Shown piece by piece: positions 1 to 64,000 of a stretch of DNA of 64,000 bases. The notes beneath the pieces are model-generated. The model was not told where the DNA came from and ran no database searches. It saw nothing but the letters and a program-made list of their open reading frames with translations. The stretch spans positions 222,399 through 286,398 of the forward strand of contig CAWGYY010000004.1 of the NCBI GenBank assembly GCA_963826945.1, written 5' to 3'. Made by a program: the position numbers and the translations under genes. Origin of the DNA: an uncultured Alphaproteobacteria bacterium (GTDB lineage Bacteria; Pseudomonadota; Alphaproteobacteria; Rhizobiales; Xanthobacteraceae). Every line of letters begins with the position of its first letter. Within the stretch, counting starts at the first letter, position 1.

Positions 1-792
1 GCGATCAGAAGCCACCAGATAGTTGGATACGCCCTCGACCTGCAAGAAACGCACGCCCCAGATCATGTCGCCGATCGTTGTCGGCAAAAACAGCAGGCCC
101 GCAACGATGCCGCAAAGATATGATTGCGGATTTTCAAGCACCAACTTGATCGGCGATAGAATGGAGGCAAAGGTTTGGTGTTCGGCAGAGCGTTCAATTT
201 CCTTTCTTGGGATGACGAAAACAAGAATAACCGCGAGGCCGACTAGAAGAATGCCGGAGTAAATCCAGAACTCACGCCAAGACGGTATCGCCTTCAAGAT
301 TGGCGCTACGATAAATTGGCCCGCTGATCCGCCGAACATCCCGGCCATCTGGGTGAATCCGATGGCCGTCGCGAGATATCTTGCGGGGAATCCTTGAACA
401 GCCAGATACACCGCCCCTGGAAACGCAACCGCCGATCCCGCGCCCTGGAGTAATCGTCCCGCGGTGGCTGGCACGATGCTGCCAACCACGAACAGAGCGC
501 ACCCGGCGGCTAGCGTCACGACGCCGACCGGGATCGTATATTTCGGGCCATACCGGTCGAGGCAGGCACCCGCAACGAGCGCGAACGACGAATAGGTGTA
601 ATAATAAACTCCGATCAATGAACTGATGCCTAGCGCCGTCAGGCCGTACGCCGTCGTCAGGTCCGATACCATCACGCTCGGAGCGGAACGAAGTCCGTAC
701 TGAAGGAAGTAGAAAATCAGGGCAAACAGCCAAGCGATGACGAATACCCAATGGATTTGGTTAGCCTGAAGTTTTCCAGATCGCATCTTCAT
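1..792 (-). CDS. MFS transporter (3' end runs off the window)
   Basis: Own minus-strand translation from ATG at 792: MKMRSGKLQANQIHWVFVIAWLFALIFYFLQYGLRSAPSVM...GACLDRYGPKYTIPVG...LLQGAGSAVAFPG. It has many TM helices. The frame stays open to position 1, so it is absent from the ORF track. Confidence 0.8.
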   Translation of the reverse strand, partial: MKMRSGKLQANQIHWVFVIAWLFALIFYFLQYGLRSAPSVMVSDLTTAYGLTALGISSLIGVYYYTYSSFALVAGACLDRYGPKYTIPVGVVTLAAGCALFVVGSIVPATAGRLLQGAGSAVAFPGAVYLAVQGFPARYLATAIGFTQMAGMFGGSAGQFIVAPILKAIPSWREFWIYSGILLVGLAVILVFVIPRKEIERSAEHQTFASILSPIKLVLENPQSYLCGIVAGLLFLPTTIGDMIWGVRFLQVEGVSNYLVASDR

Positions 793-977
793 CTCCCTAT
801 ATTAAGTCTGGCTTCATTAAGCTCAGCAATACGGTCATTCACATTCGGCTGAATCGCGTCGTCCAGTGAAAGCCCCGCGGTGCCACGAGGCTGCCGAAAT
901 TGTCTGTTCGACTTGATAGCCTCATGCGCTTGAGAATGTTGTTGCATTTAATGTTGGGCGCGAATGAAAGGACGCCA

Positions 978-991
978 TTGATCTTGATCAA
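978..991. promoter_or_regulatory. FixK/FNR-type box TTGAT-CTTG-ATCAA
   Basis: Perfect TTGAT-N4-ATCAA palindrome about 190 bp upstream of the MFS start codon. Confidence 0.5.
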
Positions 992-1007
992 AGGGTCCGC
1001 TTGATCG

Positions 1008-1514
1008 TCACTGGCTGGAGTTCCGCGGTGGCAACTGTGGGAAGACTGCGCTGGAGGCTGGCGCTTGAGCGCTGTCCTGCGCTGGCGGTTGACGACTTGC
1101 GGCGATCCATTGGGCGCCCATCATGAAAATCGCAACGATCACGTAGATAAAGATTATGGGTATGAAGGTGCGGGGATTTGTCGCCGCGCCGACGCTGAGC
1201 AACGTCTCGCGCGACGGGAGATTGGAACGACCTCGGCGCGGTAAAAGCGCGACCAAGCGAGCAGAAATCGTTCCGGGGTCTAGATGCGCCAATGGACCGT
1301 CGGGTAGCGCCGCAATCAACAAGGCCAGTCTTTGAGCCGCAGTTTCCCCTGGCAAGCGAGCTAATTCGGCAGCCTCCTCCCAAGGATCAACATCCAATCG
1401 CGCCAGCGCTGAAAGCACGCTGAGCGGCATGTCATTTCTGTCGTCACCGATCGGCGCGAATAGAAAGTCGTCGAACTCGGATCCAAGGACCGAAATCGAA
1501 GGAGTGGGCGCCAT
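1008..1514 (-). CDS. hypothetical protein with C-terminal TM helix
   Basis: 168-aa ORF with protein-like composition (MAPTPSISVLGSEFDDFLFAPIGDDRNDMPLSVLSALARLDVDPWEEAAELA...) and a hydrophobic stretch FIPIIFIYVIVAIFMMGAQWI. Confidence 0.55.
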   Translation of the reverse strand: MAPTPSISVLGSEFDDFLFAPIGDDRNDMPLSVLSALARLDVDPWEEAAELARLPGETAAQRLALLIAALPDGPLAHLDPGTISARLVALLPRRGRSNLPSRETLLSVGAATNPRTFIPIIFIYVIVAIFMMGAQWIAASRQPPAQDSAQAPASSAVFPQLPPRNSSQ

Positions 1515-1626
1515 TTAACCCGCCGGATTGCGTCGCCGCTATTGAGCACAAAGAACGACAAAGGGACTAAGGCAGTGCTGTTGCATTACCGAAACTAGAT
1601 CATATTGCGTAGCGGCCTCCCAAGTG

Positions 1627-1644
1627 AGGTTCGGAATCTACCTA
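1627..1644 (-). promoter_or_regulatory. recurrent upstream motif, copy 1 (sense reads AGGTAGATTCCGAACCTC)
   Basis: Matches the TGAGTAG(A/T)TTCCGAGCCTACC family. Lies about 110 nt upstream of the 1514 start, in sense orientation. Confidence 0.4.
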
Positions 1645-2198
1645 TATCGTCGGCCAGTTCGGCGATCCCGCGGCCGACACGAGAGGTGGAACGCAGGCGC
1701 ATCAAGCTGCACCGAACCTGCCGCGACAATTGTCAGGCACCGGCGCCACTTGACCGACCGGCTGCGGGATATCGTGAATGTGCTTGAAGATTGGGAATGG
1801 CGGCTAACGACAGAGCGTAATCGATGGAACCCTATTCCTGCCGTTATGCACGGTGTCCTCTTTGGCGCTCTCGCCGGTGGCCTGATGGTTTCGGCAACCG
1901 ATGGAGGCGACCAGTGACAGCACCAAGCCGGTACTACTGTCATTGCAATTATGATGATGACTAGGCTGGCCTGTGTGATTGTATTTTATCTGCGACAAAT
2001 CTTCTCAAACTGAGGTACCACGGGACAATTCATCTGCGCGGCGCCACGCAGCGTAGTACCGAACAGATAAACGAAAATTTCCGAGCGAAATTTGCAGGGC
2101 TAAGCACCAGGGTCGCTGGGGAGACAATTCAGAGCACCTTCACATAGGGTGCCGTCCTAACGCTGATCCATCGACGGACCAGCTGAACATGTTGTGCG

Positions 2199-5030
2199 CT
2201 ACATTGCCGTATTCGCCAAAAGATGTTTGAGCGCCTCCATCGCTTTTCCAAATTTATCCCAATCCCCCTGCTGCATAGCCTTCTCGGCGTCCTCGAACTG
2301 CATCCTCGCCTGGCCAGCGTCCAACTGGCCGGTCGTCACCTTCGCGGCCGCGCCGGTTGCTTGCGCCACGGGCGCCGCTTGAGGCTGCTGCGTACCGAAA
2401 AGAGCGGTGAGCGCCTCGTCGAGGGTTGGCTCCATGACGACCTTGTCGCCCGCAACCGCGATGACGCGCTTTAGCTGCGGAAAGTTCGTGCCTTCAGCTC
2501 TCAGGTACAAGGGCACCACGTACAGGAACGAGTTCTCAATCGGAGTCACGATTTGCTTGCCGCGGATCACTCGCGACCCTTGTTGATTCCAGAGGGTCAG
2601 TTGCTGAGAAATCGTGGTGTTTTGGTCGATCATCGCCTCGACCTGGTTTGGTCCGTAGATGAGCTTCTCCTTCGGAAGCTCGTAAAAGAGCATTTTCCCG
2701 TACTCGGGAAAGTCGGACCTGGCGGCCATCCAGGAGATCATGTTGTCCCGGTTTTGTGGCGTGAAGGGAGTCATGAGCAAATACTCAAGCTGGTCGCTTC
2801 CGGGAAGCTTCGTCAGAATGTAGTAGGGCTGCATAGGCTGCGCTTGGCCTTCGTACTTTTCCATCGGGGCCGTCCAAAGGTCTTCCCGGTTGTAGAAAAC
2901 CTGAGGATCCGTCATGTGGAAGGTTCTGTATTGGTCGGCTTGGATGGTGAAGAGATTCTCTGGATAGCGCAGGTGCCTCTTTAGATCGGCGGACAGCTCG
3001 CTTAGTTCATTGAACACGCCGGGAAACGCCAGCCGATAGACGGCCAGGACTGGATCCTTCGGATCCATGACGTAGAAGCGGACGGTTCCGTCGTACATGT
3101 CCACGATCACCTTCACGGAGTTTCGGATGTAGTTGAGTCCGTCAAACCCAGCCGCGGAGCGAGCTTCGGTCCCGCCTGCGTCGGGTCCACCCAACCTTTG
3201 CCCCAGCGCGGTGTCATACTGAGTTGGCCACTCCGGATTTGCGTACGGAAAGTAATTCGAGACCGTATAGGCATCTTGAATCCAGTAAAGCTTACCCTCG
3301 CTCAATACAGCGTAGGGATCATTGTCGAGGCGCAAGAAGGGAGCGATTTGCGCCACGCGCTCGCGAACGTCTCGATGGATCTGAATGCGGCTCTCGGGCT
3401 TGAGATAGGACGTCAATAGAATGTTGACGTCAGCTTTGGTCCAGGCGAACAAAAGCTTCTTCCAATCACTGTCTAACGGGATTCCGCCTTTTCCGCCGTA
3501 GCTGGTGTAAACATTGTCATTGCCCTTGGGGTAGTCGAACTCTTTGATGCCGGTGGCGACGATTCGATATCCCGGCATCGCTTGTCCGTAGTAGATGGCG
3601 GGCTGGGTTATCGTCACGCCGAAGGCGGACTCGGCTGGGACGTTCTCAAGAACGTATTGCGGAAACCCTCCTCCGATAGTCTTCGAAACGAAGTTCATCA
3701 CCACGCCGTAGCCGTGTGTGAACTGCAGGTACTGGTTGACCCACGTCTGCGCTTTCGCGGGAAGTTCCGGCGAAAGCTCGCGGGTGGAGAGCATGACCTG
3801 GTGATAGCCGTCCGCCAGGTGATAACGGTCGGTATCGACGTTATAGAATTGGTAGTAGAGGCGTATCGCCTGGGTCTGTTGATAGGTCTGAAGCAGCGGC
3901 CGCGCGTCCCATAGCCTAATGTTCTGGATCGTCTCTTGGTTCCTCGCGATCACGGCGGGCGTCAGATCCGCCAGTGCCGGATAGGACGTTTCCTGGATTG
4001 AATCGAGTTGGTAAGCTTTCCGCGTGAACTCGATGTAATTTCTTAGGTAGGGCGTCTCCAACGCCAGCTCGCTCGGCTGCACAACATATTTCTGAAAGAC
4101 GAAGGGAGCCAACAACACCCCGATGGCCCACAGAGCCACGTACACCCCGGCTCCAACGGCCAACATCTTGAGGCGTGGGCGAAAGAAATTGAGCGCGAGC
4201 AGTGCACACGCAACGACCGAGACGCCAACCATGATCCACAGGGCGACCCGCGTTACATGATCCGCCGCATAGCCAGCCCCATAGACGACGCCCAGAGTGG
4301 AATAGACGAGCTCATAGTGATCGAGGTAGAAACCCCATCCAAAATTGGCCATCAGAATAAAAAGAAGCACAGAAAGATGCGACGTAGCGTTACCGCCGAC
4401 GGCGATCCTTCCGCTTTCGCCAGCCCGCTGCATCCCTAAGAATACGTAGGTCGCAAGGACGATCCCGAGCGTCAAGATCGTCAGCAACGTCAGGCTGCTT
4501 TGCAACAGAACATAGAAGGGCAGATGAAAGACATAAAACCCGACATCAACCCCGAAAAGCGGATCGGAAACTCCGAACGAGCCGCCGTAACGAAAGCGGA
4601 GGTAAGTATCCCATTCAGAATAGAAACCACCCGCAAGAAACAAGGCGATGCCGGCACTGATCAATACGATGGCCGCCTTCAATAGCCTGGGAGACAGCTC
4701 AATTTTGGTTTGCGTGGCCGCATCGGCCCTGGATAAAGAAGCAAAGCTCCATGGTTGCCCCAACCTGCGGAAAGCGCCGTTATTTTCGGCCGCGTGGCGG
4801 AGATTGATCCACAGGAACAGAAAAGCAACGACAAAAGCCAAGCAAAACATCACGCACTGAACTGACAGAAGCGTCCAGAAGATTCCGGTGTAGTCGAGCT
4901 GCTGCATCCAGAGCCATTGTTCCAGATAGCCGGCAATACTTACCAGAACAGCAATGAGTAAGACCGCGGCAACAATCATGAGCCGCAGCAGATGTCGGGA
5001 ATGGGGATGCACCGTCGGATTCTCGTTCAT
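2199..5030 (-). CDS. UPF0182 family membrane protein
   Basis: 967-aa ORF with an N-terminal multi-TM region and a large soluble domain typical of UPF0182 (COG1615). The likely start is the internal ATG at 5030 (MNENPTVHP), which has a GGAG upstream. Confidence 0.9.
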   Translation of the reverse strand: MNENPTVHPHSRHLLRLMIVAAVLLIAVLVSIAGYLEQWLWMQQLDYTGIFWTLLSVQCVMFCLAFVVAFLFLWINLRHAAENNGAFRRLGQPWSFASLSRADAATQTKIELSPRLLKAAIVLISAGIALFLAGGFYSEWDTYLRFRYGGSFGVSDPLFGVDVGFYVFHLPFYVLLQSSLTLLTILTLGIVLATYVFLGMQRAGESGRIAVGGNATSHLSVLLFILMANFGWGFYLDHYELVYSTLGVVYGAGYAADHVTRVALWIMVGVSVVACALLALNFFRPRLKMLAVGAGVYVALWAIGVLLAPFVFQKYVVQPSELALETPYLRNYIEFTRKAYQLDSIQETSYPALADLTPAVIARNQETIQNIRLWDARPLLQTYQQTQAIRLYYQFYNVDTDRYHLADGYHQVMLSTRELSPELPAKAQTWVNQYLQFTHGYGVVMNFVSKTIGGGFPQYVLENVPAESAFGVTITQPAIYYGQAMPGYRIVATGIKEFDYPKGNDNVYTSYGGKGGIPLDSDWKKLLFAWTKADVNILLTSYLKPESRIQIHRDVRERVAQIAPFLRLDNDPYAVLSEGKLYWIQDAYTVSNYFPYANPEWPTQYDTALGQRLGGPDAGGTEARSAAGFDGLNYIRNSVKVIVDMYDGTVRFYVMDPKDPVLAVYRLAFPGVFNELSELSADLKRHLRYPENLFTIQADQYRTFHMTDPQVFYNREDLWTAPMEKYEGQAQPMQPYYILTKLPGSDQLEYLLMTPFTPQNRDNMISWMAARSDFPEYGKMLFYELPKEKLIYGPNQVEAMIDQNTTISQQLTLWNQQGSRVIRGKQIVTPIENSFLYVVPLYLRAEGTNFPQLKRVIAVAGDKVVMEPTLDEALTALFGTQQPQAAPVAQATGAAAKVTTGQLDAGQARMQFEDAEKAMQQGDWDKFGKAMEALKHLLANTAM

Positions 5031-5158
5031 CGTTCCACTCCAAATCGGCCGCGATGTACCGTGTTCGGACCACCGATCCGGGACATCGCTGATTGCGGGC
5101 AACTTCGAAGCGCGCTAATCGGGCAAACTACTACCTTAGCGAGCGGGAAGTCGGGGGC

Positions 5159-5180
5159 GGTAGCCTCGGAATCTACTCAG
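5159..5180 (-). promoter_or_regulatory. recurrent upstream motif, copy 2
   Basis: Plus strand reads GGTAGCCTCGGAATCTACTCAG; the sense-strand motif lies upstream of the UPF0182 gene. Confidence 0.45.
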
Positions 5181-5497
5181 AGACCGCCGGTTCACGTCCT
5201 TGCCCAGCGATGGACGAGAGCTGCTATTGGAATCCATGAGCGTCTCGACCGGATCGCTGGCGTGCGCGAGATGCCGAGACGCGCACGCGGCACCGTTTCA
5301 GCCAGTGCCCGCATTCTTTTTGGAGACTGCGCGTCGCATCGAAGTTTAATCGAAGTCGTCGACAATGACGCCGTTTTGCGGATGAAGGCCTTGCGGCGGG
5401 CCTTGGTCTCTGCATGGCCACATTAAAATCATGTCGGTATGATCGGCGCCGATCACCTCGTGCAGGCGCTCAGACGCATGAATGTATAGGGACAGGG

Positions 5498-5519
5498 CTG
5501 AGTAGTTTCCGAGCCTACC
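5498..5519 (+). promoter_or_regulatory. recurrent upstream motif, copy 3
   Basis: CTGAGTAGTTTCCGAGCCTACC, upstream of the general-stress membrane protein gene. Confidence 0.45.
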
Positions 5520-5716
5520 TTTTGCTGTATCACTGCGGATATTGTGAGATCTGCTAACTTCGCGTCCAAAAAGTGCATGTCCACGGGTCTTCCTGGCCCC
5601 GTGGTTGACCCGAAGCGCGCTATGCATTGCCAGGCTCGTCTTAAAAAGAGGATCAAATCGACAAAGCTGACACCGTCATCGCAGTCTTCGCAGACCATAA
5701 TTCAGCAGAAGCGGCC

Positions 5717-6217
5717 GTGAAAAAACTAGCCGCCGCCGGCTTCGAAATGAAAAACCTCAGTGTTGTCGGCAAGGGATATCAAACCGACGAAAAGGTCGTC
5801 GGCTTCTACAACGAGGGTGACCGGATCAAGTTTTGGGGCAAGCGGGGTGCGTTCTGGGGCGGTCTCTGGGGCATGTTCTTTGGCGGGCTGTTCCTGACCA
5901 TTCCCGTTGTTGGGCATGTCATCGTGCTAGGATATCTGGCCTCCATGGCGATCTACGGCATCGGGAATGCTATCGTGGTTGGCGGGCTAAGCGCGCTCGG
6001 TGCAGCGCTCTATGGCATCGGCGTGCCGAAGGACAGTGTGATCCAATACGAAACCGCTGTGAAAGCCGATAGTTTTCTGGTGATGGCGCACGGCCCGGCT
6101 GAGGAAGTGGCTCGTGCCAAGGCGATCCTCGGTACGCTCAAGCCTTCACGCCTTGATGTGCATGCAGGCGTGAAAGCGGCGGAGCCGGCAGGTCATCTCG
6201 CCCATGCGGGTGGCTGA
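5717..6217 (+). CDS. general-stress-type membrane protein (YflT/DUF1269-like N-domain plus Gly-rich TM region)
   Basis: AAVKKLAAAGFEMKNLSVVGKGYQTDEKVVGFYNEGDRIKFWGKRGAFWGGLWGMFFGGLF. Homology appears to continue upstream to 5657, where no ATG/GTG/TTG exists (see findings). Confidence 0.75.
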   Translation: MKKLAAAGFEMKNLSVVGKGYQTDEKVVGFYNEGDRIKFWGKRGAFWGGLWGMFFGGLFLTIPVVGHVIVLGYLASMAIYGIGNAIVVGGLSALGAALYGIGVPKDSVIQYETAVKADSFLVMAHGPAEEVARAKAILGTLKPSRLDVHAGVKAAEPAGHLAHAGG

Positions 6218-6409
6218 ATGGTGCAGCGAGCGTCATTTTGAAATAGATCGGACGACACATAAGGTCGAGTGATGCAACGAAGGCTGTGACTAGGATTCTT
6301 ACCATCTCCATCGTGGCGCTCGTGCCGTGGACGCTTGAGCCCTTGATCGTGCCCCAGGTTGCGTGTGGTGACTAAGCCGATTTCGCGATCATAGGCGGAG
6401 GGGAACGCG

Positions 6410-6775
6410 ATGAAAGTACTCCGTATCCTCGTAGTAGAGGATGACGCCCTGATCGCCACGCTCTTGGCCGACATGTTCGCAGCGATGGGCCATGACGTTT
6501 GCGCAATCGAGACGACCAAGGCTGGTGCGGTTGTCGCTGCCATTCAATGCAGACCGGACCTGATGATTGTCGATGCGCGATTGGGCGATGAAAGTGGCAT
6601 CTCTGCCATCGACGAGATACTCCGTACTGGGTTCGTTCCGCACGTTTTCATCAGCGGTGATATTTCAACGGTCCGGGCGCTTAAGCCGGACGCAGTGGCG
6701 ATTCAAAAGCCTTTTGATGAATCCGACCTCGTTCGGGCCATCCAACGCGCGCTTGGCGCCACCGTCGCATCTTAA
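6410..6775 (+). CDS. single-domain response regulator (REC)
   Basis: MKVLRILVVEDDALIATLL...LMIVDARLGDESG...KPFDESDL; has the canonical DD...D...K receiver pattern. Confidence 0.85.
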   Translation: MKVLRILVVEDDALIATLLADMFAAMGHDVCAIETTKAGAVVAAIQCRPDLMIVDARLGDESGISAIDEILRTGFVPHVFISGDISTVRALKPDAVAIQKPFDESDLVRAIQRALGATVAS

Positions 6776-6902
6776 ATGGTCAAGCCGTCCCGGCGCAGCT
6801 CTGAGCAACGCACCGAGGCGGCGGGCACTCTTCCGCAAATAAAATAGTGCGCTGCCGAAGCAAAGGCCATTCATCGGCTAAGACTGATTTCGCACACGGT
6901 AT

Positions 6903-6924
6903 CTGAGTAGATTCCGAGCCTATC
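6903..6924 (+). promoter_or_regulatory. recurrent upstream motif, copy 4
   Basis: CTGAGTAGATTCCGAGCCTATC, about 110 nt upstream of the PRC-barrel gene start at 7037. Confidence 0.45.
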
Positions 6925-7036
6925 GAAATTTTGCGACGACCCTTACTTCACACTCCCCAGGCCATGCAGCGGCAATCCGATGCGGCAACAATCCAGGTTG
7001 ACGCCGGCTCAAAAAGGTAACGAGGAGACACGTCAC

Positions 7037-7942
7037 ATGAAACGCTCGACATTAGTCGGCTCCGTGGCAGCATGCATTTGCCTTAGTCTTTCCATCCCGC
7101 TGCTCGCGGCTGAGCCTCCAGTAGCCGGCACCGCGACCCAACCGGCTTCCGGTGAGAAGTCTTCTCCGATTGAGAAGAAAGTCGTCGCCGTTGAGCCGGC
7201 CGAAAAGTGCCTTAAGGATCTGCGCACCTTCGACAATCAAATGGAAAAGGAGGGCTATTGGCTTGGCGGATCTGGCGATGGATACGGTTATCCGATGGAG
7301 GGATATGGCCTCTATGGCCCTCCGCTAATGGATCAGCGCGTAGAAGCGACCGGAATCGGTTATCGGAACGCGCGGCCCGGCTACGAGCTTCGGACCCTTA
7401 TAGCCTCCGCTAACATTCTCGCTCGGCAAGGCCAACAGCAGGCGTGTGAGGACGTGCTCGCCACGACCCGCGATATCTACAAAGTTTACGTGGCTGATAT
7501 GCACAGCGGCAAAATGCCGATGGCGGACGTGCAGGGCTGGCGGCAACTGCAGATAGCAGCCGCGCAGCCGATCACAAGCACAAATACCTCGTTCTTCCGG
7601 TCCGACGAATTGGTCGGCACCGAGGTGCGCAGCCCACAGAACGAAGCTCTCGGCAGCGTCGAAGACCTCGTGATGAATCCGCAGACAGGCAAAGTCGCCT
7701 ATCTGGTAATCGCCGAAGGTGGAATTTTCGGGATTGACGAAAAATACGTCCCAGTACCCTGGGAGGCCTTCAAGATATCCCCGAACGTGAAGCTGCTCGT
7801 GCTAGGCACTACCAAGAGCGTCTTGGGCGCAGCTCCACGAGTAAGCAAAGACCAATTCACGACTCCCAGCCACTTCGAGCAGCAGAGTCAGAAAGTGGAT
7901 GCCTACTGGAAGACGCACCTCTCTGACAAAGGCAAAGACTGA
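7037..7942 (+). CDS. secreted PRC-barrel domain protein
   Basis: Signal peptide MKRSTLVGSVAACICLSLSIPLLAA. C-terminal PRC-barrel: ELVGTEVRSPQNEALGSVEDLVMNPQTGKVAYLVIAEGGIFGIDEKYVPVPW. AGGAG lies 10 nt before ATG 7037. Confidence 0.8.
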   Translation: MKRSTLVGSVAACICLSLSIPLLAAEPPVAGTATQPASGEKSSPIEKKVVAVEPAEKCLKDLRTFDNQMEKEGYWLGGSGDGYGYPMEGYGLYGPPLMDQRVEATGIGYRNARPGYELRTLIASANILARQGQQQACEDVLATTRDIYKVYVADMHSGKMPMADVQGWRQLQIAAAQPITSTNTSFFRSDELVGTEVRSPQNEALGSVEDLVMNPQTGKVAYLVIAEGGIFGIDEKYVPVPWEAFKISPNVKLLVLGTTKSVLGAAPRVSKDQFTTPSHFEQQSQKVDAYWKTHLSDKGKD

Positions 7943-8002
7943 GCCGACGGTTAATCCGACTCCAAACGGCCCTCGACTGGTCGCACATAATGGAAGCGCG
8001 CA

Positions 8003-8779
8003 ATGTTGCGAAATGCGTCAGCGATCAAGGGCTACGCTATTGCGGCAAATAATGGTCGGCTTGGCACTGTGAGCGACTTTCTATTTGACGACGCCAGCTG
8101 GTTGGTTCGTTGGTTGGTCGTCGATACCGGCAATTGGCTCTCCGGTCGCAAAGTCCTTCTGCCGCCCTCCGTCTTGGGGCAGCTCGATCCAAACGGACGC
8201 GAGTTCGCGGTTGGATTGACCATGCAGCAGGTCAAGGACAGCCCGGATATCGACACCGAGCGACCAGTGTCGCGGCAGATAGAGACCAACATTTGCGATT
8301 ACTACGGGTGGCACCCGTATTGGGGCGCCGGCCGTTTTATGGGCGGCTACGGCTATGGGGGTGGTGCCATGCCAGTGTCGCCTGTCCCGGATCCAAGACT
8401 GCTTGAGGAGGATATTGCCGCCGCTCAGCTCAGCAACGACGATCCGCATCTGCGCAGCATTGAAGCGGTCACCCGATACCATGTCCACGCCAGCGATGGC
8501 GAGATCGGTCACGTCGCGGACTTCCTCGTCGAGGATGCCGATTGGAGCATCCAATATCTCGTCGTCGATACGCAGAACTGGTGGCCCGGGAAGACGGTCC
8601 TGATCCCGCCACGGTCGGTACGAGAGATCGATTGGACGGATAACCTGGTCAACCTCAATGTCGATCGTCAGGGGGTCAAGGACAGCCCCGCATACGACGC
8701 ATCCACAACCGTCGATCAGGCCTATGAGAAAAATTTTCGCAGCTATTACGGCGACGCCCGATCGAGCGATCAGCCGTAA
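8003..8779 (+). CDS. PRC-barrel domain protein (two PRC barrels)
   Basis: IKGYAIAANNGRLGTVSDFLFDDASWLVRWLVVDTGNW, and a second copy RYHVHASDGEIGHVADFLVEDADWSIQYLVVDTQNWW. Confidence 0.85.
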   Translation: MLRNASAIKGYAIAANNGRLGTVSDFLFDDASWLVRWLVVDTGNWLSGRKVLLPPSVLGQLDPNGREFAVGLTMQQVKDSPDIDTERPVSRQIETNICDYYGWHPYWGAGRFMGGYGYGGGAMPVSPVPDPRLLEEDIAAAQLSNDDPHLRSIEAVTRYHVHASDGEIGHVADFLVEDADWSIQYLVVDTQNWWPGKTVLIPPRSVREIDWTDNLVNLNVDRQGVKDSPAYDASTTVDQAYEKNFRSYYGDARSSDQP

Positions 8780-8874
8780 CGGGAAAAGCTATGACCGATG
8801 ACCAAGACGTAATTTGAATGTCACCGCGCGAATTTCGCTGCTTCCGTTCAACCCGTCTCCACGCGCCTCGGCGC

Positions 8875-9231
8875 TTATCCGACGATCCATTTCAGCGCCT
8901 CGCTCTCGTGGCTCTTATCGAAGGCTCTGACCTTCGGATGCAGGAAAATTCTGACCGCGCCGATCAACCAATGCTGCCAGTCGTGTGCGACAATGACTGC
9001 GATGCGATCTACCTTCTGCTGGTGGTTTTTTACGAATACAGCATGATTTTCAAAGGCCGCGATATTCTCCCAGCCATTGAACCCGGAGGCATCAATCAGC
9101 AACCTGATCTTCTCGTACCGACTGATAATAGAATCGACCTGCGGCGCAATTTGGCGAAAGTCGTCAGTTTTCAATTTATCCGGTACCGTGATCCTCAATA
9201 CGTTGCCGGAGATAGTGTCTGTCTTGATCAT
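8875..9231 (-). CDS. STAS/SEC14-like (SpoIIAA-like, DUF3478-type) protein
   Basis: 118-aa ORF, IRLLIDASGFNGWENIAAFENHAVFVKNHQQKVDRIAVIV; a paralog lies at 12514..12882. Confidence 0.75.
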   Translation of the reverse strand: MIKTDTISGNVLRITVPDKLKTDDFRQIAPQVDSIISRYEKIRLLIDASGFNGWENIAAFENHAVFVKNHQQKVDRIAVIVAHDWQHWLIGAVRIFLHPKVRAFDKSHESEALKWIVG

Positions 9232-9318
9232 GTGAAATCTCCTTCAGTCCAAGCTCAACGCCTGGCGCGAAAACGGCGCGCCGCAACCACATAAGGAAGT
9301 GAAAGACGCGTAGTTTGC

Positions 9319-9332
9319 TTGATCTATATCAA
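9319..9332. promoter_or_regulatory. FixK/FNR-type box TTGAT-CTAT-ATCAA
   Basis: Perfect palindrome directly upstream of the phasin gene. Confidence 0.6.
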
Positions 9333-9442
9333 TGCTCCAGTTGATCAAAATGGTGGCCTCCAGTAGCGAGAAGGGAGTCGTGTCATGGCCCAGAAAGAAT
9401 TCTCACGCCGAACGCACGGAAAAATCCTCGTTGCCGAATCTG

Positions 9443-9781
9443 ATGCCCACCGAGTTTGCCGAGATGGGAAAAAAGCGCATCGAGGAGTTCGTCAACACCC
9501 AGAAGGAGCTTGTCGAAAAGCTCCAAGAGATGAACCGTCAATGGTTCGATCGCGCCCAAGCGGAAGCAAATCTTGCGTCCGAGCTTGCATCCAAATTGAC
9601 GGCAGCGCGTTCCATCCCGGACGCGATGGCGACTTACCAGGAGTGGGCCAGCCGGCGCTTTGAAATGATGGCGGAAGACGGCAAGCATCTTCTCGCCGAT
9701 ACCCAGAAGTTCATGGAGGCGGCCACCCACCTGCTGCCCAACGGTTCGCTGATCAAAGGCAGTGGCGGCCACAGCACGTAG
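9443..9781 (+). CDS. phasin family protein (start uncertain, 9332-9443)
   Basis: MPTEFAEMGKKRIEEFVNTQKELVEKLQEMNRQWFDRAQAEANLASELASKLTAARSIPDAMATYQEW; a phasin-like helical protein next to phaC. An SD+ATG at 9385 is in another frame, so an N-terminal indel is possible. Confidence 0.7.
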   Translation: MPTEFAEMGKKRIEEFVNTQKELVEKLQEMNRQWFDRAQAEANLASELASKLTAARSIPDAMATYQEWASRRFEMMAEDGKHLLADTQKFMEAATHLLPNGSLIKGSGGHST

Positions 9782-9799
9782 CCGGCCGAGCGAAGTGTA

Positions 9800-11627
9800 G
9801 TGGAGGTGATCATGCCGCCTGTCGCCCTCGTCCACGCGCGTGACACTGTAGTGCCGCGAGCGAGCAAAACCGCAGCCGAAGGGACTGCGGTTCGGGAATC
9901 GCCTCCCGACACCGCATTCCAGGTTCTCGACCGTGCGGCGCATGCGGCCATTTCCCAGGCCACGCTGGGCGTATCGCCGGCCGCGCTGGGAGGAGCTTTT
10001 TTCGACTGGTGGGTGCATCTTGCGTTCTCGCCCGGCAAGCAGGCTGAACTGGCACAGCAAGCGATCGCCGGAGCGGCGGACAATTTCGCCTTCGCCGCGC
10101 AATCCGCGTTCGGCTCGCCGGGCGACCCATCCGAGCGCGCATTGCCGCACGATGATCGCTTTCGCGCGCCGGACTGGCGGACTTTTCCGTTCAACGTCTA
10201 CGCTCACAACTTTTTGTCGATCGAACGCTGGTGGGAAGCGGCGACGACGCATGTGCGCGGCGTGAGCCAGCGCCACGACGACATGGCAAATTTCACGGCG
10301 CGGCAGCTCCTCGATACCGTCGCTCCCTCGAATTTCATCGTGACCAACCCGGAGGTCCTGGCGCGCACGCGCGCCGAGTCGGGCGCCAATCTGGTGCGCG
10401 GTTACGCGAACTTGATTGCGGACTTGACGCGAGCGCGAAGCGGCGCGCCGCCGCGCGGCACGGAGGCATTCAAGGTCGGCGAAACAGTGGCGGTGACGCC
10501 GGGCAAGGTCGTCCTGCGCACGCGTCTTGCGGAAATCATCCAATACGCGCCTGCAACCGACCGCGTCCGCCCGGAGCCGATCGTGATCGTGCCGGCCTGG
10601 ATCATGAAATACTACATCCTCGACCTGTCGCCGGCGAATTCCCTGGTCAAGTTCCTCACCCAGCAGGGCTTCACCGTATTCATGGTTTCCTGGAAGAATC
10701 CGGGCGCTGAGGACCGCGACGTCGGTTTCGACGATTATCGCACCGAAGGCGTGCTCCCGGCGATCAAGGCGGCGACCGCCATCACCGGCGCCCGCAAGGT
10801 GCATGCGGTCGGCTATTGCCTCGGTGGAACGCTGCTCGCGATCACTGCCGCGGCCATGGCGCGCGACGGCGACGAGCGGCTGGCGAGCCTGAGCCTGTTC
10901 GCCGCCCAGGTCGACTTCACCGAGGCCGGCGAGCTGATGCTTTTCATCGACGAGAGCCAGGTCACGTTCCTCGAAGACATGATGTGGGAGCGCGGCTACC
11001 TCGACTCCAGGCAGATGGCCGGGGCGTTCCAGATAGCGCGATCGAACGATCTGATCTGGTCGCGCAGCATCCACGACTACCTGATGGGCGAGCAGTCGTT
11101 TCCAATCGACATCATGGCCTGGAATGCCGATGCGACACGCATGCCCTTCCGCATGCATTCGCAATATCTGCGGTCGCTTTTTCTCAACAACGATCTCGCC
11201 GAGGGCCGGTTCGAAGTGGCCGGCCGCCCGGTGGCGCTGCCCGACATCCGCCTGCCCCTCTTCGCCGTCTCCACCGAGCGCGACCACGTCGCGCCTTGGC
11301 ACTCGGTCTTCAAGCTCCATCTTTTGACCGACGCCGAGATCACTTTCGTCCTGACGAACGGCGGGCACAACGCGGGCATATCTGTCCGAGCCGGGACATC
11401 CGCATCGCCATTTCCGCATGGCTGTGCGCGAGCACGGTGAAACTTATATCGATCCCGAAAAATGGCGTGCCGAACATGTGCCGCACGAGGGTTCATGGTG
11501 GCCGGCATGGAGCGCATGGCTTGCTGCGCGATCCGGCGAGCCGGTTCCACCGCCGCCGCTCGGCGACGCGGCAGCCGGCTTTGCGGCGATCGAGGATGCG
11601 CCGGGACGCTACGTCTTCATGAAGTAA
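9800..11627 (+). pseudogene. phaC: class I poly(3-hydroxyalkanoate) synthase, interrupted by a 1-nt frameshift near 11381-11385
   Basis: ORFs 9800..11440 and 11418..11627 join as ...VLTNGGHNAGI/(V)SEPGHPHRHFRMAVREHGETYIDPEKW.... The lipase-box region is VHAVGYCLGG. The expected IVSEPG is read in two frames. Confidence 0.85.
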
Positions 11628-11695
11628 GCAAAAGGAGATGCTCGGATACGCGGGCGGTCGTAACCGCGAGAATTGAAACAGTCTCGGAGCGTCAA

Positions 11696-12458
11696 ATGGA
11701 TTTGCAAGGCAAGGTGATCGTGATCACGGGTGCGGCGCAAGGGCTCGGCCAGAAGATGGCGGAGGTCATCGCCGGCCACGGCGCCAAGCTCGCGCTGGTC
11801 GACCTCGATCACGCAAAACTCCAGGACGACGGTACGGCTCTGCACGAAAGCGGGCGGTAAGGTCAAGGACTACCCAGCCGATGTGACCGACGAACCGGCG
11901 GTCGAGTCGCTGTTTAACGGCGTCCGCAAGGACTTCGGCAGCGTCGATGGCCTCATCAACAATGCTGGCATCACTAGCGACGCCCTATTGGTGAAGGCGA
12001 CGGACGGCAAGGTGCAGAGAAAAATGTCGCTTACGGACTTCCATAGGGTGATCGCGGTTGACCTCAGAGGCGTGTTCCTGTGCGCCCGCGAGGCCGCCGT
12101 GCAGATGATCGAGAGCGGCCGCGGCGGCGTGATCATCAACATTTCCAGCATTTCTCGCGCCGGCAATGTCGGACAAACCAACTACGCTGCGGCCAAGGCC
12201 GGCGTCGCCGCGATGACAGTGACCTGGGCCAAGGAACTGGCGCGCTACAACATTCGCGTCGCCGGCATCGCTCCGGGATTTAGCGACACGCGCATGGTGG
12301 CGAGCATTCCGACGAAGGTGAAAGACAAGATCGTGTCGACCATTCCGTTGCGGCGGTTCGCGCGACCCGAGGAAATTGCGCGCGCCGCGCTCTTCGTCTT
12401 GCAGAACGATTATTACGACGGTCGGATTCTAGAGATTGACGGCGGATTGCGGCTCTGA
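11696..12458 (+). pseudogene. SDR family 3-oxoacyl/acetoacetyl-CoA reductase-like, 1-nt insertion near 11825-11831
   Basis: MDLQGKVIVITGAAQGLGQKMAEVIAGHGAKLALVDLDHAKLQD in one frame. It continues as TVRLCTKAGGKVKDYPADVTD...NNAGI...YAAAKAG... in ORF 11730..12458. Confidence 0.8.
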
Positions 12459-12513
12459 CCGGTGCGGCCGGATGCGATGTCTTCGTCGGACGGGGAAGTC
12501 AGTGGAGCAGGCT

Positions 12514-12882
12514 ATGATCGAGCAGTTTACCGATTTTCCGAGCAACGTTGTCGCATTCGTCTGCAAGGGGTGGGTGACCAAATCGGACTGTGACTCAGTT
12601 CTGGTGCCCGCCGTCCTGAATGCACTTCGAACGCACGATAAGGTCCGGCTCTACTACGAAACCGACGCGGATTTTGCCGGGTTCGATCTCGGTGCGGCGT
12701 GGGAAGATTTCAAGATCGGAATGGAACATTTCACGCGCTGGGACAGTGTTGCCGTCGTCACCGACATCGAATGGAGCAAGCACATGACGCGCTTTTTCGG
12801 GTTCCTCATGCTCGGGACGATGGTGAAGCTCTTTTCGCGGTCTGACGCCACGCGGGCGCGCGATTGGATCAGGGCAAACTGA
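12514..12882 (+). CDS. STAS/SEC14-like (DUF3478-type) protein
   Basis: MIEQFTDFPSNVVAFVCKGWVTKSDCDSVLVPAVLNALRTHDKVRLYYETDADFAGFD; GGAG lies upstream of ATG 12514. Confidence 0.75.
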   Translation: MIEQFTDFPSNVVAFVCKGWVTKSDCDSVLVPAVLNALRTHDKVRLYYETDADFAGFDLGAAWEDFKIGMEHFTRWDSVAVVTDIEWSKHMTRFFGFLMLGTMVKLFSRSDATRARDWIRAN

Positions 12883-12959
12883 ATGCGGGTAGATCGCTGC
12901 CGATCTGTGCACGGAGTAAGGAATAGATATCGCCGTGAGCGTTGAATGGAGAGAAAAAA

Positions 12960-14146
12960 ATGGCCACCCGTGAAATCGTCCTTTGTGAAGCCGTGCGGAC
13001 CCCGATCGGAACCTATGACGGGAGCCTGAAAACGGTATCGGCGCCGGACTTGGGCGCGATTGCCATCAAGGCGATACTGACCCGTTCGAAACTCGATCCG
13101 GCGAAAGTCGGAACGGTGGTGATGGGCAATGTTGTCCAAGCCGGCAATAAGATGAATCCGGCGCGGCAGTCCGCCGTCAATAGCGGGATACCGGTCGATG
13201 TTCCCGCCATGACGGTCAACCGCGTCTGCGGCTCCGGTGCGCAGGGGATCGCCTCCGCCGCTCAGGAGGTCATGCTCGGCATGCTCGACAGCGCCGTCGC
13301 CGGCGGCATGGAGAACATGGACATGGCGCCCTACCTCGTCGCCAACGGGCGATGGGGCTACCGCATGGGAGACGCGCAACTCTACGACAGCATGTTGCGC
13401 GATGGCCTCAACGACGCGTTTTCCGGCGAGCATTCAGGGTGGCACACGGAAGATTTGGCAAAATCTCACCAAATCACCCGTGAACAACAAGATCGCTGGG
13501 CATTGCGTTCGCAGCAGCGTTTTTCGGCAGCGCAGGCGGCCGGGAAGTTCAAGGAAGAGATTACGCCGGTCGAGATTCACAGCCACAAGGGGGTGAAGGC
13601 CATCGACAAGGACGAACAAAATAGGCCGGACACCACGATGGAGAGCCTCGCTAAGCTTCGTCCGGCTTTCCGCAAGGACGGGACGATTACCGCTGGCAAT
13701 GCCCCCGGTTTGAACAGTGGCGCTCGGCGATGATCGTCGCCGAACGCGGATGGGCCGAGAAACAGGGCCTAAAGCCAATGGCCCTGCTTGTTTCCTACGG
13801 CATCGGTGCGGTCGAGCCGGGAATGTTTGGGCTCGGGCCGGTTCCCGCCGTTCGCCAGGCGCTATCGCGCGCCGACTGGAAGATCGCCGACATTCAGCGG
13901 ATCGAGATCAACGAGGCCTTTGCCGCAATCGCCATCGCGGTCACGCGCGAGCTCGGTCTCGCAGAGGACATCGTGAACGTCGAAGGCGGCGCCATCGCGC
14001 ACGGTCATCCCATCGGTGCGACGGGCGCTGTGCTGACCACGCGCCTGCTTCATTCGATGAAGCGCGACGGCATCAAGCGCGGCGTCGTGACATTGTGCAT
14101 CGGAGGAGGCCAAGGGATCGCGCTCGTGCTTAAGGCGATGAATTGA
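12960..14146 (+). pseudogene. phaA: acetyl-CoA acetyltransferase (thiolase), 1-nt deletion near 13724/13725
   Basis: MATREIVLCEAVRTPIGTY...NRVCGSGAQ...GNAPGLNSGA in frame 1. It continues as (A)MIVAERGWAEKQGLKP...NEAFAA...CIGGGQGIALVLKAM in ORF 13730..14146. Confidence 0.85.
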
Positions 14147-14224
14147 GACCCGCAATTCCGGTTTGAGTAGGCGACCGGAAATGAGGGTGACGAAAGCAAG
14201 ATTTCGAAGTTAAGGAGAGCAGCG

Positions 14225-15262
14225 ATGAAGGCACTCGTCTATCACGGACCGGGAAAGAAGACACTGGAAGATCGTCCGATGCCGCAAATCGCTGCGCCAA
14301 CGGATGCCATCGTCAAGATCGTCAAGACGACGATCTGCGGAACCGACCTGCATATCCTCAAAGGCGACGTGCCGACTTGTGCGCCTGGCCGCATCTTGGG
14401 TCATGAGGGCATCGGCGTGGTCGATAAGGTCGGCGGGGCAGTCACCGCGTTTCATGTCGACGATCGTGTGATCGTGTCGTGCGTCTCGTCTTGCGGAAAA
14501 TGCGACTATTGCCGCCGCGGCATGTACTCGCATTGCGTCAATGGCGGCTGGATTCTCGGCAACAAAATCGACGGCACCCAGGCCGAATATGTCCGCATTC
14601 CCTTCGCCGATACCAGTCTCTATCACATTCCCGCAGGCGCGGACGAAGATGCGCTCGTAATGCTGAGCGACATCTTGCCGACGGGCCTCGAATGCGGCGT
14701 GCTCAACGGCAAGGTCCAGCCTGGCTCGACCATTGCCATCGTCGGTGCCGGCCCCATTGGGCTCGCCGCGTTGCTCACGGCGCAGTTCTATTCGCCGGCC
14801 GAAGTTATCATGGTCGACATGGATGACAACCGCCTGCAATTGTCCTCCCGCTTCGGCGCGACGACGATCATCAACAACAAGGACGGCAAAGCGGTCGAGA
14901 AGATCATGAAGCTGACCGGCGGCCGCGGCGTCGATACGGCCATCGAAGCGGTTGGTGTGCCCGCGAGCTTCATCACGTGCGAGGATATCGTGGCGCCCGG
15001 CGGCATCATTGCCAATATCGGCGTGCATGGCGTCAAGGTGGATCTTCATCTGGAGCGCCTGTGGGATCGCAACATTGCCATCACGACCAGGCTCGTCGAT
15101 ACAGTCACGACACCCATGCTCCTGAAGACGGTGCAGTCGAAGAAGATCGATCCGACCCGATTGATCACGCATCGGTTCAAACTGGATCAGATCGTCGAAG
15201 CCTACGAAACGTTCGCTCGCGCCGCGGATACGCACGCGCTGAAAGTCATCATCGCCGCGTAG
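14225..15262 (+). CDS. zinc-dependent NAD(P) alcohol dehydrogenase
   Basis: MKALVYHGPGKKTLEDRPMP...ICGTDLHILKGD...GHEGIGVV...CGKCDYCRRG...IVGAGPIGL. Confidence 0.9.
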   Translation: MKALVYHGPGKKTLEDRPMPQIAAPTDAIVKIVKTTICGTDLHILKGDVPTCAPGRILGHEGIGVVDKVGGAVTAFHVDDRVIVSCVSSCGKCDYCRRGMYSHCVNGGWILGNKIDGTQAEYVRIPFADTSLYHIPAGADEDALVMLSDILPTGLECGVLNGKVQPGSTIAIVGAGPIGLAALLTAQFYSPAEVIMVDMDDNRLQLSSRFGATTIINNKDGKAVEKIMKLTGGRGVDTAIEAVGVPASFITCEDIVAPGGIIANIGVHGVKVDLHLERLWDRNIAITTRLVDTVTTPMLLKTVQSKKIDPTRLITHRFKLDQIVEAYETFARAADTHALKVIIAA

Positions 15263-15386
15263 GTGGGTAAGCATCGCTTCCATCGCACCGATCGAATGGG
15301 TGATCGACGATCCCATCCTGTCTTGAGTTGGGTCAAGGAGTTGGAGAGGCAATCGCTTTAGCGTGCGGTCGCCGGTTGCTAGCCAA

Positions 15387-15407
15387 TAGGTACTTTCCGA
15401 GCCTACC
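15387..15407 (+). promoter_or_regulatory. recurrent upstream motif, copy 5
   Basis: TAGGTACTTTCCGAGCCTACC, about 35 nt before ATG 15442. Its flanks closely resemble copy 7 at 31682. Confidence 0.4.
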
Positions 15408-15441
15408 GTGGGCATATCCTTGGCAGGTACTCTAAGAGAAG

Positions 15442-15786
15442 ATGAAGAAGATGACACACGAGTTAACATCCAAGCCGCCATCGCCAATGAACCCGCTCGG
15501 CCTCGAGTGGCCCACTTTTCCGAATGCCTCCGCAGCGGCTTCCGGCAATTCGATGACGAGTTGGCCAGACTACATGGTCGATGCGTTCCAGCGCGGCGTT
15601 CTCTTCGTCGATCTGATGCGGCAGCGTGGCAACGAAGAGAGCGAGATTACATCACGGCCGGTGGCGACTGTGTTGCGCTTCGATCATGAAGTGCTGATGA
15701 GCGCCGGTCGCTGCCGCGGCCGATCAACTACGCGCTGTCGCGTATCGATCGATGATCGTGACGTTGCCGCGTTTGTAGCGGATTAG
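15442..15786 (+). pseudogene. 5' fragment duplicate of the DUF3141 gene
   Basis: PLGLEWPTFPNASAAASGNSMTSWPDYMVDAFQRGVLFVDLMRQRGNEESEITSRPVATVLRFDHEVLMS is about 90% identical to residues 15-85 of ORF 16574..18862. It then shifts frame and terminates. Confidence 0.6.
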
Positions 15787-15870
15787 GCCGGCCCATGTCG
15801 GGTATCGGACATGGTCGATTTGCATCAATGTGACTTAGACGTCTCGGCCGCATAATGTTGTACTCGGGGT

Positions 15871-16290
15871 ATGAAAAAGGAGGTTGCCGTGAGGATAATC
15901 TTGGTCTCGATCGTGATCGGACCACTTATGCTGTTCGGCGCACTGCCCGCCGTTCCAGGTCAGTCGATCTCTTCCGACACGCGCATCCAATTAGCAGCCG
16001 GCGGCGATTCGACTGCCGACAGGGACACCTACACTCAGAAGGCGCGGGACGCCATGCACGAATGGCAGCAGAAGCTGCACGACTTCAGTGAGAAGGCAAA
16101 GGCCAAGGGGCAAGAGGAAGGCAACGCGGCCGAGAATGAGCTGAAGGCGGCCTGGACTAAAGCCGAAGCCGAGCAACACAAGTTGGAGACCGCGAGCGCG
16201 GAAGGCTGGGAGAGCGCCAAGATCTCGTTCGAGAAGGCATCCCACGACCTGAAGGAGGTTTGGGACAAAATCCGTCCCGATGACAAGTAG
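15871..16290 (+). CDS. secreted hypothetical protein (helical, Lys/Glu/Ala-rich)
   Basis: Signal-like VRIILVSIVIGPLMLFGALPAVPG. AAGGAGG precedes an alternative GTG start at 15889. Confidence 0.6.
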   Translation: MKKEVAVRIILVSIVIGPLMLFGALPAVPGQSISSDTRIQLAAGGDSTADRDTYTQKARDAMHEWQQKLHDFSEKAKAKGQEEGNAAENELKAAWTKAEAEQHKLETASAEGWESAKISFEKASHDLKEVWDKIRPDDK

Positions 16291-16427
16291 GCTGGCGCCG
16301 CCGAACCTACCTAGAGAGGCTTGTCCGCTTGATGAGCCAGTGGCGAGGTTGCCGAGCGTAGGCATGTCTCGCTCGGATTGAATTAGGAACATTCTCAAAA
16401 GCTTGCCTCTGAGCATATCCAGCGGCT

Positions 16428-16441
16428 TTGATCTTGATCAT
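16428..16441. promoter_or_regulatory. FixK/FNR-like box TTGAT-CTTG-ATCAT
   Basis: One mismatch to TTGAT-N4-ATCAA; about 135 nt upstream of the DUF3141 gene. Confidence 0.5.
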
Positions 16442-16573
16442 GGTCGCGACCGCGCCACCCCGTGTAACGGTGCGGCTAAGCAAATCGACCTGGCGGAGGC
16501 GAACATCTCTCTGCTCGCAGACCGCCATTCAGTCAAAACAGCCATGAAGGGAAGTCTCCCTTAGGAGATCAAG

Positions 16574-18862
16574 ATGACAGTTGACTCAATTTCAAAGCCG
16601 GCAGCGCCAATAATCCCGCTCGGCCTTGAGTGGCCCACTTTTCCGAATGCCTCCGCAGCGGCTTCCGGTAATTTGATGACGAGTTGGCCAGACTACATGG
16701 TCGATGCGTTCCAGCGCAGCGTTCTCTTTCTCGATCTGCTGCGCCAGCGTGGTAACGAAGAGATCGAGATCACATCACGGCCGATGGCAACCGTGCTGCG
16801 CTTCGATCATGAAGTGTTGATGAGCGGCCGATCGCTGCCGCGGCCGATCAACTACGCGCTGTCGCGCGTCGTGCAGCCGCCCGGACTCGCGACCGACCCG
16901 CGCAAGCGGCCGGTCGTGGTGATTGATCCGCGGGCCGGCCAGGGGCCGGGAATCGGCGGCTTCAAGTCGGACAGCGAGATCGGCGACGCCCTGGATGCCG
17001 GCCATCCGGTTTATTTCATCGGGTTCGGCGCGGAGCCTGCACCCGGCCAGCAGTTCCTCGATGTCGTCGAGGGACAGGTGAAGTTCTTCGAACGGGTGGT
17101 CGAGCTTCACCCCGATGCACCGCGTCCATTTGCGATCGGCAACTGCCAGGCGGGCTATCAGACGCTCATGGTGGCCATGCTGCGGCCAGACCTATTCGGG
17201 CCATGCTTGGTCGCGGGCTCCCCGATGTCGTACTGGCAGGGCGTACACGGCAAGAACCCGATGCGCTATTCCGGCGGTCTGCTCGGCGGCAGCTGGCTCA
17301 CCGCAATGACCAGCGATCTCGGCAATGGGAAGTTCGATGGCACCGGGCTGATCCTGAACTTCGACGTCCTAAACCCGGCCAATTGGCTGTGGGGTAAACA
17401 GTATGGGGTCTATACCGACATCGACACCGGAGCGGAGCGCTTCCTAAAATTTGAGAAGTGGTGGGGCGACTTTATCGCACTGAACGGCGACGAGTTGCAG
17501 TACCTGGTAGACAACCTCTTCATCGGCGACAAGCTGACCCGCAACGAATTGCAGTCGCATGATGGCACGACCTTCGATGTCCGCAACGTCACCTCGCCGA
17601 TCATTGTGTTCACCTCCACGGAAGACAACATCAGTCCGCCGCCGCAGACACTCGGCTGGATTCTCGATCTGTATCGGGACGTCGACGACATCCGCGCCAC
17701 CGGCCGGACGATCGTGTACTCCCTGAATCATAAGATCGGGCATCTAGCCCTCTTCGTCTCCGCCAAGGTGGGCGCGAAGGAGGACGAGGAGTTCGTGCAG
17801 CTGATGGACGTCATCGACTGCCTGTCGCCTGGCCTCTATGAGATGGTCATTTCGCCACGGCCGGCGGATGTGCCCGCGGGCGGCTTCGTCACCGGCGACT
17901 GGATCGCCCGCTTCGAGGCCCGCTCGCTCGACGACATCCGCGCGCTCGGCCGCAACAGCCCCGAGGACGATCGCGCCTTCGCTGCTGTCGCTCGGCTGTC
18001 GGAGTTGAACCTGTCGATCTACCGTACCTTCATGCAGCCTTTGGTGCGTGCTCTTGCCAACCAATCGGCGGCGGACCTGACCCAATCCCTGGACCCGCTG
18101 AGGCTCAGCTACACGATCTTCGCCGATCGCAATCCGTGGATGAAGGGCGTGCAACAGCTGGCCGCCGCCGCGGCAGCGGACCGCAGGCCGGCGGCAGCCG
18201 ACAATCCGTTTCTCGCTCTACAGGCGCAGATCTCGGACCAGATCATTGCCGCCCTGGACGCCTATCGCGTGGCGCGTGACCAAATGGCCGAGCAGACGTT
18301 CTTCGGCTTTTACGGCTCGCCATTCGTGCAGGCGTTTCTTGGCCTCAACAAGGAAAGCGAAATACGGCAGTTTCCCGGCACTTCGCCCGAGAAGTTGGCA
18401 GCACAACAGGCCCAGTCGGACGCATACGCGGCGAAGCTGCGGACCGGCGGATTCGACGAAGCGCTGACCCGAGCGGTGCTGTACGTCATCGCGGCAGAGC
18501 GGATGATCAACCAGCGCTCCGCACTCGCGTTGAACGTCGCCCGCCAGAAGCTCATGCATCTATCGCTCAGCGAGTTCAAGGCGCTGGTGCGAGACCAAGC
18601 CTTCCTGCTGCAGCTCGAACGGGAGCGCGCGGTGGAAGCGCTTGCATTCCTGGTGCCGAAGGCGGATGCGCGCAAGGAACTGTTGAAGCAGGTGAACGCG
18701 ATTGTCGGCTTGGGTGATCCCCCGCTTACCGCGGAGCGCGACCGTCTGGCCCACCTGTCGCAGGTGCTGGCGGCGCCGATTGAGAAGACGGCAACTCTTG
18801 TAACTTCTGGCCGGGCCACCGCTGCCGGAACTACCGCACGGCGCTCCATGGTGTCGCACTGA
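16574..18862 (+). CDS. DUF3141-type large alpha/beta-hydrolase-like protein (PHA-metabolism associated)
   Basis: 762-aa intact ORF. The family assignment is from memory, based on the N-terminal YMVDAFQRSVLFLDLLRQRGN signature and the usual synteny with pta-like and ackA genes. Confidence 0.75.
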   Translation: MTVDSISKPAAPIIPLGLEWPTFPNASAAASGNLMTSWPDYMVDAFQRSVLFLDLLRQRGNEEIEITSRPMATVLRFDHEVLMSGRSLPRPINYALSRVVQPPGLATDPRKRPVVVIDPRAGQGPGIGGFKSDSEIGDALDAGHPVYFIGFGAEPAPGQQFLDVVEGQVKFFERVVELHPDAPRPFAIGNCQAGYQTLMVAMLRPDLFGPCLVAGSPMSYWQGVHGKNPMRYSGGLLGGSWLTAMTSDLGNGKFDGTGLILNFDVLNPANWLWGKQYGVYTDIDTGAERFLKFEKWWGDFIALNGDELQYLVDNLFIGDKLTRNELQSHDGTTFDVRNVTSPIIVFTSTEDNISPPPQTLGWILDLYRDVDDIRATGRTIVYSLNHKIGHLALFVSAKVGAKEDEEFVQLMDVIDCLSPGLYEMVISPRPADVPAGGFVTGDWIARFEARSLDDIRALGRNSPEDDRAFAAVARLSELNLSIYRTFMQPLVRALANQSAADLTQSLDPLRLSYTIFADRNPWMKGVQQLAAAAAADRRPAAADNPFLALQAQISDQIIAALDAYRVARDQMAEQTFFGFYGSPFVQAFLGLNKESEIRQFPGTSPEKLAAQQAQSDAYAAKLRTGGFDEALTRAVLYVIAAERMINQRSALALNVARQKLMHLSLSEFKALVRDQAFLLQLERERAVEALAFLVPKADARKELLKQVNAIVGLGDPPLTAERDRLAHLSQVLAAPIEKTATLVTSGRATAAGTTARRSMVSH

Positions 18863-18909
18863 GCGGAAGCCGCTCGATCACGCCGTAGCTGTTGGACGTA
18901 TACGCAGCC

Positions 18910-20271
18910 ATGCAAACGATCGTGAACAAGACGTTCAAAGAGATCGCCGTCGGCGACACCGCGTCGGTCCAGCGCACGTTACAGGCCGGTGACGTGCGGG
19001 CCTGGGCTGCCGCCTTCGGCGAAGTGGACATGCTTGCCGGCCCCGGCGAGAGCCAGGGGGCTGCCGGCATCGTCACGGCCATGCTGACTGCGCTCGCCGG
19101 TTCGGCGCTCCCGGGACCCGGAACCTCGATCCGCACAACCTCGGTGCAGATCAAAGGTGCATTGCCGATCGGCGCGGCGATGACCGCACGGCTCATCGTG
19201 CGGGAGAAGCGGTCGGATCAGGGCATCGTCGTGCTGGACGGCCAGTGCACCGACCCTGCGGGTCAGATTTTCGCCACCGCGATGCTGGAAGTTCTGGCGC
19301 CGACGACGCGGCAACAACACCAAGTGGCGGAGCATCGGCTCGAAGGGGTCGTCGAACGCTGTCGAGGTTTCAAGCCGATGCTGACCGGCGTGGTGCATCC
19401 ATGCAGCGCTGATGCATTGGCTGGCGCGGTGGAGGCCGCCGCGGCCGGGCTGATCCTGCCCGTGCTGTTCGGCCCCGAGGCCGAGATCCGGCAGATCGCG
19501 GATCAGGCGCGCCTGGACATCGCCAAGTGCCGGATCGTGGCCACAGATGGTGCCGAGGAGTTGGCGCTAAAGGCCGCTACCGCCGCAGGCAGCGGCGAGA
19601 TCGCGGCGCTGATGAAGGGCAGCCTGCACACCGACGTGCTTTTGCACGCGATCATGCAGAAGGAAACAAAACTGCGCACCGGACGGTTGATCAGTCACTG
19701 CGTGATGGTGTCGGTGCCGACCTATGCGCGCCGTTTCATCATCAGCGATGTCGCCTTGAATATCGCGCCCGACACCGACCAGAAGCGCGACATCTGCCAG
19801 AACGCGATCGGATTCGCGCGCGCACTCGGCGTCGACCTGCCGAAGGTAGCCGTGCTGGCCGCGGTCGAGATGGTGCAGACCAAAATGCCGGCCACGCTCG
19901 ATGGAGCGATTCTGGCCAAGATGGCCGATCGCGGTCAGATCGTCAGCGGCATCGTCGACGGGCCGCTCGATCTCGACGCCGCAGTCGATGCGCAGGCCGC
20001 GCGGATCAAGCATATCTCATCGCCGGTCGCTGGCCTCGCCGATGTCCTGATCGTGCCGAACATCGAGGCCGGCAACATGGTCTACAAGAATCTCGCATTT
20101 ATGGCCGATGCGCAGATCGCAGGCCTCGTCGTCGGTGCACGCGTGCCGATCATCCTGACTAGCCGCGCCGACACCGCCGCGGCGCGCCGCTTTTCGGCTG
20201 CCGCCGCTGTGCTCTATGCCGATGCGCTAGCGCGCGATCCCACCATCCTGTTGCCTGAAACCGCGGAGTGA
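18910..20271 (+). CDS. bifunctional MaoC-like enoyl-CoA hydratase / phosphate acetyl(butyryl)transferase
   Basis: N-terminal hot-dog-like region (FKEIAVGDTASVQRTLQAGDVRAWAAAFGE) plus a C-terminal PTA_PTB region (LMKGSLHTDVLL...VPNIEAGNMVYK). Confidence 0.85.
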   Translation: MQTIVNKTFKEIAVGDTASVQRTLQAGDVRAWAAAFGEVDMLAGPGESQGAAGIVTAMLTALAGSALPGPGTSIRTTSVQIKGALPIGAAMTARLIVREKRSDQGIVVLDGQCTDPAGQIFATAMLEVLAPTTRQQHQVAEHRLEGVVERCRGFKPMLTGVVHPCSADALAGAVEAAAAGLILPVLFGPEAEIRQIADQARLDIAKCRIVATDGAEELALKAATAAGSGEIAALMKGSLHTDVLLHAIMQKETKLRTGRLISHCVMVSVPTYARRFIISDVALNIAPDTDQKRDICQNAIGFARALGVDLPKVAVLAAVEMVQTKMPATLDGAILAKMADRGQIVSGIVDGPLDLDAAVDAQAARIKHISSPVAGLADVLIVPNIEAGNMVYKNLAFMADAQIAGLVVGARVPIILTSRADTAAARRFSAAAAVLYADALARDPTILLPETAE

Positions 20272-20277
20272 TCGGCC

Positions 20278-21457
20278 ATGAGTGAGGCCATCGTCGTGGT
20301 CAATGCGGGCTCCACCAGCCTGAAGTTCGCCGCCTATGCGGTGGACGCGTCCCGGTCGCTGCCTCTGCTCTGCCGCGGCGAGATCGAGAGCATGGAAGGT
20401 GATCCGCATTTTGTCGTCACGAACGCGGCTGGCAAGCACTTGGGCGTGCATGAATGGGGCAAAGACAGCGCGATCGATCACAAAACAGCGCTGCACTTCG
20501 TCATCACCTGGCTGGAAACCAATCTGGGTGACCGCAAGGTCATGGCCGCCGGTCATCGTATTGTGCTCGGCGGCCCCCGCTTCGAGGCGCCCGTGCGGGT
20601 CGACAGCGACGTGCTGGACTATCTCGACTCGCTTGTGGTCATGGAGCCGTCGCATCAGCCCTACAACGTGCTAGGAGCCCGCGCGCTGGCCGAGGCGTTC
20701 CCCGGCCTGCCGCAAGTGGCTTGTTTCGACAGCTCGTTCCATCGGACCATGCCGGAGGTGGCGCAGATCTACGCGTTGCCAAAGGATGTGCGCGATGCCG
20801 GGGTGCGGCACTGGGGCTACCACGGCATTTCCTACGAGTACATCAGCCGTCAGGTGCCGAAGTTCGCACCGCAGGCACGGCGCGTCATCGCCGCGCATCT
20901 CGGCGGCGGCACCAGTATGTGCGCGATGCTGGACGGGCGCAGCGTCGAAACTACGATGGGCTTCGCCGCCATTTCCGGCCTGCCCATGGCGACGCGCTCG
21001 GGCGACGTGCCGGCGGGCGCGCTGTTCTATCTGCTGCGCCGTAAGCTGTTCGACGACGCGTCGCTGGAGAAGATGCTCTACGATCGCGCGGGCCTGCTCG
21101 GCCTTTCCGGAATCAGCGAGGACATGCGGGTGTTGCAGGACAGCACGGATCCGCATGCGGTCGCGGCGGTGGAGTATTTCGTCTACGCGATGACCAAATA
21201 TGCCGGCGCCTACGCGGCCGTGCTCGGCGGGCTGGATGCTTTCGTCTTCACCGCCGGCATCGGTGAGCACTCCGCCCCCGTCCGCGCGGCGCTGTGCGCC
21301 AAGCTGGCGTGGCTCGGCGTGAAGCTGGACAAGCAGGCGAACGATTCCAACGGCCCCCGTATTTCCACCGCGGACAGTCGGGTTTCTGTATGGGTCATTC
21401 CGACCAGACGAGGAACTGATGATCGCGCGGCACACGTTGGCGCTCATTCGCCCTTAG
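20278..21457 (+). pseudogene. ackA: acetate/propionate kinase with a 1-nt insertion near 21406 (3' end)
   Basis: MSEAIVVVNAGSTSLKFAAY...GHRIVLGG...HLGGGTSMCA. The track ORF ends VWVIPTRRGTDDRAAH..., whereas deleting one A restores VWVIPTDEELMIARHTLALIRP* with a stop at 21455-21457. Confidence 0.85.
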
Positions 21458-21554
21458 CGCGCGCCAAGCCGCACATCTCGCCCCTCGGCTTCGGTGAGCG
21501 ATCTGCAACAGGAGAACTGAGTGCTGCTATGAGAGAACAGATGGAAGGTGGACA

Positions 21555-21992
21555 ATGAATCGTATCCTGGTGGCGACGGATGGATCTGAGGGCGCAGATC
21601 GCGCGGTCGATTATGCCGCCCGTCGGGCGAAGGCCGATGGTGCCGAGCTCTTGATCGTCAATGTCATGGGTGGCTACGGGCTCCCGGACAAGGTGTTCCT
21701 GGCTTTCACCAATGACCAGAACGTCTTGCTGAAAGAGCTGCTGGCATCTCAGTCGGCTGCGACACTGACGACGGCGAGAGATCGCGCCCGGGAAGCTGGC
21801 GTCAGCACAATTGTGCTCGAATCGCGGACCGGTGAAGTCGCGCAGACGATCATCGATATTGCGCACGAAAAGAAGGCGGACGCCATCGTCGTCGGCAAAC
21901 GGGGTGCCGGGCGGGTCGCGGGAGTTTTGCTCGGTAGCGTCTCGCAAAAACTTGTGAGTTTTTCGCCTTTGCCGTTGACCGTCGTCCCATGA
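21555..21992 (+). CDS. universal stress protein
   Basis: MNRILVATDGSEGADRAVDYAA...ADAIVVGKRGAGRVAGVLLGSVSQKLV. Confidence 0.9.
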   Translation: MNRILVATDGSEGADRAVDYAARRAKADGAELLIVNVMGGYGLPDKVFLAFTNDQNVLLKELLASQSAATLTTARDRAREAGVSTIVLESRTGEVAQTIIDIAHEKKADAIVVGKRGAGRVAGVLLGSVSQKLVSFSPLPLTVVP

Positions 21993-22278
21993 TCGGGAGC
22001 CATTCGGGATCACACTTGCACGCCATGCCAGCGGTTGAGTGGTGCTTGGCCGATCTAAATCGGACATGTTGACGGCACATCAAAGCCGCAAGGTCGTTTC
22101 CTGTGGCGCAGCAATTTGGTCGCAATCGAGTGTAGTCAACGTAACCATTCATCCAAAATGGCAAAAGGACTTCTTGGCATCAGTTGACGCTGCGTCTCAC
22201 GGCCAGAGTCGGTCCGACTCAATCAACCATTCGAATCAAATATCCAAGATTGGAAATTTTGAAACCGCGAGGCCATCA

Positions 22279-23283
22279 ATGAAAGTCGCCCTATTCAGTA
22301 CGCAGAATTTTGAGCGTCCATTCTTTATGCATGCGAACAAGAAGTTTCGCCACGAATTGCTTTTTCACAAAGAGGAATTGCACCAGGAGACTGCACCAAT
22401 GGCGGCAGGCTTCCCTGCCGTTTGCGCCTTCATCAATGACAAATTAGATGCTGTGACACTGAGTGCACTTGTGGCGGGGGGCACGCGATTGGTTGCTTTG
22501 CGCTCAGCAGGCTACAATAATGTGGATCTTCCCGCGGCCGACAAGCTCAAGATAACGCTTATGCGTGTTCCCGCTTACGCGCCAGCCGCCATCGCCGAGT
22601 ACGCCGTGGCGCTGATGCTGACACTGAACCGCCACATCCACCAAGCTTACAACCGGGTGCGCGAGGGCAATTTCGATCTCAACAACCTGATCGGGTTCAA
22701 TATGTCAGGCAAGACAGTCGGCATCGTTGGCACCGGCAAAATCGGCACTGCGCTGGCCCACATCATGAAAGGATTTGGCTGCGAGTTGCTGGGATATGAC
22801 GTCTATCATAATCCAACCTGCATTGAACTCGGTTTGCGATACACCGATCTGCCAACGCTTCTTGCGCAATCCGACATTATTTCCATTCATTGCCCTCTCA
22901 CGCCTGAAACAAAGCATTTAGTCAACGAACAAACGATCCAGCTAATGAAGCCCGGAACAATGCTCATCAATACAGCGCGAGGCGCGATCGTCGACGCGAG
23001 CGCCGTCATCGAAGCTTTGAAAAAGAAGGACCGCTTGAGCTACTTCGGTATGGATGTCTATGAAGAGGAAGGTCCGCTGCTTTTCTCGGATCTGTCGTCA
23101 ACCATCATCCAAGACGATGTGTTCGAACGTCTTACGACCTTGCCAAACGTGGTCGTTACCGGCCACCAAGCTTTTCTGACGCGCGAGGCGCTTACGCAAA
23201 TCGCCGATGTTACGCTCGGCAATATCAGCGATTTCGAAGCGGGAAGCCCAAAAGCCGAAAACATCATTACGGCACGCAAATAG
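22279..23283 (+). CDS. ldhA: D-isomer-specific 2-hydroxyacid dehydrogenase (D-lactate dehydrogenase-like)
   Basis: MKVALFSTQNFERPFF...GIVGTGKIGTALAHIMKGFG...NTARGAIVD...VVVTGHQAFLT; internal start of ORF 22039..23283. Confidence 0.85.
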   Translation: MKVALFSTQNFERPFFMHANKKFRHELLFHKEELHQETAPMAAGFPAVCAFINDKLDAVTLSALVAGGTRLVALRSAGYNNVDLPAADKLKITLMRVPAYAPAAIAEYAVALMLTLNRHIHQAYNRVREGNFDLNNLIGFNMSGKTVGIVGTGKIGTALAHIMKGFGCELLGYDVYHNPTCIELGLRYTDLPTLLAQSDIISIHCPLTPETKHLVNEQTIQLMKPGTMLINTARGAIVDASAVIEALKKKDRLSYFGMDVYEEEGPLLFSDLSSTIIQDDVFERLTTLPNVVVTGHQAFLTREALTQIADVTLGNISDFEAGSPKAENIITARK

Positions 23284-23364
23284 GATGATGGTCTTCTCGG
23301 GGATCGAGCGTCGCGAACCGAGGATACGTCAGCGTGCGTCATACCTGACAGGAGGAGGACTGCC

Positions 23365-23670
23365 ATGAAAGTTGCTGTGCTGATTACCGGAAGCGGCCCG
23401 CTGGTGATCGTAACGTCGCATGCCTCGTTTACTGATCCGGCGCTCGTCGAGAAACTTCGGGCAAAGGGCATCGAGAAGTTCATCGCCTACGAGGTGCCCC
23501 TCGCGATGGCGCAGGAGAGATATGGCGGGCATTTCCAAGTTGCCATGCAGGATCTACATGAATCAGATGATCTTCGCGTTCTAGATTTCAACGGTGAGCG
23601 GGCTTTTCGTCTCTTTCGACTCAAAGAGTTCGCCGCGCCCGTGATGTTCGAGCGTAGCGAGGGTTCTTGA
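23365..23670 (+). CDS. hypothetical protein
   Basis: 101-aa ORF preceded by AGGAGGA; protein-like composition. Confidence 0.55.
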   Translation: MKVAVLITGSGPLVIVTSHASFTDPALVEKLRAKGIEKFIAYEVPLAMAQERYGGHFQVAMQDLHESDDLRVLDFNGERAFRLFRLKEFAAPVMFERSEGS

Positions 23671-23687
23671 TCTTTGGGCTATTTTTG

Positions 23688-23701
23688 TTGATCTGGATCG
23701 A
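23688..23701. promoter_or_regulatory. FixK/FNR-like box TTGAT-CTGG-ATCGA
   Basis: One mismatch; upstream of the APC permease gene. Confidence 0.4.
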
Positions 23702-23959
23702 CGTGCATGCGCATCGCATCGAACATGTATCAACACGAAACTAGACAATGTCTGGAACTCGACTAAGCATGATTTTCTCTCGCTAATCCAACTCCGGCTC
23801 GACGTGAGCGTTCCGTTGGGGAAGGCTCGTGCGGCCGTCCCGTCTGCACCCCTTCGGCCGTAAAACCGCCGGAACATTGTGGGAGACATTTGCGGTTGCG
23901 AAGGGGAATTCGCATTCGGCGCCGCCCGCCAAGCGCGCGCGCTCGGGGAATAGCAAGAG

Positions 23960-26038
23960 ATGACCGGAGCCAAGGAGTTGAGAGACACAGCCGATCGTGG
24001 CGACGGCTCGGTGTCGCCGCTGGGGGTCCTAGCTCGCTTCCTGAGGGGGCGGCCGCTCGCCAATCGGGAAGGCCGCTCGCGCGAGATAGGCGTTGCCGAA
24101 GGGGTGCCGGCGCTCGGGCTCGATGGCCTGAGCTCTTCGGCATATGGACCGGAAGCGGCACTCAGCATCCTGGTAGCCGCGGGCGCAGCCGGGCTCGCCG
24201 ACCTCGGCCCGATCATGCTGATCATCCTCGCATTGCTGGCAATCCTATTCGTCTCATACTGGCAGACCATCAAAGCCTATCCGATAAGCGGCGGCGCCTA
24301 TACGGTCGCCAAGGAAAACCTTGGCGTGAACGCGAGCCTCTTGGCATCCGCGGGCATCATGGTGGACTACGTCCTGAATGTCGCCGTCGGCGTTTCCGCA
24401 GGCGTGGCGGCACTGGTTTCGGCCGTGCCAACACTACACCCGTATACGCTGCCGCTTTGCCTTGGCATCCTGGCCCTGCTGACGTTCGTCAACCTGCGAG
24501 GGACGATGGATGCCGGGCGGCTGTTCGCACTACCCACTTATCTATTCATCGCATGCTTCATGATTGTTCTCGCCCTCGGCGCTTATGCCGCTATGACGAG
24601 CGGCGGGCATCCGCAACCGGTCATGCCTCCGCCCGCACCGCCCAAAGCCGTCGAGGCGGTTGGCCTATGGCTATTGCTGCGGGCGTTCGCCAGCGGCTGC
24701 ACGGCGATGACCGGCGTCGAGGCGATTAGCAACGGTGTCGACGCATTTCGCGAGCCGTGCGTGGCCAATGCTCGCCGGACACTCGCCGCAATTGTCGTAA
24801 CTTTGGGCATCCTTCTCGCCGGCATCGCCTACCTCGCGATGTCTTATGGCATCATGGCGATTGACCAGACGCAGCCCGATTACCAAAGCGTGCTTTCACA
24901 GCTCGTCGGCGCGGTGGCGGGACGCGGCATCTTCTATTACGTGGCGATTGCCAGCGCGCTTTGCGTTCTTTGCCTGTCCGCGAGCACGAGCTTCGTCGGT
25001 TTGCCGCGTCTGTACCATGTCGTGGCGCAGGATGCGTTCTTGCCGCGGCCGTTTGCGACCTTCGGACGACGGCTGGTGTCTTCGGTCGGGATCATCTTTC
25101 TCGCGCTTACCGCCGGACTGCTGCTGACCGTATTTGACGGCATCACCGACCGCTTGATTCCGCTGTTTGCCATCGGCGCGTTCTTGACATTCACCATGTC
25201 GCAAACGGGCATGGTGGTGCATTGGCGGCGCGAGCTGCGCGATAAGCGCCACGCGACGGAACGCCGACGGGTCTGGATCAATCTCGTCATCAATGCCGTC
25301 GGCGCCTCGACAACGGCGACGGCGCTCGTGGTGATCGTAGTGGCCAAGTTCGCGCAGGGCGGCTGGATCACGATCGTCGCCATTCCTTGCGTGATCCTGC
25401 TGCACAAGGCGATTAAGCGGTATTACGACGACATCAACGATCAACTGCGGGATGAGGAGCCGCTCAAATTTCATCAGAGCAAGCCGCCGATTGTCCTGGT
25501 CACAGTACGAGAATGGAATCGAGTGACCCACAAGGTGCTCGGCCTCGCCATGGAGCTATCACCGGATGTGACGGCGGTTCGCCTGGCGGCGCTCGAAGGG
25601 CCGGACGTCAAAGGGGAAGAGCAAAAGCTTCGCGAGCAATGGGCCAAGGACGTCGAAGAGCCTGCGCGCGCGGCGCACTATCCGAACCCGCCGCAGTTGG
25701 CTTTCCTGAGCGCTCCCTACCGGCGCATTCACGCGCCGTTCTTGAAACTGATCAAAGAGATTGAGGATAAGAATCCCGATCGGACCATTGCGGTGCTGAT
25801 CCCGGAGCTCGTCAAGCAACACTGGTGGGACTACCTCCTGAGCGCCCAGCATGCCCGGCGGCTTCGCTCGGCGGTGCTCGCCTATGGCGGCCCGCGCGTC
25901 GTGGTCATCGCCGTGCCCTGGTATTTGACGCCGCCAAAGATCGAAGAGGCGATGAGCGAGGAAGAGGCCGCAGTACCCTTCAGAGTGCGAAATGTGCTCG
26001 GCTTCAGCCGGCGGCGCTCGAGTCGCAAGCCAGCGTAG
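23960..26038 (+). CDS. APC family permease with C-terminal cytoplasmic extension
   Basis: 692-aa ORF: GLDGLSSSAYGPEAAL...YPISGGAYTVAKENLG, about 12 TM helices, then a soluble tail. Confidence 0.85.
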   Translation: MTGAKELRDTADRGDGSVSPLGVLARFLRGRPLANREGRSREIGVAEGVPALGLDGLSSSAYGPEAALSILVAAGAAGLADLGPIMLIILALLAILFVSYWQTIKAYPISGGAYTVAKENLGVNASLLASAGIMVDYVLNVAVGVSAGVAALVSAVPTLHPYTLPLCLGILALLTFVNLRGTMDAGRLFALPTYLFIACFMIVLALGAYAAMTSGGHPQPVMPPPAPPKAVEAVGLWLLLRAFASGCTAMTGVEAISNGVDAFREPCVANARRTLAAIVVTLGILLAGIAYLAMSYGIMAIDQTQPDYQSVLSQLVGAVAGRGIFYYVAIASALCVLCLSASTSFVGLPRLYHVVAQDAFLPRPFATFGRRLVSSVGIIFLALTAGLLLTVFDGITDRLIPLFAIGAFLTFTMSQTGMVVHWRRELRDKRHATERRRVWINLVINAVGASTTATALVVIVVAKFAQGGWITIVAIPCVILLHKAIKRYYDDINDQLRDEEPLKFHQSKPPIVLVTVREWNRVTHKVLGLAMELSPDVTAVRLAALEGPDVKGEEQKLREQWAKDVEEPARAAHYPNPPQLAFLSAPYRRIHAPFLKLIKEIEDKNPDRTIAVLIPELVKQHWWDYLLSAQHARRLRSAVLAYGGPRVVVIAVPWYLTPPKIEEAMSEEEAAVPFRVRNVLGFSRRRSSRKPA

Positions 26039-26131
26039 GGGCATCTTTCACGGAATTTCGTGACGAAAAAGCGAGGGCATTGTGCGCCGCGCGTTATCGA
26101 GGATTATGAACTTGGCGCAGACTAGGGCGGT

Positions 26132-26863
26132 TCAATCGAGGTCGATGAACGTCTTCAATTGGTCGAGCTTGAGTTTGAGGTTTCGCGGCGCAACCCGGTG
26201 AAGCATGCCCTCGCCTTCAAGACCGGCCAGCGCGCGGGTCACCGTTTCCGCCGATGTGCCGAGATAGTCCGCGATATCGTACCGGCTCATCGGAAGGGTC
26301 ATAATTTGTTTGCTCTGATCGAAGTAATGTTCATGGGCAGAACAATCGACCAGGAAGACGGCAAGGCGTCGCTGAATGTTAAACCGACCCATCACAATGA
26401 GTTGGCGTTGCGTGTGGCGCAGGTCGTATACCGCCTTGATGAGGAATGCATCCTGAATTTTCGGATTCTTCAGAAGGAAGCGCTCAAGCTTTCTAACTGG
26501 GAACCGATAGACCCTGGACGAGGCGATGGTCTCCGCTGAATTGACGTATTTTCCATGATCCGCGAGCCCGAACAGGTCGCCGGGCCAATGAAATGCCAGG
26601 ATCTGACGTTCACCATTGCGCAGCGTGTGATAGATCCGAACCACTCCGTCGGTTAGGAGATAGGTGAAAGCAGCGTCATCGCCTTGTGAAAATATTTCCG
26701 AACCGACGGTCCGGAAGTCAATAATCTGCGCCACCCGCCGGAGCTCGGCCTTGTCGGAGGCGGTAAGTGCAAGATACGGCGCTTCCTCGCCGTGTTCGCG
26801 TGGCCGGCTGCGGGTCGCGCGTATGCGGATGTCGGCATGGCTTGGGTTGCTGGAGTTGCGCAT
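26132..26863 (-). CDS. Crp/Fnr family transcriptional regulator (FixK-like, no N-terminal Cys cluster)
   Basis: cNMP-binding fold plus HTH SRYDIADYLGTSAETVTRAL (an E--(S/T)R recognition helix that reads TTGAT boxes). Confidence 0.9.
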   Translation of the reverse strand: MRNSSNPSHADIRIRATRSRPREHGEEAPYLALTASDKAELRRVAQIIDFRTVGSEIFSQGDDAAFTYLLTDGVVRIYHTLRNGERQILAFHWPGDLFGLADHGKYVNSAETIASSRVYRFPVRKLERFLLKNPKIQDAFLIKAVYDLRHTQRQLIVMGRFNIQRRLAVFLVDCSAHEHYFDQSKQIMTLPMSRYDIADYLGTSAETVTRALAGLEGEGMLHRVAPRNLKLKLDQLKTFIDLD

Positions 26864-27094
26864 CAGGGGTCAGCCAACGCGCCACCGGACGGTTGCGTGG
26901 ACTTTATTGCTCACGGACGCTGCCGGCTTGAGGCGGACCTGACGTAGATTCCGGGCGAAAATCCCGCGTATGCCCAGTCAGGAAACAGCATCGTCTTGAT
27001 AAGTGTTTCACTACGGAACATGTTGGACAATCGGTTATCGGCCCGCATCTAAGATATGAAATTTGGGGGTCCCTCATCCTGACTTTTGTCAGGG

Positions 27095-27109
27095 CCCGAG
27101 AGCCTATCC
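27095..27109 (+). promoter_or_regulatory. recurrent upstream motif, weak copy 6
   Basis: CCCGAGAGCCTATCC, about 30 nt before ATG 27139; matches only the 3' half of the motif. Confidence 0.25.
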
Positions 27110-27138
27110 ACCACTAATTTGGCCGGGGACGGTGCGTC

Positions 27139-30100
27139 ATGTCCAAAAATCCAGTAGGGGCAAGATTCAACCTCGCCCCACCGTCGCGTGCTCGTGAACA
27201 CCTCATGCCTAAGCGTCTAATCAAGAGACAAGCGACCCATTCGCGTAAGGCCAAAACGGTGCGGCCGCGATCGAGCCGGCGCTCGCTTGCGGCGCGTAGC
27301 CCTCGTCGCGGCAGTGGGGAATTCCCGGTTGTCGGAATAGGCGCTTCGGCGGGTGGCCTTGATGCTTGCCGGAAGCTCATGGACGCGCTGCCCGCGGGCA
27401 GCGGCATGGCCTTCATCCTCGTCCAGCATCTCGATCCGACCCACGAAAGCATGATGGTGGAGCTACTGGCCGGCCACACGTCGATGAATGTGCGGCAGGC
27501 AACGGATGGAATGCCGATCGAGCGCGACCACCTCTACGTCATTCCGCCCGGAACCTATCTGTCTGTCGGCGACGGCGCCCTGCATCTTTCCCAGCCCCAG
27601 GCGCGTCATGGTTCGCGACTGCCTTTCGATTTTTTACTCCATTCATTGGCGGAAGACTACGGCAAGCGCGCCATTTGCGTGGTTCTCTCAGGAACAGGGG
27701 CCGACGGCAGCCTTGGTCTGAAGGTCGTGAAGGAAAAAAACGGGCTCGTCATCGCGCAGGACCCTGACGAGGCCAGCTATGATGGCATGCCGCGGAACGC
27801 GATCATGACGGGCGCCGTGGACCTTGTGCTTCCGGTGGCCAAGCTTCCTGAAGCGCTCGTCAAATACGGTCGGCGAATGGCGCTTTCTCGCAAGCAGAAC
27901 AATTTGCGCCCGCAGGATGTGCCGGAGGACCGCTTGGCCCAGATCGTCGATCTCCTGCGCACGAAAACCGGCCATGATTTCAGGCTTTACAAGCCAGGCA
28001 CGTTGCGGCGCCGGATCGAGCGGCGCATGGCGATGGCGGAGATCAAGACCGATGATATGGATCGGTATCTCGAACTGCTGCGCAACGATACAAGCGAGCT
28101 CGGTCTTCTTGCCAAGGACTTGCTCATCAATGTCACCAGCTTCTTCCGCAATCCGAAGGTTTTCGATTTTTTGGCGGAGAAGATCGTTCCCGAGCTGGTC
28201 CGCCACCACACGTCCAATGACCCGCTACGCATCTGGATTGCCGGGTGCAGCACAGGCGAGGAGGCTTATTCCCTTGCCATGCTCTTCCATGAACAGAGCA
28301 CTGCGGCCAAGCGCAACGTCAAACTGCAGGTCTTTGCCTCCGACGTCGATCCGGATGCTGTAGCGCACGCCCGCGAAGGTCTCTACCCGGAAATGATCGA
28401 GGCAGACGTGTCGGCGGCTCGACTAGCCCGCTTCTTTTCGAAGGACGGTCACAATTACAGAGTAACGCCCGAACTGCGTGCGGCGGTGGTCTTCACGGTA
28501 CAGGATGTGCTGACCGATCCGCCCTTCTCACGTCTCGACTTTGTTTCGTGCCGCAATCTTCTGATCTATTTGCGCCCCGAGGCACAGGCAAAAGTCATCT
28601 CGCTTTTCCATTTTGCGCTGCGCGAAGGCGGCCTTCTCCTTCTTGGCACCGCGGAGACAGTGGGCAACGCCACCGATCGCTTCGAGGCGATCGCCAAGCA
28701 GGAGCGGCTCTATCGGCACATCGGTCGCAGCCGGCCGGGAGAGCTTGGCTTTTCGCTGAGCGGCGGTGACGGCGTGCGAGTTCCCGCGCGCCCGGCACAA
28801 GGCCAATTGCCCTCGCACCAAGCCGCTCTCGCCGATCTTTGCCGACGGCTGCTACTGGAGACCTACGCGCCGGCGGCGGTCCTGATCAACCGCAAGCACG
28901 AGTGCCTCTATTCCTTGGGACCGACAGACCGTTACCTGCGCGTGGCGCCGGGACACCCTACTCAGGATTTGCTCGCCATGGTGCATCAGGGGATGCGTAC
29001 CAAGCTCAGGTCAGCAATCCAGTTGGCGAGCCAAGAGTACGCACGAATAGTCGTCCCCGGCGGGCGGACGAGCCACGGCCGCAATCCAGGCTCGTTCAGC
29101 ATGGCCGTACAGTCGGTTCTGAGCGAAGGCGAGGAGCTTCTGTTGATTTGCTTCATCGACGAGCCGATGCAGGAGCGGAGACAAGGTCGCCCGACCGCTC
29201 CGGGAGACGTTCCGCGGGTTGCCGAGCTCGAGCGGGAACTCGAAGCCACCAGAACCGAGCTCGAAGGTGCCATCCGGAACCTTGAGATTTCGAACGAAGA
29301 GCAGAAGGCGGCCAACGAAGAAGCATTGTCCAACAACGAGGAATACCAAACGACGAACGAGGAGCTACTGACGTCGAAGGAGGAATTGCAGTCGCTCAAC
29401 GAGGAACTTACCGCCCTCAATAGCCAGCTCCAGGAAACCCTGGAGCGGCAGCGTACGACCTCCAATGATCTGCAAAATATCCTGTACAGCACCGATGTTG
29501 CGACGATCTTCCTCGACACCAACCTGAATATCCGCTTCTTCACGCCTGCAACTAAAGCGCTCTTCCATGTCATTCCCAGCGACGTCGGGCGGCCGCTCGC
29601 AGACCTTAGCTCGCTAGCAGCCGATAACGCCCTTCTGGCGGATGCCCGAACGGTGCTGCAAACCCTCGCGCCGATCGAGCGAGAAATCAAAGCTCAGAGT
29701 GGCGCCTGGTACATCCGTCGCGTGTTGCCGTACCGCACCCAAGAGAAGGGTGTGGACGGCGTAGTCATCACCTTTGTCGAAATCACCGAGCGCAAGCACA
29801 TAGCGGAGGCACTGGAGACGGCAGAGCGGCAAGCTGAGCTGGCCAATGCCGCTAAATCACGGTTTCTCGCTGCCGCGAGCCATGACCTGCGGCAGCCGCT
29901 GCAAACGCTCAAGCTAGTGCAAGGCATCTTGGCCAAGAAGATCAAGGAGAACAAGAACGACGAAGCCTTGCAGCTGGTCACACGGCTCGACGAGGCGGCG
30001 GCCGCTATGGCGGGCATGCTGAACGGGCTGCTTGACATAAACCAGATCGAGGCTGGCATTGTCCACGCCGAAATGGTCAGTTTCCCAATCAAGGGTTTGC

Positions 30101-31623
30101 TTGACCGATTGAGAGATGAGTTCGCCTATCACGCGCAAGCAAAGCGGCTTGCCTTGCACGTGGTCTCGTGCGGCCTTTCGATACATAGCGACCCGCGTCT
30201 GCTCGAGCAGATGATCCGCAACCTGCTTGCCAACGCCGTGAAATACACCAAGCGCGGCAAGGTGCTGCTCGGTTGCCGTCGCCGCAAAGGCGTGTTGAGC
30301 ATCGAAATCTGGGACACCGGAATTGGCATCCCCGACAATGAACTGCAAACGATCTTCGAGGAATACCATCAGCTCGACAATGCCGCGCGTGAACGCAGCC
30401 GTGGGCTCGGCCTTGGTCTCTCCATCGTGCAACGCCTGGGGAATTTGCTGGGTCATCGGGTAAGCGTCCGCTCACATCCGGGCAAGGGCTCAGTCTTCGC
30501 CATCGAGGTCATGCTCGCACCGAGCGGAACGGCACCGCAACTTGCGCACTATCGGCGGGGCAAAGATGACGAGGTAGTTGAAGGCGTTCGCCGCACTGGC
30601 GCGATCCTGGTCGTCGAGGACGATCCCGACGTGCGCGAATTCCTCACGTTCGCCCTCAAGGACGAGGGCCATCGTGCGATAGCGGCGCCTAACGGTATCG
30701 CAGCGCTGAAACTGGTCGCGCGCGGGACGGTCCGACCTGACCTTATCCTCGCAGACTACAATCTGCCAAATGGTATGGACGGGCTCCAGGTCATCGCGAA
30801 GCTGCGGGAAAAACTTCATCGCCAAATCCCGGTCATCATTCTGACCGGTGATATCTCAACCGACACCCTGCGCGATATCGCTCGCCATGACTGTGTGCAG
30901 CTCAACAAGCCAGTGAAGTTGAAGAATCTGGCACAAGTCGTCCAACGCCTCCTCCCAGTAGCGCAATCCGCAGCGCATCCTCACGCTCAGTACCCCGCGG
31001 AAGCAGCCAGCACTCCGGAACCGCGGCTCATTTTCGTCATCGACGATGACAACCATGTACGCGATGCGATACGCGCGGTGCTCGAAGAAAATGGCCAGAG
31101 CGTCGAAGATTATCCGACGTGCGAGGCATTCCTCGAAGCCTACCGTCCGGGCCGCGGAGCATGCCTCTTGATCGATGCCTACTTACCCGGAATGACCGGC
31201 CTCCAATTGCTGCAGCGGTTCCATGATGCGGGCCATCGGCTGCCGGCGATCATGATCACTGGCAATGCCGACGTGTCGATGGCGGTTCAAGCCATGAAGG
31301 CCGGCGCTTCGGACTTCATCGAGAAGCCAATCGGCCGCACCGAACTGGTCGCCAGCGTCGAGCGAGCTCTCGAACAGGCGCGGGATTCGAGCAAGCTATC
31401 CGCCTGGCGGGAGGCTGCGGCGAACCGCATCGCGGGCCTAACTCACCGAGAGCGCCAGATCATGGAATTGGTCCTCGCCGGCCATCCCAATAAGAACATC
31501 GCCGCGGAACTAGGCATCAGCCAACGCACTGTCGAGAACCATCGCGCTGCAATCATGAAGAAAACCGGCTCGAAGTCTCTTCCGGCGTTGGCCCGCTTGG
31601 CCCTTGCCGCCGGCGTGGGATAG
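27139..31623 (+). CDS. CheB methylesterase - CheR methyltransferase - coiled coil/PAS - HisKA/HATPase - REC - REC - LuxR HTH fusion protein
   Basis: 1494-aa intact ORF. CheB: VVGIGASAGGLDA...SGTGADGS. CheR: RIWIAGCSTGEEAYSLAM. Heptad region: EEYQTTNEELLTSKEELQSLNEEL. HK: AAASHDLRQPL and DTGIGIP...GLGLGLSIV. Two receivers: VVEDDPD...ILADYNLP and FVIDDDNH...LLIDAYLPG. HTH: LTHRERQIMELVLAGHPNKNIAAELGISQRTVENHR. Confidence 0.85.
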   Translation: MSKNPVGARFNLAPPSRAREHLMPKRLIKRQATHSRKAKTVRPRSSRRSLAARSPRRGSGEFPVVGIGASAGGLDACRKLMDALPAGSGMAFILVQHLDPTHESMMVELLAGHTSMNVRQATDGMPIERDHLYVIPPGTYLSVGDGALHLSQPQARHGSRLPFDFLLHSLAEDYGKRAICVVLSGTGADGSLGLKVVKEKNGLVIAQDPDEASYDGMPRNAIMTGAVDLVLPVAKLPEALVKYGRRMALSRKQNNLRPQDVPEDRLAQIVDLLRTKTGHDFRLYKPGTLRRRIERRMAMAEIKTDDMDRYLELLRNDTSELGLLAKDLLINVTSFFRNPKVFDFLAEKIVPELVRHHTSNDPLRIWIAGCSTGEEAYSLAMLFHEQSTAAKRNVKLQVFASDVDPDAVAHAREGLYPEMIEADVSAARLARFFSKDGHNYRVTPELRAAVVFTVQDVLTDPPFSRLDFVSCRNLLIYLRPEAQAKVISLFHFALREGGLLLLGTAETVGNATDRFEAIAKQERLYRHIGRSRPGELGFSLSGGDGVRVPARPAQGQLPSHQAALADLCRRLLLETYAPAAVLINRKHECLYSLGPTDRYLRVAPGHPTQDLLAMVHQGMRTKLRSAIQLASQEYARIVVPGGRTSHGRNPGSFSMAVQSVLSEGEELLLICFIDEPMQERRQGRPTAPGDVPRVAELERELEATRTELEGAIRNLEISNEEQKAANEEALSNNEEYQTTNEELLTSKEELQSLNEELTALNSQLQETLERQRTTSNDLQNILYSTDVATIFLDTNLNIRFFTPATKALFHVIPSDVGRPLADLSSLAADNALLADARTVLQTLAPIEREIKAQSGAWYIRRVLPYRTQEKGVDGVVITFVEITERKHIAEALETAERQAELANAAKSRFLAAASHDLRQPLQTLKLVQGILAKKIKENKNDEALQLVTRLDEAAAAMAGMLNGLLDINQIEAGIVHAEMVSFPIKGLLDRLRDEFAYHAQAKRLALHVVSCGLSIHSDPRLLEQMIRNLLANAVKYTKRGKVLLGCRRRKGVLSIEIWDTGIGIPDNELQTIFEEYHQLDNAARERSRGLGLGLSIVQRLGNLLGHRVSVRSHPGKGSVFAIEVMLAPSGTAPQLAHYRRGKDDEVVEGVRRTGAILVVEDDPDVREFLTFALKDEGHRAIAAPNGIAALKLVARGTVRPDLILADYNLPNGMDGLQVIAKLREKLHRQIPVIILTGDISTDTLRDIARHDCVQLNKPVKLKNLAQVVQRLLPVAQSAAHPHAQYPAEAASTPEPRLIFVIDDDNHVRDAIRAVLEENGQSVEDYPTCEAFLEAYRPGRGACLLIDAYLPGMTGLQLLQRFHDAGHRLPAIMITGNADVSMAVQAMKAGASDFIEKPIGRTELVASVERALEQARDSSKLSAWREAAANRIAGLTHRERQIMELVLAGHPNKNIAAELGISQRTVENHRAAIMKKTGSKSLPALARLALAAGVG

Positions 31624-31681
31624 TGCGGACGGGCGTTCGCTCAACGCAGACCTCCAGTCACGACTGCCCGGCGATTAGCCA

Positions 31682-31703
31682 TTAGTTAGTTTCCGAACCT
31701 ACC
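31682..31703 (+). promoter_or_regulatory. recurrent upstream motif, copy 7
   Basis: TTAGTTAGTTTCCGAACCTACC; the flanks (TAGCCA-TAG...CCTACCGT-GGC-CAT) closely match copy 5. Confidence 0.4.
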
Positions 31704-32046
31704 GTAGGCGCATTCGGGGGCGTAAATTAGTCGGGCTAGTCGTTGGCGCACGCGGCCGGATGGCCTCAAGCCGTGAGGGTATCTTGCATTGCTCATCCTT
31801 TAGAAAACGACCGAATAATCCTCATTTCCAGTCCTTGGCCGCCAGCAGGATCAGATCTTTCCAGCAAACCTAGCCATCGTTGGAGACCGGCAAGACCTAA
31901 CGTGACCTGCGCGCAGCTGGCAGATGCCCCGTTCGCGCATCCACGGCGCTACCTTGCCTTCCTGGACGGATTTCGTCGAAAAAGCGCCCGGATCGCACGA
32001 TCTGAATAGTGCCCCGCTAGAGCTGAACATTAAGGAGAAGAACAAA

Positions 32047-32241
32047 GTGGCAAAAATCGAGGAAAAGGAATTGGAGGGGCATCGTGGTGATATTATCGCT
32101 GACGTGAAAAAATTGGTCGAAAAATATCGCGCAATATTCGATTGGGATGTGCCGGATATCGATCAAACTGCTGCGGATAAGCTCATCTTGAGCGAGGTGC
32201 GTAAGGCCTTAAATAAGTTAGAGCATAAATTGTTGGGCTAA
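32047..32241 (+). CDS. small acidic hypothetical protein (64 aa)
   Basis: AAGGAG lies 9 nt upstream of GTG 32047: VAKIEEKELEGHRGDIIADVKKLVEKYRAIFDWDVPDIDQTAADKLILSEVRKALNKLEHKLLG. Confidence 0.45.
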   Translation: MAKIEEKELEGHRGDIIADVKKLVEKYRAIFDWDVPDIDQTAADKLILSEVRKALNKLEHKLLG

Positions 32242-32488
32242 GATCTCCGCCAGTGCGGTCAAGTTTCCAGACCATTGCGCGGACCCCAGCACCTGCGGCA
32301 TTACAATAGCGAGAGTCGTCACGACAGGCCGGCTGAAGGGTGCTGTCCTAATTCCTGGTCCAGTGTCCTAAGTGTGAATCGCCCCCACCACACTTGCGGG
32401 ATGGCGAAAAGCGGCGCGATCATGTTCCGGCTATCAAGCTCTACCCGAATCGACTTACTGGTAGAGTTGAAGCTGCCATTTATATCTT

Positions 32489-33256
32489 TTAGGGACTGCC
32501 CTGCGCTGCGGATGCGCCGGCGGCGGTTGGTTTGCCTTTGAGTATCCATTCAAACCCTACGGCGATCACGGCGCCGATTATCGGGCCTGCGATGTAGATC
32601 CAGGTTGTGCTCATCTCGCCGCGGACCAAATCGGGGGCAAATGACCGGACGGGATTCATCGAGGCACCGCTGATCGGTGCCGCCCAAAGCCCAGCAAGGG
32701 CAATATAACCGCCGACTGCGAGTGCGCCGTTGGAGCCAATGTTTCGCGCGCCGGACGCAGTACCGAGAATGGTGCTGACCAGGCCGGCCGTTAACAGCAC
32801 TTCGAAGATGAGCGCCTTGAAATCGCTGATGCCCACGCCGGGTGTGGTGGCGCCGAGTAGTCCAACGGTGCCGAACATTGCCCATAGGAAACACGCTGCG
32901 GCGATGCCGCCGACGAACTGCGCAGCGATATACCCCGGCACTCGATTCCATGGAAAATTGCGGCGGGCTGCAAACGCTAATGTGACCGCGGGATTTAGAT
33001 GCGCCCCGCCGACAGCACCCATAAAGTAGATGATGGCCATGACCATCATGCCCGGTGCTGCGACTTTCATGCTCAGTGTTATCGCCCCGCCGCTCAGCGC
33101 TCCTACAACGTCAGCGCCGGCGGCAACAACCACGAGGAGGAATGTGCCCCAGGCTTCTGAGAAAAGTCGCCGCCATTCATGGGCGGATTCCAAAAAATCC
33201 GGCGGCGCAGAGGCATGAAGCATGCGCTGCTCTGGCATCGATCCGATTTGCGTCAT
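32489..33256 (-). CDS. MIP/aquaporin family channel
   Basis: Two NPA boxes (HLNPAVTLAF and SMNPVRSFAP); start uncertain (33295, 33256 or 33223). Confidence 0.85.
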   Translation of the reverse strand: MTQIGSMPEQRMLHASAPPDFLESAHEWRRLFSEAWGTFLLVVVAAGADVVGALSGGAITLSMKVAAPGMMVMAIIYFMGAVGGAHLNPAVTLAFAARRNFPWNRVPGYIAAQFVGGIAAACFLWAMFGTVGLLGATTPGVGISDFKALIFEVLLTAGLVSTILGTASGARNIGSNGALAVGGYIALAGLWAAPISGASMNPVRSFAPDLVRGEMSTTWIYIAGPIIGAVIAVGFEWILKGKPTAAGASAAQGSP

Positions 33257-33371
33257 ATTTGATCCCTCTGCTCTGACGATTTTGCAGGGGATCATGGCGT
33301 CCTCATCACATTTGTAAACCGCCCAGAGCCGGTGATAACCGTCGGCGATAATCAGTGTGCCGTTCGTTTCG

Positions 33372-33593
33372 TTACTCGAACCAATTCACGATTGCCGTGT
33401 TGACGGTCGATAGTCCTTCGAGAGCGTCGCCTGCGTGGCTCAGGTCCGCCTTGAACTTGGCCTCTTCTTCGGCCAGCAATTTCATAATCCGTAATCGTTC
33501 GGCAGCGTCTGTCGATGCGCTGGCAAGCCTGCGATATCGCTTGATATTTTCTCGGTTGACGAACCTGTCCATCGCAGCCTCCAAAGCCCGCAT
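33372..33593 (-). CDS. hypothetical protein (helical)
   Basis: 73-aa ORF MRALEAAMDRFVNRENIKRYRRLASASTDAAERLRIMKLLAEEEAKF. Confidence 0.5.
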   Translation of the reverse strand: MRALEAAMDRFVNRENIKRYRRLASASTDAAERLRIMKLLAEEEAKFKADLSHAGDALEGLSTVNTAIVNWFE

Positions 33594-33614
33594 TGTGCAC
33601 CTGCCTAGGGCGTG

Positions 33615-33827
33615 TCAGTTCCTCTGGCCGACCAGAACCTTTTTCGCTGCCGGTCTTGTCTCGCGAAGCCATTCCTGCTTGGCGAACCATTCGTGGTTGG
33701 TTCGACAAATCGGACAGTAGGTGCGCGAGAAGAACACCGGCGCGCTGGTGAAACTGGTCCGATCCGTTTCGATGCCTGTTGGAATGTCGCGGCCCGTGGT
33801 CGGACATTTGATCATCAAGATACCCAC
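33615..33827 (-). CDS. small zinc-ribbon-like hypothetical protein
   Basis: 70 aa with CP..G....CPIC spacing (MIKCPTTGRDIPTG...TYCPICRTNHEW). Confidence 0.55.
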   Translation of the reverse strand: MGILMIKCPTTGRDIPTGIETDRTSFTSAPVFFSRTYCPICRTNHEWFAKQEWLRETRPAAKKVLVGQRN

Positions 33828-33879
33828 GGTATCGCCTCCCTGTTTGAGTGGGGATGCTTTCTTGACTAATTACTTGGGG

Positions 33880-34131
33880 TTACGTGTTGCCCCTGTCGTG
33901 GCCATTGGACCGCCAACCGTTGGACAACAAACGGCCGCCCGTCTCCGCTAATTTCTGACCGTCAGCGAATATGCGTTTCGCGTCCTCGGTTGCCATCTCC
34001 ATCTGCCGGCTGGCCGATTCCTGATAGGCCGTCGCGACCTCAGGGATCGAGCGGGCCGCTGTAAGCTTCGCGACAAATTCGGACCAAGCGCGCGGTGCTT
34101 TAAATATGCTTCTCCGAACCTCAGCGTGCGT
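33880..34131 (-). pseudogene. phasin-like C-terminal remnant without a start codon
   Basis: Own translation: ...APRAWSEFVAKLTAARSIPEVATAYQESASRQMEMATEDAKRIFADGQKLAETGGRLLSNG...*. It parallels ASKLTAARSIPDAMATYQEWASRRFEMMAEDGKHLLADTQKFMEAATHLLPNG of the phasin at 9443..9781. The frame is bounded by a TAA upstream, with no ATG/GTG/TTG before the homology. Confidence 0.4.
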
Positions 34132-34552
34132 TTAGTTGGGGCAATCGCGCGTGCGAGCATGCATGTTCCTTCACCCGCTCCTTATTCTGCGCGGATGCCG
34201 GCAATTGCAGCACGGCGGCGGTCTGACCGGCGACAAGCCGCGTGACCAACACCACCTGGCCACCCGGAAATTCGAGCGCGTCATGATGGACGTGCGGATT
34301 GTCCATATTGAGTTGCCGGAACCGGGCAACCTGGTGCTCCACGCGCGCCTTCCCGAACAAACTGAAAGCGCGGTGATATTTGACCTCCTTCTCGAAGGCG
34401 AGTTCGGTGCCGGGAAGCAGACAGACGACGACGTCGGGTTCCCCGACGGCGGCGAAGCCGCGGGTGATCGATTTCGAGAATTCCGTCACCACCAGCTTGT
34501 CACCAACCTTGGCCGGCCGCGAAGCGACGAGATGAAGACTGTAATCGCACAT
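34121..34552 (-). CDS. conserved hypothetical protein (MCDYSLH... N-terminus)
   Basis: GAGGAG lies 7 nt before ATG 34552; 143-aa globular-looking product. Confidence 0.65.
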   Translation of the reverse strand: MCDYSLHLVASRPAKVGDKLVVTEFSKSITRGFAAVGEPDVVVCLLPGTELAFEKEVKYHRAFSLFGKARVEHQVARFRQLNMDNPHVHHDALEFPGGQVVLVTRLVAGQTAAVLQLPASAQNKERVKEHACSHARLPQLNAR

Positions 34553-34691
34553 GGCGCACTCCTCTGCGGGAACAGCCGATACGGCTCTTTGTCGATTTGA
34601 AGGCTCACCGACCCGCGACATCGCTGATTCCGGCAACTCCGAAGCGCTGATCGGCGCAACCTGCAATTCTAGTGAGCGGGAAGTCGAGAGA

Positions 34692-34713
34692 GGTAGACTC
34701 GGAATCTACTCAG
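34692..34713 (-). promoter_or_regulatory. recurrent upstream motif, copy 8
   Basis: Plus strand reads GGTAGACTCGGAATCTACTCAG; the sense-strand motif lies about 140 nt upstream of ATG 34552. Confidence 0.45.
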
Positions 34714-34981
34714 AGACCGGTAGTCCCCCTCTCTGCTCGGCGATGGACGAGAACGAACATTTCGGAATGCGTGGTTATGCCCATGAAAATCAGGGCAATT
34801 CTGGACGAAGCCCAATGGAATTCCCCGGCAGATCCGAGCTACGGCTGATTATCATAAATCAAATAAAGCCTGACGCTCCGCTTTCATACTCGGGGGGCAA
34901 CGAAGAGCGTTTCCCCGCACCGATTAGCTCTGCGGAACGGCAAGAGCTCTGCGCGTGGATTGCCTGAAGACTGCTGCGCCC

Positions 34982-34995
34982 TTGATTTAGGTCAA
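34982..34995. promoter_or_regulatory. FixK/FNR-like box TTGAT-TTAG-GTCAA
   Basis: One mismatch; upstream of the membrane-protein start at 35058. Confidence 0.45.
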
Positions 34996-35057
34996 TGCCG
35001 GTGTCAGCGTATATTTATTTAGTCTTCGCCTTAATCTTGCAAACGCAAGAGCCGATT

Positions 35058-35387
35058 ATGACCGAAAGTAATTTTAATGATACGACATCACCAGGGCCCG
35101 AGATTCCGACGAGCCTCCGTGTAGCGGCTACGCTCCTTCGGGGGCTATTTCTGTGCGTGCTGGGCATTATGACGCTGCGGGTTACCGTGCCCGAGAAAGA
35201 GACCCTCTTTACCGCATACACCGCGTTGGGCGATCTCGTTCGCATGGCATTGGGTCTTGCCGTTTGCGTGTGGCTAGTGATCCAGCTTTTTAAGGGGCCT
35301 AAGACTGCCTACGGCTATCGAGTGTGGCTCTATCTTGGACTTGCCGCAGTCCCGTTTGCGGTGATTTGCCTCGTTGCGATTTGGTGA
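35058..35387 (+). CDS. small membrane protein (3 predicted TM helices)
   Basis: MTESNFNDTTSPGPEIPTSLRVAATLLRGLFLCVLGIMTL...; start chosen downstream of the FixK-like box. Confidence 0.5.
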   Translation: MTESNFNDTTSPGPEIPTSLRVAATLLRGLFLCVLGIMTLRVTVPEKETLFTAYTALGDLVRMALGLAVCVWLVIQLFKGPKTAYGYRVWLYLGLAAVPFAVICLVAIW

Positions 35388-35553
35388 GGGGTGAGCGCAC
35401 GCCGCTTTGAAAAGCCCCTTGTTGGCCGATCCTTTCTAGCGGCTCTCACTCTCGAACAGCCGGCGGGTTCGATGCCGGTTGTCGGCAACGAACGACATCC
35501 ACCTGCGCAGCGCAGGCCAACCCATCAATGTGATCGCGCGTTCCTCTCGCGAA

Positions 35554-36087
35554 CTAAAGCGAAAGCTTCACGTCACAGATGTACGGTTCATCCGGATCGG
35601 TTTTGAAGTCGAATCCCAGTTCCCTGCACATGTCGAGCATCTTTACATTCTCATGCAGGACTTGACCCCGGATACAACGGTAGCTCCTTGCCCGGGCATA
35701 GGCGATGAGCGTCTGCATTAACTGCCACCCAAGCCCCCGACCTTTCCGATCTGAACGCACGAGAATGGCGTATTCGCCGGAACCTGTGCCGTCAGTCGCG
35801 TGAAGGCGCGCGGCACCTACTATCTCACCCTTCGCCTCATCCAGCGCTATGAAAGCCATCGCCTTCACGTAGTCGACGTTGGTGAGCGGGGCGATGAACG
35901 CATGGTTGAAGTGTTTTACCGCGGCGAAGAAGCGCCGGCGCAGATCCTCTGCTGTTTCAGCCGAAAGGAAGCGAATATACAGCTGCTCATCCTCGGGCCG
36001 GACGGGACGCACGAAAATGGCGGTCCCGTCCTGCAACGTCAGGCGTCGCTCCCATTTTTTCGGATAAACTGCCATGATGAATATCAA
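35554..36087 (-). CDS. GNAT family N-acetyltransferase (Pat-type GNAT domain)
   Basis: FVRPVRPEDEQLYIRFL...YAILVRSDRKGRGLGWQLMQTLIAYAR (R/Q-x-x-G-x-G/A acetyl-CoA motif). Confidence 0.85.
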   Translation of the reverse strand: MIFIMAVYPKKWERRLTLQDGTAIFVRPVRPEDEQLYIRFLSAETAEDLRRRFFAAVKHFNHAFIAPLTNVDYVKAMAFIALDEAKGEIVGAARLHATDGTGSGEYAILVRSDRKGRGLGWQLMQTLIAYARARSYRCIRGQVLHENVKMLDMCRELGFDFKTDPDEPYICDVKLSL

Positions 36088-36422
36088 TTCGGTTTAAGCA
36101 TCGCGACCGCTGCGCCGCTCGGCGAAGCCCAACATCCCATATTCGCGCGATCGCTCAATTCGTTTGCTATCCCGGCGGTCTCCCAAACTAGAACGAATTT
36201 GGGGATGCAGGTACTGCTGCTCTGCGAAACACTCTGAGCCTATGGCGCGAGCAGGTGTTGCTTTCGTTCTAGCGGCTTTGTAATCGTGCATCCTTGCAGA
36301 TAATTAATGTCGTCGACAGGCGTCCGTAACATAGCGCCATTAGTTTTAGTGGTAGTCACCATTTCAGGTTACGGACATGCGCCTGACGCTGTCGCGTAAG
36401 CTGATAATCGGACGACGCGATC

Positions 36423-37004
36423 ATGAGAGAACCGATTGGTGCAACTTGCAACGGGTATTCAGTTCCAGCGCATGCGCCCTTAAGGCATACTTTGTTGATC
36501 GTCGAGGACGATGAGGCGCTGCTGCAACGCCTTGCACGCGCGATGGAGGCGGGGGGCTTTAAGGTGATAACCGCCGGGTCGGTCACCGCCGGATTGGCGC
36601 AGATAAACCTAACCGCTCCCGCTTATGCTGTGGTGGACTTGCGGCTTGGCGATGGATGCGGGTTGGACGTGGTTGCGGCACTCAAACGGCTACGGCCCGA
36701 CGCACGCGCAATCATTCAGACGGGATACGGCAATCTTGCCACTGCTGTCCGCGCCGCGAAACTCGGCGCCGTCGACTATCTCACCAAACCTGCGGACGTA
36801 GACGACCTGATCTCTGTTCTGCTCGCACCCGAAGGTTGCACGGCCTCGCCGCCGGATCATCCGATGTCGGCGCCTCGCGTCCGTTGGGAGCACATTCAGA
36901 ATATCTACGAAATGTGCGGCCGGAACGTGTCGGTAACGGCGCGTCGCCTCGCTATGCATCGGCGCACGTTGCAGCGGATATTAACCAAAGGAGCGCCGCG
37001 ATGA
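36423..37004 (+). CDS. actR: RegA/PrrA/ActR-type redox response regulator (REC + Fis-type HTH)
   Basis: LLIVEDDEALLQRL...VVDLRLGDGCGLDVV...YLTKPADVDDL. The hallmark C-terminus is RVRWEHIQNIYEMCGRNVSVTARRLAMHRRTLQRILTKGAPR. Confidence 0.85.
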   Translation: MREPIGATCNGYSVPAHAPLRHTLLIVEDDEALLQRLARAMEAGGFKVITAGSVTAGLAQINLTAPAYAVVDLRLGDGCGLDVVAALKRLRPDARAIIQTGYGNLATAVRAAKLGAVDYLTKPADVDDLISVLLAPEGCTASPPDHPMSAPRVRWEHIQNIYEMCGRNVSVTARRLAMHRRTLQRILTKGAPR

Positions 37005-37194
37005 GTACGTCGGGAACGGGAGACGCGTATGCTGCGCTCAATAGGATGCAACCCGCTACCGATACAAATCCACCTTGCCCCACACCATATCGAAGTTGCC
37101 CTTCGTCATGAAATCTTTACAAGCAAAGGCAACGACTTTGGTAGGTGAGTTCGTCGAATGTTTCAACGCTCGGGCCGCTCGCTCATGTCTGGCC

Positions 37195-38059
37195 TCACTT
37201 GTTGTGAACCGAAGGTTGGCGGCTTCGGATCGCCGCATCTGGATTTTGAATGATACTTACTTCCGTTTGCGGTTGGGCAAGTCGCAGCTTGCTGTCCGAC
37301 GCGTATGCGAGCACTTGCGCGAGCGCGTCGCTTTGAGCTGACGGGATGTCTGCAAAGTCGGCCACGTAAAATGACACACAGTAAGACGCCGACCGGCCTC
37401 GAATTGCCTGTACGGTAACTTCTGGCAGTGGATCGCTTAGCACATGCTTTGCGTTGCAAACCGCCGAGACGAGGGCCGTCTCCGCCGTGTCTGCTGACGA
37501 GCCCGCTTCGATATCGACGTTGATGCTGCTAGGGTGGACCCTTTCGGGCAAACTGTGGTTGGTCACGCGTGACTTGGCGATCTGGCTGTTCGGAATAACC
37601 ATGGTGTCGCCGTTTCGGTCGCGAACCCGCGTCGCCCGCCAGTTGATTTCGATGACTTGCCCCTCGTTACCTCCGTCAACGCTTATCCAATCACGTCGCC
37701 AACAGTCCCTCAATCGGCTGGTGAAACGCATATTTCAGTATCCCGAAGGCCGCCGCAAGATAGATCAGGCCTGATACAAGATCGGAAATGATCTTGCGCC
37801 GCCGGGGTTGACGGTCGAACGGAAACAAAAACCGAGGTGTTACATGCCTGAGCAGGTTCGCAGCAAGCCAAGCGGCGAGATACCACCAAGCGATAATAAT
37901 GATAGCAAGGAGAATGTCGCCCGAATGAGGAGCCACGTCCTCTACTAGGCGGTGGAGATAAGTCTGCGCCAACAGAACGCCGGTGAGCACAACTAAGGCA
38001 GTCGCAGCGGCGACAAGCACGCCGCCAGCCCTCTTTTGACCAATGCGTCGGTCGTCCAT
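37195..38059 (-). pseudogene. MscS-family mechanosensitive channel with an internal out-of-frame deletion at about 37693
   Basis: The N-part ORF 37691..38059 ends ...IEGLLAT*. The C-part in ORF 37195..37731 resumes DWISVDGGNEGQVIEINWRATRVRDRNGDTMVIPNS. The roughly 30-35 aa expected between them (pore helix TM3) are missing. Confidence 0.65.
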
Positions 38060-38203
38060 GGGCGAAGATATCTCCCATCACCCAAGTTGTCGCTAACCCC
38101 CGCAGATCTTTCGCAGCAATGCCCGAAAGCGAAGATCGCCGAGAGCAGCGTCGAAGGCCGTACACAGGGGGATTCTCCAGATCCCGCTCTTAGCACATTC
38201 TCT

Positions 38204-38650
38204 TTATTTCGACTGTGGCACTTTCGGCAGAGTCGTTTCGCTCTTGACGGTTTTGAAGTTCTCACGTGCGCGAGCTATGGCGGTCTTTTGATCTTCTGCG
38301 CTCAAATCGCGAAGTGACGCGTCAGCGTTAACCGCTTTCGCTGTGGTCACGCGCGCGCGAGGCTGGCGGCACGATGGTGAGGTCGCCGGCCTGCGCCGTC
38401 GCCAGTTCTTTTTAGCGGATTGTTGTTGGCAGATTCCAAGTTCGGGACGACGATGGAGGTCGGTCAGCAGAGCGACCCGCTCGCGCCGCCTGGACGGTGC
38501 TACGGCTGCTGATGACGTCGCCGATTCCTTTTTCGTGATTTCCGCCCGAGCTCCATCGTCGCGATCGGTTGGCGCGACCGACGCCGATGTCGGCTTGGCC
38601 TGGTCGGGCGGCGGCGATGATGTCGGCGGCCGCCGGCGCGGCGCGAGCCA
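38204..38650 (-). CDS. doubtful hypothetical ORF abutting the tandem array
   Basis: Only the C-terminal approx 45 aa (VNADASLRDLSAEDQKTAIARARENFKTVKSETTLPKVPQSK) look protein-like. The upstream part is Arg/Pro-rich and may be off-frame. The track ORF extends into repeat unit 1. Confidence 0.25.
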   Translation of the reverse strand, partial: WLAPRRRPPTSSPPPDQAKPTSASVAPTDRDDGARAEITKKESATSSAAVAPSRRRERVALLTDLHRRPELGICQQQSAKKNWRRRRPATSPSCRQPRARVTTAKAVNADASLRDLSAEDQKTAIARARENFKTVKSETTLPKVPQSK

Positions 38651-38693
38651 CGGGGTCATCGGCAACAGATCGGAAATTCTACAGCACTTACGT

Positions 38694-41600
38694 CTCAATG
38701 TCGAGCTCTCTCTCCCGAATTTTGGGCTGCCGCGCTCGCGGTCTTTATCCCTTGGCGAGGGGCTGCCGGATTCGACCGGCGCTCGGGATGGCACCCGCGC
38801 TGCTGGTGTGTTGGATCGCGGGCGGCGGCGGCTTTTTTCTTTTTAGCGTTGTGGCCGTCGAGCCACCGGGTCGATCGCGGCCGGCACCTGGCGTCGTCGA
38901 CCTTCGCTGGGGTACTCAATGTCGAGCTCTCTCTCCCGAATTTTGGGCTGCCGCGCTCGCGGTCTTTATCCCTTGGCGAGGGGCTGCCGGATTCGACCGG
39001 CGCTCGGGATGGCACCCGCGCTGCTGGTGTGTTGGATCGCGGGCGGCGGCGGCTTTTTTCTTTTTAGCGTTGTGGCCGTCGAGCCACCGGGTCGATCGCG
39101 GCCGGCACCTGGCGTCGTCGACCTTCGCTGGGGTACTCAATGTCGAGCTCTCTCTCCCGAATTTTGGGCTGCCGCGCTCGCGGTCTTTATCCCTTGGCGA
39201 GGGGCTGCCGGATTCGACCGGCGCTCGGGATGGCACCCGCGCTGCTGGTGTGTTGGATCGCGGGCGGCGGCGGCTTTTTTCTTTTTAGCGTTGTGGCCGT
39301 CGAGCCACCGGGTCGATCGCGGCCGGCACCTGGCGTCGTCGACCTTCGCTGGGGTACTCAATGTCGAGCTCTCTCTCCCGAATTTTGGGCTGCCGCGCTC
39401 GCGGTCTTTATCCCTTGGCGAGGGGCTGCCGGATTCGACCGGCGCTCGGGATGGCACCCGCGCTGCTGGTGTGTTGGATCGCGGGCGGCGGCGGCTTTTT
39501 TCTTTTTAGCGTTGTGGCCGTCGAGCCACCGGGTCGATCGCGGCCGGCACCTGGCGTCGTCGACCTTCGCTGGGGTACTCAATGTCGAGCTCTCTCTCCC
39601 GAATTTTGGGCTGCCGCGCTCGCGGTCTTTATCCCTTGGCGAGGGGCTGCCGGATTCGACCGGCGCTCGGGATGGCACCCGCGCTGCTGGTGTGTTGGAT
39701 CGCGGGCGGCGGCGGCTTTTTTCTTTTTAGCGTTGTGGCCGTCGAGCCACCGGGTCGATCGCGGCCGGCACCTGGCGTCGTCGACCTTCGCTGGGGTACT
39801 CAATGTCGAGCTCTCTCTCCCGAATTTTGGGCTGCCGCGCTCGCGGTCTTTATCCCTTGGCGAGGGGCTGCCGGATTCGACCGGCGCTCGGGATGGCACC
39901 CGCGCTGCTGGTGTGTTGGATCGCGGGCGGCGGCGGCTTTTTTCTTTTTAGCGTTGTGGCCGTCGAGCCACCGGGTCGATCGCGGCCGGCACCTGGCGTC
40001 GTCGACCTTCGCTGGGGTACTCAATGTCGAGCTCTCTCTCCCGAATTTTGGGCTGCCGCGCTCGCGGTCTTTATCCCTTGGCGAGGGGCTGCCGGATTCG
40101 ACCGGCGCTCGGGATGGCACCCGCGCTGCTGGTGTGTTGGATCGCGGGCGGCGGCGGCTTTTTTCTTTTTAGCGTTGTGGCCGTCGAGCCACCGGGTCGA
40201 TCGCGGCCGGCACCTGGCGTCGTCGACCTTCGCTGGGGTACTCAATGTCGAGCTCTCTCTCCCGAATTTTGGGCTGCCGCGCTCGCGGTCTTTATCCCTT
40301 GGCGAGGGGCTGCCGGATTCGACCGGCGCTCGGGATGGCACCCGCGCTGCTGGTGTGTTGGATCGCGGGCGGCGGCGGCTTTTTTCTTTTTAGCGTTGTG
40401 GCCGTCGAGCCACCGGGTCGATCGCGGCCGGCACCTGGCGTCGTCGACCTTCGCTGGGGTACTCAATGTCGAGCTCTCTCTCCCGAATTTTGGGCTGCCG
40501 CGCTCGCGGTCTTTATCCCTTGGCGAGGGGCTGCCGGATTCGACCGGCGCTCGGGATGGCACCCGCGCTGCTGGTGTGTTGGATCGCGGGCGGCGGCGGC
40601 TTTTTTCTTTTTAGCGTTGTGGCCGTCGAGCCACCGGGTCGATCGCGGCCGGCACCTGGCGTCGTCGACCTTCGCTGGGGTACTCAATGTCGAGCTCTCT
40701 CTCCCGAATTTTGGGCTGCCGCGCTCGCGGTCTTTATCCCTTGGCGAGGGGCTGCCGGATTCGACCGGCGCTCGGGATGGCACCCGCGCTGCTGGTGTGT
40801 TGGATCGCGGGCGGCGGCGGCTTTTTTCTTTTTAGCGTTGTGGCCGTCGAGCCACCGGGTCGATCGCGGCCGGCACCTGGCGTCGTCGACCTTCGCTGGG
40901 GTACTCAATGTCGAGCTCTCTCTCCCGAATTTTGGGCTGCCGCGCTCGCGGTCTTTATCCCTTGGCGAGGGGCTGCCGGATTCGACCGGCGCTCGGGATG
41001 GCACCCGCGCTGCTGGTGTGTTGGATCGCGGGCGGCGGCGGCTTTTTTCTTTTTAGCGTTGTGGCCGTCGAGCCACCGGGTCGATCGCGGCCGGCACCTG
41101 GCGTCGTCGACCTTCGCTGGGGTACTCAATGTCGAGCTCTCTCTCCCGAATTTTGGGCTGCCGCGCTCGCGGTCTTTATCCCTTGGCGAGGGGCTGCCGG
41201 ATTCGACCGGCGCTCGGGATGGCACCCGCGCTGCTGGTGTGTTGGATCGCGGGCGGCGGCGGCTTTTTTCTTTTTAGCGTTGTGGCCGTCGAGCCACCGG
41301 GTCGATCGCGGCCGGCACCTGGCGTCGTCGACCTTCGCTGGGGTACTCAATGTCGAGCTCTCTCTCCCGAATTTTGGGCTGCCGCGCTCGCGGTCTTTAT
41401 CCCTTGGCGAGGGGCTGCCGGATTCGACCGGCGCTCGGGATGGCACCCGCGCTGCTGGTGTGTTGGATCGCGGGCGGCGGCGGCTTTTTTCTTTTTAGCG
41501 TTGTGGCCGTCGAGCCACCGGGTCGATCGCGGCCGGCACCTGGCGTCGTCGACCTTCGCTGGGGTACTCAATGTCGAGCTCTCTCTCCCGAATTTTGGGC

Positions 41601-43037
41601 TGCCGCGCTCGCGGTCTTTATCCCTTGGCGAGGGGCTGCCGGATTCGACCGGCGCTCGGGATGGCACCCGCGCTGCTGGTGTGTTGGATCGCGGGCGGCG
41701 GCGGCTTTTTTCTTTTTAGCGTTGTGGCCGTCGAGCCACCGGGTCGATCGCGGCCGGCACCTGGCGTCGTCGACCTTCGCTGGGGTACTCAATGTCGAGC
41801 TCTCTCTCCCGAATTTTGGGCTGCCGCGCTCGCGGTCTTTATCCCTTGGCGAGGGGCTGCCGGATTCGACCGGCGCTCGGGATGGCACCCGCGCTGCTGG
41901 TGTGTTGGATCGCGGGCGGCGGCGGCTTTTTTCTTTTTAGCGTTGTGGCCGTCGAGCCACCGGGTCGATCGCGGCCGGCACCTGGCGTCGTCGACCTTCG
42001 CTGGGGTACTCAATGTCGAGCTCTCTCTCCCGAATTTTGGGCTGCCGCGCTCGCGGTCTTTATCCCTTGGCGAGGGGCTGCCGGATTCGACCGGCGCTCG
42101 GGATGGCACCCGCGCTGCTGGTGTGTTGGATCGCGGGCGGCGGCGGCTTTTTTCTTTTTAGCGTTGTGGCCGTCGAGCCACCGGGTCGATCGCGGCCGGC
42201 ACCTGGCGTCGTCGACCTTCGCTGGGGTACTCAATGTCGAGCTCTCTCTCCCGAATTTTGGGCTGCCGCGCTCGCGGTCTTTATCCCTTGGCGAGGGGCT
42301 GCCGGATTCGACCGGCGCTCGGGATGGCACCCGCGCTGCTGGTGTGTTGGATCGCGGGCGGCGGCGGCTTTTTTCTTTTTAGCGTTGTGGCCGTCGAGCC
42401 ACCGGGTCGATCGCGGCCGGCACCTGGCGTCGTCGACCTTCGCTGGGGTACTCAATGTCGAGCTCTCTCTCCCGAATTTTGGGCTGCCGCGCTCGCGGTC
42501 TTTATCCCTTGGCGAGGGGCTGCCGGATTCGACCGGCGCTCGGGATGGCACCCGCGCTGCTGGTGTGTTGGATCGCGGGCGGCGGCGGCTTTTTTCTTTT
42601 TAGCGTTGTGGCCGTCGAGCTACCGGGTCGATCGCGGCCGGCACCTGGCGTCGTCGACCTTCGCTGGGGTACTCAATGTCGAGCTCTCTCTCCCGAATTT
42701 TCGGCTGCCGCGCTCGCGGTCTTTATCCCTTGGCGAGGGGCTGCCGGATTCGACCGGCGCTCGGGATGGCACCCGCGCTGCTGGTGTGTTGGATCGCGGG
42801 CGGCGGCGGCTTTTTTCTTTTTAGCGTTGTGGCCGTCGAGCTACCGGGTCGATCGCGGCCGGCACCTGGCGTCGTCGACCTTCGCTGGGGTACTCAATGT
42901 CGAGCTCTCTCTCCCGAATTTTCCGGCTGCCGCGCTCGCGGTCTTTATCCCTTGGCGAGGGGCTGCCGGATTCGACCGGCGCTCGGGATGGCACCCGCGC
43001 TGCTGGTGTGTTGGATCGCGGGCGGCGGCGGCTTTTC
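38694..43037. repeat. tandem array, 221-bp unit x approx 19.6 copies, near-identical, non-coding
   Basis: ORF-track entries recur with an exact 221-nt offset (38919, 39140 ... 42676). I read the units directly. The only variants seen are at 42621, 42702, 42842 and 42923-42924. Every frame has stops. Confidence 0.97.
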
Positions 43038-43117
43038 AATAAAGGGAAACAAGGCGATTGCTGACCAACCGCCCTTGCTCAAGCCTTTCTACAAAGAGTC
43101 ACGATTCCAACGAACGT

Positions 43118-43666
43118 CTACGCGTCAGCAATTGGATTATGCAAAGACTCAATTATTATGCAGTCAAGAAAACCGTCGAATTCCGACTTTTGACGGTCTT
43201 TCAACATGTAGCTGATCCAGCCCGCGTTTGCACCGTCGCGGACAAGAATTCTGCCGTAACCCCACTCGACCTTCGCCCAACAGTCGCGGATCAAGTTTTC
43301 GAGGGCAATAGCATCGAAGTGCGAGGGCAATTCAATTGCACAATGAATATGCCATCGACCTGTTGACGCGCCACGCTCCCATGAACGTAGTCCGCGGGCG
43401 CGGACCTCGCCTTTTTCCAGTACGGGTAATACACGAAGACGTTTGCCGTGCCGACGAAATGCAGATCCATATGCAGCTCTGTTGAGGAGGTTCATGAAGT
43501 GCCGAAAAGCGTGTCTGCACCGATAGTCGTCGGTCTTTACCCAACCGCCGCTGTCGGGCTGGTGGCCTTGCTTCAAGGTTAGCGTGACGTCGCAAAAGTC
43601 ACCCCAGCTGCTCGTATCGAACAAGTTTGATTTGGCGGATTCAAACGGATCAGATCGAACTTCCAT
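43118..43666 (-). CDS. HUH-type rolling-circle Rep-like protein (inovirus Gp2-like layout)
   Basis: 182 aa with motif I FCDVTLTLK, motif II GRWHIHCAIE (H-U-H) and motif III GWISYMLKD (Y-x-x-K) in the canonical order. Confidence 0.55.
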   Translation of the reverse strand: MEVRSDPFESAKSNLFDTSSWGDFCDVTLTLKQGHQPDSGGWVKTDDYRCRHAFRHFMNLLNRAAYGSAFRRHGKRLRVLPVLEKGEVRARGLRSWERGASTGRWHIHCAIELPSHFDAIALENLIRDCWAKVEWGYGRILVRDGANAGWISYMLKDRQKSEFDGFLDCIIIESLHNPIADA

Positions 43667-44138
43667 CGAATAGTTATTCGCATGTGTTACAGAGGTGATT
43701 TCACGAAGCTGCGAAAGCGACTTACAGCTTTCCGGAATTTATCGTCGGAGGCGGCATGCGGCCATCCATTACTCAGGGTACTGGTTCGAATTCAAGAAGC
43801 ATTAGCTCTCGCCGCGGTCTTTTTGTATTGTATAGTGAGCGCAGGGTTATGGGAATGCCCATTTTGCAACGGCGCGCCATCGAAAAAGTGCGACCGGCGT
43901 AGGTACACGCGGCGTTTCTTCGTGGAAGGCCTCACGGCAGTCGCTTGAGACCGGCGAGTTGTAGCTCTTTGCCGATCTCGCGGATCTCAAGGAGGCAAAG
44001 AGGTTGTCGGTTCGTAAAGCCGGCGGGCGACGAAGATCTCACCTCATGAAATGGACCCGCGATCGTGACGCGCTTTCGCATTCTTGGCAATTTGCAGATG
44101 TTGGATCCGATAGCGTAGTTCGAAAATGTCGAGGAACA

Positions 44139-45281
44139 CTACTCTTTTGCCTCCCGAATCATTCTCGAACCCGCCTTCCACTTCCTGGCTTTGACGCTTG
44201 CGGCCGTATTATATTCGGGCTTCTTGGTCACGTCACCGATGACAAGTACGCCTCCCTCGCGCGGAGCTTTGATCTTCGGGTGCTTGCCCCACTTTTCTGG
44301 ACGGTGCCACTCCAACCAAAACCGCATCGCCTTCATGTCCACTTTGCGAACGGTCTCTGGTATAGGGTTTCCGTTCTCATCCCTCAGGTAGGCGTCAGGG
44401 CCTTGATAACCGTGGTCCACGAGACCCTGGTCGATCTTGTAGACCACACGGCCTCGATAGCTTAGAACTTTGTCATAGCCAACAAATGCCCTTTCGAGCA
44501 TGCGGTCGAGGAGTTTTTGAACTGCCTCGTCGATCGCTAATTTGCAGAGTTCGTGAAATCTCCCCGTAATGTCTTGCCACTCGATGTCGTAACCGTCGTC
44601 GCCAGCCTCGCTGCGCCTTATCCAGTACGCAAGCGTCTTGCGGTGAATGCCCGCCTTGTTCGCTGCGTAATAATAAAAAGGGCATTCCGCGAGGGCGTCG
44701 AGGACAAGCAACATGAGCTCAGGGCAAAGCTTTGGGGTGGATCTCGCGATCCCCGCCGGCGGTTTTTGCTTCTTGAGTTGGCCCCGGCCGCTACGAACTC
44801 GTTTGCCGCCAATCGCCGCGAGTGCGGTTGTCTCTGTTTTAGGTTTCTCGGCCTCACTCGTGGCCTCCTTGCCGGCGGGCAGCGGCTCAGCTTTCGGCGT
44901 GGGCAGCGATGTCGGCTCGTGTGGAGGCGAGTGGTCTCCGGCCGGAACCTCGACCAACCCAGCGTGGTCTTCACCGTCGCCTTGCGGTTTTTCTGTCGTG
45001 AACTCGCATGCCGTTTTGAATTTGGGCGGCGCCTCGTTCTTGAGCAGCTCGATCGCGATCGGTTCAGCGTCCGTCACTTTCTCAGGCGATGCCCGGTGCG
45101 CGCGCAGCGCTGCGCCCTCCGGCGAGGTTTGGCTCACCATCGTTGTGGGGTCCCAAGTTCCTTCGCGCTTGCGGTGAAGTTCCTCGTGCTTGGCGACAAG
45201 TCGCCTCGTGGCGAGCGGCGCGGGGATGTGCTCAGTCATAGCATCCTCCTTCGATTCCTTGTCGCTCTTCTGCACGGGCAA
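44139..45281 (-). CDS. phage-derived protein with terminase-small-subunit-like C-terminal half
   Basis: 380 aa. The N-half is low-complexity and acidic/Pro-rich. The C-half reads ECPFYYYAANKAGIHRKTLAYWIRRSEAG...VDMKAMRFWLEWHRPEKWGKHPKI, an HTH plus the RKW..K.YG tail typical of small terminase / DNA-packaging proteins. Confidence 0.55.
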   Translation of the reverse strand: MPVQKSDKESKEDAMTEHIPAPLATRRLVAKHEELHRKREGTWDPTTMVSQTSPEGAALRAHRASPEKVTDAEPIAIELLKNEAPPKFKTACEFTTEKPQGDGEDHAGLVEVPAGDHSPPHEPTSLPTPKAEPLPAGKEATSEAEKPKTETTALAAIGGKRVRSGRGQLKKQKPPAGIARSTPKLCPELMLLVLDALAECPFYYYAANKAGIHRKTLAYWIRRSEAGDDGYDIEWQDITGRFHELCKLAIDEAVQKLLDRMLERAFVGYDKVLSYRGRVVYKIDQGLVDHGYQGPDAYLRDENGNPIPETVRKVDMKAMRFWLEWHRPEKWGKHPKIKAPREGGVLVIGDVTKKPEYNTAASVKARKWKAGSRMIREAKE

Positions 45282-45833
45282 GAACGACGCGTTATCCGGG
45301 GAAGTATTTCAGCGGTTCTGTTCGAGCCAGGAGAGGGCATTGCGCGCAAACGCCGATGTCGACGTCACCAGATCGGACAGCTTATTTGTTGTTAGGAAAT
45401 CCGCGTCATCGCGGAGGTTCGACCTACTGACGCACCGCGAGGGCCGTGGGATCGGTCGGCGACTTACTACGGGAGTCGACCCCTGCAGTCGGAAGGCCCA
45501 TGCCCTCCAGGACAATTGCGTCCACAAGTCGTATCCCAATTATGGTGATTTGCGCTGCCATTTTCAAGATCGCGCATCTGCCTCTATCCATCTCTATCCC
45601 ACCGTAAGAGGCCATCTCCCGCGCGGTCAGTGGTGCCGGTATTAAGCCGGACAGAGGGGATTTCAGGGAATTCAGGCCTCTATTGGGGTGCAGTACTCGC
45701 GTCGAAACAGTTTCGACCGCGAAGTTAATGCCGCGCCAGTGGCCGTGGGTTCGACGGCGGTCTTTTCAATTCCTAAGAGAGAATTTTGCCGTCTTCTCGG
45801 GGCTTGCCGTGGTCGGCGGTATCCGGTCAAGCC

Positions 45834-46532
45834 TCAGTTGCCTGGAGCTTCGTTATTTGTCGAAATTCCTGGACCGGCGGTAGGCAAACTCAGACCCACA
45901 TTGGAGAACGGCAGTAATACGTGTCTCAGTTCAATATGGATTTTATTGGCCCGTTGGTGGCCCGTCGCGAAACGCTCGATACCCGCTATTGGTTGCGCCG
46001 AAGTAGGACCGGTAATGAGGCCTAATGGGACTTTCTGCGCGGCGACTGCTGCACCTAACTGTTTCAAGGCAAAGCCCAAGTCACCATCCATTACATATCC
46101 TAACATGCAGCCAACTGGGAGACCCTCCGCGTATTGCTCGGTTAGAAACCGCATCATCCCGTCGTTGACATAGCGTGTGGCCAGAGAGGCCCTGCCGTTA
46201 TTGGTAACATTCAGGCGCTTGCACTCATATGCGAGATATCGCTCTCGCTCCTGGTCTAACAGAACCGCGAAATCTATCTTGCCCTTGCTGAACTTCGCGC
46301 CGCCCGGGTGGGTTCCAAACGGCTCATGCTGATAGATCACCAGGTGGCAAATGCGCCTGACAATGGCATCTTTGGAAAGGAGATGAACGAGGTTGATTGT
46401 GATGGTGTCTTCTTCCGGCTGGCCGGATAACAAAGCTACGCACGCTGGCCAATGATGCAGGATGCGTTGCAAGAAACGCTCGTCGACCGTGATGAAGCGA
46501 TCCTTCCAGACTTGAGGATTGCCGACGATCAA
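45834..46532 (-). CDS. putative PD-(D/E)xK restriction-endonuclease-like protein
   Basis: 232 aa. Candidate catalytic pattern GKIDFAVLLDQERERYLAYECKRL (D ... E-x-K). The TTG start overlaps the stop of the upstream methyltransferase (TTGA). Confidence 0.55.
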   Translation of the reverse strand: MIVGNPQVWKDRFITVDERFLQRILHHWPACVALLSGQPEEDTITINLVHLLSKDAIVRRICHLVIYQHEPFGTHPGGAKFSKGKIDFAVLLDQERERYLAYECKRLNVTNNGRASLATRYVNDGMMRFLTEQYAEGLPVGCMLGYVMDGDLGFALKQLGAAVAAQKVPLGLITGPTSAQPIAGIERFATGHQRANKIHIELRHVLLPFSNVGLSLPTAGPGISTNNEAPGN

Positions 46533-49500
46533 GAAGCTCGCTCCCGACGAGCGTCAAGATCGATCGCGTGTTGCAGGTCCCCAGCGATCGAATCCGCATC
46601 GGACAAGGCGGCTGATCGCAGCCAAAAACGTCGCTGCATCGGCTTTACGAGATAAAGATTCTTACCAATGAAAACACGTAAGTCCGGCATTAGCTGGAAA
46701 TTGCCTGCGATAGGTTGATGAATGTGCTGCATAATTCTCGACAACGCATCGCCGAGAAGAACAACATCTTCCTCATTGTAGGCTAGTCCCTGATCGGAGC
46801 CGTTAAGGGCCAAACGCAGCACCCCAATATCCGCATTTTTGGCTTCGAGAGTGGCGTGAAGGCGATTTCCGCCCTGCAACCACTCATCGACACTACGCAT
46901 CAACGTTGCGGCATATTCTCGTCGCTCAGGTTCGGTAGGCGACTTCCATAAATCGGGGAAACTGCCTTGGTGCGGCTGAACGGCGGGCATTATGCGTTCA
47001 ATCATGTCATCGATGAGAATGATCTCATCATTGGACAGGCAAAAGTATTCGTAGGACCATCTATCGATTTCAGAGAGCGTCGTGCTGTCGTTCTGATCTG
47101 ATGTAAGCGGCAAGCCGAGGTTCGCGATCTCCCGATCGATCACAGCAATCAATTTTTCAGACGCAGCTTCCGCCCGTCTCGGCTCTGGCAGATCGCCGGA
47201 TGATGGAAACGGCAAATGGAGCAACTCCGACTGCTTCACCTCCGGCCGCTCCGAACCAAATGAAGCCGTGCCGTGGAATGCAAACCAGGCGGCGACCCGG
47301 CTATTGAGCAACGCCGCAAGAAGCTTGCCCCTTGCCTTTTCAGCGGGCGGGACAGTGACGCCCTGAATGATGTCCTGGAACGTCAGATCAGTTTCCGTGT
47401 ATGAAGCGCGAAGGCGCCCAAGAGAGGTCGTGCGGGGCACGAGAATGCGCGCACCCGAGAACGCAGCTTCAAAGCCTTTTCGGCGAACGCGTTTCGAGTG
47501 CGCTGGCCGGAGATAGGAAACCGTCTGCGCGATGGGACGGAAGGCGTCGATGGGCAGGTCGGGAAGCGTACCAACGAGCTTGCTCATCGAATATTTGGAA
47601 GGGCGCTGACCTTCCTGCGGTTCATTGTATGGCTGATAGCCCATTCCAATGACCCATTGCCCAGCCGCGCTTTGCCGACTACGACTGAGGCTCCCGTATT
47701 CTTTTATCAGGAAGCTAAGCCTCGGTAATTGCGAAAAATAGCTGAAGAGCTTTGCCTCAGGTTCGTGCATCCATAAACGACGTTTGAAGGCCAGGGCGTC
47801 GGACTGCGCGCTGGTTGAAGTCATGATGAACCTATCCGCGCTGCTGAGCGTGATCATTCGCTTGATTTGTAGGTTCAAATCGGCCTTCGGTGCCCAATAT
47901 TCAAAGTGATATTCGGAATCTTGTTCGTGATTAGGTACGTACATAATCAGAGCGGTCGGGCGGATGGCGCCGTCGAACAATTGGAAACGCAAGTCAGCGA
48001 AATTGATAATCCGACGGACGCGGCTTTCCCGAATGAGGCGCTTGCGGGCTGAAAGTGAACTGTCGGCGTGATTGTGTAGGAAGCCCATTGCCGGAAGGAG
48101 AAAGGCAGCTAATCCATCAGGTCGCAGGAGCCGCAAAGCCTTCCACACAAAGGCCCATGCGTCTTCGCGGCCCGGCATTGGCAAGCCATGCTTCCGGCAC
48201 CATCGTACGGATGAACGGTTGGGGCCGCGCCAACTCGTCCAGGGTGGGTTTCCGACGATCACGTTGAAGACAGATGTCGCGGGGTCGGAATCGTCAAAGA
48301 AATCACGGTGAACAAGCGTGTCGCCCCAAAGTTCGGGCAGTATCTTCTTGTTCTTGACCAACACGCGAAGATCGGGCGGTTCCACCTCTTCGAGAAGGGC
48401 TACATACAACGAAAAGACGGCGACCCGTACTGCGCCTCCATTGAGATCCCATCCGTGAATGCGCCGCAGCATGGCGACCAAGCTGTCCCAACGAATTTTT
48501 TTGGCCCGGTGCCTTACTCTCCAATTCTCGCAAAGCCGTTGAAACGAACGCACCAAAAAGACGCCCGAGCCACATGCCGGGTCGAGGAACTGGCCCCTTT
48601 CTTTAACCACTGGAGAGAGTAACTCCCAAAACTGCGAGACCACGGTATCCGCGAGATACATGGGTGTGTAGTACGCGCCTTGCGCTTTACGGTCTTCCTC
48701 CCGCTCACCGAGAAAGCGATCATAGACTGCGCTTACCAATTCGATTGGAATGAAACGAAAGTCGTATCCCCAAAATCGATATTGACCACCCTTCGCCATT
48801 TCCTCGCGTCCGCTTCGAAAGCTCGCAAGCACGTCAAGGTGTTCCACTTTAACTGATGGTGCTTTTGCGCGCGGATCGAACGAGCACGGCGCGACGAAAA
48901 GATTGCCGTTGAAATCATCTTTAAGCGTCGCAAATAGCAAGCTGAGATATTTCACATCTCTCCGTGCGAGCAACGATGAAAAGCTATCGGCCGCGTCGCG
49001 AGTCGCGTCCTTAAAATAATCCGCGGTGATGATTTTCCTATCTTCAAGATAAGCAATAAACATCGTCTGAATGAGCAACGCTTGCGCAGCGTCGGGCGAC
49101 AGGCTTTTGCAAAGCGATTTATGCAACTCGGTCAGGTTGTCGAGCAGAACTTGGTCAATGCGCTCCTTCGGCCGAAAGAAATCCGCATGTTCCTTCCAGA
49201 GGCGCCCGGATTCCGCTCCATAGACAATATTGCAAATCTTAAGTGCGTCGGCGGTAGCGTTGAGCGCCTCAATCAGGCAGCGTTGATCAAACTCATGGCC
49301 CCACTCTCTCTGAGGTGTTCTTGCAAGAGAATAAGCGCGTAGCGTGTCGCCAGCCGTAACGAGAAGAAGACTAGCGAGACCCTGGTTCCAGAGCGCACCG
49401 TGAATATTGACAACGCTTGCTGTGTCGAACTGGGCGACGTTCAGAAGCGCGATCGTTGGGACACCTTGAACGCAAAAGATACCCGACAGGCCGAGTTCGT

Positions 49501-50131
49501 CGAGTGCGGTACGGATCGCCAGCGCATGAGGCGTGTCTACTACCGCGTCGGCTGTCTCGTAGAACTCCGGCGCATGCCGGTTGGCAAGGCTTAGCCGTTC
49601 TTTCCATTCCGGCGCCAGCGGAAGCGCGCTCACCTCACTCATGCCCGTTGCCTCCGCGCTCGTCTTTCGTGTGCGGAGAGTCGGAATAGATGGACGCTGC
49701 TGACTGGCGGCCAAGGGAAGCGTGCGAGACATCGCGTCTCGCACCAAGGCAATAATGGGGCTTAGCGGACAAACGATGACGAGGTTCTGACCAGTAGGCT
49801 CTTGGGTGGCTTCTATAATTCGGCAGGTTCGCTGCTGAATATCCACAAGGAGTGTTTTGCCTTCCAGCGTGACCCACGAATTGGCGTTGCAAATTTCCAC
49901 CGCCGCCTGAGAGATTTCCGGCAATAGGCCGACGCGAATGCCGCATTGATCGGTCAGGCGCCGAAGTATGCCGGCCGCGAGCAGATCGTCGATTGAAAAT
50001 CGGGAGGAATATCTTTTGCGCTGAGCGAATGGGGGCAAAACGCGCTTCCAGTGGCGAAATGTTTCCACCGAAATGCCGAGCGTGCTGCGAAGCTGAGTTT
50101 GGCTGAATTCCACGGGCCCAATCCCAAACAA
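46529..50131 (-). CDS. large gamma-class N6-adenine DNA methyltransferase (type IIG/IIL- or PglX-like) with N-terminal MerR-like HTH extension
   Basis: 1200-aa intact ORF. Motifs: GAYYTPMYLADTVV, motif I LDPACGSGVFLV, motif IV VIVGNPPWTSW. Helical region: LLIQTMFIAYLEDRKII. N-terminal approx 160 aa: QTQLRSTLGISVETFRHWKRVL...RFSIDDLLAAGILRRL. Confidence 0.85.
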   Translation of the reverse strand: MFGIGPVEFSQTQLRSTLGISVETFRHWKRVLPPFAQRKRYSSRFSIDDLLAAGILRRLTDQCGIRVGLLPEISQAAVEICNANSWVTLEGKTLLVDIQQRTCRIIEATQEPTGQNLVIVCPLSPIIALVRDAMSRTLPLAASQQRPSIPTLRTRKTSAEATGMSEVSALPLAPEWKERLSLANRHAPEFYETADAVVDTPHALAIRTALDELGLSGIFCVQGVPTIALLNVAQFDTASVVNIHGALWNQGLASLLLVTAGDTLRAYSLARTPQREWGHEFDQRCLIEALNATADALKICNIVYGAESGRLWKEHADFFRPKERIDQVLLDNLTELHKSLCKSLSPDAAQALLIQTMFIAYLEDRKIITADYFKDATRDAADSFSSLLARRDVKYLSLLFATLKDDFNGNLFVAPCSFDPRAKAPSVKVEHLDVLASFRSGREEMAKGGQYRFWGYDFRFIPIELVSAVYDRFLGEREEDRKAQGAYYTPMYLADTVVSQFWELLSPVVKERGQFLDPACGSGVFLVRSFQRLCENWRVRHRAKKIRWDSLVAMLRRIHGWDLNGGAVRVAVFSLYVALLEEVEPPDLRVLVKNKKILPELWGDTLVHRDFFDDSDPATSVFNVIVGNPPWTSWRGPNRSSVRWCRKHGLPMPGREDAWAFVWKALRLLRPDGLAAFLLPAMGFLHNHADSSLSARKRLIRESRVRRIINFADLRFQLFDGAIRPTALIMYVPNHEQDSEYHFEYWAPKADLNLQIKRMITLSSADRFIMTSTSAQSDALAFKRRLWMHEPEAKLFSYFSQLPRLSFLIKEYGSLSRSRQSAAGQWVIGMGYQPYNEPQEGQRPSKYSMSKLVGTLPDLPIDAFRPIAQTVSYLRPAHSKRVRRKGFEAAFSGARILVPRTTSLGRLRASYTETDLTFQDIIQGVTVPPAEKARGKLLAALLNSRVAAWFAFHGTASFGSERPEVKQSELLHLPFPSSGDLPEPRRAEAASEKLIAVIDREIANLGLPLTSDQNDSTTLSEIDRWSYEYFCLSNDEIILIDDMIERIMPAVQPHQGSFPDLWKSPTEPERREYAATLMRSVDEWLQGGNRLHATLEAKNADIGVLRLALNGSDQGLAYNEEDVVLLGDALSRIMQHIHQPIAGNFQLMPDLRVFIGKNLYLVKPMQRRFWLRSAALSDADSIAGDLQHAIDLDARRERAS

Positions 50132-50210
50132 GTGTGGGGTGAACCCCAGAACGGACTGTAGGTCTAAGAGGTTAACCGGTCAATAACTTTGTACCTGATT
50201 TGTTCTATTG

Positions 50211-50243
50211 TAGAGAATTTTATATCTAAATAGAGAATTTATA
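50211..50243. promoter_or_regulatory. two direct repeats TAGAGAATTT(T)ATA spaced 20 bp apart in the AT-rich region upstream of the HTH-methyltransferase
   Basis: Repeats at 50211-50224 and 50231-50243; candidate operator (controller-box-like). Confidence 0.35.
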
Positions 50244-50775
50244 ATTGAATCAGGGATTTAACCAAAAGTAATATGCCTATCGGCTGGACGGGAATCAAAG
50301 CGCAAAAACATACGTGAGGCCGTGCGGCCAAAAGCCAAACGCAGGAGCCTTCCGCTTTGCGCGGCAGGGCAAATTTAATGACGGAGATGGGCGCCGTCAC
50401 GGCTGCCCGCCCGGGGTCTCAATTCCGCAAGGCAAAGTATGTGCACCTCGACAAGCCCGCGCGCCCTCTGAGCAATCCGCGCGGATTCCACCGCAGGATT
50501 AGTTGAGGCTACGTCTCTTGATGCGGCTTTCGGCGGAGGTGCTGCGGATACTGGTGCTACCTTTGGATCGGCGCGAAAGCCGCCCTGCATCCCAAATGCC
50601 ATGAATGCTCGGTCCTGGCCGCGTTCTAAATCATTTTCGTAAGAAGACGGCCAACCCATTCTAATTTCTTCCGTTGGATCGATCTGACCTCATGCATGCT
50701 GCACGGAAATGAACGCCACGGCTACGGCAAAAAAATGGCTGTGAAAGATGGTCGTTGCCCGGCGGCGTACAGAGA

Positions 50776-51031
50776 TTATCGCTCTTCAAAGCGATCCAGC
50801 CTGTCCGGCACTTCGCCGAACGTTTTCAAAATGATGGCGTCGTTAAAACTCCCCTTTCTCGGATCGCCCGAGCGTTTTGAACGCGAGCGCGCCGACATGG
50901 AGAGGGTTCCGCGCCATCGCCTCCGCGCAGCGGATGGCCGCTGACGGGTTTGGCATTTCCTGTGCGTCGCCCGGTGCTGCGCCATCTTCCGTTCGAACGA
51001 ACGGCAAGGCGACATAATAAGTCACGGACAT
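50776..51031 (-). pseudogene. small conserved hypothetical protein, frameshifted near 50880
   Basis: MSVTYYVALPFVRTEDGAAPGDAQEMPNPSAAIRCAEAMARNPLHVGALAF (ORF 50843..51031) continues as RSGDPRKGSFNDAIILKTFGEVPDRLDRFEER in the frame of ORF 50776..51015. Confidence 0.5.
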
Positions 51032-51043
51032 TTCGACCTCCCG

Positions 51044-51178
51044 TCAGGCGGCTTGATCCTCTTTCTCTCCCGTAGCGACGACCTTGAGCGTGCGGTCCGG
51101 CAATGGGCGCTGAAGCTTCAGCGTCTCTTCCGCCGGTGCCGTCATCCACTGCTCGATCTCGGCATCGTTCGTCAGGAT
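51044..51178 (-). pseudogene. C-terminal remnant of an SOS-response-associated peptidase (SRAP/YedK-like)
   Basis: ...ILTNDAEIEQWMTAPAEETLKLQRPLPDRTLKVVATGEKEDQAA* resembles, from memory, the conserved SRAP C-terminus (..W...P..EA..LQRPLPD..L..V). Confidence 0.45.
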
Positions 51179-51277
51179 CAACTGCCGGCAGATGATTACT
51201 TTGCCTTTCAGATCGATGCCGTGAACTTGAAAAGCCGACTTGGCGATGTCGAGGCCAATTGTCGTGATCGCTTGCAT
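51179..51277 (-). mobile_element. IS110-family transposase 5' remnant (first approx 33 codons)
   Basis: MQAITTIGLDIAKSAFQVHGIDLKGKVIICRQL is the typical IS110 (DEDD) transposase N-terminus, fused in frame to the SRAP remnant. Confidence 0.55.
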
Positions 51278-51873
51278 GTTCAGTTCCTCCGAATCGTGGG
51301 AGCCTCAACAGCACCCGCATCCATGGCACTCACGCGCCGGTGGAGGAGCCGTCCACAGCATCAGATTCGTAGCTTGCGGCCCTAACTGCGGCGTAGAGCT
51401 GACTGGCTCAAAAACCTGTCGCTAATTTCTGCCGCTAATGCCGCTAATATGGCAAATAAGTAATTGATTTTATTACGTAACGATCCATCCCGTAGGGAGC
51501 GCCAGTAAAATTGAATGGAATGCGTTGAGCGTTTGCGCGGCCCGTTTGGCAGCGCATTGAACCGGCAGCTAAGAAGCGCGCCGGCCGTAGTGGCGCTGGG
51601 CAATTAGCAGCCCTCGTCAACGACCTACACCGTCGATCGCGATCTCAGGACCGCGGACCGCAGGCGATGTGCTTGTCGGCGATGTTGCCGGCCGGCGTGA
51701 TTGCGCGCCGGCGTAGGGAGTTGTTGGCGCTTGAGCATCGTCGCGTGGCGCCGCTCGGCTCCGCCCCACGCGCGTAACCCATAAAGAGAGAACCCGCGGA
51801 CATTGACAGTATACTGAAAGAATGTGTACTGTTTAATTAAAAGGGAGGCGGCGATCCTCCCGGGAGGAAGCTT

Positions 51874-53095
51874 ATGCCGATTGCATCGAATCCCGGACCG
51901 ACAGCAATTGTGGCTGGAGGCGGAATTGGCGGTTTGGCGGCCGCCTTGGGTCTCGCCAATAACGGTTGCCGCGTCACCGTGCTCGAACAGGCCGACGAGT
52001 TCGGCGAAATCGGCGCCGGTATTCAGATCGGGCCGAACGCCTTCCACGCCATGGACTATCTCGGCGTCGGCGATGCCGGCCGCGCCAAGGCGGTCTACAT
52101 CGATGATCTGATCATGATGGACGGCATGACCGGGGAACAGGTGTTTCGCGGTCCTCTGAACGAACCGTTCCGCAAATATTTCGGCAACCCCTATGCCGTG
52201 ATCCACCGCGCCGACCTGCATGGGACGCTGCTCGACGCCTGCCGAGCGCATAAAGCGATTACCCTCGTCAACAGAGAACGGGTTGTTGCCTACGAGAACA
52301 CGGCAAACGGCGCGCGCTTACGAACCGAGGCCGGTCGCGTCTATGAAGCCGATGCGGTGATCGGTGCCGATGGCGTGCGTTCCAAAATCCGCGAGCAGCT
52401 CACCGGGGGCGATCAACTGCGCGTTTCCGGCCATGTGGCCTATCGCGCGGTACTGCCGATCGAGAAAATGCCGGAGGACTTGCGCTGGAACGCGGCCGCG
52501 CTGTGGGCCGGCCCGAAATGCCATATGGTGCATTATCCGCTGCAGGGCTGGCGCTCATTCAATTTGGTGGCCACCTTCGTCACCGACATCGAGCACGTCG
52601 GCAGCAACGAGCCGGGCACGCGGGAAGAGGTGCTTGGCCGCTTCGCGAATATCGTGCCGAAAGCACGCAAGCTGTTGGAAATTCCGACGCGAGTGGCGGC
52701 GTTGGGTGCTCGCCGACCGCGACCCGATCGGCAATTGGACCGACGGTCGCGTCACGCTGCTGGGAGATGCCGCACACCCGACGTACCAATATTTTGCTCA
52801 AGGCGCCTGCATGGCGATGGAGGATGCGGTTTGTCTTGCCGATAAATTTGCCAGGAGCGGTGGCGACTTCGCCGCGGCTTTCCAGGCTTATCAGGACGAG
52901 CGCATTCCGCGCGCGTACCGTGTGGTGCTGTCCTCACGCGAGCTCGGCCGGGTCTATCACGCCGATGGCGTTGAACGCTTGGTGCGCAACGCCTGGCTTA
53001 GGGGCAAAACGCCGGAGCAGTTCTACAGCAGCATGCAGTGGTTGTACGGCGGAAACGGTCTCGTCGGCGCCGGACGGCAACGCGCCGCCGCCTGA
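51874..53095 (+). pseudogene. FAD-dependent aromatic hydroxylase (3-hydroxybenzoate 6-hydroxylase / salicylate hydroxylase-like), 1-nt insertion near 52690
   Basis: IVAGGGIGGLAAALGL...DAVIGADGVRSKIR in ORF 51874..52845. It continues as EWRRWVLADRDPIGNWTDGRVTLLGDAAHPTYQYFAQGACMAMEDA in ORF 52364..53095. Confidence 0.8.
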
Positions 53096-53167
53096 TCCTC
53101 GCGCGCTGCCCCGTCGTCGGACAGTGCCGCGCAGTTAACTTTGCCGTCACATGGAGGAAGGAAGCAC

Positions 53168-54212
53168 ATGAGCGCGCTTGGAACATTGAGCGAATTGCCG
53201 ACTGACTATGTCGACGGGCTAACCGCTCACAATCTGGTGCCGCTGTGGCCGAGCCTGCGCAAAGCGCTGCCGCACGGCGCTCCGTTTCGCCGGACACGGC
53301 CGGTGGTCTGGCATTATGCCGACGCGCGGCCTCGACTGCTGGAAGCCGGTGCGCTGACACCGATCGAGAAGGCCGAGCGTCGCGTACTGGTTCTCGCCAA
53401 TCCGGGCCTTGGGCTCGAAAACATGCAGGCAACGCCCTCGATCTATATTGGTCTGCAATTGATCATGCCCGGAGAAACGGCGCCCAATCACCGCCATACA
53501 CCGAGCGCCGTGCGGTTTGTGATCGAGGGCGAGGGCGGCTTTACCATCGTCGATGGCGAGAAGCTGCCGATGGAGCGCGGCGATCTGATCCTGACGCCGG
53601 CGCTCCTTTGGCACGAACACCGCCACGAGGGCTCCGGCCCGGTGATCTGGCTCGACGCACTCGATTTGCCCACAGTTTTCGCGCAAGAGGCTTCCTATGC
53701 CCTCGAAGGGCCGCCGCAAGCCGTGCGCAACCAGCCCGATCACTCGCAGACCCATTATCGGAAGGCGGGACTGCTGCCGTACCGCACGCTCGGCGGCCCG
53801 CGCGCTGCTTATCCGCTGCTGCGCTATTCGTGGAAAGAAGTCCGCGAGGCGCTGCAGTCGCTGGCGAAGTGTGACCGAAGCCGGCGAAGTTGTGCATTTG
53901 GCTTACGTAAATCCCGAGACCGGTCTTGAATGCTTGCCGGTGCTCGGCTTCTCGTCGATGATGCTGCGACCGGGTGAGATTGCGAAGCCGCCGCGGCGTT
54001 CTGCTTCGGCCGTGCTGCATGTGATCGAGGGTGAAGTCGAGGCGGAAATCGACGGCGTCACGCTTCGCGCGGATACCAATGACACCGTGGCGGTGCCGAC
54101 CCACGCCAAGGTGACGATGGCCAACAAATCGGCGCGCAACCCGGCTTTTATCTTCCAGGTCGATGATGCCCCGATGCAGCGCAAGCTCGGCTTTTTCGAG
54201 CTGTTCAACTGA
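53168..54212 (+). pseudogene. gentisate 1,2-dioxygenase (bicupin), 1-nt insertion near 53870
   Basis: [36 protein letters not shown]...WHEHRHEG in frame 1. It continues as [18 protein letters not shown]...SASAVLHVIEGEVEAEIDG in ORF 53697..54212. Confidence 0.85.
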
Positions 54213-54285
54213 AAAACACTTAGGCAAAGAGATCGGCCAGGACGGATCGGCTGGCACTAACACGGTTCAGAGGGTGAACTTTTTG

Positions 54286-54747
54286 ATGCAGCTAAAGGAT
54301 TTGCATTCTAAACCCGGCCATCTCATCCGCCGCGCGCAACAGATCGCCGTTGCGATATTCATGGAGGAGTGCGCGGGCTTCGACCTCACGCCGGTGCAGT
54401 ACGCCGCACTCGTGGCGATCCGCGAGAATCCGGGCATCGATGCCACGCGATTATCGGCGTTGATCGCTTTCGATCGCTCAACGCTCGGCGTTGTCCTGGA
54501 GCGGCTGGAAGCGCGCAAGCTGGTGAAGCGCTATTCCTCCCCGGACGACAAGCGGATCAAGCTATTGAAGGTTTCGGTCGCAGGCAGCGCACTGGTCAAG
54601 CGCGCCGAGGCCGCGGTGGTGCGCGCACAGGAGCGAATCCTGGCGCCGCTGCGGGCGAGTGACCGCAATACGCTGATGGAGTTGCTCGGCCAATTGGTCG
54701 ATCTGAACAATGAAGCGTCGCGGGTACCGCTACGGCTCGCCGGATAA
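54286..54747 (+). CDS. MarR family transcriptional regulator
   Basis: MQLKDLHSKPGHLIRRAQQIAVAIFMEECAGFDLTPVQYAALVAIRENPGIDATRLSALIAFDRSTLGVVLERLEARKLVKR. Confidence 0.85.
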   Translation: MQLKDLHSKPGHLIRRAQQIAVAIFMEECAGFDLTPVQYAALVAIRENPGIDATRLSALIAFDRSTLGVVLERLEARKLVKRYSSPDDKRIKLLKVSVAGSALVKRAEAAVVRAQERILAPLRASDRNTLMELLGQLVDLNNEASRVPLRLAG

Positions 54748-54810
54748 CGATCGGGACAGTCGGCACGCGCATCTGTTGGCGGGCTGAGCGCAGGGGGAGC
54801 CATTTTCCCG

Positions 54811-56415
54811 CTAACCGGATACGGATACATGCCCTTTGATCAGATCGGCGCCCTTCTCTCCGATCATGATGCTTGGTGCGTTGGTGTTGCCGCTCGGGAT
54901 GGTAGGCATCACCGAGGCATCGATGACACGCAAGCCGTCGATGCCGCGCACCCGCAGCTGATCGTCCACCACAGCCATCGGATCGCTGCCCATCTTGCAG
55001 GTGCCGACCCAGTGATGCTGCGACTGCGCGGTTCGCCGCGCGTAATCGAGAATCTCATCGTCGGTGCGGCAATCCGGGCCCGGAATCACTTCGCGCACGA
55101 TCCGCGACTTCAGCGGCTCGGTGGCGAAAATCCGCCGCATCATCCGTACGCCATTGATCACCGATTGGCGATCCCACTCGGCGTCGAGATAATTCGCGAC
55201 AATGATCGGCCGGTCGTTCGGGTCAGCCGAGCGCAGCGTAACTTTGCCTCGCGAATGCGGCCGCAGCGGCGAACACGACGATCCGATCGCCGGCGTCGAT
55301 CCGATCACCAGCGTTCCGGCTTTGCTGAATTCCCAGCTCACGGGCCGAAAGAAGATTTGCGTGTCCGGCCGTTCCGAGCCAGGCACGACCCTGACCCATG
55401 CGCAGGCTTGAGACGCCCCGGTCGTCAGCAAACCGCGATGTGTCAGCATGTAGTAGACGCCGTGCAGATAAACCCGCAGCCCGCGCAACTCCTTGTTGAT
55501 CGAACTGTCTTCCGTCGAATTGCAGGTGTGATGGATGTAGACGTGATCCTGCAGATTTTCGCCGACGCCGGGAAGATCCGCGATGACGGGAATGCCCAAT
55601 TCGCTCAACCTTGCTGCGGGACCAATCCCGGAACGCATCAGCACACGTGGTGAATTGAACACGCCAGCGGCGACGATGATCTCCTTGCCGGCCTCCTCGA
55701 CATGCAGTTCACCGCCGCGGCTGTACTCGACCGCAACGGCGCGTCCATCCTTGCATCTGAGCCGATGCACCAGCGCGCCGGTCACGATTGCCAGATTGGC
55801 GCGTCCTCGCGCCGGGGTGAGGAACGCATCGGCGCTCGGTGTGGCGCTTGCCTTTATAGATGGTGAACTGGATGTAGCCGACGCCTTCCTGGCGCTCGCC
55901 GTTGATGTCATCGTTGCGGCGAAGACCGGCATTCACGCCGGCCTCGATGAAGTCCGCGAGGCCGGCAGCTTGATCATCGGATCGCTGACGGCGAGCACTC
56001 CGTTCCGGCCGTGATAGTCGCTTGGCTCGCCTTCGCGGCGCTCTGATTTCTTGAAATAGGCGAGCACGTTTTCCCAGTCCCAGCCGCGATTGCCGAGCTG
56101 CCGCCAGCCGTCATAATCCTCCGGATGGCCGCGGACATAGGCCATGCCGTTGATCAGGCTGGTGCCGCCCAAGCCGCGCCCACGCGGCGCGTAAACCGAC
56201 CGGCCGCCAAGGTTCGGCTCCGGCTCGGTCGAATAGCCCCAGTTCAGTTTGCCTGGAAAGATCAGCCGGCCGACGCCCGAAGGCATGCCGACCCAGATGC
56301 TTCTGGGGCGCGGTCCGGCCTCCAGCAGCAGCACGCGTACGGCAGGATCTTCGGACAGCCTGCTGGCCACGACGCAGCCGGCAGAGCCTGCACCGATGAT
56401 AATGTAGTCGAACAT
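54811..56415 (-). pseudogene. GMC family oxidoreductase (choline-dehydrogenase-like), at least 2 frameshifts (about 55960 and about 55840)
   Basis: MFDYIIIGAGSAGCVVASRLSEDP... (ORF 55933..56415), GLADFIEAGVNAGLRRNDDINGERQEGVGYIQFT (third frame) and SADAFLTPARGRANLAIVTG...HHWVGTCKMG...GNTNAPSIMIGEKGAD (ORF 54811..55932). Confidence 0.85.
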
Positions 56416-56538
56416 TCCCGGGCTCCCCGGACCGTATTGCGTGCGAAGTGCTTGACGGCACCGTGCCGCTTTTGTTGGGTTTCACCCTACGCCAAGCCGG
56501 GCTGCGGCCGATAAAGAAATGTGACTTCGGGAGGAAAA

Positions 56539-57432
56539 ATGGCTCCGCATGTGCTCAACGCCGTGACCATCGATATCCTGGTCGAGCAGCCGCGGGCGGA
56601 ATTCGATCTCAACTGGCTGTTCCCGAAAAATACCTTCGAGCAATTCATGGAACAGCGCGACTGGATGGTGCCGCGCTTCTTCGATCCGGAAAAACGAAAG
56701 GTGCTGTTGAGCATCCACACTTACGTCATTCGCACCAAGACATCACACCATCCTGTTCGACACCTGCTGCGGCAATCACAAGGAGCGCGGCGGCGTTTAT
56801 CCGTTCCACATGGTCGACACGCCGTATCTCGAAAATCTCGCCGCCATGGGCTGCAAGCCCGAGAGCATCGACTTCGTCATGTGCTCGCATCTGCATGCCG
56901 ATCACATCGGCTGGAACACGCGGCTGCAGGACGGCAAATGGATTCCAACGTTTCCCAAGGCGAAATATCTCGTCAGCCGCGACGAGGCCGCTTATTGGGA
57001 AGCCGCGGTCAGGGATAAGAAGACAATTCCGTTTGCCATCGCCGCGTATGAAGACAGCGTCGCGCCCGTCATTGCCGCCGGCCAGTTCGTGACTGGTCGA
57101 CGGCAAGGACGGAGTCGCGTCGTTGCTCGGCGACGAATTCCAGCTCTATCCGCTCGCTCGGACACACGCCGGGCCATACCGGGCTGTTCGTCGAGAGCGG
57201 CGAGAGCCGCGCGCTCCTGACCGCCGACGCGCTCCACTCTCCGATCCAGATTCCTGCATCCGGAGTGGAGCACGTCCGGCGATCGCGATCGCAACATGGC
57301 GGAGCAGACCCGCCGGCACATCATCGAGACCTACACCGATGCGGACGTTCTGCTGATGACCGGACACTTTCCGGCGCCGTCGGTCGGCCGTCTCGTATCG
57401 GCCGGGGGCGTGCCTGAGTTTCGCTTCGTGTA
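56539..57432 (+). pseudogene. MBL-fold metallo-hydrolase, at least 4 frameshifts
   Basis: Pieces in three frames: MAPHVLNAVTIDILVEQ..., HHTILFDTCCGNHKERGG...VMCSHLHADHIGWNT..., GDEFQLYP, TPGHTGLFVESGESRALLTADALHSPIQI, HPEWSTSGDRDRNMAEQTRRHIIETYTDADVLLMTGHFPAPSVGRL...FRFV*. Shifts are near 56740, 57087, 57165 and 57255. Confidence 0.7.
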
Positions 57433-57583
57433 GCGCCGCTCCTTTCGGCCGCATGGCAGATGCGCAGACGGCGAAATCCGGTTTCGCAGAGCGGCAGGCC
57501 GCGATAAGAAGCTGACAACACACAATCAGGGCCGCCGTGTCGCGCGGGTCGTGTTCGCGAAAAGCCGGATCGCCGGGAGAGAA

Positions 57584-58621
57584 ATGATGCCGGAGGACGC
57601 CGCCGCCGCGGGAAGCTGGCAGCTCTTGCGCACCATGCTGCGCATGCGCCGCTTCGAGGAGGCGGTGTTTCAGCTTTCCGCCGAGCGGAAGTTCGCCGGC
57701 CACTTTCACATCTACATCGGCCAGGAAGCGGCGGGGGCCTCGATCATCGCCGCGCTCGAAGCGCGCGACCGGCTCGCCACCACGCATCGCAACCACGGCC
57801 ACGTCATCGCGCGCGGCGCCGATCCGGCGAAGGCGCTGGCGGAGATTTTGGGACGCGCCGGCGGGCTCAACGGCGGCCGCAGCGGCACGCTGCATCTCTG
57901 CGATCCTTCGCTCGGCTTCATTTCGACCTCGGCGGTGGTCGGCGGCTGCATCTCGCTCGCGGTCGGCGCCGGTTATGCCTGCAAGCAGGCCGGCGACGGC
58001 GCGGTGGCGGCCGCGTTCTTCGGCGATGGCGCGCTCGAAGAGGGTGTCAGCTACGAGGCGATGAATATCGCGTCGCTGATGCGGCTGCCGGTGCTGTTCG
58101 TCTGCGAGAACAACAGCGCCGATGCCTGGGGTTCGGCGCGCGGCGGTTATCCGACTTTGGTTCACGCCGGCGGCGCTGATCTCCTGCAGATCCCGAGAGC
58201 GCTCGGCATCGAGGCCGTCCGCGTCAACGGCACCGATTGCGAGGAGATTTCGGCGGCGGCGATTGCGGCAATCGCCAAATGCCGCGACGGAAGCGGCCCG
58301 GTTTTCATCGAGAGCGTCACCAAAAGATGGGCCGGCAGCAATCCGCTGTGGCCGGCGCTGGTGACGGGCGAGACCGACATCCGCATGGCGACCGGCGAGG
58401 CGCCGATCGCCGGCGAACACGCCGACTGGTACCGCTATCACGACCCGGTGCTGCGGCTGGCGCGGTCGCTCGCCGCGCAGGGCGCGGATGCCGTCGGCCG
58501 CCTGCATTTGTACGATGCGGAAATTCGCGAAGACATGAAGCGCGCGATCAAGGAGGCGCTGGAGAGCCCGTTCCCCGAAGCTGAAACCGCGCTCGACGAC
58601 GTGTTCGCGGGTCACGCGTGA
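57584..58621 (+). CDS. thiamine-diphosphate-dependent 2-oxoacid/acetoin dehydrogenase E1 alpha subunit
   Basis: LRMRRFEEAV...HFHIYIGQEA...HRNHGHVIARG...FFGDGALEEGVSYEAMNIASL...LFVCENN; intact. Confidence 0.85.
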   Translation: MMPEDAAAAGSWQLLRTMLRMRRFEEAVFQLSAERKFAGHFHIYIGQEAAGASIIAALEARDRLATTHRNHGHVIARGADPAKALAEILGRAGGLNGGRSGTLHLCDPSLGFISTSAVVGGCISLAVGAGYACKQAGDGAVAAAFFGDGALEEGVSYEAMNIASLMRLPVLFVCENNSADAWGSARGGYPTLVHAGGADLLQIPRALGIEAVRVNGTDCEEISAAAIAAIAKCRDGSGPVFIESVTKRWAGSNPLWPALVTGETDIRMATGEAPIAGEHADWYRYHDPVLRLARSLAAQGADAVGRLHLYDAEIREDMKRAIKEALESPFPEAETALDDVFAGHA

Positions 58622-59608
58622 TGAGCAAGACCACGACATTCGCGGCCGCGTTCGTCGAAGCGCTGCACGACGGGCTCCGCGCCGATCCGCGCGCCAGCAT
58701 TGTCGGCGGCTATGTGCTGGGGCTCGGTCCGGAGCGGCAATTGATGGACCGCATCCGCAACGATTTCCCGGACCGGGTGATCGATCCGCCGACCTCGGAA
58801 GCCGCCATTGCCGCGCTCGGCGCCGGCGCCGCGATGGCGGGTGCGCATCCGTTCGTCGATCTCGGCACCGGCGAGCTTTGCCTATCTGGCGTGGTCGCAG
58901 CTCGCCAACGAAGCGGCGGTGGCGCACTACATGACCGGCGGCCGGCTGAACGTGCCGGTGACGTTTCATTTTCTGCACGGCGTGCGCGGCTCAGGCGCCG
59001 CGCAGCACAGCCACTCGCCGCACGCCATGCTGACCAACGTGCCGGGGCTCGAGATCGTGGCGCCGTCGACGCCGGCGGACGCCTACGGTCTCGTTCGCGC
59101 CGCGATGGCAAGCCCGAATCCGACGCTCGTGGTCAACCACGCGCGGCTCCTTGGCGTCGAAGGCCCGATGCCCGAGGAGCGCGCGCCGCTGCCGCTCGGC
59201 CGCGCCGACGTCAAGCGGCGCGGACGCGACGTGACGATTTGCGCCGTGTCGCTGATGGTGCAATACGCGCTCGCCGCCGCGGAGCATCTGGCGCGCGACG
59301 GCATCGACGTCGAGGTGATAGATCCGCGCTCGCTGGTGCCGTTCGATGAGACGACGCTGCTGGAATCCGTCGCCAAAACCGGACGGCTCGTGGTGGCCGA
59401 CGAAGCGCCGCTGACCGGCGGGCTCGCTTCGTCGATCGCCGGCCTCGTCGCCGAGCGCGGCTTCTGGTCACTGAAAGCGCCGATCGCCCGCGTCGCCCGC
59501 ACCGATACGCCGGTGCCTTATAGTCCGCCGCTGGAAAAATTCGTCACGCCCGACGCGGCCAAGATCGAGGCCGCGGTGCGGCGCACATTGGCGGAGCAAA
59601 GGCCGTAA
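58621..59608 (+). pseudogene. E1 beta subunit, 1-nt insertion near 58870
   Basis: MSKTTTFAAAFVEALHDGL...DPPTSEAAIAALGAGAAMAG in frame 1. It continues as ASFAYLAWSQLANEAA...PGLEIVAPSTPADAYGL...VIDPRSLVPFDETTL in ORF 58808..59608. Confidence 0.85.
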
Positions 59609-59743
59609 TCGCAGCGGTCATGGCCGGATTTGACACTGCCATCTACGCTTTATCTTATCCGGTGGACAACGGAAGACGCGGATGCGGCAGTACCGCTTAC
59701 GACAAGCCGTTCGGCAATTCGTGAGTTGCAAAGGGGACCAGAA

Positions 59744-60010
59744 ATGCCGACCATTTCGTGGTTCTATGGCATCGCCATCCGGATGTATTTCCTCGATCAT
59801 CCGCCGCCGCACTTCCAGGCGGTCTACGGAGAGCATGAGGCAAATATCGCCATAGAAACCGGGGAAGTGATCGAAGGATATTTGCCGCCGACCGCGGCGC
59901 GTCTGGTTAAGCAATGGGCGGTCGCGCATAAGGCCGAATTGAAGGCGAATTGGGACCGCGCGCGTGCTAGAATAGCCCTCGAACGAATAGTGGGTCTCGA
60001 TGCTGACTAA
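59744..60010 (+). CDS. DUF4160 domain protein
   Basis: MPTISWFYGIAIRMYFLDHPPPHFQAVYGEHEANIAIETGEVIEG; the family is recalled from its N-terminal signature. Confidence 0.8.
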   Translation: MPTISWFYGIAIRMYFLDHPPPHFQAVYGEHEANIAIETGEVIEGYLPPTAARLVKQWAVAHKAELKANWDRARARIALERIVGLDAD

Positions 60011-60269
60011 GATCAAGCGCCTCGAGAAAATCGGCGGCTTCCGCCTGCGCGTTCACTTCGGTGACGGCAGTATGGGCGAGCACGATTTCTCTTCGATGGT
60101 CAACGGGACGGGCCCGATGGTCGAACCTTTGCGTGACGAAGCCTATTTTGCGCGCGTCTTTCTCGAATTCGGCGCGCCGACGTGGCCGAATGGCTTTGAC
60201 ATCGCGCCGGAATGGCTGCGCCGGGAGATGGAGAAGGCCGGCGAGCTGCGCCGCGAGGCAGCGGAATAA
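60000..60269 (+). CDS. DUF2442 domain protein
   Basis: Overlaps the DUF4160 gene by 11 nt: RLRVHFGDGSMGEHDFSS...FLEFGAPTWPNGFDIAPEWL. This is the usual two-gene pairing with DUF4160. Confidence 0.8.
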   Translation: MLTKIKRLEKIGGFRLRVHFGDGSMGEHDFSSMVNGTGPMVEPLRDEAYFARVFLEFGAPTWPNGFDIAPEWLRREMEKAGELRREAAE

Positions 60270-60310
60270 AAAATTCTCCTCACCCAGCCCCGCTGAATGT
60301 TTCCAGCTTC

Positions 60311-60395
60311 CGCCGCCGTCATGGCCGGAACTCGTGCCGGCCATCCATGTCTTGTTGTTTGTCAGTCGGCAGGAAAGACGCGGATGCCCGTGTCG
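60311..60395. repeat. REP-type palindromic element
   Basis: The hairpin ATGGCCGG-aactcgtg-CCGGCCAT (60321-60344) is followed by an imperfect arm pair CCATCCATGTCTT ... AAGACGCGGATGCC. It translates to the ...KTWMAGTS..GHD... junk peptide typical of Bradyrhizobiaceae REPs. Confidence 0.5.
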
Positions 60396-60510
60396 CCCGC
60401 GCCGTATAGTCCGTTGGAAAAATTCGTCACCCGGATGCGGCCAAGATCGAGGCCGCGGTACGGCGGACGCTGGCGGAGCGAAGGCCGTAACGGCAGCCGT
60501 CATGGCCGGA
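60373..60510 (+). pseudogene. degenerate second copy of the E1-beta 3' end
   Basis: About 80-85% identical to 59472-59628, with a 14-nt gap and small indels. It keeps ...PYSP-LEKFVT..DAAKIEAAVRRTLAE.RP* and the downstream CGTCATGGCCGGA. Confidence 0.5.
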
Positions 60511-60783
60511 CAACAGGCGCGAAGCGCCGTCTTTCCGTCAAATGTTCCGCCTGCGGGTCGTAGTCGTCTAGTGCATTTAAGCGTGGGCTGTGCCCTTCGG
60601 CGGACGAAGGTCCGGCCAGCCACGTCTTTGGCCTCGCGTCGGCCATTGCTAAGTTCTTACGTAAGGGCACCGCAGCATGAACGTGAAAGTGCGCAACATC
60701 GAACTGGATGTGCTTCCCCAAAAGCTTTACTTTCGCAATCTACAATTCATTTGCCGGCATCATCGCGTTCCTAAATCGCCGAC

Positions 60784-60981
60784 TTAATTTTTTCGCGCTC
60801 GCCTCTTCTTACTTTTCCGAACGGTCAACTTCTTTCCACTAATGTGGCGAGACTCGCCGTTCCGCTTTGGGATCGCCTTTAGTGGCGTCGGCGGACCTGC
60901 AAACGCCCTCGCAAAATAGCATCTGTCCGGCGCCCAATTTCTTCTTCGGAAAACGAATCTTGCGATTGCTTTCGCGCCATG
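60784..60981 (-). pseudogene. small basic hypothetical protein, possibly frameshifted near 60900
   Basis: MARKQSQDSFSEEEIGRRTDAILRG stops after 33 aa. The continuation AFAGPPTPLKAIPKRNGESRHISGKKLTVRKSKKRRARKN is in the frame of ORF 60784..61029. Confidence 0.3.
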
Positions 60982-61240
60982 AAGCCTCCGTAAACCATTG
61001 CGCAATTGCGACGTTTGCAAATAGCTCAATGATTAGTATATGTTGTTCGTAGGAAGGCGGCGCCGCCAGGAGCCTATCCCCGACGACGCCTACAACCTCA
61101 TGCAGCTATTGTTGCATGTACCACCTCCCGGACCGGCTTCACGGCCTTTCGCTGGTGGTTCCACGTGCGACGGCTAGTCTCACGGCTCGAATGCCGAAGG
61201 GTGACTTTGGTAGAGGCATCCCTTCGACGGCTCATATGAG

Positions 61241-61274
61241 GCGCTCTCCTTGCGGAGGGCGCTTCATTCGTTTT
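61241..61274 (+). terminator. hairpin + T-tract (Rho-independent terminator-like)
   Basis: GCGCTCTCC-ttgc-GGAGGGCGC followed by TTCATTCGTTTT. It overlaps the stop of the convergent minus-strand ORF at 61264. Confidence 0.45.
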
Positions 61275-62019
61275 GGGCTTTGGCAAACTGGACAACATTG
61301 TCTTCAACCTTGGCCGCAGCCGATTCTCTTAGCTTCTGTCCTTCTTTTTTTAGTTCTCGCGCGCTAATTCCGTTCTCATAGAGAACAGGTGTCGAGATTT
61401 TCAATGTCTTGCAAACCACCGCGAGCGTCGCTCCGTTGCGCAGCATTTCTCTGACTTGTTCTAACTTCTCTGGCGTAGCTTTCTTGCGCGGGCCCCACGA
61501 GGCAAGGCCCTCTTTGCGGCGTTTTGCGATTCCTTCAGCAGTCCGCCGGCCATGCTCTTTGGTAGATCGGCCACCAGTGCCATTAGTTTTCGCAAGCGCC
61601 TTTTCGATTTGTTTTGTTTTGCGGGACGATTTGGATCTCAGATAATATTTGGCCCAACCGATATTATAAACGTCAGGGTTTGCAACCATCGCCTTTTTGA
61701 GGGCGGCGCGAACAGCGCGGACCGGTTCGTCGCTCTCAAATTCACGACCAGCCCGCTTCAACCCAGCCACAATCTCTTTAGCGGTCTGGGGTTCATCGCA
61801 TGTTTCAAGATAAACTGGCATTGCGTCGGTGAGCGGCCATTTAACGAGGCGCACATCGTCAGGCGCGCTCTCAGTTTTGGAAACCGGCGCTTCAACGGCC
61901 GCGCTCGTAAGCTCCCGTTCCGTCTCTTCCAGAAGGTCGAGATATTCTCGGGTCGCTCGGAGGCGCTCAGCGCGCACCTCCTCGATCGTCATATTTGAAA
62001 CCGTCTTATGGGCCGTCAT
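61264..62019 (-). CDS. hypothetical DNA-binding protein with resolvase-type C-terminal HTH
   Basis: KATPEKLEQVREMLRNGATLAVVCKTLKISTPVLYENGI near the C-terminus. AT-rich surroundings. Start uncertain (62019, 62055 or 62130). Confidence 0.55.
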   Translation of the reverse strand: MTAHKTVSNMTIEEVRAERLRATREYLDLLEETERELTSAAVEAPVSKTESAPDDVRLVKWPLTDAMPVYLETCDEPQTAKEIVAGLKRAGREFESDEPVRAVRAALKKAMVANPDVYNIGWAKYYLRSKSSRKTKQIEKALAKTNGTGGRSTKEHGRRTAEGIAKRRKEGLASWGPRKKATPEKLEQVREMLRNGATLAVVCKTLKISTPVLYENGISARELKKEGQKLRESAAAKVEDNVVQFAKAQNE

Positions 62020-62884
62020 GGCTTCACCGAAGCGCGAATTGAGTCGTGCTCTCATTACATAATCATATCGTCGGCAGCATGAAATTACAATAGTAGGCCC
62101 GAACTCATCAGTCCTTTTTCTATATATCAATCAAACAGATTGTTTTTCAACTAGTTACGCCGGATAACGCGGAAAAGGCCCATATGTGGGGCTGTGGCGT
62201 CAACTACTTAATTCCCTCTAAGATTGGTCGGGACCATTGGCCGGATTTGATTCGTGGCCAAAGTTCGAGTTGCCAGTTCCGCCAGGTGATCGTGGGGAAG
62301 TTCGGTTGCACGCTCTGTTAGCGCCTTGAGCGCGTTCAGCAGTGCGACAGCGGTCTCAGTTACATTGACATCCGTCCCCATTTCTGCTACTCAGTGACCA
62401 TCCCGCTCATCGAATTATGAGGGACGCTTCTCGAGACGATCCCTGAAGCGGAGCGGGTGCGGTTCCTGCGGGCGAAGCTCGTCACTTCGCTCCCGGGCGG
62501 TCCGGGCATCAAAGCAGTGGACGCAGTTTGCGCAAATGCAAACTGGCAAATAACCGCTGCTATGCCCCGCCGGCATTACGACCGGCGCGCAAGGTGCCTT
62601 GCTTAAGCGCGAATGACGGTGCGGGTAACGCCCGCATCCTCTCGTTCGCGTGAAGCGCGGCCTGGGCTGAGCTGGAGCGTTCGCTCGCTCCGGCAAGCGC
62701 CGCAGTGGAGCGCCGAAAGGCGAGCGCGCCTTCGCAAGGCGCGCGCCGCGTCGCAAGATGCGGCCATGGTTGGATGCGCCTCTCGGCGCTCCGCTTCCCT
62801 CTTTTTGTTGTTTGTCTTTTTCTTGGGCGTGGTGGTTGGCAAGCCTCGGGCGCGTGCGCGCCGCGGGAACGTTTCCTGTTGCCC

Positions 62885-62985
62885 GTCATCCTGAGGCGCG
62901 AGCGCCAGCGAGCCTCGAAGGACGACGGCCCGAGCGCTGTGGCCTGCATCCTTCGAGGGCCGCTTCGCGGCCGCCTCAGGATGAG
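62885..62985. repeat. approx 100-bp imperfect palindrome (REP element)
   Basis: Outer arms GTCATCCTGAGGCG / CGCCTCAGGATGAG; inner arms CCTCGAAGGA / TCCTTCGAGG. Confidence 0.6.
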
Positions 62986-63041
62986 GGATTCGGGTTTGCG
63001 CTGCGAGAATGAATTTGTTTGTCCGCCCCCGCGCAGTGAAA

Positions 63042-63168
63042 CGGAGCGGGGAGGGGGACCGTCCGAAAGGACGGTGGAGGGGGCATGCGGCGGCGGAGCG
63101 GTGCGGCCGGCGCCCCTCCCGCCATCCTTCGCTCGCTGCGCAAGCTGCGGATGGTCCCCCCTCCCCGC
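63042..63168. repeat. long palindromic REP-like element
   Basis: Arms AGCGGGGAGGGGGACC / GGTCCCCCCTCCCCGCT, with an inner hairpin CCGTCC-gaaa-GGACGG. Confidence 0.5.
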
Positions 63169-63210
63169 TGTCGCGGGGCGGGATGAAGCGAGAGAAGCGC
63201 GGAGAGACGG

Positions 63211-63561
63211 ATGCCGAAAAAACGGCGGAAGGGAAAATCGAGCCGGCGCGGCCTGTTCTGGAAGCGCCGGACACCGGACGACGAAAGAGCGCTACGGGAA
63301 GCCGCGTTCGCTGCGATCAAGCGCCTCTATGCGGAATCGCTGCCGCTGTGGCGCGCGTGCGGCCGCGGCTTCTGCCGGCGGCACAAACAATGCGCCGGCG
63401 AGGCCGCTCCTTGTGTGAAGCGCGCCTGGCCGCTGATGCCGCCGGAGGTGCAAAAGCGCGCTTACGAGGAGGTGAGGCGCGGCGGCCCGCGGCGGCTGCC
63501 GCCGGCCACGTATCTGGAGTGGCGCCTGCGGGGCTATCCGCCGACGAATTTCGTCCGTTGA
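63211..63561 (+). CDS. hypothetical Cys-containing basic protein
   Basis: 116-aa ORF MPKKRRKGKSSRRGLFWKRRTPDDERALREAAFAAIKRLYAESLPLWRACGRGFCRRHKQCAG. Confidence 0.5.
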   Translation: MPKKRRKGKSSRRGLFWKRRTPDDERALREAAFAAIKRLYAESLPLWRACGRGFCRRHKQCAGEAAPCVKRAWPLMPPEVQKRAYEEVRRGGPRRLPPATYLEWRLRGYPPTNFVR

Positions 63562-63584
63562 CGCGCCGCCATGGAACGCGTCGA

Positions 63585-63974
63585 TCAGTTCATTCTGGCT
63601 ACGCGCCTTTGCCAAATAACGAAGATCGGCGCGCCGACGATCTCCAGAATGGTAAAGCCGATAAACGGCGCCGGCGGCAGTCCGACCAACAACATGGAGA
63701 CGATCCGACCGATGCCGCCAATGAAGATCATTCCCCAGATGACACGAAACAGCAGCGTATGCTGTTCGATTCTCGGGACCAGCCACAGGATCGCGAGGCC
63801 CAATCCGAGCCACACCCCGGCAAAGAAGCGCAAATTACTGTCAAGCAACGCATTCGCCGGCAGTCCGAGCGACGCGTAAATCGGATCGCTTACTCCCGAC
63901 ATTCCGATCAGCCCGGTGGCGACAGGCACCAGCCCAAGAAAGGCGGTCACTATTTGAAGGGCGCGCCGCTCCAT
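63585..63974 (-). CDS. small 4-TM membrane protein (DUF4345-like)
   Basis: MERRALQIVTAFLGLVPVATGLIGM...FFAGVWLGLGLAILWLVP...VIWGMIFIGGIGRIVSMLLVG...FTILEIVGAPIFVIWQRR. Confidence 0.7.
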   Translation of the reverse strand: MERRALQIVTAFLGLVPVATGLIGMSGVSDPIYASLGLPANALLDSNLRFFAGVWLGLGLAILWLVPRIEQHTLLFRVIWGMIFIGGIGRIVSMLLVGLPPAPFIGFTILEIVGAPIFVIWQRRVARMN

Positions 63975-64000
63975 CCAGTCTTCAGGCAGGCTCTAGTCGA

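Follow-up and report, generated by a model that had tools for sequence, protein, structure and literature searches.

Lux and tra boxes, the sites of LuxR and TraR, are dyads of roughly 20 bp located near -42, where they replace the -35 hexamer and are bound by a dimer with a GerE-type HTH. Hybrid two-component systems of Bacteroides combine kinase, receiver and DNA-binding output in a single chain; they are membrane-bound, sense periplasmic glycans and have AraC-type outputs. For FixJ, the published binding sequences are GTAGTTTCCC and GTAMGTAG, obtained by SELEX, and the site at S. meliloti fixK is TAAGTAATTTCCCTTA (Tsoy et al., 2016, PMC4999443). The low-oxygen-activated (lxa) motif of B. 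cenocepacia is the Anr/Fnr-like TGA-N6-TCA (PMC3721108).

We compared a recurrent 21-bp element from the window (the whole 64-kb stretch of DNA analyzed) with these systems. Like a lux or tra box it is a dyad of about 20 bp near -42 in place of the -35 hexamer, with its binding being proposed here; the site sequences are unrelated, and the candidate regulator, a hybrid protein of 1494 aa, would be controlled by phosphorylation, unlike LuxR and TraR, which respond to acyl-homoserine lactone. This protein shares the single-chain layout of the Bacteroides hybrids but starts with CheB/CheR and PAS domains, contains two receivers and has a FixJ-type LuxR HTH at its end. With the FixJ sites of S. 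meliloti fixK and nifA the 21-mer has in common the GTAG/GTAA-TTTCC core, an imperfect palindrome and a position overlapping or abutting the -35 region of a sigma-70 promoter. Their right halves differ (GA(G/A)nCTAC in the 21-mer, CTTA in the FixJ sites), and the 21-mer is a single block with its centre near -42, in contrast to the two regions (-69/-44 and -57/-31) protected at S. meliloti fixK. Unlike FixJ, the candidate regulator is fused to kinase and CheB/CheR domains, and stress and dormancy genes take the place of the nif or fix genes targeted by FixJ. Further likenesses to FixLJ-FixK are the phosphorylated REC and LuxR-type activator, which for the 21-mer is a proposal, a Crp/Fnr regulator that is often a target, and Crp/Fnr boxes (TTGA-N6-TCAA) in the window cluster.

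The PhyR-NepR-EcfG response has overlapping kinds of targets (PRC-barrel, BON, CsbD-like and YflT-type proteins), but its promoter consensus GGAAC-N16/17-CGTT differs from the 21-mer module. The gene content between 7 and 26 kb of the window resembles the B. cenocepacia lxa locus, with PHB synthesis, phasin, alcohol dehydrogenase, Pta-AckA, USP, 2-hydroxyacid dehydrogenase and Crp/Fnr regulators. Identity of the 21-mer with the lxa motif was rejected since the sequences differ; TGA-N6-TCA-type boxes are separate elements in the window. A literature search found no paper on the 21-bp motif or on the function of the hybrid protein.

Motif sites in the window and their promoter geometry

A weight matrix made from independent sites of other genomes identified exactly seven motif sites in the window, scoring 25-35 bits (all at least 25) where chance predicts none, and all remaining positions scored below 10 bits. 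The same matrix gave 0 or 1 match in each of ten Markov-shuffled windows, and a consensus search allowing up to three mismatches returned five window matches against 0.00 expected (100 shuffles). The control region from 36 to 64 kb contains zero sites. A sequence-only reading of this DNA, which had suggested such a matrix scan, had listed the motif upstream of at least eight genes, all copies in sense orientation. Seven copies are real and all seven point to an ORF beginning about 35-220 nt downstream; the eighth, a half-match at 27095-27109, was discarded with less than 10 bits and no -10 at the correct spacing, and no site precedes the hybrid gene of the window itself.

Three of the sites lie on the minus strand. 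The weakest (1624-1644, TAGGTAGATTCCGAACCTCAC, 25.1 bits) has its -10 TATGAT at 1599-1604 and a predicted start at ~1592, upstream of a hypothetical ORF (1008-1514, minus strand) without a Pfam family. The site at 5159-5179 (TGAGTAGATTCCGAGGCTACC; -10 TAAGGT at 5133-5138, predicted start ~5126) is predicted to drive the UPF0182 gene (2199-5102, minus strand), and the one at 34692-34712 (TGAGTAGATTCCGAGTCTACC; -10 TAGAAT at 34666-34671) is predicted to drive the "MCDYSLH" hypothetical protein (34121-34666, minus strand). On the plus strand, a perfect consensus site at 5499-5519 (TGAGTAGTTTCCGAGCCTACC; -10 TATTGT at 5540-5545, predicted start ~5552) is predicted to drive a YflT-domain stress membrane protein, the ORF of which extends to 6217. 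The site at 6904-6924 (TGAGTAGATTCCGAGCCTATC; -10 TACTTC at 6944-6949) would by the same prediction drive a PRC-barrel gene (6980-7942), and a second PRC-barrel gene lies at 8003-8779. At 15387-15407 (TAGGTACTTTCCGAGCCTACC; -10 TACTCT at 15428-15433), a site precedes a 5' fragment of a DUF3141 gene (15442-15786); the full-length DUF3141 gene is located at 16574-18862, and in another genome (locus L015) a full-length copy lies immediately behind the motif. The remaining site (31683-31703, TAGTTAGTTTCCGAACCTACC; -10 TAAATT at 31723-31728) is found 60 nt beyond the stop codon of the hybrid gene, upstream of a small ORF (31924-32241), and is also present in a 99%-identical relative (L125).

The 21-bp consensus is T(G/A)(A/G)GTAG(T/A)TTCCGA(G/A)nCT(A/G)(C/T)C. 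The GTAG-N-CTAC dyad noticed earlier is real and belongs to a longer imperfect palindrome at the motif core, GTAGnTTC-C-GAnnCTAC; in the site variant TAGGTAGTTTCCGAACCTACC, 16 of 19 positions are self-complementary, which would fit binding by a dimeric HTH. A TAnnnT/C hexamer follows 19-20 nt past the motif at all seven window sites, and among 118 non-redundant instances taken from other genomes conservation outside the motif is limited to T-A-t-n-n-T, 20 nt past it, with flanks unconserved besides this -10. A -35 hexamer was seen neither at any window site nor in the 118 instances. Because of this spacing and the missing -35 hexamer the palindrome comes to lie at about -42 (its centre is at -41/-42 in 7/7 window sites, counted from starts deduced from the -10), which we infer to be a class II activator position.

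The 21-bp element is most likely an activator-dependent promoter module. Dyad symmetry over about 16-20 bp and a constant overlap with the -35 region of a promoter of sigma-70 type, again relative to deduced starts, correspond to a class II operator of FixJ/NarL regulators with a GerE HTH, and the left half, GAGTAGTTTCC, matches the published FixJ sites of this subfamily. The fixed -10 distance in the 118 instances and this likeness strengthen the earlier suggestion that the motif is the operator or promoter of a stress regulon.

The hybrid protein and motif loci of other genomes

Among the matches listed, more than 119 loci outside this genome contain the exact 21-mer; they are mostly of Alphaproteobacteria, plus some of Caballeronia and Paraburkholderia, and the site is nearly letter-perfect in numerous Alpha- and Betaproteobacteria from soil. 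Several non-proteobacterial MAG matches resemble mis-binned contigs, so that record titles may overstate the taxonomic range. These loci were examined as 8-kb pieces. Genes near the sites encode PRC-barrel, BON, YflT, UPF0182, Band-7, ClpB-like, Crp/Fnr and single REC proteins, with a Crp-family gene directly behind the motif in five loci; the motif-linked targets are stress and dormancy genes. A regulon confined to the local stress cluster, as first assumed, is not what these data show, the motif being dispersed and widely conserved in other genomes.

The candidate cognate regulator is encoded at 27139-31623 (plus strand) and comprises CheB methylesterase, CheR methyltransferase, PAS_10, HisKA/HATPase, two REC domains and GerE (LuxR-type HTH); members of this family are annotated as "chemotaxis protein CheB" or "CheB/CheR fusion protein". 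The C-terminal ~200 aa are a REC+HTH module of FixJ type, for which the best solved-structure match is FixJ (5xso, E 3e-41), with 42% identity to S. meliloti FixJ and intact conserved receiver residues. The HTH is nearly invariant from Alpha- to Betaproteobacteria, which agrees with the near-invariant DNA site. A Crp/Fnr-family regulator (26132-26863, minus strand) is encoded divergently from the hybrid gene, and in other genomes a related Crp-family gene sits between the motif and the hybrid gene.

Orthologs of the hybrid are by far the largest ORF cluster among the 119 motif loci listed (8 kb each) and adjoin the motif in 33 of them. In nine loci a small gene and the hybrid gene follow downstream of the motif on the same strand, and in ten it is divergent from the hybrid gene; Marivita, Rhizobium BK251 and Caballeronia are among the taxa linked in these ways. 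In the reverse test, five loci were selected solely by homology to the hybrid protein. All five contained sites (15 in 114 kb versus about 0.2 expected), and all 15 were intergenic and oriented to an independently called gene. A FixJ/NarL-subfamily regulator is therefore encoded together with the sites. The observed part of our model consists of the sites, which are conserved and fixed in geometry, and of their linkage to the hybrid gene. Of the regulators nominated by the sequence-only reading, the FixJ-type output domain of the 1494-aa kinase gains from this linkage across orders and classes; ActR and the single REC protein received no support, and single REC proteins are targets in other genomes.

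Proposed mechanism and competing explanations

From these comparisons, the site is probably a class II box for the FixJ-like module of the 1494-aa hybrid, which would activate a stress/dormancy regulon. After receiver phosphorylation, a dimer of the FixJ-subfamily LuxR-type HTH would bind the palindrome and recruit RNA polymerase in class II style, like LuxR or TraR at a lux box, with the palindrome in the place where a sigma-70-type promoter normally has its -35 hexamer. One polypeptide would thereby serve as sensor, kinase and transcription factor. In many genomes the regulon would also take in a Crp/Fnr regulator, resulting in a cascade like that from FixJ to FixK, and the operon of the hybrid itself, which would then be autoregulated. 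Binding, the start sites and activation rather than repression are the parts of this model that we infer. There are also hints, from a glutamate-rich coiled-coil segment between CheR and PAS, that the hybrid may methylate itself.

The site could instead be bound by a different FixJ/NarL-family regulator, either canonical FixJ, which responds to oxygen, or a stand-alone REC-GerE paralog, so that the hybrid would be a conserved target and frequent regulon member only. We regard this as unlikely. The identity of the left half with published FixJ sites would suit it, as would the frequent position of the motif before a Crp/Fnr gene, like FixJ before fixK, the five TTGA-N6-TCAA (FixK/FNR) boxes in the window (0.9 expected; a separate second element) and a stand-alone REC-GerE gene behind a site in one locus (L123). 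However, no stand-alone FixJ ortholog, and no separate FixL with a stand-alone FixJ beside fixK, was found in the motif loci listed. Each FixJ-like match in these loci forms the C-terminal end of a hybrid that contains a kinase (complete ORFs measure 656 to about 1650 aa) and resembles the window hybrid more closely than it does S. meliloti FixJ. The site at fixK of S. meliloti, TAAGTAATTTCCCTTA, which was traced to pSymA, 70 nt upstream of the gene, lacks the right half, and the 45 kb around S. meliloti fixLJK, used as a control, contain zero 21-mer sites, while motif and hybrid are linked in distant taxa. Sites before Crp/Fnr genes and the presence of FixK boxes would support a system that works like FixLJ-FixK, not membership in it.

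An upstream promoter element for an alternative (ECF-type) sigma factor would account for the fixed orientation and the fixed spacing to the downstream hexamer, the targets resemble general-stress genes, and an EcfG-like sigma gene lies behind one site in L122. Such an element is nevertheless very improbable: the downstream hexamer is of the housekeeping TAnnnT type and not CGTT or CGTC, the 21-bp motif is partly palindromic, neither GGAAC nor AAC occurs at the -35 position, the EcfG consensus is absent from motif and spacer, which bears out the reported misfit, and the 119 loci listed show no enrichment of any sigma-factor family. Least credible is the view of the motif as a dispersed repeat (the end of a REP/MITE) or as an RNA element transcribed within 5' leaders, in spite of many copies per genome, the short dyad and a longer 97-nt paralogous block that holds two of the window copies. 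The flanks are unconserved save for the -10, a partner terminal repeat is absent, and the copies are single, intergenic and gene-oriented in 22/22 cases (7 in the window, 15 in the hybrid-centred loci), unlike the random distribution named earlier as a refutation. As to an RNA, Rfam covariance models gave no match at gathering score in the whole window, the bases are invariant and not covarying, the dyad would leave a central loop of 1 nt, and the element, being upstream of the deduced start, would not be transcribed.

Implications for stress regulation

If the preferred reading, a class II box for the hybrid, is true, the 21-mer provides a handle on a regulon and a regulator family hidden by present annotation, in which many targets are hypothetical proteins. 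Given the high conservation of the site, sequence would directly reveal the regulon in hundreds of bacteria of soil and peat, and Caballeronia, Paraburkholderia, Bradyrhizobium, Methyloferula and Rhodopila are among the cultured carriers. The large, unexplained family of CheB-CheR-kinase fusions would gain a testable output, and self-methylation, if true, would mean methylation-based adaptation serving transcription, not motility. More tentatively, a single cytoplasmic CheB-CheR-PAS-kinase-2xREC-FixJ-type polypeptide, widespread in soil Alpha- and Betaproteobacteria, may directly activate a dispersed stress/dormancy regulon, often including itself and a Crp/Fnr regulator, via a near-invariant 21-bp class II box and in parallel to the EcfG response. 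Alphaproteobacteria would then possess a second, EcfG-independent stress/dormancy circuit.

Motif sites and promoter geometry

Searching with the consensus TGAGTAGWTTCCGAGCCTACC and allowing up to three mismatches yielded five matches in the window, where none were expected (100 shuffles); a shorter core of the motif added a match at 31691. A weight matrix was then derived from 119 degenerate sites in other genomes, leaving out the window and the exact seed matches. It retrieved exactly seven sites in the window, at 1624-1644(-), 5159-5179(-), 5499-5519(+), 6904-6924(+), 15387-15407(+), 31683-31703(+) and 34692-34712(-). These sites score 25-35 bits, nothing else in the window reaches 10 bits, and ten shuffled windows used as a control gave 0 or 1 match. 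All seven face an ORF that starts 35-220 nt downstream. The sequence-only reading had counted eight gene-directed copies; seven of them are real and gene-directed, whereas the eighth, a half-match at 27095-27109(+), stays under 10 bits and lacks a -10 element. The ORF downstream of this half-match encodes a 1494-aa hybrid protein, in which the CheB catalytic-serine region is included from about residue 60; the distance from the half-match to the start codon would therefore be no more than about 30-100 nt.

The exact 21-mer is present in more than 119 stretches (exact-pattern scan, one genome per species). When 118 non-redundant instances were aligned on the motif, the sole conserved signal in the flanks was T-A-t-n-n-T at +41 to +46 from the motif start, 20 nt past the motif end, which is predicted from its sequence to be a housekeeping-type -10 hexamer. 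A -35 hexamer is absent from these aligned instances, which have TA(C/T)CGn at its place. In the window, TAnnnT/C is found 19-20 nt beyond the motif at 7/7 sites. If the start site is taken as 7 nt past the -10 element, the motif is predicted to span approximately -53 to -33. EcfG, sigma-54 and CtrA-type consensus sequences do not fit the motif, as had been noted before, and the conserved downstream element is of the housekeeping -10 type.

Across the 119 degenerate sites the invariant core is T..GTA..TTCCGA..CT, with positions 1-2, 6-7, 14-15 and 18-20 being freer. The short dyad described from the sequence is borne out: positions 3-19 form the imperfect palindrome GTAGnTTC-C-GAnnCTAC, and the common variant TAGGTAGTTTCCGAACCTACC is self-complementary at 16/19 positions. 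Relative to the predicted start, the centre of the dyad lies at -41/-42 in all seven window copies, where class II activators classically bind, as at LuxR or TraR boxes.

Eight promoters show likeness beyond the motif, two in the window (5123-5219 and 34656-34752) and six in loci of other genomes (L001, L028, L034, L053, L063 and L097). The genes behind them encode UPF0182, the hypothetical 'MCDYSLH' protein (34121-34666(-) in the window) or a phasin-like protein. A conserved spacer, GACTTCCCGCTCGCTAAG, is common to these promoters and may contain a second TTCC-type half-site; most also have a conserved upstream block, TCGTCCATCGCTGAGCAAGG, and five a conserved leader, GCGCCGATCAGCGCTTCGGAGTTGCCGCAATCAGC.

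Genomic linkage of motif and hybrid

The hybrid (27139-31623(+)) contains CheB_methylest, CheR_N/CheR, PAS_10, HisKA, HATPase_c, two Response_reg and GerE domains. Using tblastn, we found an ortholog in 33 of 119 motif loci of 8 kb each, with 45-84% identity per segment (among the matches listed). In the same set of listed matches the hybrid is by far the largest ORF cluster (35 loci); with the exception of a Crp-family group, sigma factors and other regulator families fall far behind. Full-length orthologs have approximately 1466 to 1654 aa; of the shorter versions, three lack both CheB and CheR, and one lacks CheR. In nine of the listed loci the motif is followed on the same strand by a small gene, often of the Crp family, and then by the hybrid, and in ten a motif-driven gene is divergent from the hybrid. 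In L085 the motif lies directly past the hybrid stop codon, like site 31683 in the window. Judged by gene order, these arrangements are typical of a putative regulator and its target. Linked loci span isolates of separate orders and classes, among them Marivita lacus, Rhizobium sp. BK251, Caballeronia udeis, Caballeronia sordidicola and Paraburkholderia polaris.

In a reverse test, five loci (L121-L125) were picked solely because they encode a hybrid homolog. Sites were present within 10 kb in all five (1, 3, 9, 1 and 1, respectively), amounting to 15 sites in 114 kb versus approximately 0.2 expected. All 15 are intergenic and face an independently called gene 89-556 nt downstream. No sites were found in two control regions, 45 kb around S. 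meliloti fixLJK and 36-64 kb of the window.

Six motif loci carry the titles Acidobacteria, Planctomycetes or Candidatus Peribacteria (L019, L022, L031, L034, L053 and L068). Flanks of L019, L034 and L053, and more loosely of L022, are near-identical to alphaproteobacterial loci. These contigs are probably mis-binned, and we do not count them towards a cross-phylum range of the motif.

A FixJ-like candidate regulator and its alternatives

The left half of the motif, GAGTAGTTTCC, matches FixJ sites from the literature, both those of the SELEX classes GTAGTTTCCC and GTAMGTAG and the one upstream of S. meliloti fixK, TAAGTAATTTCCCTTA (PMC4999443). We mapped the latter on pSymA, where it lies 70 nt upstream of fixK, directly past fixT and fixJ. 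Within the window, only the C-terminus of the hybrid holds a LuxR-type HTH; further regulators encoded there are a Crp/Fnr protein (26132-26863) and a REC protein of the ActR type (36423-37004). The last ~200 aa of the hybrid are 42% identical to S. meliloti FixJ, and their top match among solved structures is full-length FixJ (5xso, E 3e-41), with StyR, NarL and DesR behind. The FixJ-like receiver retains the conserved aspartates, threonine and lysine. A 29-residue segment of the HTH is almost invariant across alpha- and betaproteobacterial orthologs, its counterpart in S. meliloti FixJ being PNKSIAYDLDISPRTVEVHRANVMAKM. Residues ~640-700 of the hybrid, between CheR and PAS, form a heptad segment rich in glutamate and glutamine (e.g. 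NEEALSVNEEYQSTNEELLTSKEELQSLNEELTALNSQLQE in orthologs). This segment resembles the methylation helices of chemoreceptors and may be acted upon by the protein's own CheR/CheB.

The motif sites are real and non-random, with strict orientation and spacing to the -10 element and partial dyad symmetry. The motif is similar to FixJ sites, conserved across classes and tightly linked in genomes to the FixJ-type hybrid. We infer that a phosphorylated dimer of the hybrid's C-terminal module would bind at about -42 and recruit sigma-70 RNA polymerase. Where the motif precedes the hybrid operon, this would result in positive autoregulation, and single REC targets may provide feedback, by analogy with FixT. 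Binding of the motif by another FixJ-family regulator, with the hybrid being a target only, is possible but rather unlikely. The type of -10 element, the palindrome and the fact that no sigma gene is enriched make an alternative-sigma promoter very improbable. We give hardly any weight to a dispersed repeat or an RNA element: the flanks are unconserved, the motif is oriented towards genes and lies upstream of the inferred start, its bases are invariant and not covarying, and a scan of the 64-kb window matched no Rfam families.

TTGA-N6-TCAA boxes of the FixK/FNR type occur five times in the window (978-991, 9319-9332, 15323-15336, 25742-25755 and 34982-34995), compared to 0.9 expected. One is located at the phasin gene start, one 50 nt upstream of site 15387 and one at the start of ORF 34995. 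They are separate elements, in line with the previous statement that the motif is not a FixK box, and this identity was rejected. Together with the motif, two cis-elements therefore coexist, as in a FixJ-to-FixK cascade. The boxes suggest a second regulon layer, with the Crp/Fnr protein as its probable regulator. The 7-26 kb part of the window also encodes a phasin, PhaC, a reductase, a thiolase, an alcohol dehydrogenase, Pta, AckA, USP, a 2-hydroxyacid dehydrogenase and a permease, a content similar to that of the lxa locus of B. cenocepacia. For that locus an Anr-like motif, TGA-N6-TCA, has been published (PMC3721108); it differs from the 21-mer and was rejected as its identity.

Other features of the window and regulon content

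A tandem array of a 221-nt unit (38694-43036; 19.6 copies, 99-100% identity) shows a strong T-over-A skew on the + strand. The flanking ORF, 43118-43666(-), has a weak match to REP_ORF2-G2P, a replication-associated protein domain, below the Pfam cut-off. Possible readings of the array are iterons or satellite repeats of an integrated element and an artefact of assembly. In the adjoining lower-GC stretch, a 1200-aa ORF (46529-50131(-)) contains N6-adenine methylase, Eco57I and MmeI-type domains and is therefore a predicted type IIG/IIL restriction-modification enzyme. No tRNAs were found in the 64-kb window.

Genes directly behind the motif that recur across genomes encode a YflT-domain membrane protein (10), a P-type ATPase (6), PRC-barrel proteins (5+4), aldehyde dehydrogenase (5), a Crp/Fnr regulator (5), UPF0182 (4), a BON-domain protein (4), Band-7/SPFH (3) and a ClpB-like ATPase (3). 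DUF3141, phasin-like, CsbD/DUF883-like and single REC proteins, GroES-GroEL and an EcfG-like sigma factor were also found. In the window, the 256-nt stretch that opens the DUF3141 gene occurs twice through a duplication (15448-15703 and 16571-16826, 89% identity); the motif promoter now precedes a 114-aa fragment only, and the full-length gene, 1.1 kb further on, is without its own site. Two overlapping ORFs take the place of a single one in both the acetoacetyl-CoA reductase and the thiolase gene (11462-12458 and 12942-14146), and the YflT-family gene (5540-6217) has no ATG, GTG or TTG where its orthologs start. These genes are either pseudogenes or reflect indel errors of a long-read assembly. 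In the close relative L125 the permease is split too.

A literature search using the motif string and its reverse complement, CheB/CheR fusion proteins and combinations of target families returned, from the library searched, no paper with the motif or with a CheB/CheR-kinase-LuxR function. Databases name hybrid-type proteins only in general terms, as 'CheB/CheR fusion protein' or 'chemotaxis protein CheB'. The type of element, a FixJ/LuxR-type class II operator, is already known; this particular box, its regulon and the fused regulator do not appear to have been described before. In the hybrid-picked loci, one site precedes an EcfG/PhyR-type sigma-factor gene (L122, 3412-3432(-)) and another groES-groEL (L123, 15360-15380(+)), which may point to cross-talk with both the general stress response and chaperone expression.

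Follow-up and report, generated by a model that had tools for sequence, protein, structure and literature searches.

Nearly twenty head-to-tail copies of a 221-bp unit adjoin a predicted rolling-circle initiator gene (hereafter called Rep) and an M13-like origin in a 64,000-nucleotide stretch of DNA from an uncultured Alphaproteobacteria bacterium (hereafter called the window). The same combination of gene, origin and array is a module that recurs across many loci, which lay beyond the view of the preliminary description of this DNA. We propose, with a probability of about one half, that the array is an amplified non-coding segment adjacent to the origin of an integrated rolling-circle replicon, forming a recombination-driven satellite of cis-acting modules. 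In bacterial chromosomes, long arrays of near-identical 100–500-bp units are seldom found, and they are generally discounted as noise of the assembly. The present arrays go with a single gene family and a single type of origin; soil Xanthobacteraceae MAGs carry them at dozens of loci, with several per genome and with differences between co-occurring strains. A description of this gene, origin and array module was not found in the literature.

Structure of the tandem array

Tandem Repeats Finder delimits the array at 38694–43036, with a period of 221, 19.6 copies, 99% matches, 0% indels and a score of 8649, and this agrees to the base with the head-to-tail array of about 19.6 copies described previously. 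In a base-by-base comparison (phase 38698), units 1–17 are letter-identical, and the sole unit variants are C>T at 42621, G>C at 42702, C>T at 42842 and G>CC at 42923–42924, which are precisely the four right-edge variants already reported. The duplicated 7–9-mers are also present as claimed: each 221-bp unit contains GGGCTGCCG, GTCGAGC and GATCGCGG twice each, along with one GANTC site. The array is closed by GGCTTTT at 43036/43037. Read on the Rep-gene strand (the minus strand of the window), it consists of a 141-bp core plus an 80-bp linker, repeated 19 times, and one further core, and its Rep-proximal end, 43036, is 80 bp from the end of the Rep gene. The G+C content of the array is 66%, as compared to 59.5% for the window, and its A/T skew is strong.

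The edge variants and a comparison of divergence along the arrays support the appearance of amplification in situ with variant edge copies, which had been noted at the outset. A divergence gradient marking the end at which units are added was considered and rejected, as the variants occur at either edge and no direction is consistent. The related contigs come from metagenomes assembled from long reads, and genes in this region are split by frameshifts (37195–37731 and 37710–38165); therefore, consensus polishing could have erased small differences among the interior units. The exact copy number is an assembly value, which only reads could verify.

Table 1. Coordinates of the array and of the features around it in the window
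Feature	Position	Strand	Basis or remark
Degenerate single-copy modules, 367 bp	38327..38693	-	Same kind as array modules; between array and chromosome
Tandem array, 221-bp unit	38694..43036	.	19.65 copies; repeat finder and base-by-base comparison
Conserved hairpin AGGGCGGTTGGTCAGCAATCGCCTT (43075-43051), invariant 3′ tail GCCTTGTT, then TTCCCTTTATTG	43037..43075	-	Conservation
Predicted plus-strand origin core ACGTTCGTT/GGAATCGTGACTCTT	43094..43117	-	Similarity to M13 origin
Predicted 182-aa HUH rolling-circle initiator (Rep)	43118..43666	-	Motifs, weak Pfam match, fold
380-aa protein	44139..45281	-	No Pfam family; PHROG 'terminase small subunit' match, E 2e-9
Island cargo: 232-aa protein and 1200-aa type IIG restriction-methylase	45834..50131	-	Position held by other cargo in another strain

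The window array is non-coding DNA and not a surface-protein gene, in agreement with the preliminary description. A stop codon is met in all six frames, and the period of 221 is not a multiple of 3, in contrast to that of a repetitive-protein gene. The longest open stretches in an endless concatemer are 220 aa on the plus strand and 122 aa on the minus strand, and the 196-aa and 106-aa ORFs recur every 221 nt. Across 40 arrays, the period modulo 3 is distributed as 12:13:15, and only four are open in any frame.

Does each unit specify an RNA? The earlier suggestion of one terminator or small RNA per unit found no support. A consensus scan makes no terminator call for the GC-rich segment and its T run, and no promoter-like site is seen in the unit. 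No Rfam family reaches the gathering score in the window array, with only chance-level matches at E≤10, and none is found in the arrays of nine other loci. One unit, which had been singled out for folding, folds no better than its shuffles (z −0.4 to −1.0; as DNA, −0.44), and RNAalifold detects no consensus structure across 39 diverse modules. The array is also distinct from a CRISPR array, since whole 221-bp units are identical and lack unique spacers. A tRNA or tmRNA origin of the unit was considered in view of the T-arm/acceptor-like stretch GCCGGTCGAATCCGGCAGCCCCTCGCCA, the complement of which resembles a tmRNA 5′ end, and was rejected because ARAGORN and Rfam find nothing; where tRNA genes precede Rep in other loci, the arrays contain no repeats of their 3′ ends. 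BLAST searches of the 221-bp unit against plasmid and phage records yielded no match.

The Rep gene and its predicted origin

The 182-aa protein encoded beside the array is predicted to be an HUH rolling-circle initiator on the basis of its motifs, its structural model and its Microviridae matches, which gives substance to the Rep-like gene of the preliminary description. Motifs I (VTLTLKQ), II (RWHIHCAIE) and III (YMLK) appear in the uuTu/HUH/YxxK order and are kept over the range of 35–97% identity, and the conservation of His106, His108, Tyr153 and Lys156 is 90% or higher in an alignment that includes sequences of only 35% identity. The match to Pfam family PF23343 (REP_ORF2-G2P) is weak (23.6 bits, E 6.6e-5) and below the curated cut-off of 27.8; the same family is precomputed for many Rep homologs. 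A Y1 transposase (Y1_Tnp) Pfam match is absent from Rep. The AlphaFold model has a pLDDT of 85.4 (an earlier model, built from close homologs only, had 53) and gives 83 matches in BFVD at E≤1e-3, among which those that bear a name are replication initiators of Microviridae (E about 1e-6 to 1e-5, probability 1.00, TM about 0.45–0.5). Among the solved structures, none falls below 1e-3, with the AAV Rep origin-binding domain at E 0.019, and a PDB sequence search returned nothing. The putative activity of Rep is the nicking and joining of the origin strand. The family comprises 969 clusters at 50% identity, none of which is named by its source; it has no relatives in PLSDB, INPHARED or IMG/VR and no detectable sequence match among 50,697 phage records. 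The arrays beside the Rep gene also explain why the short-read contigs that carry it mostly measure 1–2 kb.

The origin core is immediately 3′ of the Rep stop codon. The family consensus ACGTTCTTTGGAATCGGACTCTT agrees with M13 ACGTTCTTTAATAGTGGACTCTT at 17 of 23 positions with equal spacing, covering M13 positions 5772–5794, and the core is conserved in 58 distinct sequences. In M13, gIIp nicks at 5780/5781, inside Domain A of the plus-strand origin (PMC5405960); by analogy, the nick here would fall between 43109 and 43108. As in Domain A of Ff, the nick-site and recognition sequence adjoins the initiator gene. On the Rep strand, the Rep stop codon is followed by the M13-like origin core, the hairpin and then the array, which begins directly after TTCCCTTTATTG, 14 nt past the hairpin. 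The array is located in the direction of the leading-strand synthesis expected from the predicted origin. Compensatory changes preserve the pairing of the hairpin in L074 and in L098 and L100, the latter two of which encode distant Rep homologs. BLAST searches of the origin region against phages gave chance matches only.

The idea that the array is an amplification of repeated rolling-circle origins did not hold, because the units lack similarity to the origin. Local alignments of the origin with the units are no better than those with shuffled units (mean z −0.1 forward and +0.6 reverse), and no origin-like or nick-site-like sequence is found inside the units. A second origin copy flanking the element, in the style of CTX prophage arrays, was also sought, and none exists apart from whole second Rep copies (L020 and L027). 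Past the predicted nick lies the 8-mer GGAATCGG; further copies of it are present downstream, on the Rep strand, in 12 of 42 loci, as compared to 1–3 in controls, and it is absent from the window's own unit.

The surrounding island

The junction between the element and the chromosome (38326/38327) and the neighbouring genes agree with the position of the array at an island edge beside the Rep-like gene. The 367-bp degenerate segment ends in GCCTCGCGCGCGCGTGACC...GCGGTTAAC. In another strain, the position of the cargo is occupied by a CBASS system and BrxR. In 35 of 78 loci, a gene for an HTH protein related to the 380-aa protein lies upstream of the Rep gene. No ParA or ParB Pfam family is present in the scanned island ORFs, where NCBIfam, PHROGs and PADLOC also give nothing relevant; this absence, together with the 110–563-bp units of the related loci, tells against the sopC-like centromere suggested at first. 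Searches found no empty-site contig defining the far island border, no phage morphogenesis genes and no transposon ends.

Arrays at related loci

The related loci belong to soil Xanthobacteraceae MAGs, and arrays were scored at the 56 loci with enough downstream DNA. A tandem array follows the Rep gene and origin in 34 of them (about 60%) and is absent in 22. The units measure 110–563 bp and are present in 2–19 copies with 90–100% identity, and in most loci the array starts 74–103 nt past the Rep stop codon. Each locus has its own repeat unit beside the shared gene and origin. There are 39 arrays in 387 kb downstream of Rep, and none in about 470 kb upstream. Amplification is not required for the module, since the 22 loci lack an array, as do L098 and L100, which retain an origin-like hairpin. 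The presence of an array is not correlated with HTH, Ku or integrase genes; arrays occur in 18 of 26 loci with the HTH gene and 16 of 30 without it. Insertions of the IS110 family are found repeatedly within or next to the modules, and many contigs end inside arrays.

A single chromosomal site illustrates the variability. Between flanks of 99–100% identity, it holds 19.6, 12.6, 3.5 or 2 copies, or at least 13.6 copies together with a 129-bp array; hybrid units occur there too, and four haplotypes coexist in one sample. The 221-bp unit itself was independently assembled in other samples and contigs, with unique flanks on both sides, in 12.6 (L087), 3.5 (L089) and 2 (L091) copies. Where the Rep gene is diverged, the neighbouring array at this site is a 249-, 482- or 484-bp one. 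L091 was rejected as a progenitor, being a 10-kb deletion derivative. The 3′ end of Rep recurs as a direct repeat (GCTGACGCGT) at the far array end, but only at this chromosomal site; as the other loci lack it, it was likewise discarded as a general feature.

The units are built from common boxes with one orientation relative to Rep: GCTAAAAAGGAATCGGCG, CCAAGGGATAAAG, AGCCGGAAAT.TCGGAGAGAGAGCACG, GACCCCGTAGCTCGC, GCCTCGCGCGCGCGTGAGG and GGTTAACGCGG. Downstream of Rep, four non-palindromic boxes are almost confined to the Rep strand (302 on this strand versus 15 on the opposite one, 180 versus 5, 107 versus 0 and 93 versus 3), a fixed orientation like that of single-strand origins (sso). This orientation is kept across elements with Rep proteins that are 72–99% identical, and in the 64-kb window the box motifs occur only downstream of Rep. 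The two main boxes fall into two spacing classes, 8–11 and 17–19 bp; their interpretation as a promoter was rejected, because the spacing varies from 8 to 19 bp. The G+C content of the units is 62–71%. In 36 of 40 arrays, the Rep strand has more A than T, and the excess of A over T and of C over G on the predicted displaced strand is opposite to the bias that cytosine deamination of exposed single strands would produce. In L059, a single 141-bp core is located next to the origin.

Proposed mechanism and alternative explanations

How could such arrays arise? A single-copy module, as in L059, would be the ancestral state. Recombination between direct repeats, by unequal exchange or copy-choice slippage, may then make the array grow or shrink. 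The strand displacement initiated by Rep would leave this stretch single-stranded most often, which may favour recombination. The boxes would be cis-acting sites read as sequence rather than as fold, and are candidate docking sites for an element or host protein that assists or restrains the use of the origin, with the priming of the complementary strand or an enhancer or brake of initiation as possible roles. Amplification would multiply these docking sites. The biochemical role of the array is one that we infer. Some observations fit this explanation poorly: the units are G+C-rich, unlike the A+T-rich M13 enhancer, and lack detectable structure, unlike classical single-strand origins. The array-less loci, the strand composition opposite to deamination and the missing correlation with HTH, Ku or integrase genes also count against it.

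The array may alternatively be a functionless by-product, in which decaying or neutral modules beside the origin form a selfish or neutral satellite through slippage and unequal exchange in a stretch prone to recombination. We regard this as somewhat unlikely, even though arrays are absent from 22 of 56 loci and from distant homologs, the unit length is unconstrained, the copy number varies freely among near-identical strains with hybrid units and deletions, and the units have no fold, promoter or coding capacity. The by-product reading accounts for the amplification, but not for the conservation of boxes that persist in one orientation beside Rep proteins only 72–99% identical, nor for the lack of comparable arrays upstream of Rep. 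Conserved boxes without a conserved fold, their spacing classes, the recurrence of GGAATCGG and the nearby HTH or terminase-small-subunit-like gene would also suit an array that titrates or pairs proteins, whether for iteron-like control of Rep, as a partition centromere or as a pac site for the terminase-small-subunit-like protein. This is quite improbable, as the units do not significantly resemble the origin region (mean z about 0), the window unit lacks GGAATCGG, the scanned island ORFs contain no ParA/ParB family, and the arrays are unlinked to the HTH gene. Moreover, known iterons and centromere repeats are roughly 7–43 bp, far from the 110–563 bp observed here.

From CTX prophage arrays it is known that origins in tandem allow single-stranded circles to be released from the chromosome. 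With a Rep predicted to be of the nick-and-join type, and with a G+C-rich segment followed by a T run in each unit on the strand opposite Rep, the array could in principle be the template for a product, either unit-length ssDNA circles released by Rep or a small RNA. The absence of nick-site-like sequences, terminator calls, promoter-like sites, Rfam families and conserved structure makes this very improbable. An assembly artefact, in which a one- or two-copy repeat was expanded or reads of an extrachromosomal concatemer were stitched into the chromosome, is hardly credible. The long-read metagenome source with its visible frameshift errors, the contigs ending inside arrays and a perfect interior identity that could reflect polishing would fit it, but the unit was assembled independently between unique flanks with differing copy numbers, the same layout exists in more than 30 other loci from many MAGs, and the edge variants form an ordered series. 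Finally, Rep itself might make and remodel the arrays. In this unlikely case, a bacterial HUH enzyme would be coupled to a dedicated, fast-evolving satellite. An integrative defence-island or satellite element would then draw on the array, either as a programmable store of cis sites or as a supply of amplified DNA, for replication, transfer or phage interference.

The association of these arrays with one gene family and origin type offers a testable system for the influence of rolling-circle initiators on the DNA adjoining their origins and for what accessory origin DNA does. It also draws attention to an uncharacterised Rep family at the edge of islands carrying defence systems.

Comparison with known systems

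The module resembles the Ff phages (M13/f1/fd). Their gene II protein, like Rep, is an HUH initiator assigned to Pfam family REP_ORF2-G2P (the window Rep being below its cut-off), the nick-site core ACGTTCTTT and the GGACTCTT block are spaced as M13 5772–5780 and 5787–5794, and the accessory DNA lies 3′ of the core, where the Domain B enhancer of M13 is located. In contrast to Ff, Rep is a 182-aa protein without a sequence match in the phage records, neither morphogenesis genes nor IMG/VR relatives are seen, the origin is downstream of the initiator gene, and the accessory DNA is G+C-rich and tandemly amplified.

Iterons and incompatibility arrays, such as P1 incA and the SaPI ori, are likewise direct repeats adjoining an initiator gene and origin, and a variable repeat number could tune initiation. 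Iterons are about 17–22 bp and match the initiator binding site in the origin, whereas the present units are 110–563 bp and unrelated to the origin. Similarly, sso sequences and the Ff minus-strand origin are non-coding, depend strictly on orientation relative to the double-strand origin, span about 130–300 nt and differ between related replicons. Known sso are strongly folded and single-copy; the present units have no detectable structure, are amplified and lie downstream, rather than upstream, of the predicted nick.

REP/BIME-RAYT systems and the Neisseria NIME/dRS3 repeats (with Nf prophages and Piv/IS110-type recombinases) share the mosaic of short modules in arrays and the nearby HUH protein, and IS110-family insertions recur here. 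REP/BIME and NIME/dRS3 repeats are scattered over the whole genome, with units that differ among themselves. The modules here, in contrast to those of REP/BIME-RAYT, occur essentially only downstream of Rep, with identical units and no Y1_Tnp match.

Helentrons and HINEs are eukaryotic HUH rolling-circle transposons with internal satellite-like arrays (PMC7492417). They have a short array of 100–500-bp tandem repeats near one element end, and within each element family conserved flanks go together with a repeat unit specific to that family (PMC7492417), much as each locus here has a unit of its own. Their proteins are eukaryotic Rep-helicase fusions and their arrays reside inside genome-dispersed non-autonomous transposons, whereas the present Rep is bacterial and lacks a helicase, and its array adjoins the Rep gene and origin. 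If Rep makes the arrays, the module would be a bacterial counterpart of the link between Helentrons and satellites, and a new class of Rep-dependent hypervariable locus.

Structure of the 221-bp array

Tandem Repeats Finder reports a single array in the window, with a period of 221 bp, 19.6 copies, 99% matches and no indels, in agreement with the preliminary description. When cut in phase 38698, units 1–17 are identical to one another and, as had also been noticed, the sole differences lie at the right edge (42621 C>T, 42702 G>C, 42842 C>T and 42923 G>CC); how many copies there are exactly, and whether the interior units are perfectly identical, depends on the assembly and polishing. The array is composed of 19 repetitions of a 141-bp core plus an 80-bp linker, followed by one core. 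Its G+C content is 66%, as compared to 59.5% for the whole window, and its A/T skew is strong. The duplicated 7–9-mers, the one GANTC site per unit and the closed reading frames across the array, all claimed previously, were found as described. When read on the Rep strand (GCCGGTCGAATCCGGCAGCCCCTCGCCA; the window minus strand), a stretch of each unit resembles the T-arm plus acceptor 3′ end of a tRNA; its complement (GGGGCTGCCGGATTCGAC) is similar to a tmRNA 5′ end. The stretch fits no tRNA or tmRNA model, and neither ARAGORN nor Rfam matched the array.

Positions of the features in the window
Feature	Position	Strand	Remarks
Fusion protein, unrelated to the array	27139-31623	plus	1494 aa; CheB, CheR, PAS, histidine kinase, receiver, LuxR-type HTH
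Mechanosensitive-channel gene, overlapping frames	37195-37731, 37710-38165	minus	just past the junction
Repeat of the Rep 3′ end	38316-38326		GCTGACGCGTC
Element/chromosome junction	38326|38327		terminal box GCGGTTAAC| at 38327
IS110 insertion site of L004/L090/L092	38414|38415		equivalent position
Tandem array	38694-43036		downstream of Rep
tRNA/tmRNA-like stretch	38757-38794		in each unit
Sequence deleted in L091	39137-49180		10 kb; joint 6977|6978 of L091 = window 49181 to 39136
Predicted nick	43109|43108		in the M13-like core
Rep 3′ end	43119-43129		GCTGACGCGTA, 10–11 nt, just before the predicted origin
Rep ORF	43118-43666	minus	182 aa; weak Pfam match REP_ORF2-G2P
Island cargo	45834-50131		includes the type IIG restriction-methylase

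Rep and the predicted origin

The gene next to the array encodes a rolling-circle initiator and is accompanied by an M13-like origin. Rep has more than 1000 homologs, none of them named by its source, and at 50% identity the family falls into 969 clusters. An alignment that extends to 35% identity preserves the three classical Rep motifs (VTLTLKQ, RWHIHCAIE and YMLK), and the AlphaFold model generated from it has a pLDDT of 85. The top structural matches of the model are Microviridae replication initiators; no solved structure matches it well, and no relatives of Rep were found in the PLSDB plasmids, INPHARED phages or IMG/VR.

Directly 3′ of the Rep stop, nearly all of the loci carry TAG ACGTTC(T/G)TT GGAATCG GACTCTT, followed by a hairpin with the invariant end GCCTTGTT, the pairing of which is preserved through compensatory changes in three loci (L074, L098 and L100). 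The Rep loci and the M13 origin (ACGTTCTTT|AATAGTGGACTCTT) have a 9-nt and an 8-nt block in common, with equal spacing. In M13, the gene II protein cuts between 5780T and 5781A and recognizes a sequence that extends from 5777 to somewhere between 5791 and 5809 (PMC5405960). Since the two blocks overlie these mapped positions and thus straddle the nick site, we take the M13-like core as the element's putative plus-strand origin and predict the nick within it.

Recurrence of the module

In a scan restricted to one genome per species, 78 loci encoding Rep were detected, all of them in soil MAGs that carry the labels Alphaproteobacteria, Xanthobacteraceae, Pseudolabrys or Bradyrhizobium, and often several per MAG. 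An array (≥2.5 copies, identity ≥90%) lies downstream of Rep in 34 of the 56 loci that have 1.5 kb or more of downstream sequence, and in 29 of these 34 it starts less than 300 bp from the Rep stop, typically at 74–103 nt. The units are 110–563 bp long, with a locus-specific length, and are present in 2–19 copies. After two mis-placed loci were corrected, 39 arrays were counted in 387 kb downstream of Rep, versus no comparable arrays in the ~470 kb scanned upstream. Modulo 3, the periods are uniform (12:13:15), and just 4 of the 40 arrays have an open frame. On the contigs of L020, L027 and L033/L037, two co-oriented Rep–origin modules lie roughly 3.7–9.6 kb apart; these are tandem or neighboring copies of the element.

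Composition of the units

Units of different loci have short boxes in common (GCTAAAAAGGAATCGGCG, CCAAGGGATAAAG, AGCCGGAAAT.TCGGAGAGAGAGCACG, GACCCCGTAGCTCGC, GCCTCGCGCGCGCGTGAGG and GGTTAACGCGG), separated by variable, G+C-rich and hairpin-prone stretches. Downstream of Rep, the non-palindromic boxes occur on the Rep strand versus the opposite strand at 302 vs 15, 180 vs 5, 107 vs 0 and 93 vs 3, and A exceeds T on the Rep strand in 36 of 40 arrays. The arrays tend to terminate at common box ends, and such a box also forms the terminus of the element. No consensus fold of the units was found, and the folding check proposed earlier gave a stability no greater than that of shuffled sequence. The idea that the units are copies of the origin was rejected by comparing the two. 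In the related locus L059, the 141-bp core is present in one copy adjoining the origin, which suggests that the single-copy module may be ancestral and the amplification later.

Rapid change at one chromosomal site

On contigs whose flanking chromosome (the side with MscS, the response regulator and aquaporin) is 99–100% identical, the content of the Rep site varies, and one sample supplies four of the site haplotypes.

Contents of the Rep site in the window and related contigs
Contig	Array	Other content
Window	221 bp x19.6	
L087	221 bp x12.6	
L089	221 bp x3.5 + hybrid unit fused to class-B module	cargo CBASS, no restriction-methylase
L002/L088	221 bp x at least 13.6 + 129-bp array x4.6	
L091	2 units	10-kb deletion
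L005	249 bp x8.3	Rep DNA 81% identical to window's
L090, L092	482/484-bp arrays	Rep DNA 84-86% identical to window's; IS110 insertion

The L091 deletion runs from within the restriction-methylase gene into the array, removing Rep and the origin and sparing two units. The edge variants of the window array form ordered series (TTTTCCGG to TTTTCGG to TTTTGGG, and GTAGCTCG to GTGGCTCG) towards the family consensus, and therefore the 17 identical units hold the derived state. In other arrays, variants occur at either edge. This distribution is the pattern expected of unequal exchange or slippage, and it matches the reading, proposed in the preliminary description, of variant edge copies around a uniform core as a signature of unequal crossover.

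The surrounding island

Upstream of Rep, the loci encode an HTH protein resembling the phage small terminase subunit (35 loci), Ku on the same strand (28 of 78 loci, e.g., L064 4789-5715), tyrosine integrases (17 loci), HTH_17 excisionase-like proteins (8 loci) and tRNA genes (about 10 loci). P0310, which is distantly homologous to Rep, carries a fused DNA-ligase C-terminal domain (PF04679); this and the Ku neighbors hint at a link between the Rep family and end-joining proteins. The site equivalent to that of the restriction-methylase in the window is occupied in L089 (1-4536) by CBASS (patatin, E2 and SMODS), BrxR and an SMC-like protein. The element behaves as a defence-island carrier, with strain-dependent cargo at one site. 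These upstream genes, the cargo and the chromosome junction place the Rep–origin–array block at an end of small integrative islands.

The Rep 3′ end recurs at the junction, and therefore a 10-nt direct repeat brackets the whole origin-plus-array stretch; this junction is common to several diverged element variants, and the repeat was not seen at other loci. IS110-family transposases are inserted in the module region or the Rep 3′ end in 9 of the 78 loci (near Rep codon 173 in L043 and L075), which suggests that IS110 elements prefer these conserved sequences as targets. The mechanosensitive-channel gene is split identically or differently in related contigs, probably by a frameshift or a long-read homopolymer error.

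Interpretation

It seems well supported that the array is a non-coding satellite just 3′ of a rolling-circle origin, made of oriented modules of the same replicon. It would arise by recombination between direct repeats, which Rep-driven strand displacement possibly promotes. Since it is the boxes and not folds that are conserved, and in a fixed orientation, we favor the modules as candidate cis-acting sites at which proteins would dock to assist or restrain the use of the origin, although this is the weakest step.

The rival readings take the array as a neutral by-product, as a titration or centromere-like array, or as a template for circles or RNAs. Against an RNA template, the units have no promoter-like site, the terminator previously suggested at the GC segment and T run of each unit is not called by a consensus scan, and no Rfam family was found in the arrays of nine other loci. 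An assembly artefact is a further rival; the related loci are metagenome assemblies throughout.

No description of a bacterial counterpart was found in the literature searched. The closest analogy found is eukaryotic: the non-autonomous Helentrons carry satellite-like arrays of 100–500-bp monomers, in which the repeat differs from family to family (PMC7492417).

Follow-up and report, generated by a model that had tools for sequence, protein, structure and literature searches.

A gpII-type HUH gene, a putative M13-like origin and tandem repeats recur together in chromosomal islands of Xanthobacteraceae-like Alphaproteobacteria

An HUH (Y1) gene, an M13-like origin core directly behind it and a tandem array of near-identical non-coding monomers recur in a fixed order in dozens of chromosomal loci, most of them in uncultured Xanthobacteraceae-like bacteria. 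The arrangement is described here from the window, that is, the whole 64,000-nucleotide stretch of DNA that was analysed, and from its relatives. The gpII/Microviridae-type Rep lineage is already known; for the recurring combination of HUH gene, M13-like origin and tandem array, a full-text literature search found no description among the papers covered. From sequence comparison, we lean, at slightly better than even probability, towards a joint reading: gene and origin would make up a rep-ori cassette that marks one end of a chromosomal island, and the adjacent monomers would be amplified and homogenised as a result of nicking or rolling-circle initiation. The features of the window are collected in Table 1.

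Table 1. Features of the HUH locus, in window coordinates
Feature	Position	Strand	Basis
Single diverged type-1 monomer, ~371 nt, closing the repeat region	38323..38693	-	alignment with the L001 type-1 monomer
N', inverted origin-like motif GTTCTTTTTAGCGGATTGTT within the type-1 monomer, on the strand opposite to N	38405..38424	+	regex scan, p ~0.04 per monomer
Array of type-2 monomers: 144-nt partial unit beside the origin, then 19 units of 221 bp	38694..43036	-	repeat analysis
Hairpin AGGGCGGTTGGTCAGCAATCGCCTT with T-rich tail GTTTCCCTTT	43041..43075	-	terminator-like, 10 pairs; covariation
Origin core N (sequence ACGTTCGTTGGAATCGTGACTCTT), abutting the stop codon	43094..43117	-	homology to the nick region of the plus-strand origin of M13/f1, ACGTTCTTT^AATAGTGGACTCTT
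HUH (Y1) rolling-circle initiator/nickase-like gene, 182 aa	43118..43666	-	ORF, PF23343, motif conservation, pLDDT 86, structural matches
Palindrome CGAATAACTATTCG abutting the start codon	43668..43681		sequence partly conserved in relatives, symmetry often absent
380-aa gene, C-terminal half like terminase small subunit (HTH)	44139..45281	-	PHROG 4044, E=2.2e-9
Island cargo found at the window locus only: 232-aa ORF and 1200-aa N6-adenine methylase/Eco57I-type (type IIG-like) restriction-modification protein	45834..50131	-	annotation of neighbours

The original prediction was of a minus-strand reading frame carrying three HUH motifs, with the size and layout of Gp2-type or small Rep proteins. 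The frame is present, its quoted sequence is correct, and the motifs named are the ones that homologs conserve. Motif I reads FCDVTLTLK. Motif II, RWHIHCAIE, contains H106 and H108 and lies on strand E105-112 of the predicted model, and motif III, GWISYMLKDRQK, contains Y153, K156 and K160 and lies on helix 148-154. In an alignment of 66 sequences, reaching down to 32% identity, K156 is invariant and H106, H108, Y153 and K160 are each conserved at 90% or above; alignments of homologs keep all three motifs down to 32-35% identity. They conserve only one tyrosine, and the protein is therefore of the Y1 type. The Pfam family PF23343 (REP_ORF2-G2P) matches profile positions 4-97 of 99 with E=6.6e-5 and 23.6 bits, which is below the gathering cut-off of 27.8, and a precomputed match to the same family is recorded for many homologs. 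These matches, the motifs and a Microviridae-like model place the protein in the gpII/ORF2 lineage, in line with the identity first proposed.

The AlphaFold model of the 182-aa protein (pLDDT 86, pTM 0.83) has a b-a-b-b-a-b core in the expected order; this confidence was reached with 66 diverse sequences, and a shallow alignment gave pLDDT 46. Three features of the Rep class of the HUH superfamily are present in the model, namely the HUH fold, motif II on a central beta strand and YxxK on a helix C-terminal to HUH. A structural search of BFVD with the model returned 63 viral matches at E<=1e-3 (TM ~0.4-0.5), of which the named ones are Microviridae replication initiators. Matches in the PDB are weak and comprise parvovirus NS1 and AAV Rep (E ~0.01). 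By a modest preference, and as one part of the joint reading, homology and modelling suggest a minimal, single-domain, one-tyrosine HUH rolling-circle initiator or nickase, kin to filamentous-phage gpII and Microviridae VP4. The palindrome noticed earlier at the start codon does exist and abuts it, but it is not kept as a palindrome in relatives; it probably belongs to the sequences that serve translation initiation or regulation.

The stop codon is followed by a sequence, N, that matches the gpII nick site of filamentous phages. The family consensus, ACGTTCTTT-N6-GGACTCTT, is the core of the M13/f1 nick site (M13 sequence ACGTTCTTTaatagtGGACTCTT), with 9-mer and 8-mer blocks and their spacing all identical. 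The site in the window, ACGTTCGTT-N8-GACTCTT (ACGTTCgTT-N8-GACTCTT), departs from this consensus by one T-to-G change and by a spacer of 8 nt instead of 6 nt. The N pattern has a single match in the window and 0 in 100 shuffles, and it is found right after the stop codon in 32 loci, as well as at the M13 origin. By analogy with M13, the predicted nick position is just behind the T-run, near 43109/43108. The only complementarity visible around it when the sequence is read is 5 bp long (GAGTC/GACTC), with a loop of 45 nt; the stem that surrounds the M13 nick site is not evident here. The hairpin downstream of N shows compensatory changes at four of nine pairs across 30 loci, and it may be the downstream part of the origin, the gene terminator, or both. 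Relatives at 40-65% protein identity retain both N and the hairpin. Within the joint reading, for which we put the chances just above even, the 80 bp after the stop codon would be the cognate origin of the HUH protein, made up of the M13-like core of the nick site and, behind it, the conserved hairpin, and we infer that the protein nicks at N.

The array begins 81-82 nt past the stop codon, close to the 80 bp given originally. It has a period of 221 bp, 19.6 copies and 99% matches, and copies 3-19 are 100% identical. Every type-2 unit ends at a site, S2, of the form ...GGGAGAGAGAGCTCGACATTGAG with the boundary directly after it, and the S2 junction reads ...CTCGACATTGAG/TACCCC (slash, boundary). 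The type-1 monomer at the far side shares with the type-1 monomer of locus L001 a core of about 70 nt that is roughly 95% identical. It ends at a second site, S1 (CCTCGCGCGCGCGTGACC...GGTTAACGCTG, boundary directly after), beyond which the flank is unrelated. An earlier suggestion that the 221-bp unit holds multiple ori or nick sites was not borne out: the clear origin homolog sits in the 80-bp spacer, and the monomers offer only the weak inverted motif N', in one monomer type. N' occurs once per type-1 monomer in L001, L011, L029, L035 and L039 and in about half of the units in L016, at a regex background of p ~0.04 per monomer.

Several other readings of the array sequence were set aside. 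Open reading frames of 196 aa inside it are artefacts because the 221-bp period is not a multiple of three, and they terminate after 2.7 units. The idea that the distal flank is a diverged copy of the second half of the unit had no blast support in most loci, and in the window this flank is a whole type-1 monomer. A search of the window with Rfam gave nothing at gathering thresholds; with thresholds relaxed, the surroundings of the gene and of the last array units yielded no more than noise. No tRNAs were found in the window. The monomer strands fold no better than shuffles (z = -0.4 and -0.9).

Direct repeats lie just downstream of the gene, beginning 70-100 nt past the stop codon, in 38 of 51 close-relative loci, as against 0 of 183 upstream control probes in the same loci. 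To be counted among the 51, a homologous locus needed an intact gene and no less than 1.5 kb of sequence downstream of it; 13 of the 51 have no repeats. The linkage of gene and array is beyond chance, and the co-occurrence that the original prediction had proposed as a check recurs in dozens of loci; Rep similarity, conserved motifs and linkage to repeats were all found among the homologs. Periods range from 110 to 790 bp and copy numbers from 2 to 19, and copies are mostly 97-100% identical. The starting point is far more uniform: 36 arrays begin 71-100 nt past the stop codon, and the start lies 0-25 nt beyond the hairpin in all loci. The phase of the unit at this junction varies among loci, and the arrays show nested higher-order structure. 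They also turn over rapidly; for example, L080, L081 and L082 encode an identical protein and carry different arrays. Arrays are confined to a clade at or above ~72% protein identity. No array was found in relatives at 40-65% identity, in which the gene and the origin are present; neither the cassette nor the protein by itself thus has to give rise to an array. We make no claim that an intact gene predicts an array, as the figure of 2/11 for disrupted genes is unreliable (the probe is misplaced at premature stops) and L033, L037 and L076 carry arrays. One clade of uncultured Xanthobacteraceae-like MAGs, mostly nanopore metagenome assemblies, supplies the majority of the loci, which are therefore not fully independent, though array periods and junctions differ.

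The distal boundaries of the arrays are also specific. Of 31 complete arrays, 21 end at S1 or S2, and in deletion variants one of the two endpoints falls at S. The type-1 block of L001 runs up to S1; exactly 2.0 type-2 units come next, and these end at S2. Monomer counts are integral when reckoned from S, and a GC palindrome lies about 20 nt ahead of S1. Compared by eye, S and N show no convincing similarity. Since the units lack N and S is unlike N, that the enzyme cuts or joins at S is something we only infer. The arrays were also considered as end-to-end junctions of a circular element and this was rejected, as neither a blast of the unit against the masked locus nor a motif scan allowing up to 3 mismatches found the sequence that follows S on the left side of the island.

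The loci are embedded in contigs of 0.1-3 Mb, with up to five copies of the HUH gene per genome. About 20 related loci have a homolog of the TerS-like gene upstream, in the same orientation, and the cargo of related islands includes Ku, Wadjet and tyrosine integrases next to tRNA genes (the integrase adjoins a tRNA gene in 4 of 10 IntA loci). The G+C content of the island is below that of its right flank. A search for att sites found no direct repeat joining the tRNA/integrase side to the array side. As part of the joint reading, which we hold a little more probable than its negation, rep and ori would make up a cassette at one end of this island.

In the mechanism we favour, a nick at the origin would provide a 3'-OH, and extension from it would lead into the neighbouring non-coding DNA, in the direction away from the gene; another possibility is that the nick collapses passing replication forks. 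In the clade of the window, the DNA beside the origin is made up of S-bounded monomers. These could then be amplified, deleted and homogenised by repeated rounds of nick-induced recombination, template switching or rolling-circle copying. Such turnover would explain why arrays start at the end of the origin, why copies are near-identical, why strains differ and why breakpoints recur at S. The proximal boundary could, for its part, simply mark the limit of selection on the origin. There are precedents. When the M13 gpII nick site was put into a chromosome, recombination between direct repeats rose 267-538-fold and template switching was seen, with Ku as a modulator, and an oligonucleotide of the gpII cleavage site was used experimentally (bioRxiv 10.1101/2023.12.22.573028). 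The RBE and trs of AAVS1 form a Rep-dependent chromosomal origin and integration target (PMC1131931). AAV Rep at AAVS1 and engineered gpII sites resemble the present case in that a chromosomal Rep-binding and nick site acts as a unidirectional origin or a site of fork collapse, and the nick stimulates direct-repeat recombination, template switching and downstream rearrangement. Those systems are eukaryotic or engineered, whereas the present one is natural, bacterial and in cis, and the amplified unit here is a resident monomer of 110-790 bp rather than a viral genome. In the AAV literature, Rep-dependent head-to-tail concatemers are reported beside the nick.

Among phages, the Ff group (M13/f1/fd) is close in the Pfam lineage of its gpII (PF23343, matched by the window protein below the gathering cut-off), in the Rep order of motifs I-III and in the origin, whose core is followed by a hairpin in both. 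The protein of ~410 aa in Ff compares with 182 aa here, so that only the nuclease domain is represented. Here, unlike in Ff, the origin is immediately 3' of the gene, and the locus is chromosomal, multi-copy and without recognised inovirus morphogenesis or coat neighbours. Long downstream tandem arrays are not a known feature of Ff origins, although the origin duplications of Ff miniphages are a possible parallel. Neither pI/Zot (the inovirus morphogenesis ATPase) nor coat genes were recognised near the gene, whose neighbours are TerS-like, uncharacterised, restriction-modification and metabolic genes, and no relatives were found in the phage collections searched or in the IMG/VR viral collection; an inovirus prophage was rejected on these grounds. 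A rolling-circle plasmid replicon was likewise rejected, as a tblastn search of 72,556 PLSDB plasmids gave no match and the loci lie within large contigs. Microviridae initiators (gpA/VP4), the best structural matches, are mostly larger (177-555 aa) and belong to viral genomes, a context that is missing here; they are known to use two catalytic tyrosines, as against the one conserved here. In CTXphi/RS1 tandem prophage arrays, RstA initiates in one element, and termination takes place in the following one. The likeness would be that of a filamentous-phage-type HUH initiator acting on tandem chromosomal units, but each CTXphi/RS1 unit has its own rep and origin and integrates at dif via XerCD, whereas the units here lack the gene and a clear origin and the loci are scattered. 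Integron and CRISPR arrays are alike only in their position beside an enzyme gene and in their site-delimited units; a cassette array of this kind was rejected because units within a block are identical, not diverse.

The arrays could instead be passive. The HUH/ori cassette would then be real and the array a recombination-prone, non-coding tail of the island, changed by replication slippage and unequal crossing-over, with the linkage inherited from a shared ancestor of a single clade and the sharp boundary on the proximal side marking the edge of the selected origin/terminator. We regard this as possible but doubtful. It fits the restriction of arrays to the ~72% clade, the close loci that lack repeats, the varying phase at the origin and the nested structure, which is typical of unequal exchange. 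It does not account for the absence of such repeats from all control regions of the same islands, nor for starts that fall within one 30-nt window beside the origin at many different periods. Slippage does not predict that arrays end at one conserved site or that independent deletion variants share that endpoint. To our knowledge, kilobase-scale arrays of perfect 200-500-bp units are unusual in bacteria; satellite-like arrays of several kilobases that are so perfectly homogenised are rare there, and their origin is seldom traceable. At the opposite extreme, the array might be the working part of a new HUH-based system, in which the nickase copies S-to-S monomers out as unit-length ssDNA circles or pastes them back. 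We consider this improbable; if true, the island would gain a tunable, self-homogenising multicopy DNA element, e.g. for defence, TerS-like packaging hijack or copy control. A version in which the nickase starts at one S and terminates at the next, releasing or re-inserting such circles as a cassette or multicopy-ssDNA system of the island (defence, satellite packaging with the TerS-like protein, copy-number control), is also quite improbable. The S-delimited, integral monomers, the ~70-nt core conserved within otherwise fast-evolving units, the inverted N' of type-1 monomers and the defence cargo and TerS-like genes of the islands speak for a store of this kind, and the dissimilarity of S and N, the lack of special folding, the identity rather than diversity of units within an array and the many family members without arrays speak against it.

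It is very unlikely that the gene encodes an HUH transposase (IS200/IS605-, IS91- or RAYT-like) and that the monomers are non-autonomous derivatives or REP-like targets of it, inserted one behind the other at its own end. The small size of a single-domain Y1 protein, the multiple copies per genome, the hairpin 12-25 nt before the junction (as at IS200/IS605 or Helitron ends) and the GC palindrome ahead of S1 would suit such an element. Rolling-circle HUH elements of the Helitron/IS91 type can form head-to-tail arrays when termination is skipped and have a hairpin shortly before a specific 3' end. Their enzymes, however, are of the Y2 type, with a helicase domain that is either built in or recruited, and the elements are delimited by defined 5' and 3' ends; with a single conserved tyrosine, 182 aa and no helicase, membership in IS91/ISCR/Helitron was rejected. 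No full element of this type bounded by monomer ends was found, and the "left end" of the monomer is absent upstream of the island genes. Membership in IS200/IS605 TnpA or RAYT was rejected as there is no Y1_Tnp (PF01797) match and no dispersed REP-like family: the monomer core has 51 matches downstream of HUH genes, 2 elsewhere and 0 elsewhere in the window. The gpII/ORF2 Rep family match, the M13-like origin beside the gene, the absence of the post-S sequence from any element left end and a conserved synteny that reaches upstream genes of varying content also oppose a transposase. Least probable of all, to the point of being nearly negligible, is an artefact that arose when a repeat, or DNA from rolling-circle amplification, was assembled from long reads or polished. 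Most loci do come from nanopore metagenome assemblies and copies are perfectly identical, but arrays of differing period appear in dozens of independent assemblies with structured variants and specific ends, and independent short-read assemblies break exactly where expected, their contigs ending 50-220 nt past the gene.

If the favoured reading, that of a rep-ori cassette driving the amplification of its neighbouring monomers, holds, these loci would offer a naturally occurring set of a site-specific nickase, a recognisable origin and an array, in fixed geometry and in dozens of variants. It could therefore be tested whether a protein-made nick or an in-situ rolling-circle origin is enough to generate and homogenise tandem DNA, and what part Ku plays. 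At ~180 aa, the protein would be the smallest gpII-type initiator found in the analysis, with a putative recognition site of ~24 bp that is near the M13 site, a combination that may be useful in practice, both for producing ssDNA and for genome engineering by nicking. The arrays also explain the systematic breaks of short-read assemblies at HUH-gene loci. For soil Alphaproteobacteria, the analysis flags a family of chromosomal islands that carry restriction-modification, Wadjet, Ku and TerS-like genes.

The 182-aa minus-strand ORF is as the original prediction described it, including a palindrome, CGAATAACTATTCG, that directly abuts its start codon, and the three HUH motifs proposed for it fall exactly on the conserved positions in alignments reaching 32–35% identity. 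In the family these motifs are VTLTLKQ (motif I, conserved in alignments down to that identity), RWHxHAAIEPP (motif II, in which H106 and H108 are at least 90% conserved) and GWIxYMLKxRQK (motif III). Y153 of motif III is at least 90% conserved, and the family alignments hold only one conserved tyrosine; in a 66-sequence alignment, motif III lysine K156 never varies and K160 is conserved to at least 90%. Pfam gave a single match, to PF23343 REP_ORF2-G2P (E=6.6e-5, 23.6 bits, below the 27.8-bit gathering score), covering nearly the whole profile, and a precomputed PF23343 match is recorded for many homologs. The match to PHROGs was marginal, NCBIfam gave none, and PDB sequences gave chance-level matches only (E ~0.5, beta-lactamases). 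More than 1000 close homologs occur in metagenomes, and clustering of the homologs at 50% gives 800 representatives with E<1e-3; IMG/VR, INPHARED phages and PLSDB plasmids yielded no relatives. A shallow alignment yielded a poor AlphaFold model (pLDDT 46); a confident model needed 66 diverse sequences (pLDDT 86, pTM 0.83) and has the beta-alpha-beta-beta-alpha-beta order expected for HUH nucleases. Among viral predicted structures this model had 63 matches at E<=1e-3, the named ones being Microviridae replication initiators or VP4, and its matches to PDB structures were weak, parvovirus NS1 nuclease and AAV Rep among them. From motifs and model we conclude that this is a Rep-class HUH protein with one catalytic-type tyrosine and a single domain, and with a predicted nuclease role.

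The sequence that follows the HUH stop codon is conserved across loci, its first 23 nt reading ACGTTCTTT-GGAATC-GGACTCTT. As aligned with the M13 plus-strand origin, ccACGTTCTTTaatagtGGACTCTTgttcc, the two sequences share an identical 9-mer and an identical 8-mer at equal spacing. In 32 loci the stop codon is immediately followed by the pattern ACGTTCKTT-N6,7-GACTCTT, which also occurs at the M13 origin. The window's variant is ACGTTCGTT-N8-GACTCTT (the origin core, N), with 0 matches in 100 shuffles. Cleavage by the phage protein gpII falls after the T-run, GTTCTTT^AATA. The M13 stretch GTTCTTTAATAGTGGACTCTTGTTCCAAACTGGAACAACA is in experimental use as a gpII cleavage site (bioRxiv 10.1101/2023.12.22.573028). 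The hairpin that follows N shows compensatory changes in 4 of its 9 pairs (30 loci), and in other taxa, relatives at only 40–65% identity retain the post-stop motif as well as the hairpin, the latter followed by CCTTGTT. As judged from these sequences, the 80-bp spacer is a putative M13-like origin. Homology predicts that nicking at N would create a 3'-OH, from which extension would proceed away from the gene, via the hairpin, into the array.

Features of the HUH locus and its surroundings (window coordinates)
Feature	Position	Strand	Remarks
Diverged type-1 monomer, single	38323-38693		closes the repeat region, ends at S1
N', GTTCTTTTTAGCGGATTGTT	38405-38424	+	opposite strand of the ~70-nt monomer core; similar to N and to the nick region of M13
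Tandem array	38694-43036		period 221 bp, 19.6 copies, 99% matches (Tandem Repeats Finder)
Hairpin with T-rich tail	43051-43075		3' of N
N, origin core	43094-43117	-	
HUH gene	43118-43666	-	182 aa
TerS-like gene, upstream of HUH gene	44139-45281	-	380 aa; C-terminal half matches terminase small subunit PHROG 4044, E=2.2e-9
Type IIG-like restriction-modification gene	within 45834-50131	-	1200 aa; N6-adenine methylase / Eco57I-type
ORF, no assigned family	within 45834-50131	-	232 aa; 4-nt overlap with the 1200-aa gene
GMC oxidoreductase	54811-56415	-	split into adjacent ORFs of 373 aa (N-terminal domain) and 160 aa (C-terminal domain)

Scanning species-representative genomes gave 77 loci, nearly all from uncultured Alphaproteobacteria (Xanthobacteraceae, Pseudolabrys, Bradyrhizobium), with up to five HUH copies in some genomes. 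In 36 loci an array starts 71–100 nt past the stop codon, with periods of 124–786 bp and 2–19 copies that are mostly 97–100% identical; in the window it starts 81–82 nt past the stop codon, in agreement with the spacing of about 80 bp reported at the outset. An 80-nt probe, taken at 100–180 nt past the stop, was applied uniformly to every locus where the gene is intact, N is present and at least 1.5 kb of sequence lies downstream. The probe had at least one further direct copy in 38 of 51 such close loci, as against none for 183 control probes set upstream in those loci, and some of the 'negative' loci in fact hold two or three diverged units. Units of different loci are homologous (65–97% identity) and co-vary with the protein, but diverge much faster; matches to the unit core number 51 downstream of HUH genes and 2 elsewhere, with none elsewhere in the window. 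Three samples (L080–L082) have an identical HUH protein beside different arrays, made of a 470-bp block, 172-bp blocks and a 107-bp block in differing numbers. The proposed linkage of gene and array holds among close homologs but does not extend to relatives at 40–65% identity, none of which has an array, including five loci from long-read assemblies; the association is therefore that of one clade. In array-less relatives (loci L130–L133, L083 and L085) ordinary small genes follow the post-stop motif and hairpin. These six loci lie in small islands whose further genes belong to mobile elements or defence: a serine recombinase, an integrase with Mrr, an Eco57I-type methylase, RES-Xre toxin-antitoxin genes and IS21.

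The one large array that Tandem Repeats Finder reports in the window consists of a 144-nt partial unit and 19 type-2 monomers; copies 3–19 are base-for-base identical, copy 2 differs by two changes, and copy 1 by a few changes plus a one-base deletion. Across loci the proximal boundary always lies 0–25 nt past the hairpin, with a unit phase that varies by lineage. The distal boundary is sequence-specific: among 31 complete arrays, 14 end at S1, ...GGT(T/C)AACGCGG(G), which has the palindrome CCTCGCGCGCGCGTGAGG about 20 nt upstream, and 7 at S2, ...GAGAGAGAGC.CG...T(T/A)GAG, the array stopping after the last base written. Counted from S, the units are whole: locus L001 runs from a 35-nt partial unit through six 361-bp type-1 monomers to exactly 2.0 type-2 monomers (208 bp each), the last of which stops at S2, followed by flank. 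Shorter variant units in L025, L051, L060 and L014 have one deletion endpoint exactly at S. Internal motifs common to both monomer types follow one order, and among them is a ~70-nt core, ~95% identical between the window and L001. N' occurs once per type-1 monomer in L001, L011, L029, L035 and L039 and in about half the units of L016; given the background rate of the search pattern (p ~0.04 per monomer), it is weakly significant. In window-type arrays the unit boundary beside the origin falls in an A-run complementary to N'. The array (39000-43000) has a G+C of 0.66, versus 0.53–0.58 elsewhere in the island, and its plus strand is strongly AT-skewed (-0.5). Two ORFs inside it, of 196 and 106 aa, were rejected as genes, being repeat artefacts.

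The window island (~38.3–51.5 kb) has a lower G+C than the right flank, and cargo varies by locus. The 380-aa TerS-like protein has a low-complexity N-terminal half rich in proline, glutamate and lysine, and homologs of its gene lie upstream of the HUH gene in ~20 loci. The 1200-aa and 232-aa genes each occur, among all loci fetched, at the window locus only and are therefore island cargo. Tyrosine integrases occur at 16 loci, and 4 of them directly adjoin tRNA genes. In L080–L082 a complete Wadjet-like operon (DUF3375/JetA, JetB, JetC, JetD; 1035-7681) lies directly upstream of the HUH gene. IS110-family transposase genes are found at or near the HUH gene 3' end or in the array region in L038, L076, L050 (+1159) and L013 (+5288), the insertion in L038 and L076 cutting the HUH gene short at about the same point. 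L029 has two HUH copies 9.6 kb apart (375-1050; 10001-10546), and the CAVTDJ, CAWDZD and CAVSPX genomes have at least four each on different contigs; it follows that either the cassette or its island multiplies within genomes. Of 80 loci, 32 have a gene for a bacterial Ku homolog in the same orientation as the HUH gene and 1.1–6.8 kb upstream of it (~308 aa, 70–100% identical between loci; L003–L079, e.g. L010, L017, L025, L073), and in P0343, a distant family member, PF23343 is joined to the DNA-ligase domain PF04679. Ku and the ligase fusion are suggestive of an end-joining link to the nickase island. Outside the island, the split of the GMC oxidoreductase reflects a frameshift or pseudogene, or else an error of long-read sequencing.

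What these observations demonstrate is a Rep-type HUH protein with an M13-like origin in cis, conserved gene-origin-array geometry, rapid array turnover and site-delimited monomers. With moderate confidence we read the array as driven by a nickase, nicking itself being predicted: the HUH protein would nick N, and the nick, as the start of rolling-circle copying in situ or as a lesion at which replication forks collapse, would drive amplification, deletion and homogenisation of the adjoining monomers. An M13 gpII site engineered into a chromosome raises direct-repeat recombination 267- to 538-fold, with template switching downstream and Ku as a barrier (bioRxiv 10.1101/2023.12.22.573028), and AAVS1 RBE/trs is a Rep-dependent chromosomal origin and integration target (PMC1131931). 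The simplest explanation of the proximal boundary is that it is the end of the sequence that has to remain intact. The repeated endings at S require breakage or joining at a specific site; the HUH protein, a candidate for this step, is the sole enzyme consistently linked to the arrays, yet S is unlike N.

A passive satellite in the island tail is possible though doubtful. A functional store of monomers, from which unit circles are released or re-inserted, is unlikely, and a transposase or REP-like reading somewhat more so. We consider an assembly artefact very improbable. Many loci come from long-read assemblies, and short-read contigs typically end 50–220 nt past the HUH gene, as expected if an array follows. 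Three samples (L080–L082) have an identical HUH protein beside different arrays, made of a 470-bp block, 172-bp blocks and a 107-bp block in differing numbers.

Set against known systems, the HUH protein and its origin are a pared-down, chromosomal form of the gpII system of filamentous phages, and Microviridae initiators are structurally close to the predicted model. Membership tests rejected the locus as an inovirus prophage, plasmid replicon, IS200/IS605, IS91, Helitron or RAYT. The literature searched gave no description of consistent HUH-gene pairing with long-period, near-perfect, site-delimited tandem arrays, and the pairing is taken as new for that reason. The protein and origin are of a known, gpII-type kind and the array pairing is the new part; the array may also, with low probability, function within a system that is itself new.

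Follow-up and report, generated by a model that had tools for sequence, protein, structure and literature searches.

Results and Discussion

The window, by which we mean the whole 64,000-nucleotide stretch of DNA that was analyzed, carries a widespread three-gene operon of the restriction-modification type that lacks existing annotation. The genes are ordered UP-MT-NU: a small upstream gene, a DNA methyltransferase gene, and a gene for a putative nuclease (Table 1). We consider this cassette to be probably a restriction-modification-like defense or addiction module. As the best explanation of the whole we favor, a little less firmly, a mobile restriction-modification operon in which NU would act as a nuclease in trans, guided by MT, with UP as the regulator. 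The sequence-only reading of this DNA had not recognized the architecture as a named system and had seen none of the partner genes that mark the named multi-gene systems. Both observations stand, as the MT-NU pair has no entry in PADLOC, Pfam, or NCBIfam, and the cassette neighborhood contains no BREX, DISARM, or type I partners. The cassette would represent a familiar type of defense in an unannotated arrangement, with the predicted nuclease in a separate coupled gene.

Table 1. Positions in the window of the cassette genes, motifs, and regulatory sites
Feature	Position	Strand	Description
NU	45834..46532	(-)	232-aa putative PD-(D/E)xK nuclease; TTG start
NU E103-C-K105	46218-46226	(-)	candidate catalytic residues
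NU D87	46272-46274	(-)	candidate catalytic residue
NU E41	46410-46412	(-)	candidate catalytic residue
MT	46529..49642	(-)	1037-aa gamma-class N6-adenine DNA methyltransferase
MT motif IV NPPW	48239-48250	(-)	invariant in alignment A4
MT motif I DPACGSG	48563-48583	(-)	invariant in alignment A4
MT motif X GAYYTP	48662-48679	(-)	invariant in alignment A4
UP	49639..50113	(-)	small upstream gene, GTG start at 50113; 157 aa without the extra T
Extra T	49677..49677	(-)	GACTCTCCGC, compared with GACTC-CCGC in contig L005
Operon regulatory region	50135..50207	(-)	conserved upstream of UP
Palindrome TGGGGTTCACCCCA	50148-50135	(-)	candidate operator
-10 TACAGT	50160-50155	(-)	promoter scan; 17-nt spacer to -35
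-35 TTGACC	50183-50178	(-)	promoter scan hexamer pair
GAACA-type half-sites TAGAACAAATCAGGTAC	50207-50191	(-)	

Gene layout and a single extra T

The window itself shows two open reading frames, 46529..50131 and 45834..46532, both on the minus strand, and the cassette had accordingly been described as a two-gene module with a 1200-aa methyltransferase. Neither part of that description holds. A public contig that is 99% identical (L005) lacks one T, that at window position 49677, as seen in a pairwise alignment and difference map. The extra T throws the final 12 codons of UP and its stop out of frame, producing the apparent 1200-aa ORF by frameshift fusion. In L005, the stretch that matches the first ~163 codons of this ORF holds UP as a separate 157-aa gene that ends in RRQRA and whose stop overlaps the ATG of MT (ATGA). 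Mesorhizobium and Methylosinus likewise have UP as a separate gene (152 and 154 aa, respectively), making it the third gene of the cassette. When the T was deleted in silico, the C-terminus of UP became IPTPAHERRARRQRA, in agreement with those of its homologues. The best 120 homologues of MT are all about 1030 to 1040 aa long, with none above 1087 aa, and a recorded protein of 1037 aa (P0121) is 100% identical to it. Because of the L005 arrangement, the homologue lengths, and this identical record, we place the start of MT at the ATG at 49642, which has a GGAGG 8 nt upstream (spacer CAACGGGC).

The long ORF might also be a genuine UP-MT fusion that arose by a real +1 mutation in the strain, which we regard as rather unlikely. 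The ORF is unbroken in the window, and the window and L005 are different assemblies, with three synonymous differences within MT and about 90 differing positions over 11.5 kb. The T may therefore be a genuine polymorphism. Arguing against a fusion are the lengths of the homologues given above, as well as the return of both the conserved UP C-terminus and the ATGA overlap once the T is removed. At least three housekeeping genes at 51.8 to 56.4 kb of the window are likewise split across frames, suggesting indel errors in the assembly, and MT has kept its own GGAGG-ATG start, from which it would be translated on its own regardless. Unless the T is a sequencing error, the broken frame of UP may make regulation abnormal in this strain.

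At the other end of MT, its TGA stop overlaps the TTG start of NU on the minus strand (cTTGAt), just as had been noted from the sequence. The strings quoted there (AYYTP, DPACGSGVFLV, GNPPW, FIAYLEDRKII, KIDFAV, and YECKRL) were all found.

MT resembles single-chain type IIG and BREX enzymes

MT comprises, in order, an N-terminal alpha/beta domain, a helical spacer, the methyltransferase core, a TaqI_C-like target-recognition region, and a conserved C-terminal domain. Its earlier assignment as a gamma-class N6-adenine methyltransferase with the architecture of type IIG, MmeI, and PglX proteins is borne out by Pfam (N6_Mtase, 2e-16; Eco57I, 2.5e-10), PADLOC (REase_MTase_IIG, 7.9e-79), and Foldseek, which places MT next to adenine methyltransferases and type IIG/IIL/BREX enzymes (CamA, 1e-14; BpuSI, 2.5e-14 over ~1000 columns; PglX, 1.8e-13; MmeI, 2.8e-11). 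The alignments with BpuSI and PglX are long and have low TM scores of 0.28 to 0.40.

MT shares with type IIG/IIL enzymes (BpuSI, MmeI; Eco57I-like) the methyltransferase core, the helical spacer, and the TaqI_C-like region in one chain. However, those enzymes are defined by a fused endonuclease, which MT does not have: no conserved D/E-x-K is present in residues 1 to 140 of alignment A4, and the N-terminal domain has no MmeI_N match in Pfam. No homology between NU and this domain was detected by hhalign. The cassette instead has an obligate, coupled downstream gene for a putative nuclease of 210 to 230 aa and usually a small upstream helix-turn-helix gene. An N-terminal domain without a conserved catalytic motif fits the earlier suggestion of a type IIG system with its nuclease split off.

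BREX PglX/BrxX proteins are similar to MT in size and fold (8c45, 1.8e-13; 9ewz, 2.6e-13; ~1000 aligned columns), but matches to the PglX HMMs are weak and far under the family cut-off (58 bits vs 400). Neither BrxA/B/C/L nor PglZ was found in the window or the related loci, and where BREX partners are ATPases or a phosphatase, the partner of MT is a small nuclease-like protein. Among solved structures, CamA of Clostridioides difficile gives the highest-scoring match to the core plus recognition region, in fold as well as in sequence. CamA is a 577-aa orphan enzyme, whereas MT adds an N-terminal part of ~300 aa, a C-terminal domain of ~240 aa, and an obligate partner gene.

NU is a putative PD-(D/E)xK nuclease

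Among 40 NU sequences, down to 27% identity, nine columns are invariant, and E41, D87, E103, and K105 are among them. An AlphaFold2 model of moderate confidence (pLDDT 77.5) predicts a helix at 41-54, strands at 64-67, 88-93, and 98-107, helices at 118-123 and 125-129, and a strand at 140-147, which gives an alpha-beta-beta-beta-alpha-beta core. D87 opens the strand 88-93 and is directly preceded by a poorly predicted segment (residues 71-84), and E103 and K105 lie inside the strand 98-107. The D...E-x-K core that had been read from this protein alone is thus conserved and on the expected predicted strands. NU has more than 1000 homologous clusters, which places these genes far beyond chance.

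A structure search, however, did not confirm the nuclease fold proposed earlier. Neither the PDB nor BFVD yielded a significant neighbor (best E values of 0.05 and 0.03, respectively; TM 0.2 to 0.3), and the top PDB match, also not significant, was the type II restriction endonuclease EcoO109I at E = 0.05. No sequence match was found in the PDB, Pfam, PADLOC, NCBIfam, or PHROGs; PDDEXK_9, the sole Pfam family matched by more than one NU member, was matched by two of the 40 at only E = 0.13. The nuclease assignment, which we hold to be quite likely, consequently rests on the motif plus the predicted topology.

MT and NU form an obligate pair

MT and NU are an obligate, translationally coupled pair. 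Anchoring on NU, MT was directly upstream on the same strand in all 80 species-representative genome loci; anchoring on MT, NU was directly downstream in all 74 informative metagenome loci (41-85% identity). The architecture is kept on the Sagittula plasmid p5, where NU is 33% identical. The MT stop and NU start overlap in 76 of 81 distinct loci, by 1 nt in 66 (TGATG/TAATG) and by 4 nt in 10, and divergence in one protein is matched by divergence in the other (r = 0.94 between NU and MT identities).

Two isolate genomes (L017 and L058) have lost the catalytic domain of MT by deletion but retain an intact NU ORF with all four candidate catalytic residues. This weakly supports a dependence of NU on MT. 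Where MT is broken, however, the promoter or the translational coupling is missing as well. An intact NU could therefore just be silent in these loci, and we give dependence on MT about even chances.

UP as a candidate controller

UP was detected in 67 of 85 genome loci and 49 of 69 informative metagenome loci, or roughly three-quarters overall, and in the related loci it is a separate gene of 152 to 158 aa in the same place. Weak, sub-threshold matches (MerR_1, 0.0038; HTH_17, 0.0044; wHTH, 0.037) suggest a putative MerR/excisionase-like helix-turn-helix controller. A conserved promoter and a GGGGTnnACCCC palindrome precede UP; across 57 distinct aligned loci, the upstream region keeps GAACA..AC, GGGGTnnAC, and CCC at 70% or more, and we infer that it acts as promoter and operator. 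On balance, UP seems more probably than not the regulator of the cassette.

This layout recalls type II systems with a controller (PvuII, Esp1396I, AhdI), which share the small helix-turn-helix gene, the methyltransferase, and a small endonuclease-sized gene, and likewise have a conserved palindrome in the promoter region. The cassette differs from them in its IIG-like multi-domain MT and in the doubtful independence of NU, and UP, at ~155 aa, does not significantly match any known C protein.

Proposed mechanism and alternative readings

In the mechanism that we propose, MT would read a DNA site through its own target-recognition region and methylate adenine (N6), thereby marking host DNA; its invariant methyltransferase motifs and fold match point to this role. 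NU would be a PD-(D/E)xK restriction nuclease that cuts unmarked incoming DNA, a role suggested by the invariant E...D...ExK on the right predicted strands and not by a fold match. The most likely mode would be a type IIG enzyme in two pieces, with the N-terminal domain of MT filling the place of the BpuSI/MmeI nuclease domain without its catalytic residues, and NU giving the active site in trans and relying on MT to find the target. UP would probably bind the palindrome at the transcription start and autoregulate the operon in the manner of the controller (C) proteins of type II systems.

A recognition-competent large subunit targets a recognition-less nuclease subunit both in type III systems (Mod + Res) and in heterodimeric type IIS enzymes (BtsI, BsrDI, Nt.BspD6I). 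NU may rely on MT as Res does on Mod, or as the small subunit of BtsI or BsrDI does on the large one. The likeness is a working analogy, to which the obligate pairing and coupling also point. Res has a helicase/ATPase domain, whereas NU (232 aa, no Pfam match) has none, and no sequence or fold similarity was found between NU and the BtsI, BsrDI, or Nt.BspD6I small subunits.

An orthodox type II system, in which NU would be an autonomous sequence-specific homodimer, MT an unusually large cognate methyltransferase, and UP a classical controller, seems improbable to us. NU does match typical type IIP endonucleases in size and carries a D...ExK motif, adjacent or overlapping M and R genes with a small helix-turn-helix gene and a palindromic box are typical, and the empty NU searches would be explained, as type II endonucleases commonly lack detectable relatives. 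The architecture of MT, however, is that of the single-chain type IIG/IIL/PglX enzymes. Such enzymes, as known from MmeI and PglX, usually methylate a single strand at an asymmetric site, and this would protect poorly against an independent dimeric endonuclease. The intact NU of L017 and L058 would be expected to be lethal as an autonomous endonuclease unless silent, and the conserved N-terminal and C-terminal domains of MT have no assigned role.

The cassette might instead not restrict at all, with MT an orphan or regulatory methyltransferase and NU a repair-type enzyme or an accessory protein without nuclease activity (such as a subunit for specificity, loading, or regulation) whose D...ExK is coincidental or serves another function. 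CamA is an orphan, no match places NU among nucleases, and BREX-related methyltransferases require accessory loaders (MANTIS preprint, 10.64898/2026.09.23.753747), but we consider this very unlikely given that four of the nine invariant NU residues form the canonical E / D / ExK at canonical spacing and predicted strand positions, that strict translational coupling is conserved, and that the patchy, cross-phylum, plasmid-borne spread fits a selfish or defense module better than a housekeeping regulator.

Distribution and genomic neighborhood

The cassette occurs in Alpha-, Gamma-, and Deltaproteobacteria, Nitrospirae, Chlorobi, Actinobacteria, Acidobacteria, Gemmatimonadetes, Spirochaetes, Verrucomicrobia, and Bacteroidetes. 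Plasmids carry it as well, among them B. elkanii pBel61 and a 10-kb plasmid of Hoeflea, and it is nearly absent from viral contigs (two loci). This distribution is typical of horizontally moving restriction-modification genes.

In the window, the cassette lies between a small remnant of a phage or replicon and a group of genes for aromatic catabolism, which makes the term defense island used by the sequence-only reading an overstatement. Its mention of an AT-rich segment stands in part: the GC content of the cassette is 0.544, compared with 0.595 for the whole window, but the difference is modest and equally low values occur elsewhere in the window. The phage debris that it saw nearby is real, since an ORF adjoining the cassette is terminase-small-subunit-like (PHROG 4044, 2e-9); a second adjoining ORF is Rep-like at a sub-threshold score.

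A three-gene cassette

The locus had been described, in a sequence-only reading, as a two-gene module made up of a 1200-aa methyltransferase and a small nuclease. We found three genes instead, in the order UP-MT-NU: a small putative HTH regulator gene (UP), a gamma-class N6-adenine methyltransferase gene (MT), and a gene for a putative PD-(D/E)xK nuclease (NU). All of the peptide strings quoted for the two original open reading frames (ORFs) are present in the window, and the reported overlap between the stop of the large ORF and the TTG start of NU is seen as cTTGAt. The length of the methyltransferase had to be revised. Without one T, at position 49677, the first part of the large ORF becomes a separate 157-aa gene, UP, with a GTG start at 50113, a C-terminus ending in RRQRA, and a stop that overlaps the MT ATG as ATGA. 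The T is absent from L005, a near-identical public metagenome contig that shares 99.2% identity with the window across 11.5 kb in a pairwise comparison. Inside the cassette, the two sequences show only four differences, namely three synonymous C/T changes and this T. Mesorhizobium sp. RIZ17 and Methylosinus sp. LW3 likewise have a separate UP at the same place, of 152 and 154 aa, respectively. Since the top 120 homologues of the large protein are all about 1030-1040 aa long (longest 1087) and include a 100%-identical 1037-aa protein, MT proper is 1037 aa. Its ATG is preceded by GGAGG with an 8-nt spacer (CAACGGGC). Coordinates of all features are summarized in the table.

The extra T may be a genuine mutation or an error in the assembly. 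Three housekeeping-type genes at 51.8-56.4 kb (FAD monooxygenase, a cupin/gentisate-dioxygenase-like gene, and GMC oxidoreductase) each fall into two ORFs that lie in different frames and overlap or abut, and are either pseudogenes or the result of single-base assembly indel errors. An indel error at 49677 is therefore plausible as well.

Coordinates of the cassette and neighbouring features in the window
Feature	Position	Strand	Remarks
221-bp tandem array	38694-43036		19.6 head-to-tail copies, 99% identity, 4.3 kb
Rep ORF2/G2P-like ORF	43118-43666	-	182 aa; PF23343 6.6e-5, 23.6 bits against a cut-off of 27.8 (sub-threshold)
Terminase-small-subunit-like ORF	44139-45281		
NU (small ORF)	45834..46532	-	232 codons
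MT	46529..49642	-	1037 aa
Large ORF	46529..50131	-	1200 codons from TTG
Palindrome TGGGGTTCACCCCA	50148-50135	-	conserved upstream of UP
-10 TACAGT	50160-50155	-	independently found by promoter scan
-35 TTGACC	50183-50178	-	candidate promoter
Three split housekeeping-type genes	51874-53095, 53141-54212, 54811-56415		

The methyltransferase

Evidence from Pfam, PADLOC, sequence motifs, and Foldseek places MT in the large single-chain class (type IIG/IIL/PglX) to which the first reading had assigned it. The Pfam families N6_Mtase (2e-16) and Eco57I (2.5e-10) pass their cut-offs, with weak matches to TaqI_C and MmeI_Mtase. The best PADLOC model is the type IIG restriction enzyme-methyltransferase (7.9e-79), a match that is co-linear from near the N-terminus and has a score far from member level. 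Motifs X (GAYYTP), I (DPACGSG), and IV (NPPW) occur in that order and are invariant in 23 homologues (alignment A4). A Foldseek search with the AlphaFold2 model (pLDDT 72) returned CamA (1e-14), BpuSI (2.5e-14; 1005 alignment columns), BREX PglX/BrxX (1.8e-13; about 1000), M.BseCI, and MmeI (2.8e-11; 867), with TM scores of just 0.28-0.45 for the BpuSI and MmeI matches. When the MT alignment was used for a profile search of the PDB, the methyltransferase core alone was matched.

Conservation is high in the N-terminal alpha/beta domain (residues ~40-105). Invariant positions within residues 1-140 are W13, R22, P25, Y28, P38-H39-A40, P62-T63, and L84-L89, and in alignment A4 this region holds no invariant acidic or lysine motif. 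It also lacks a match to MmeI_N or any other nuclease family in Pfam and the PDB profile search. Because this domain has neither a catalytic motif nor a nuclease-family match, MT contains no recognisable nuclease site. As a lead, one stretch, GIFCVQGVPTIALLNV, may follow the pattern of the MmeI strands that carry D...ExK, but with other residues at the catalytic positions.

The putative nuclease

An alignment of 40 NU members, diverged to 27% identity, retains only nine invariant columns, and E41, D87, E103, and K105 are four of them. The AlphaFold2 model of NU has a pLDDT of 77.5, with low confidence at residues 71-84. In this model, E41 begins a helix (41-54), which is followed by a strand (64-67) and two further strands (88-93 and 98-107); D87 lies just ahead of the former of these two, and E103 and K105 lie within the latter. 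Two helices (118-123 and 125-129) and a strand (140-147) follow. At the level of predicted secondary structure, this order and the placement of the residues fit the alpha-beta-beta-beta-alpha-beta arrangement of PD-(D/E)xK nucleases.

NU shares with that superfamily the conserved D...(D/E)xK and the upstream E, but resembles no known member significantly in sequence or structure. The best Foldseek match in the PDB was the type II endonuclease EcoO109I (E = 0.05, TM 0.24), followed by McrBC chain 6hz4_M, probably the McrC subunit (E = 0.27). In BFVD, nothing fell below E = 0.03, so structure searches did not confirm the fold. Single-sequence and profile searches of Pfam, PADLOC, NCBIfam, PHROGs, and the PDB gave nothing usable; PDDEXK_9 was the sole Pfam family matched by more than one member (E = 0.13, 2 of 40). 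On the strength of its motif and predicted topology, rather than of a demonstrated fold, NU is probably a nuclease. We rejected the idea that NU arose from the MT N-terminal domain by duplication or by splitting off, as hhalign gave a probability below 1% for every MT segment.

Conservation and distribution

NU has more than 1000 homologous clusters, all standalone and about 210-235 aa long, and those bearing any name are all called “hypothetical.” Relatives are encoded in 178 stretches from a collection of 185,579 species-representative genomes. The genome search from NU found an MT homologue immediately upstream on the same strand in every locus kept (80/80), and the search from MT found NU immediately downstream in all 74 informative metagenome loci, at MT identities of 41-85%. 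The two are separate ORFs in all loci. Their stop and start overlap by 1 nt (TGATG/TAATG) in 66 of 81 distinct loci and by 4 nt in another 10, and their divergences co-vary (r = 0.94). The NU family is large, undescribed, and inseparable from this MT family.

UP was detected in 67 of 85 genome loci and 49 of 69 informative metagenome loci. The most distant cassette examined, on plasmid p5 of Sagittula sp. MA-2, keeps the same MT-NU layout although its NU is 33% identical. Upstream of its MT, across a 93-nt gap, lies a gene for a 96-aa hypothetical protein (L086:4529-4819) in place of a UP of ~155 aa; perhaps the regulator can be exchanged.

Hosts include Alpha-, Gamma-, and Deltaproteobacteria, Nitrospirae, Chlorobi, Actinobacteria, Acidobacteria, Gemmatimonadetes, Spirochaetes, Verrucomicrobia, and Bacteroidetes. 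Plasmids carry the cassette in several cases, among them a 10-kb Hoeflea plasmid, B. elkanii pBel61, and a Mameliella plasmid, and some cassettes adjoin conjugation or transposition genes. The pattern is that of a self-contained module that moves horizontally. We rejected a phage-borne module, since a scan of viral contigs found only two cassette loci.

The putative regulator and its candidate promoter

All HTH matches of UP were sub-threshold (MerR_1, 0.0038; HTH_17, 0.0044; a winged-HTH family in four members). Its N-terminal pattern, (Y/F)TxxQLRxx(I/L)(G/S)(I/V)SxExFRxW, appears to resemble HTHs of the MerR/excisionase type. An alignment of 57 distinct loci showed that the DNA upstream of UP is conserved. 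Its elements are GAACA-type half-sites, paired -35 and -10 hexamers, and, downstream of the -10 and just ahead of the UP start, a GGGGTnnACCCC palindrome. By analogy with type II controller proteins, the simplest reading is that a dimeric HTH repressor or activator would bind the palindrome; alternatively, the palindrome could form a hairpin in the 5′ leader.

Comparison with known systems

The restriction-modification (R-M)-like character originally proposed for the module is judged correct. Like type IIG/IIL enzymes, MT joins a methyltransferase core and a target-recognition region in one chain, but those enzymes also carry their endonuclease site in the same polypeptide (an N-terminal PD-(D/E)xK domain in MmeI and BpuSI), which was not found in MT. 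The cassette would work like an R-M system yet lacks the defining feature of type IIG, a nuclease and a methyltransferase in one chain. With controller-regulated type II operons it has in common separate, adjacent methyltransferase and endonuclease-like genes, and it differs from them in its atypical methyltransferase.

The earlier statement that partners of named multi-gene systems are missing also held, with BREX, DISARM, MADS, and MANTIS partners all absent according to PADLOC, NCBIfam, and the neighbour survey. For BREX, the NCBIfam PglX models score MT at 12-58 bits against cut-offs of 400-900, the neighbours give no PADLOC match, and the related loci contain no Brx or PglZ genes. MADS and MANTIS combine a methyltransferase with ATPase partners and a helicase-nuclease. 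For MADS, the MAD2 models match only the methyltransferase core of MT, at 27 bits against a cut-off of 720. NCBIfam models of the Alw26I family scored far below their cut-offs on MT. The type III R-M subunit Res has a superfamily-2 helicase/ATPase and a nuclease, whereas the 232-aa NU gave no ATPase or helicase domain match. MANTIS (Gao_RL) is a four-gene system that requires MtsA, MtsB, and MtsD (10.64898/2026.09.23.753747), and this identity was rejected because no genes of these types flank the cassette.

In the literature, we found no description of a split type IIG system, of an accessory nuclease beside such methyltransferases, or of the NU family. The supplements of a prokaryotic epigenome survey (PMC4752239), searched for a methylation motif, contained no cassette host among the genera sought (Methylosinus, Tropicibacter, “japonic,” Brevundimonas, Novosphingobium, and Mesorhizobium).

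Proposed mechanism and alternatives

The cassette has three co-transcribed-looking genes, NU is translationally coupled to MT, the methyltransferase motifs are intact, and MT has no nuclease motif. In the mechanism we propose, MT would use its own recognition region to read a DNA sequence and methylate adenine in it, NU would cut unmethylated DNA, and UP would time or limit expression of the cassette. Three reasons lead us to favour the view that NU acts as a subunit of MT, the pair being a “type IIG in two pieces.” First, the MT-NU pairing is obligate in both directions. Second, MT keeps conserved N- and C-terminal domains without an assigned role. Third, enzymes with the architecture of MT, such as MmeI and PglX, typically mark one strand of asymmetric sites, and an independent dimeric nuclease would fit such marking less well than one coupled to recognition.

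We tentatively suggest that UP-MT-NU may represent an unrecognised, widespread R-M sub-type, a “split type IIG.” Here, an MT with a catalytically dead domain in the nuclease position would recruit a separate, fast-evolving PD-(D/E)xK subunit, from a family without described relatives, under its own HTH controller and operator.

The main rival, which we regard as rather unlikely, is an orthodox type II system in which NU is an autonomous endonuclease. Two related loci bear on it: in the isolate genomes of Paenochrobactrum pullorum LMG 28095 (L017:6451-8651) and Acetobacter estunensis AV380 (L058:6489-8648), the catalytic domain of MT is deleted, with the NU ORF still intact and E41, D87, E103, and K105 all retained. 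An intact NU beside a broken MT is a weak natural experiment that hints against an autonomous endonuclease and at dependence of NU on MT, but with the promoter or the coupling also lost in these deletions, NU may be silent there. A non-restriction role for the cassette is improbable.

If the split type IIG arrangement is true, today's defence-annotation tools would report such loci as a single-gene type IIG enzyme or an orphan methyltransferase, and the nuclease would be overlooked altogether. Confirmation would add a new endonuclease family, with more than 1000 unannotated sequence clusters, and a new R-M architecture, and it would correct a systematic mis-annotation, as the present labels are “N-6 DNA methylase / HsdM family” and “hypothetical protein.” The cassette would then occupy, in nature, a middle position between single-chain type IIG enzymes and the multi-subunit type II/III systems, informing how recognition and cleavage modules are exchanged, and it could supply enzyme engineers with a nuclease module that can be targeted. 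No concept would be overturned: finding a new restriction endonuclease, with no detectable relatives, beside a methyltransferase is a familiar situation.

Genomic surroundings

The cassette has a GC content of 0.544, against 0.595 for the window. The location had been taken for a defence island, a term that is unjustified because PADLOC detected no other defence genes among the cassette neighbours. Neither an RNA family (Rfam) nor a tRNA gene marking an integration site was found in the window. On one side of the cassette are aromatic-catabolism genes (FAD monooxygenase, cupin dioxygenase, MarR, and GMC oxidoreductase). On the other is a small mobile-looking remnant comprising the terminase-small-subunit-like ORF and the Rep-like ORF, the latter sitting between the terminase-like ORF and the tandem array; the Rep-like ORF may be what is left of a small replicon or phage. 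The stretch at 43500-44500, in and beside the terminase-like ORF, is the most divergent from L005, with 61 of the 90 differences over 11.5 kb and most of the indels.

A different setting was seen on B. elkanii pBel61, where a gene for a 1376-aa [quoted passage not shown] (L087:8980-13110) lies directly downstream of UP-MT-NU and is followed by an N1pC/P60 hydrolase and a helicase. This region may be a true defence cluster.

The tandem array has a GC content of ~0.66, a strong AT skew (-0.49), a period that is not a multiple of three, and no Rfam match, and its unit is present in fewer copies in L005.
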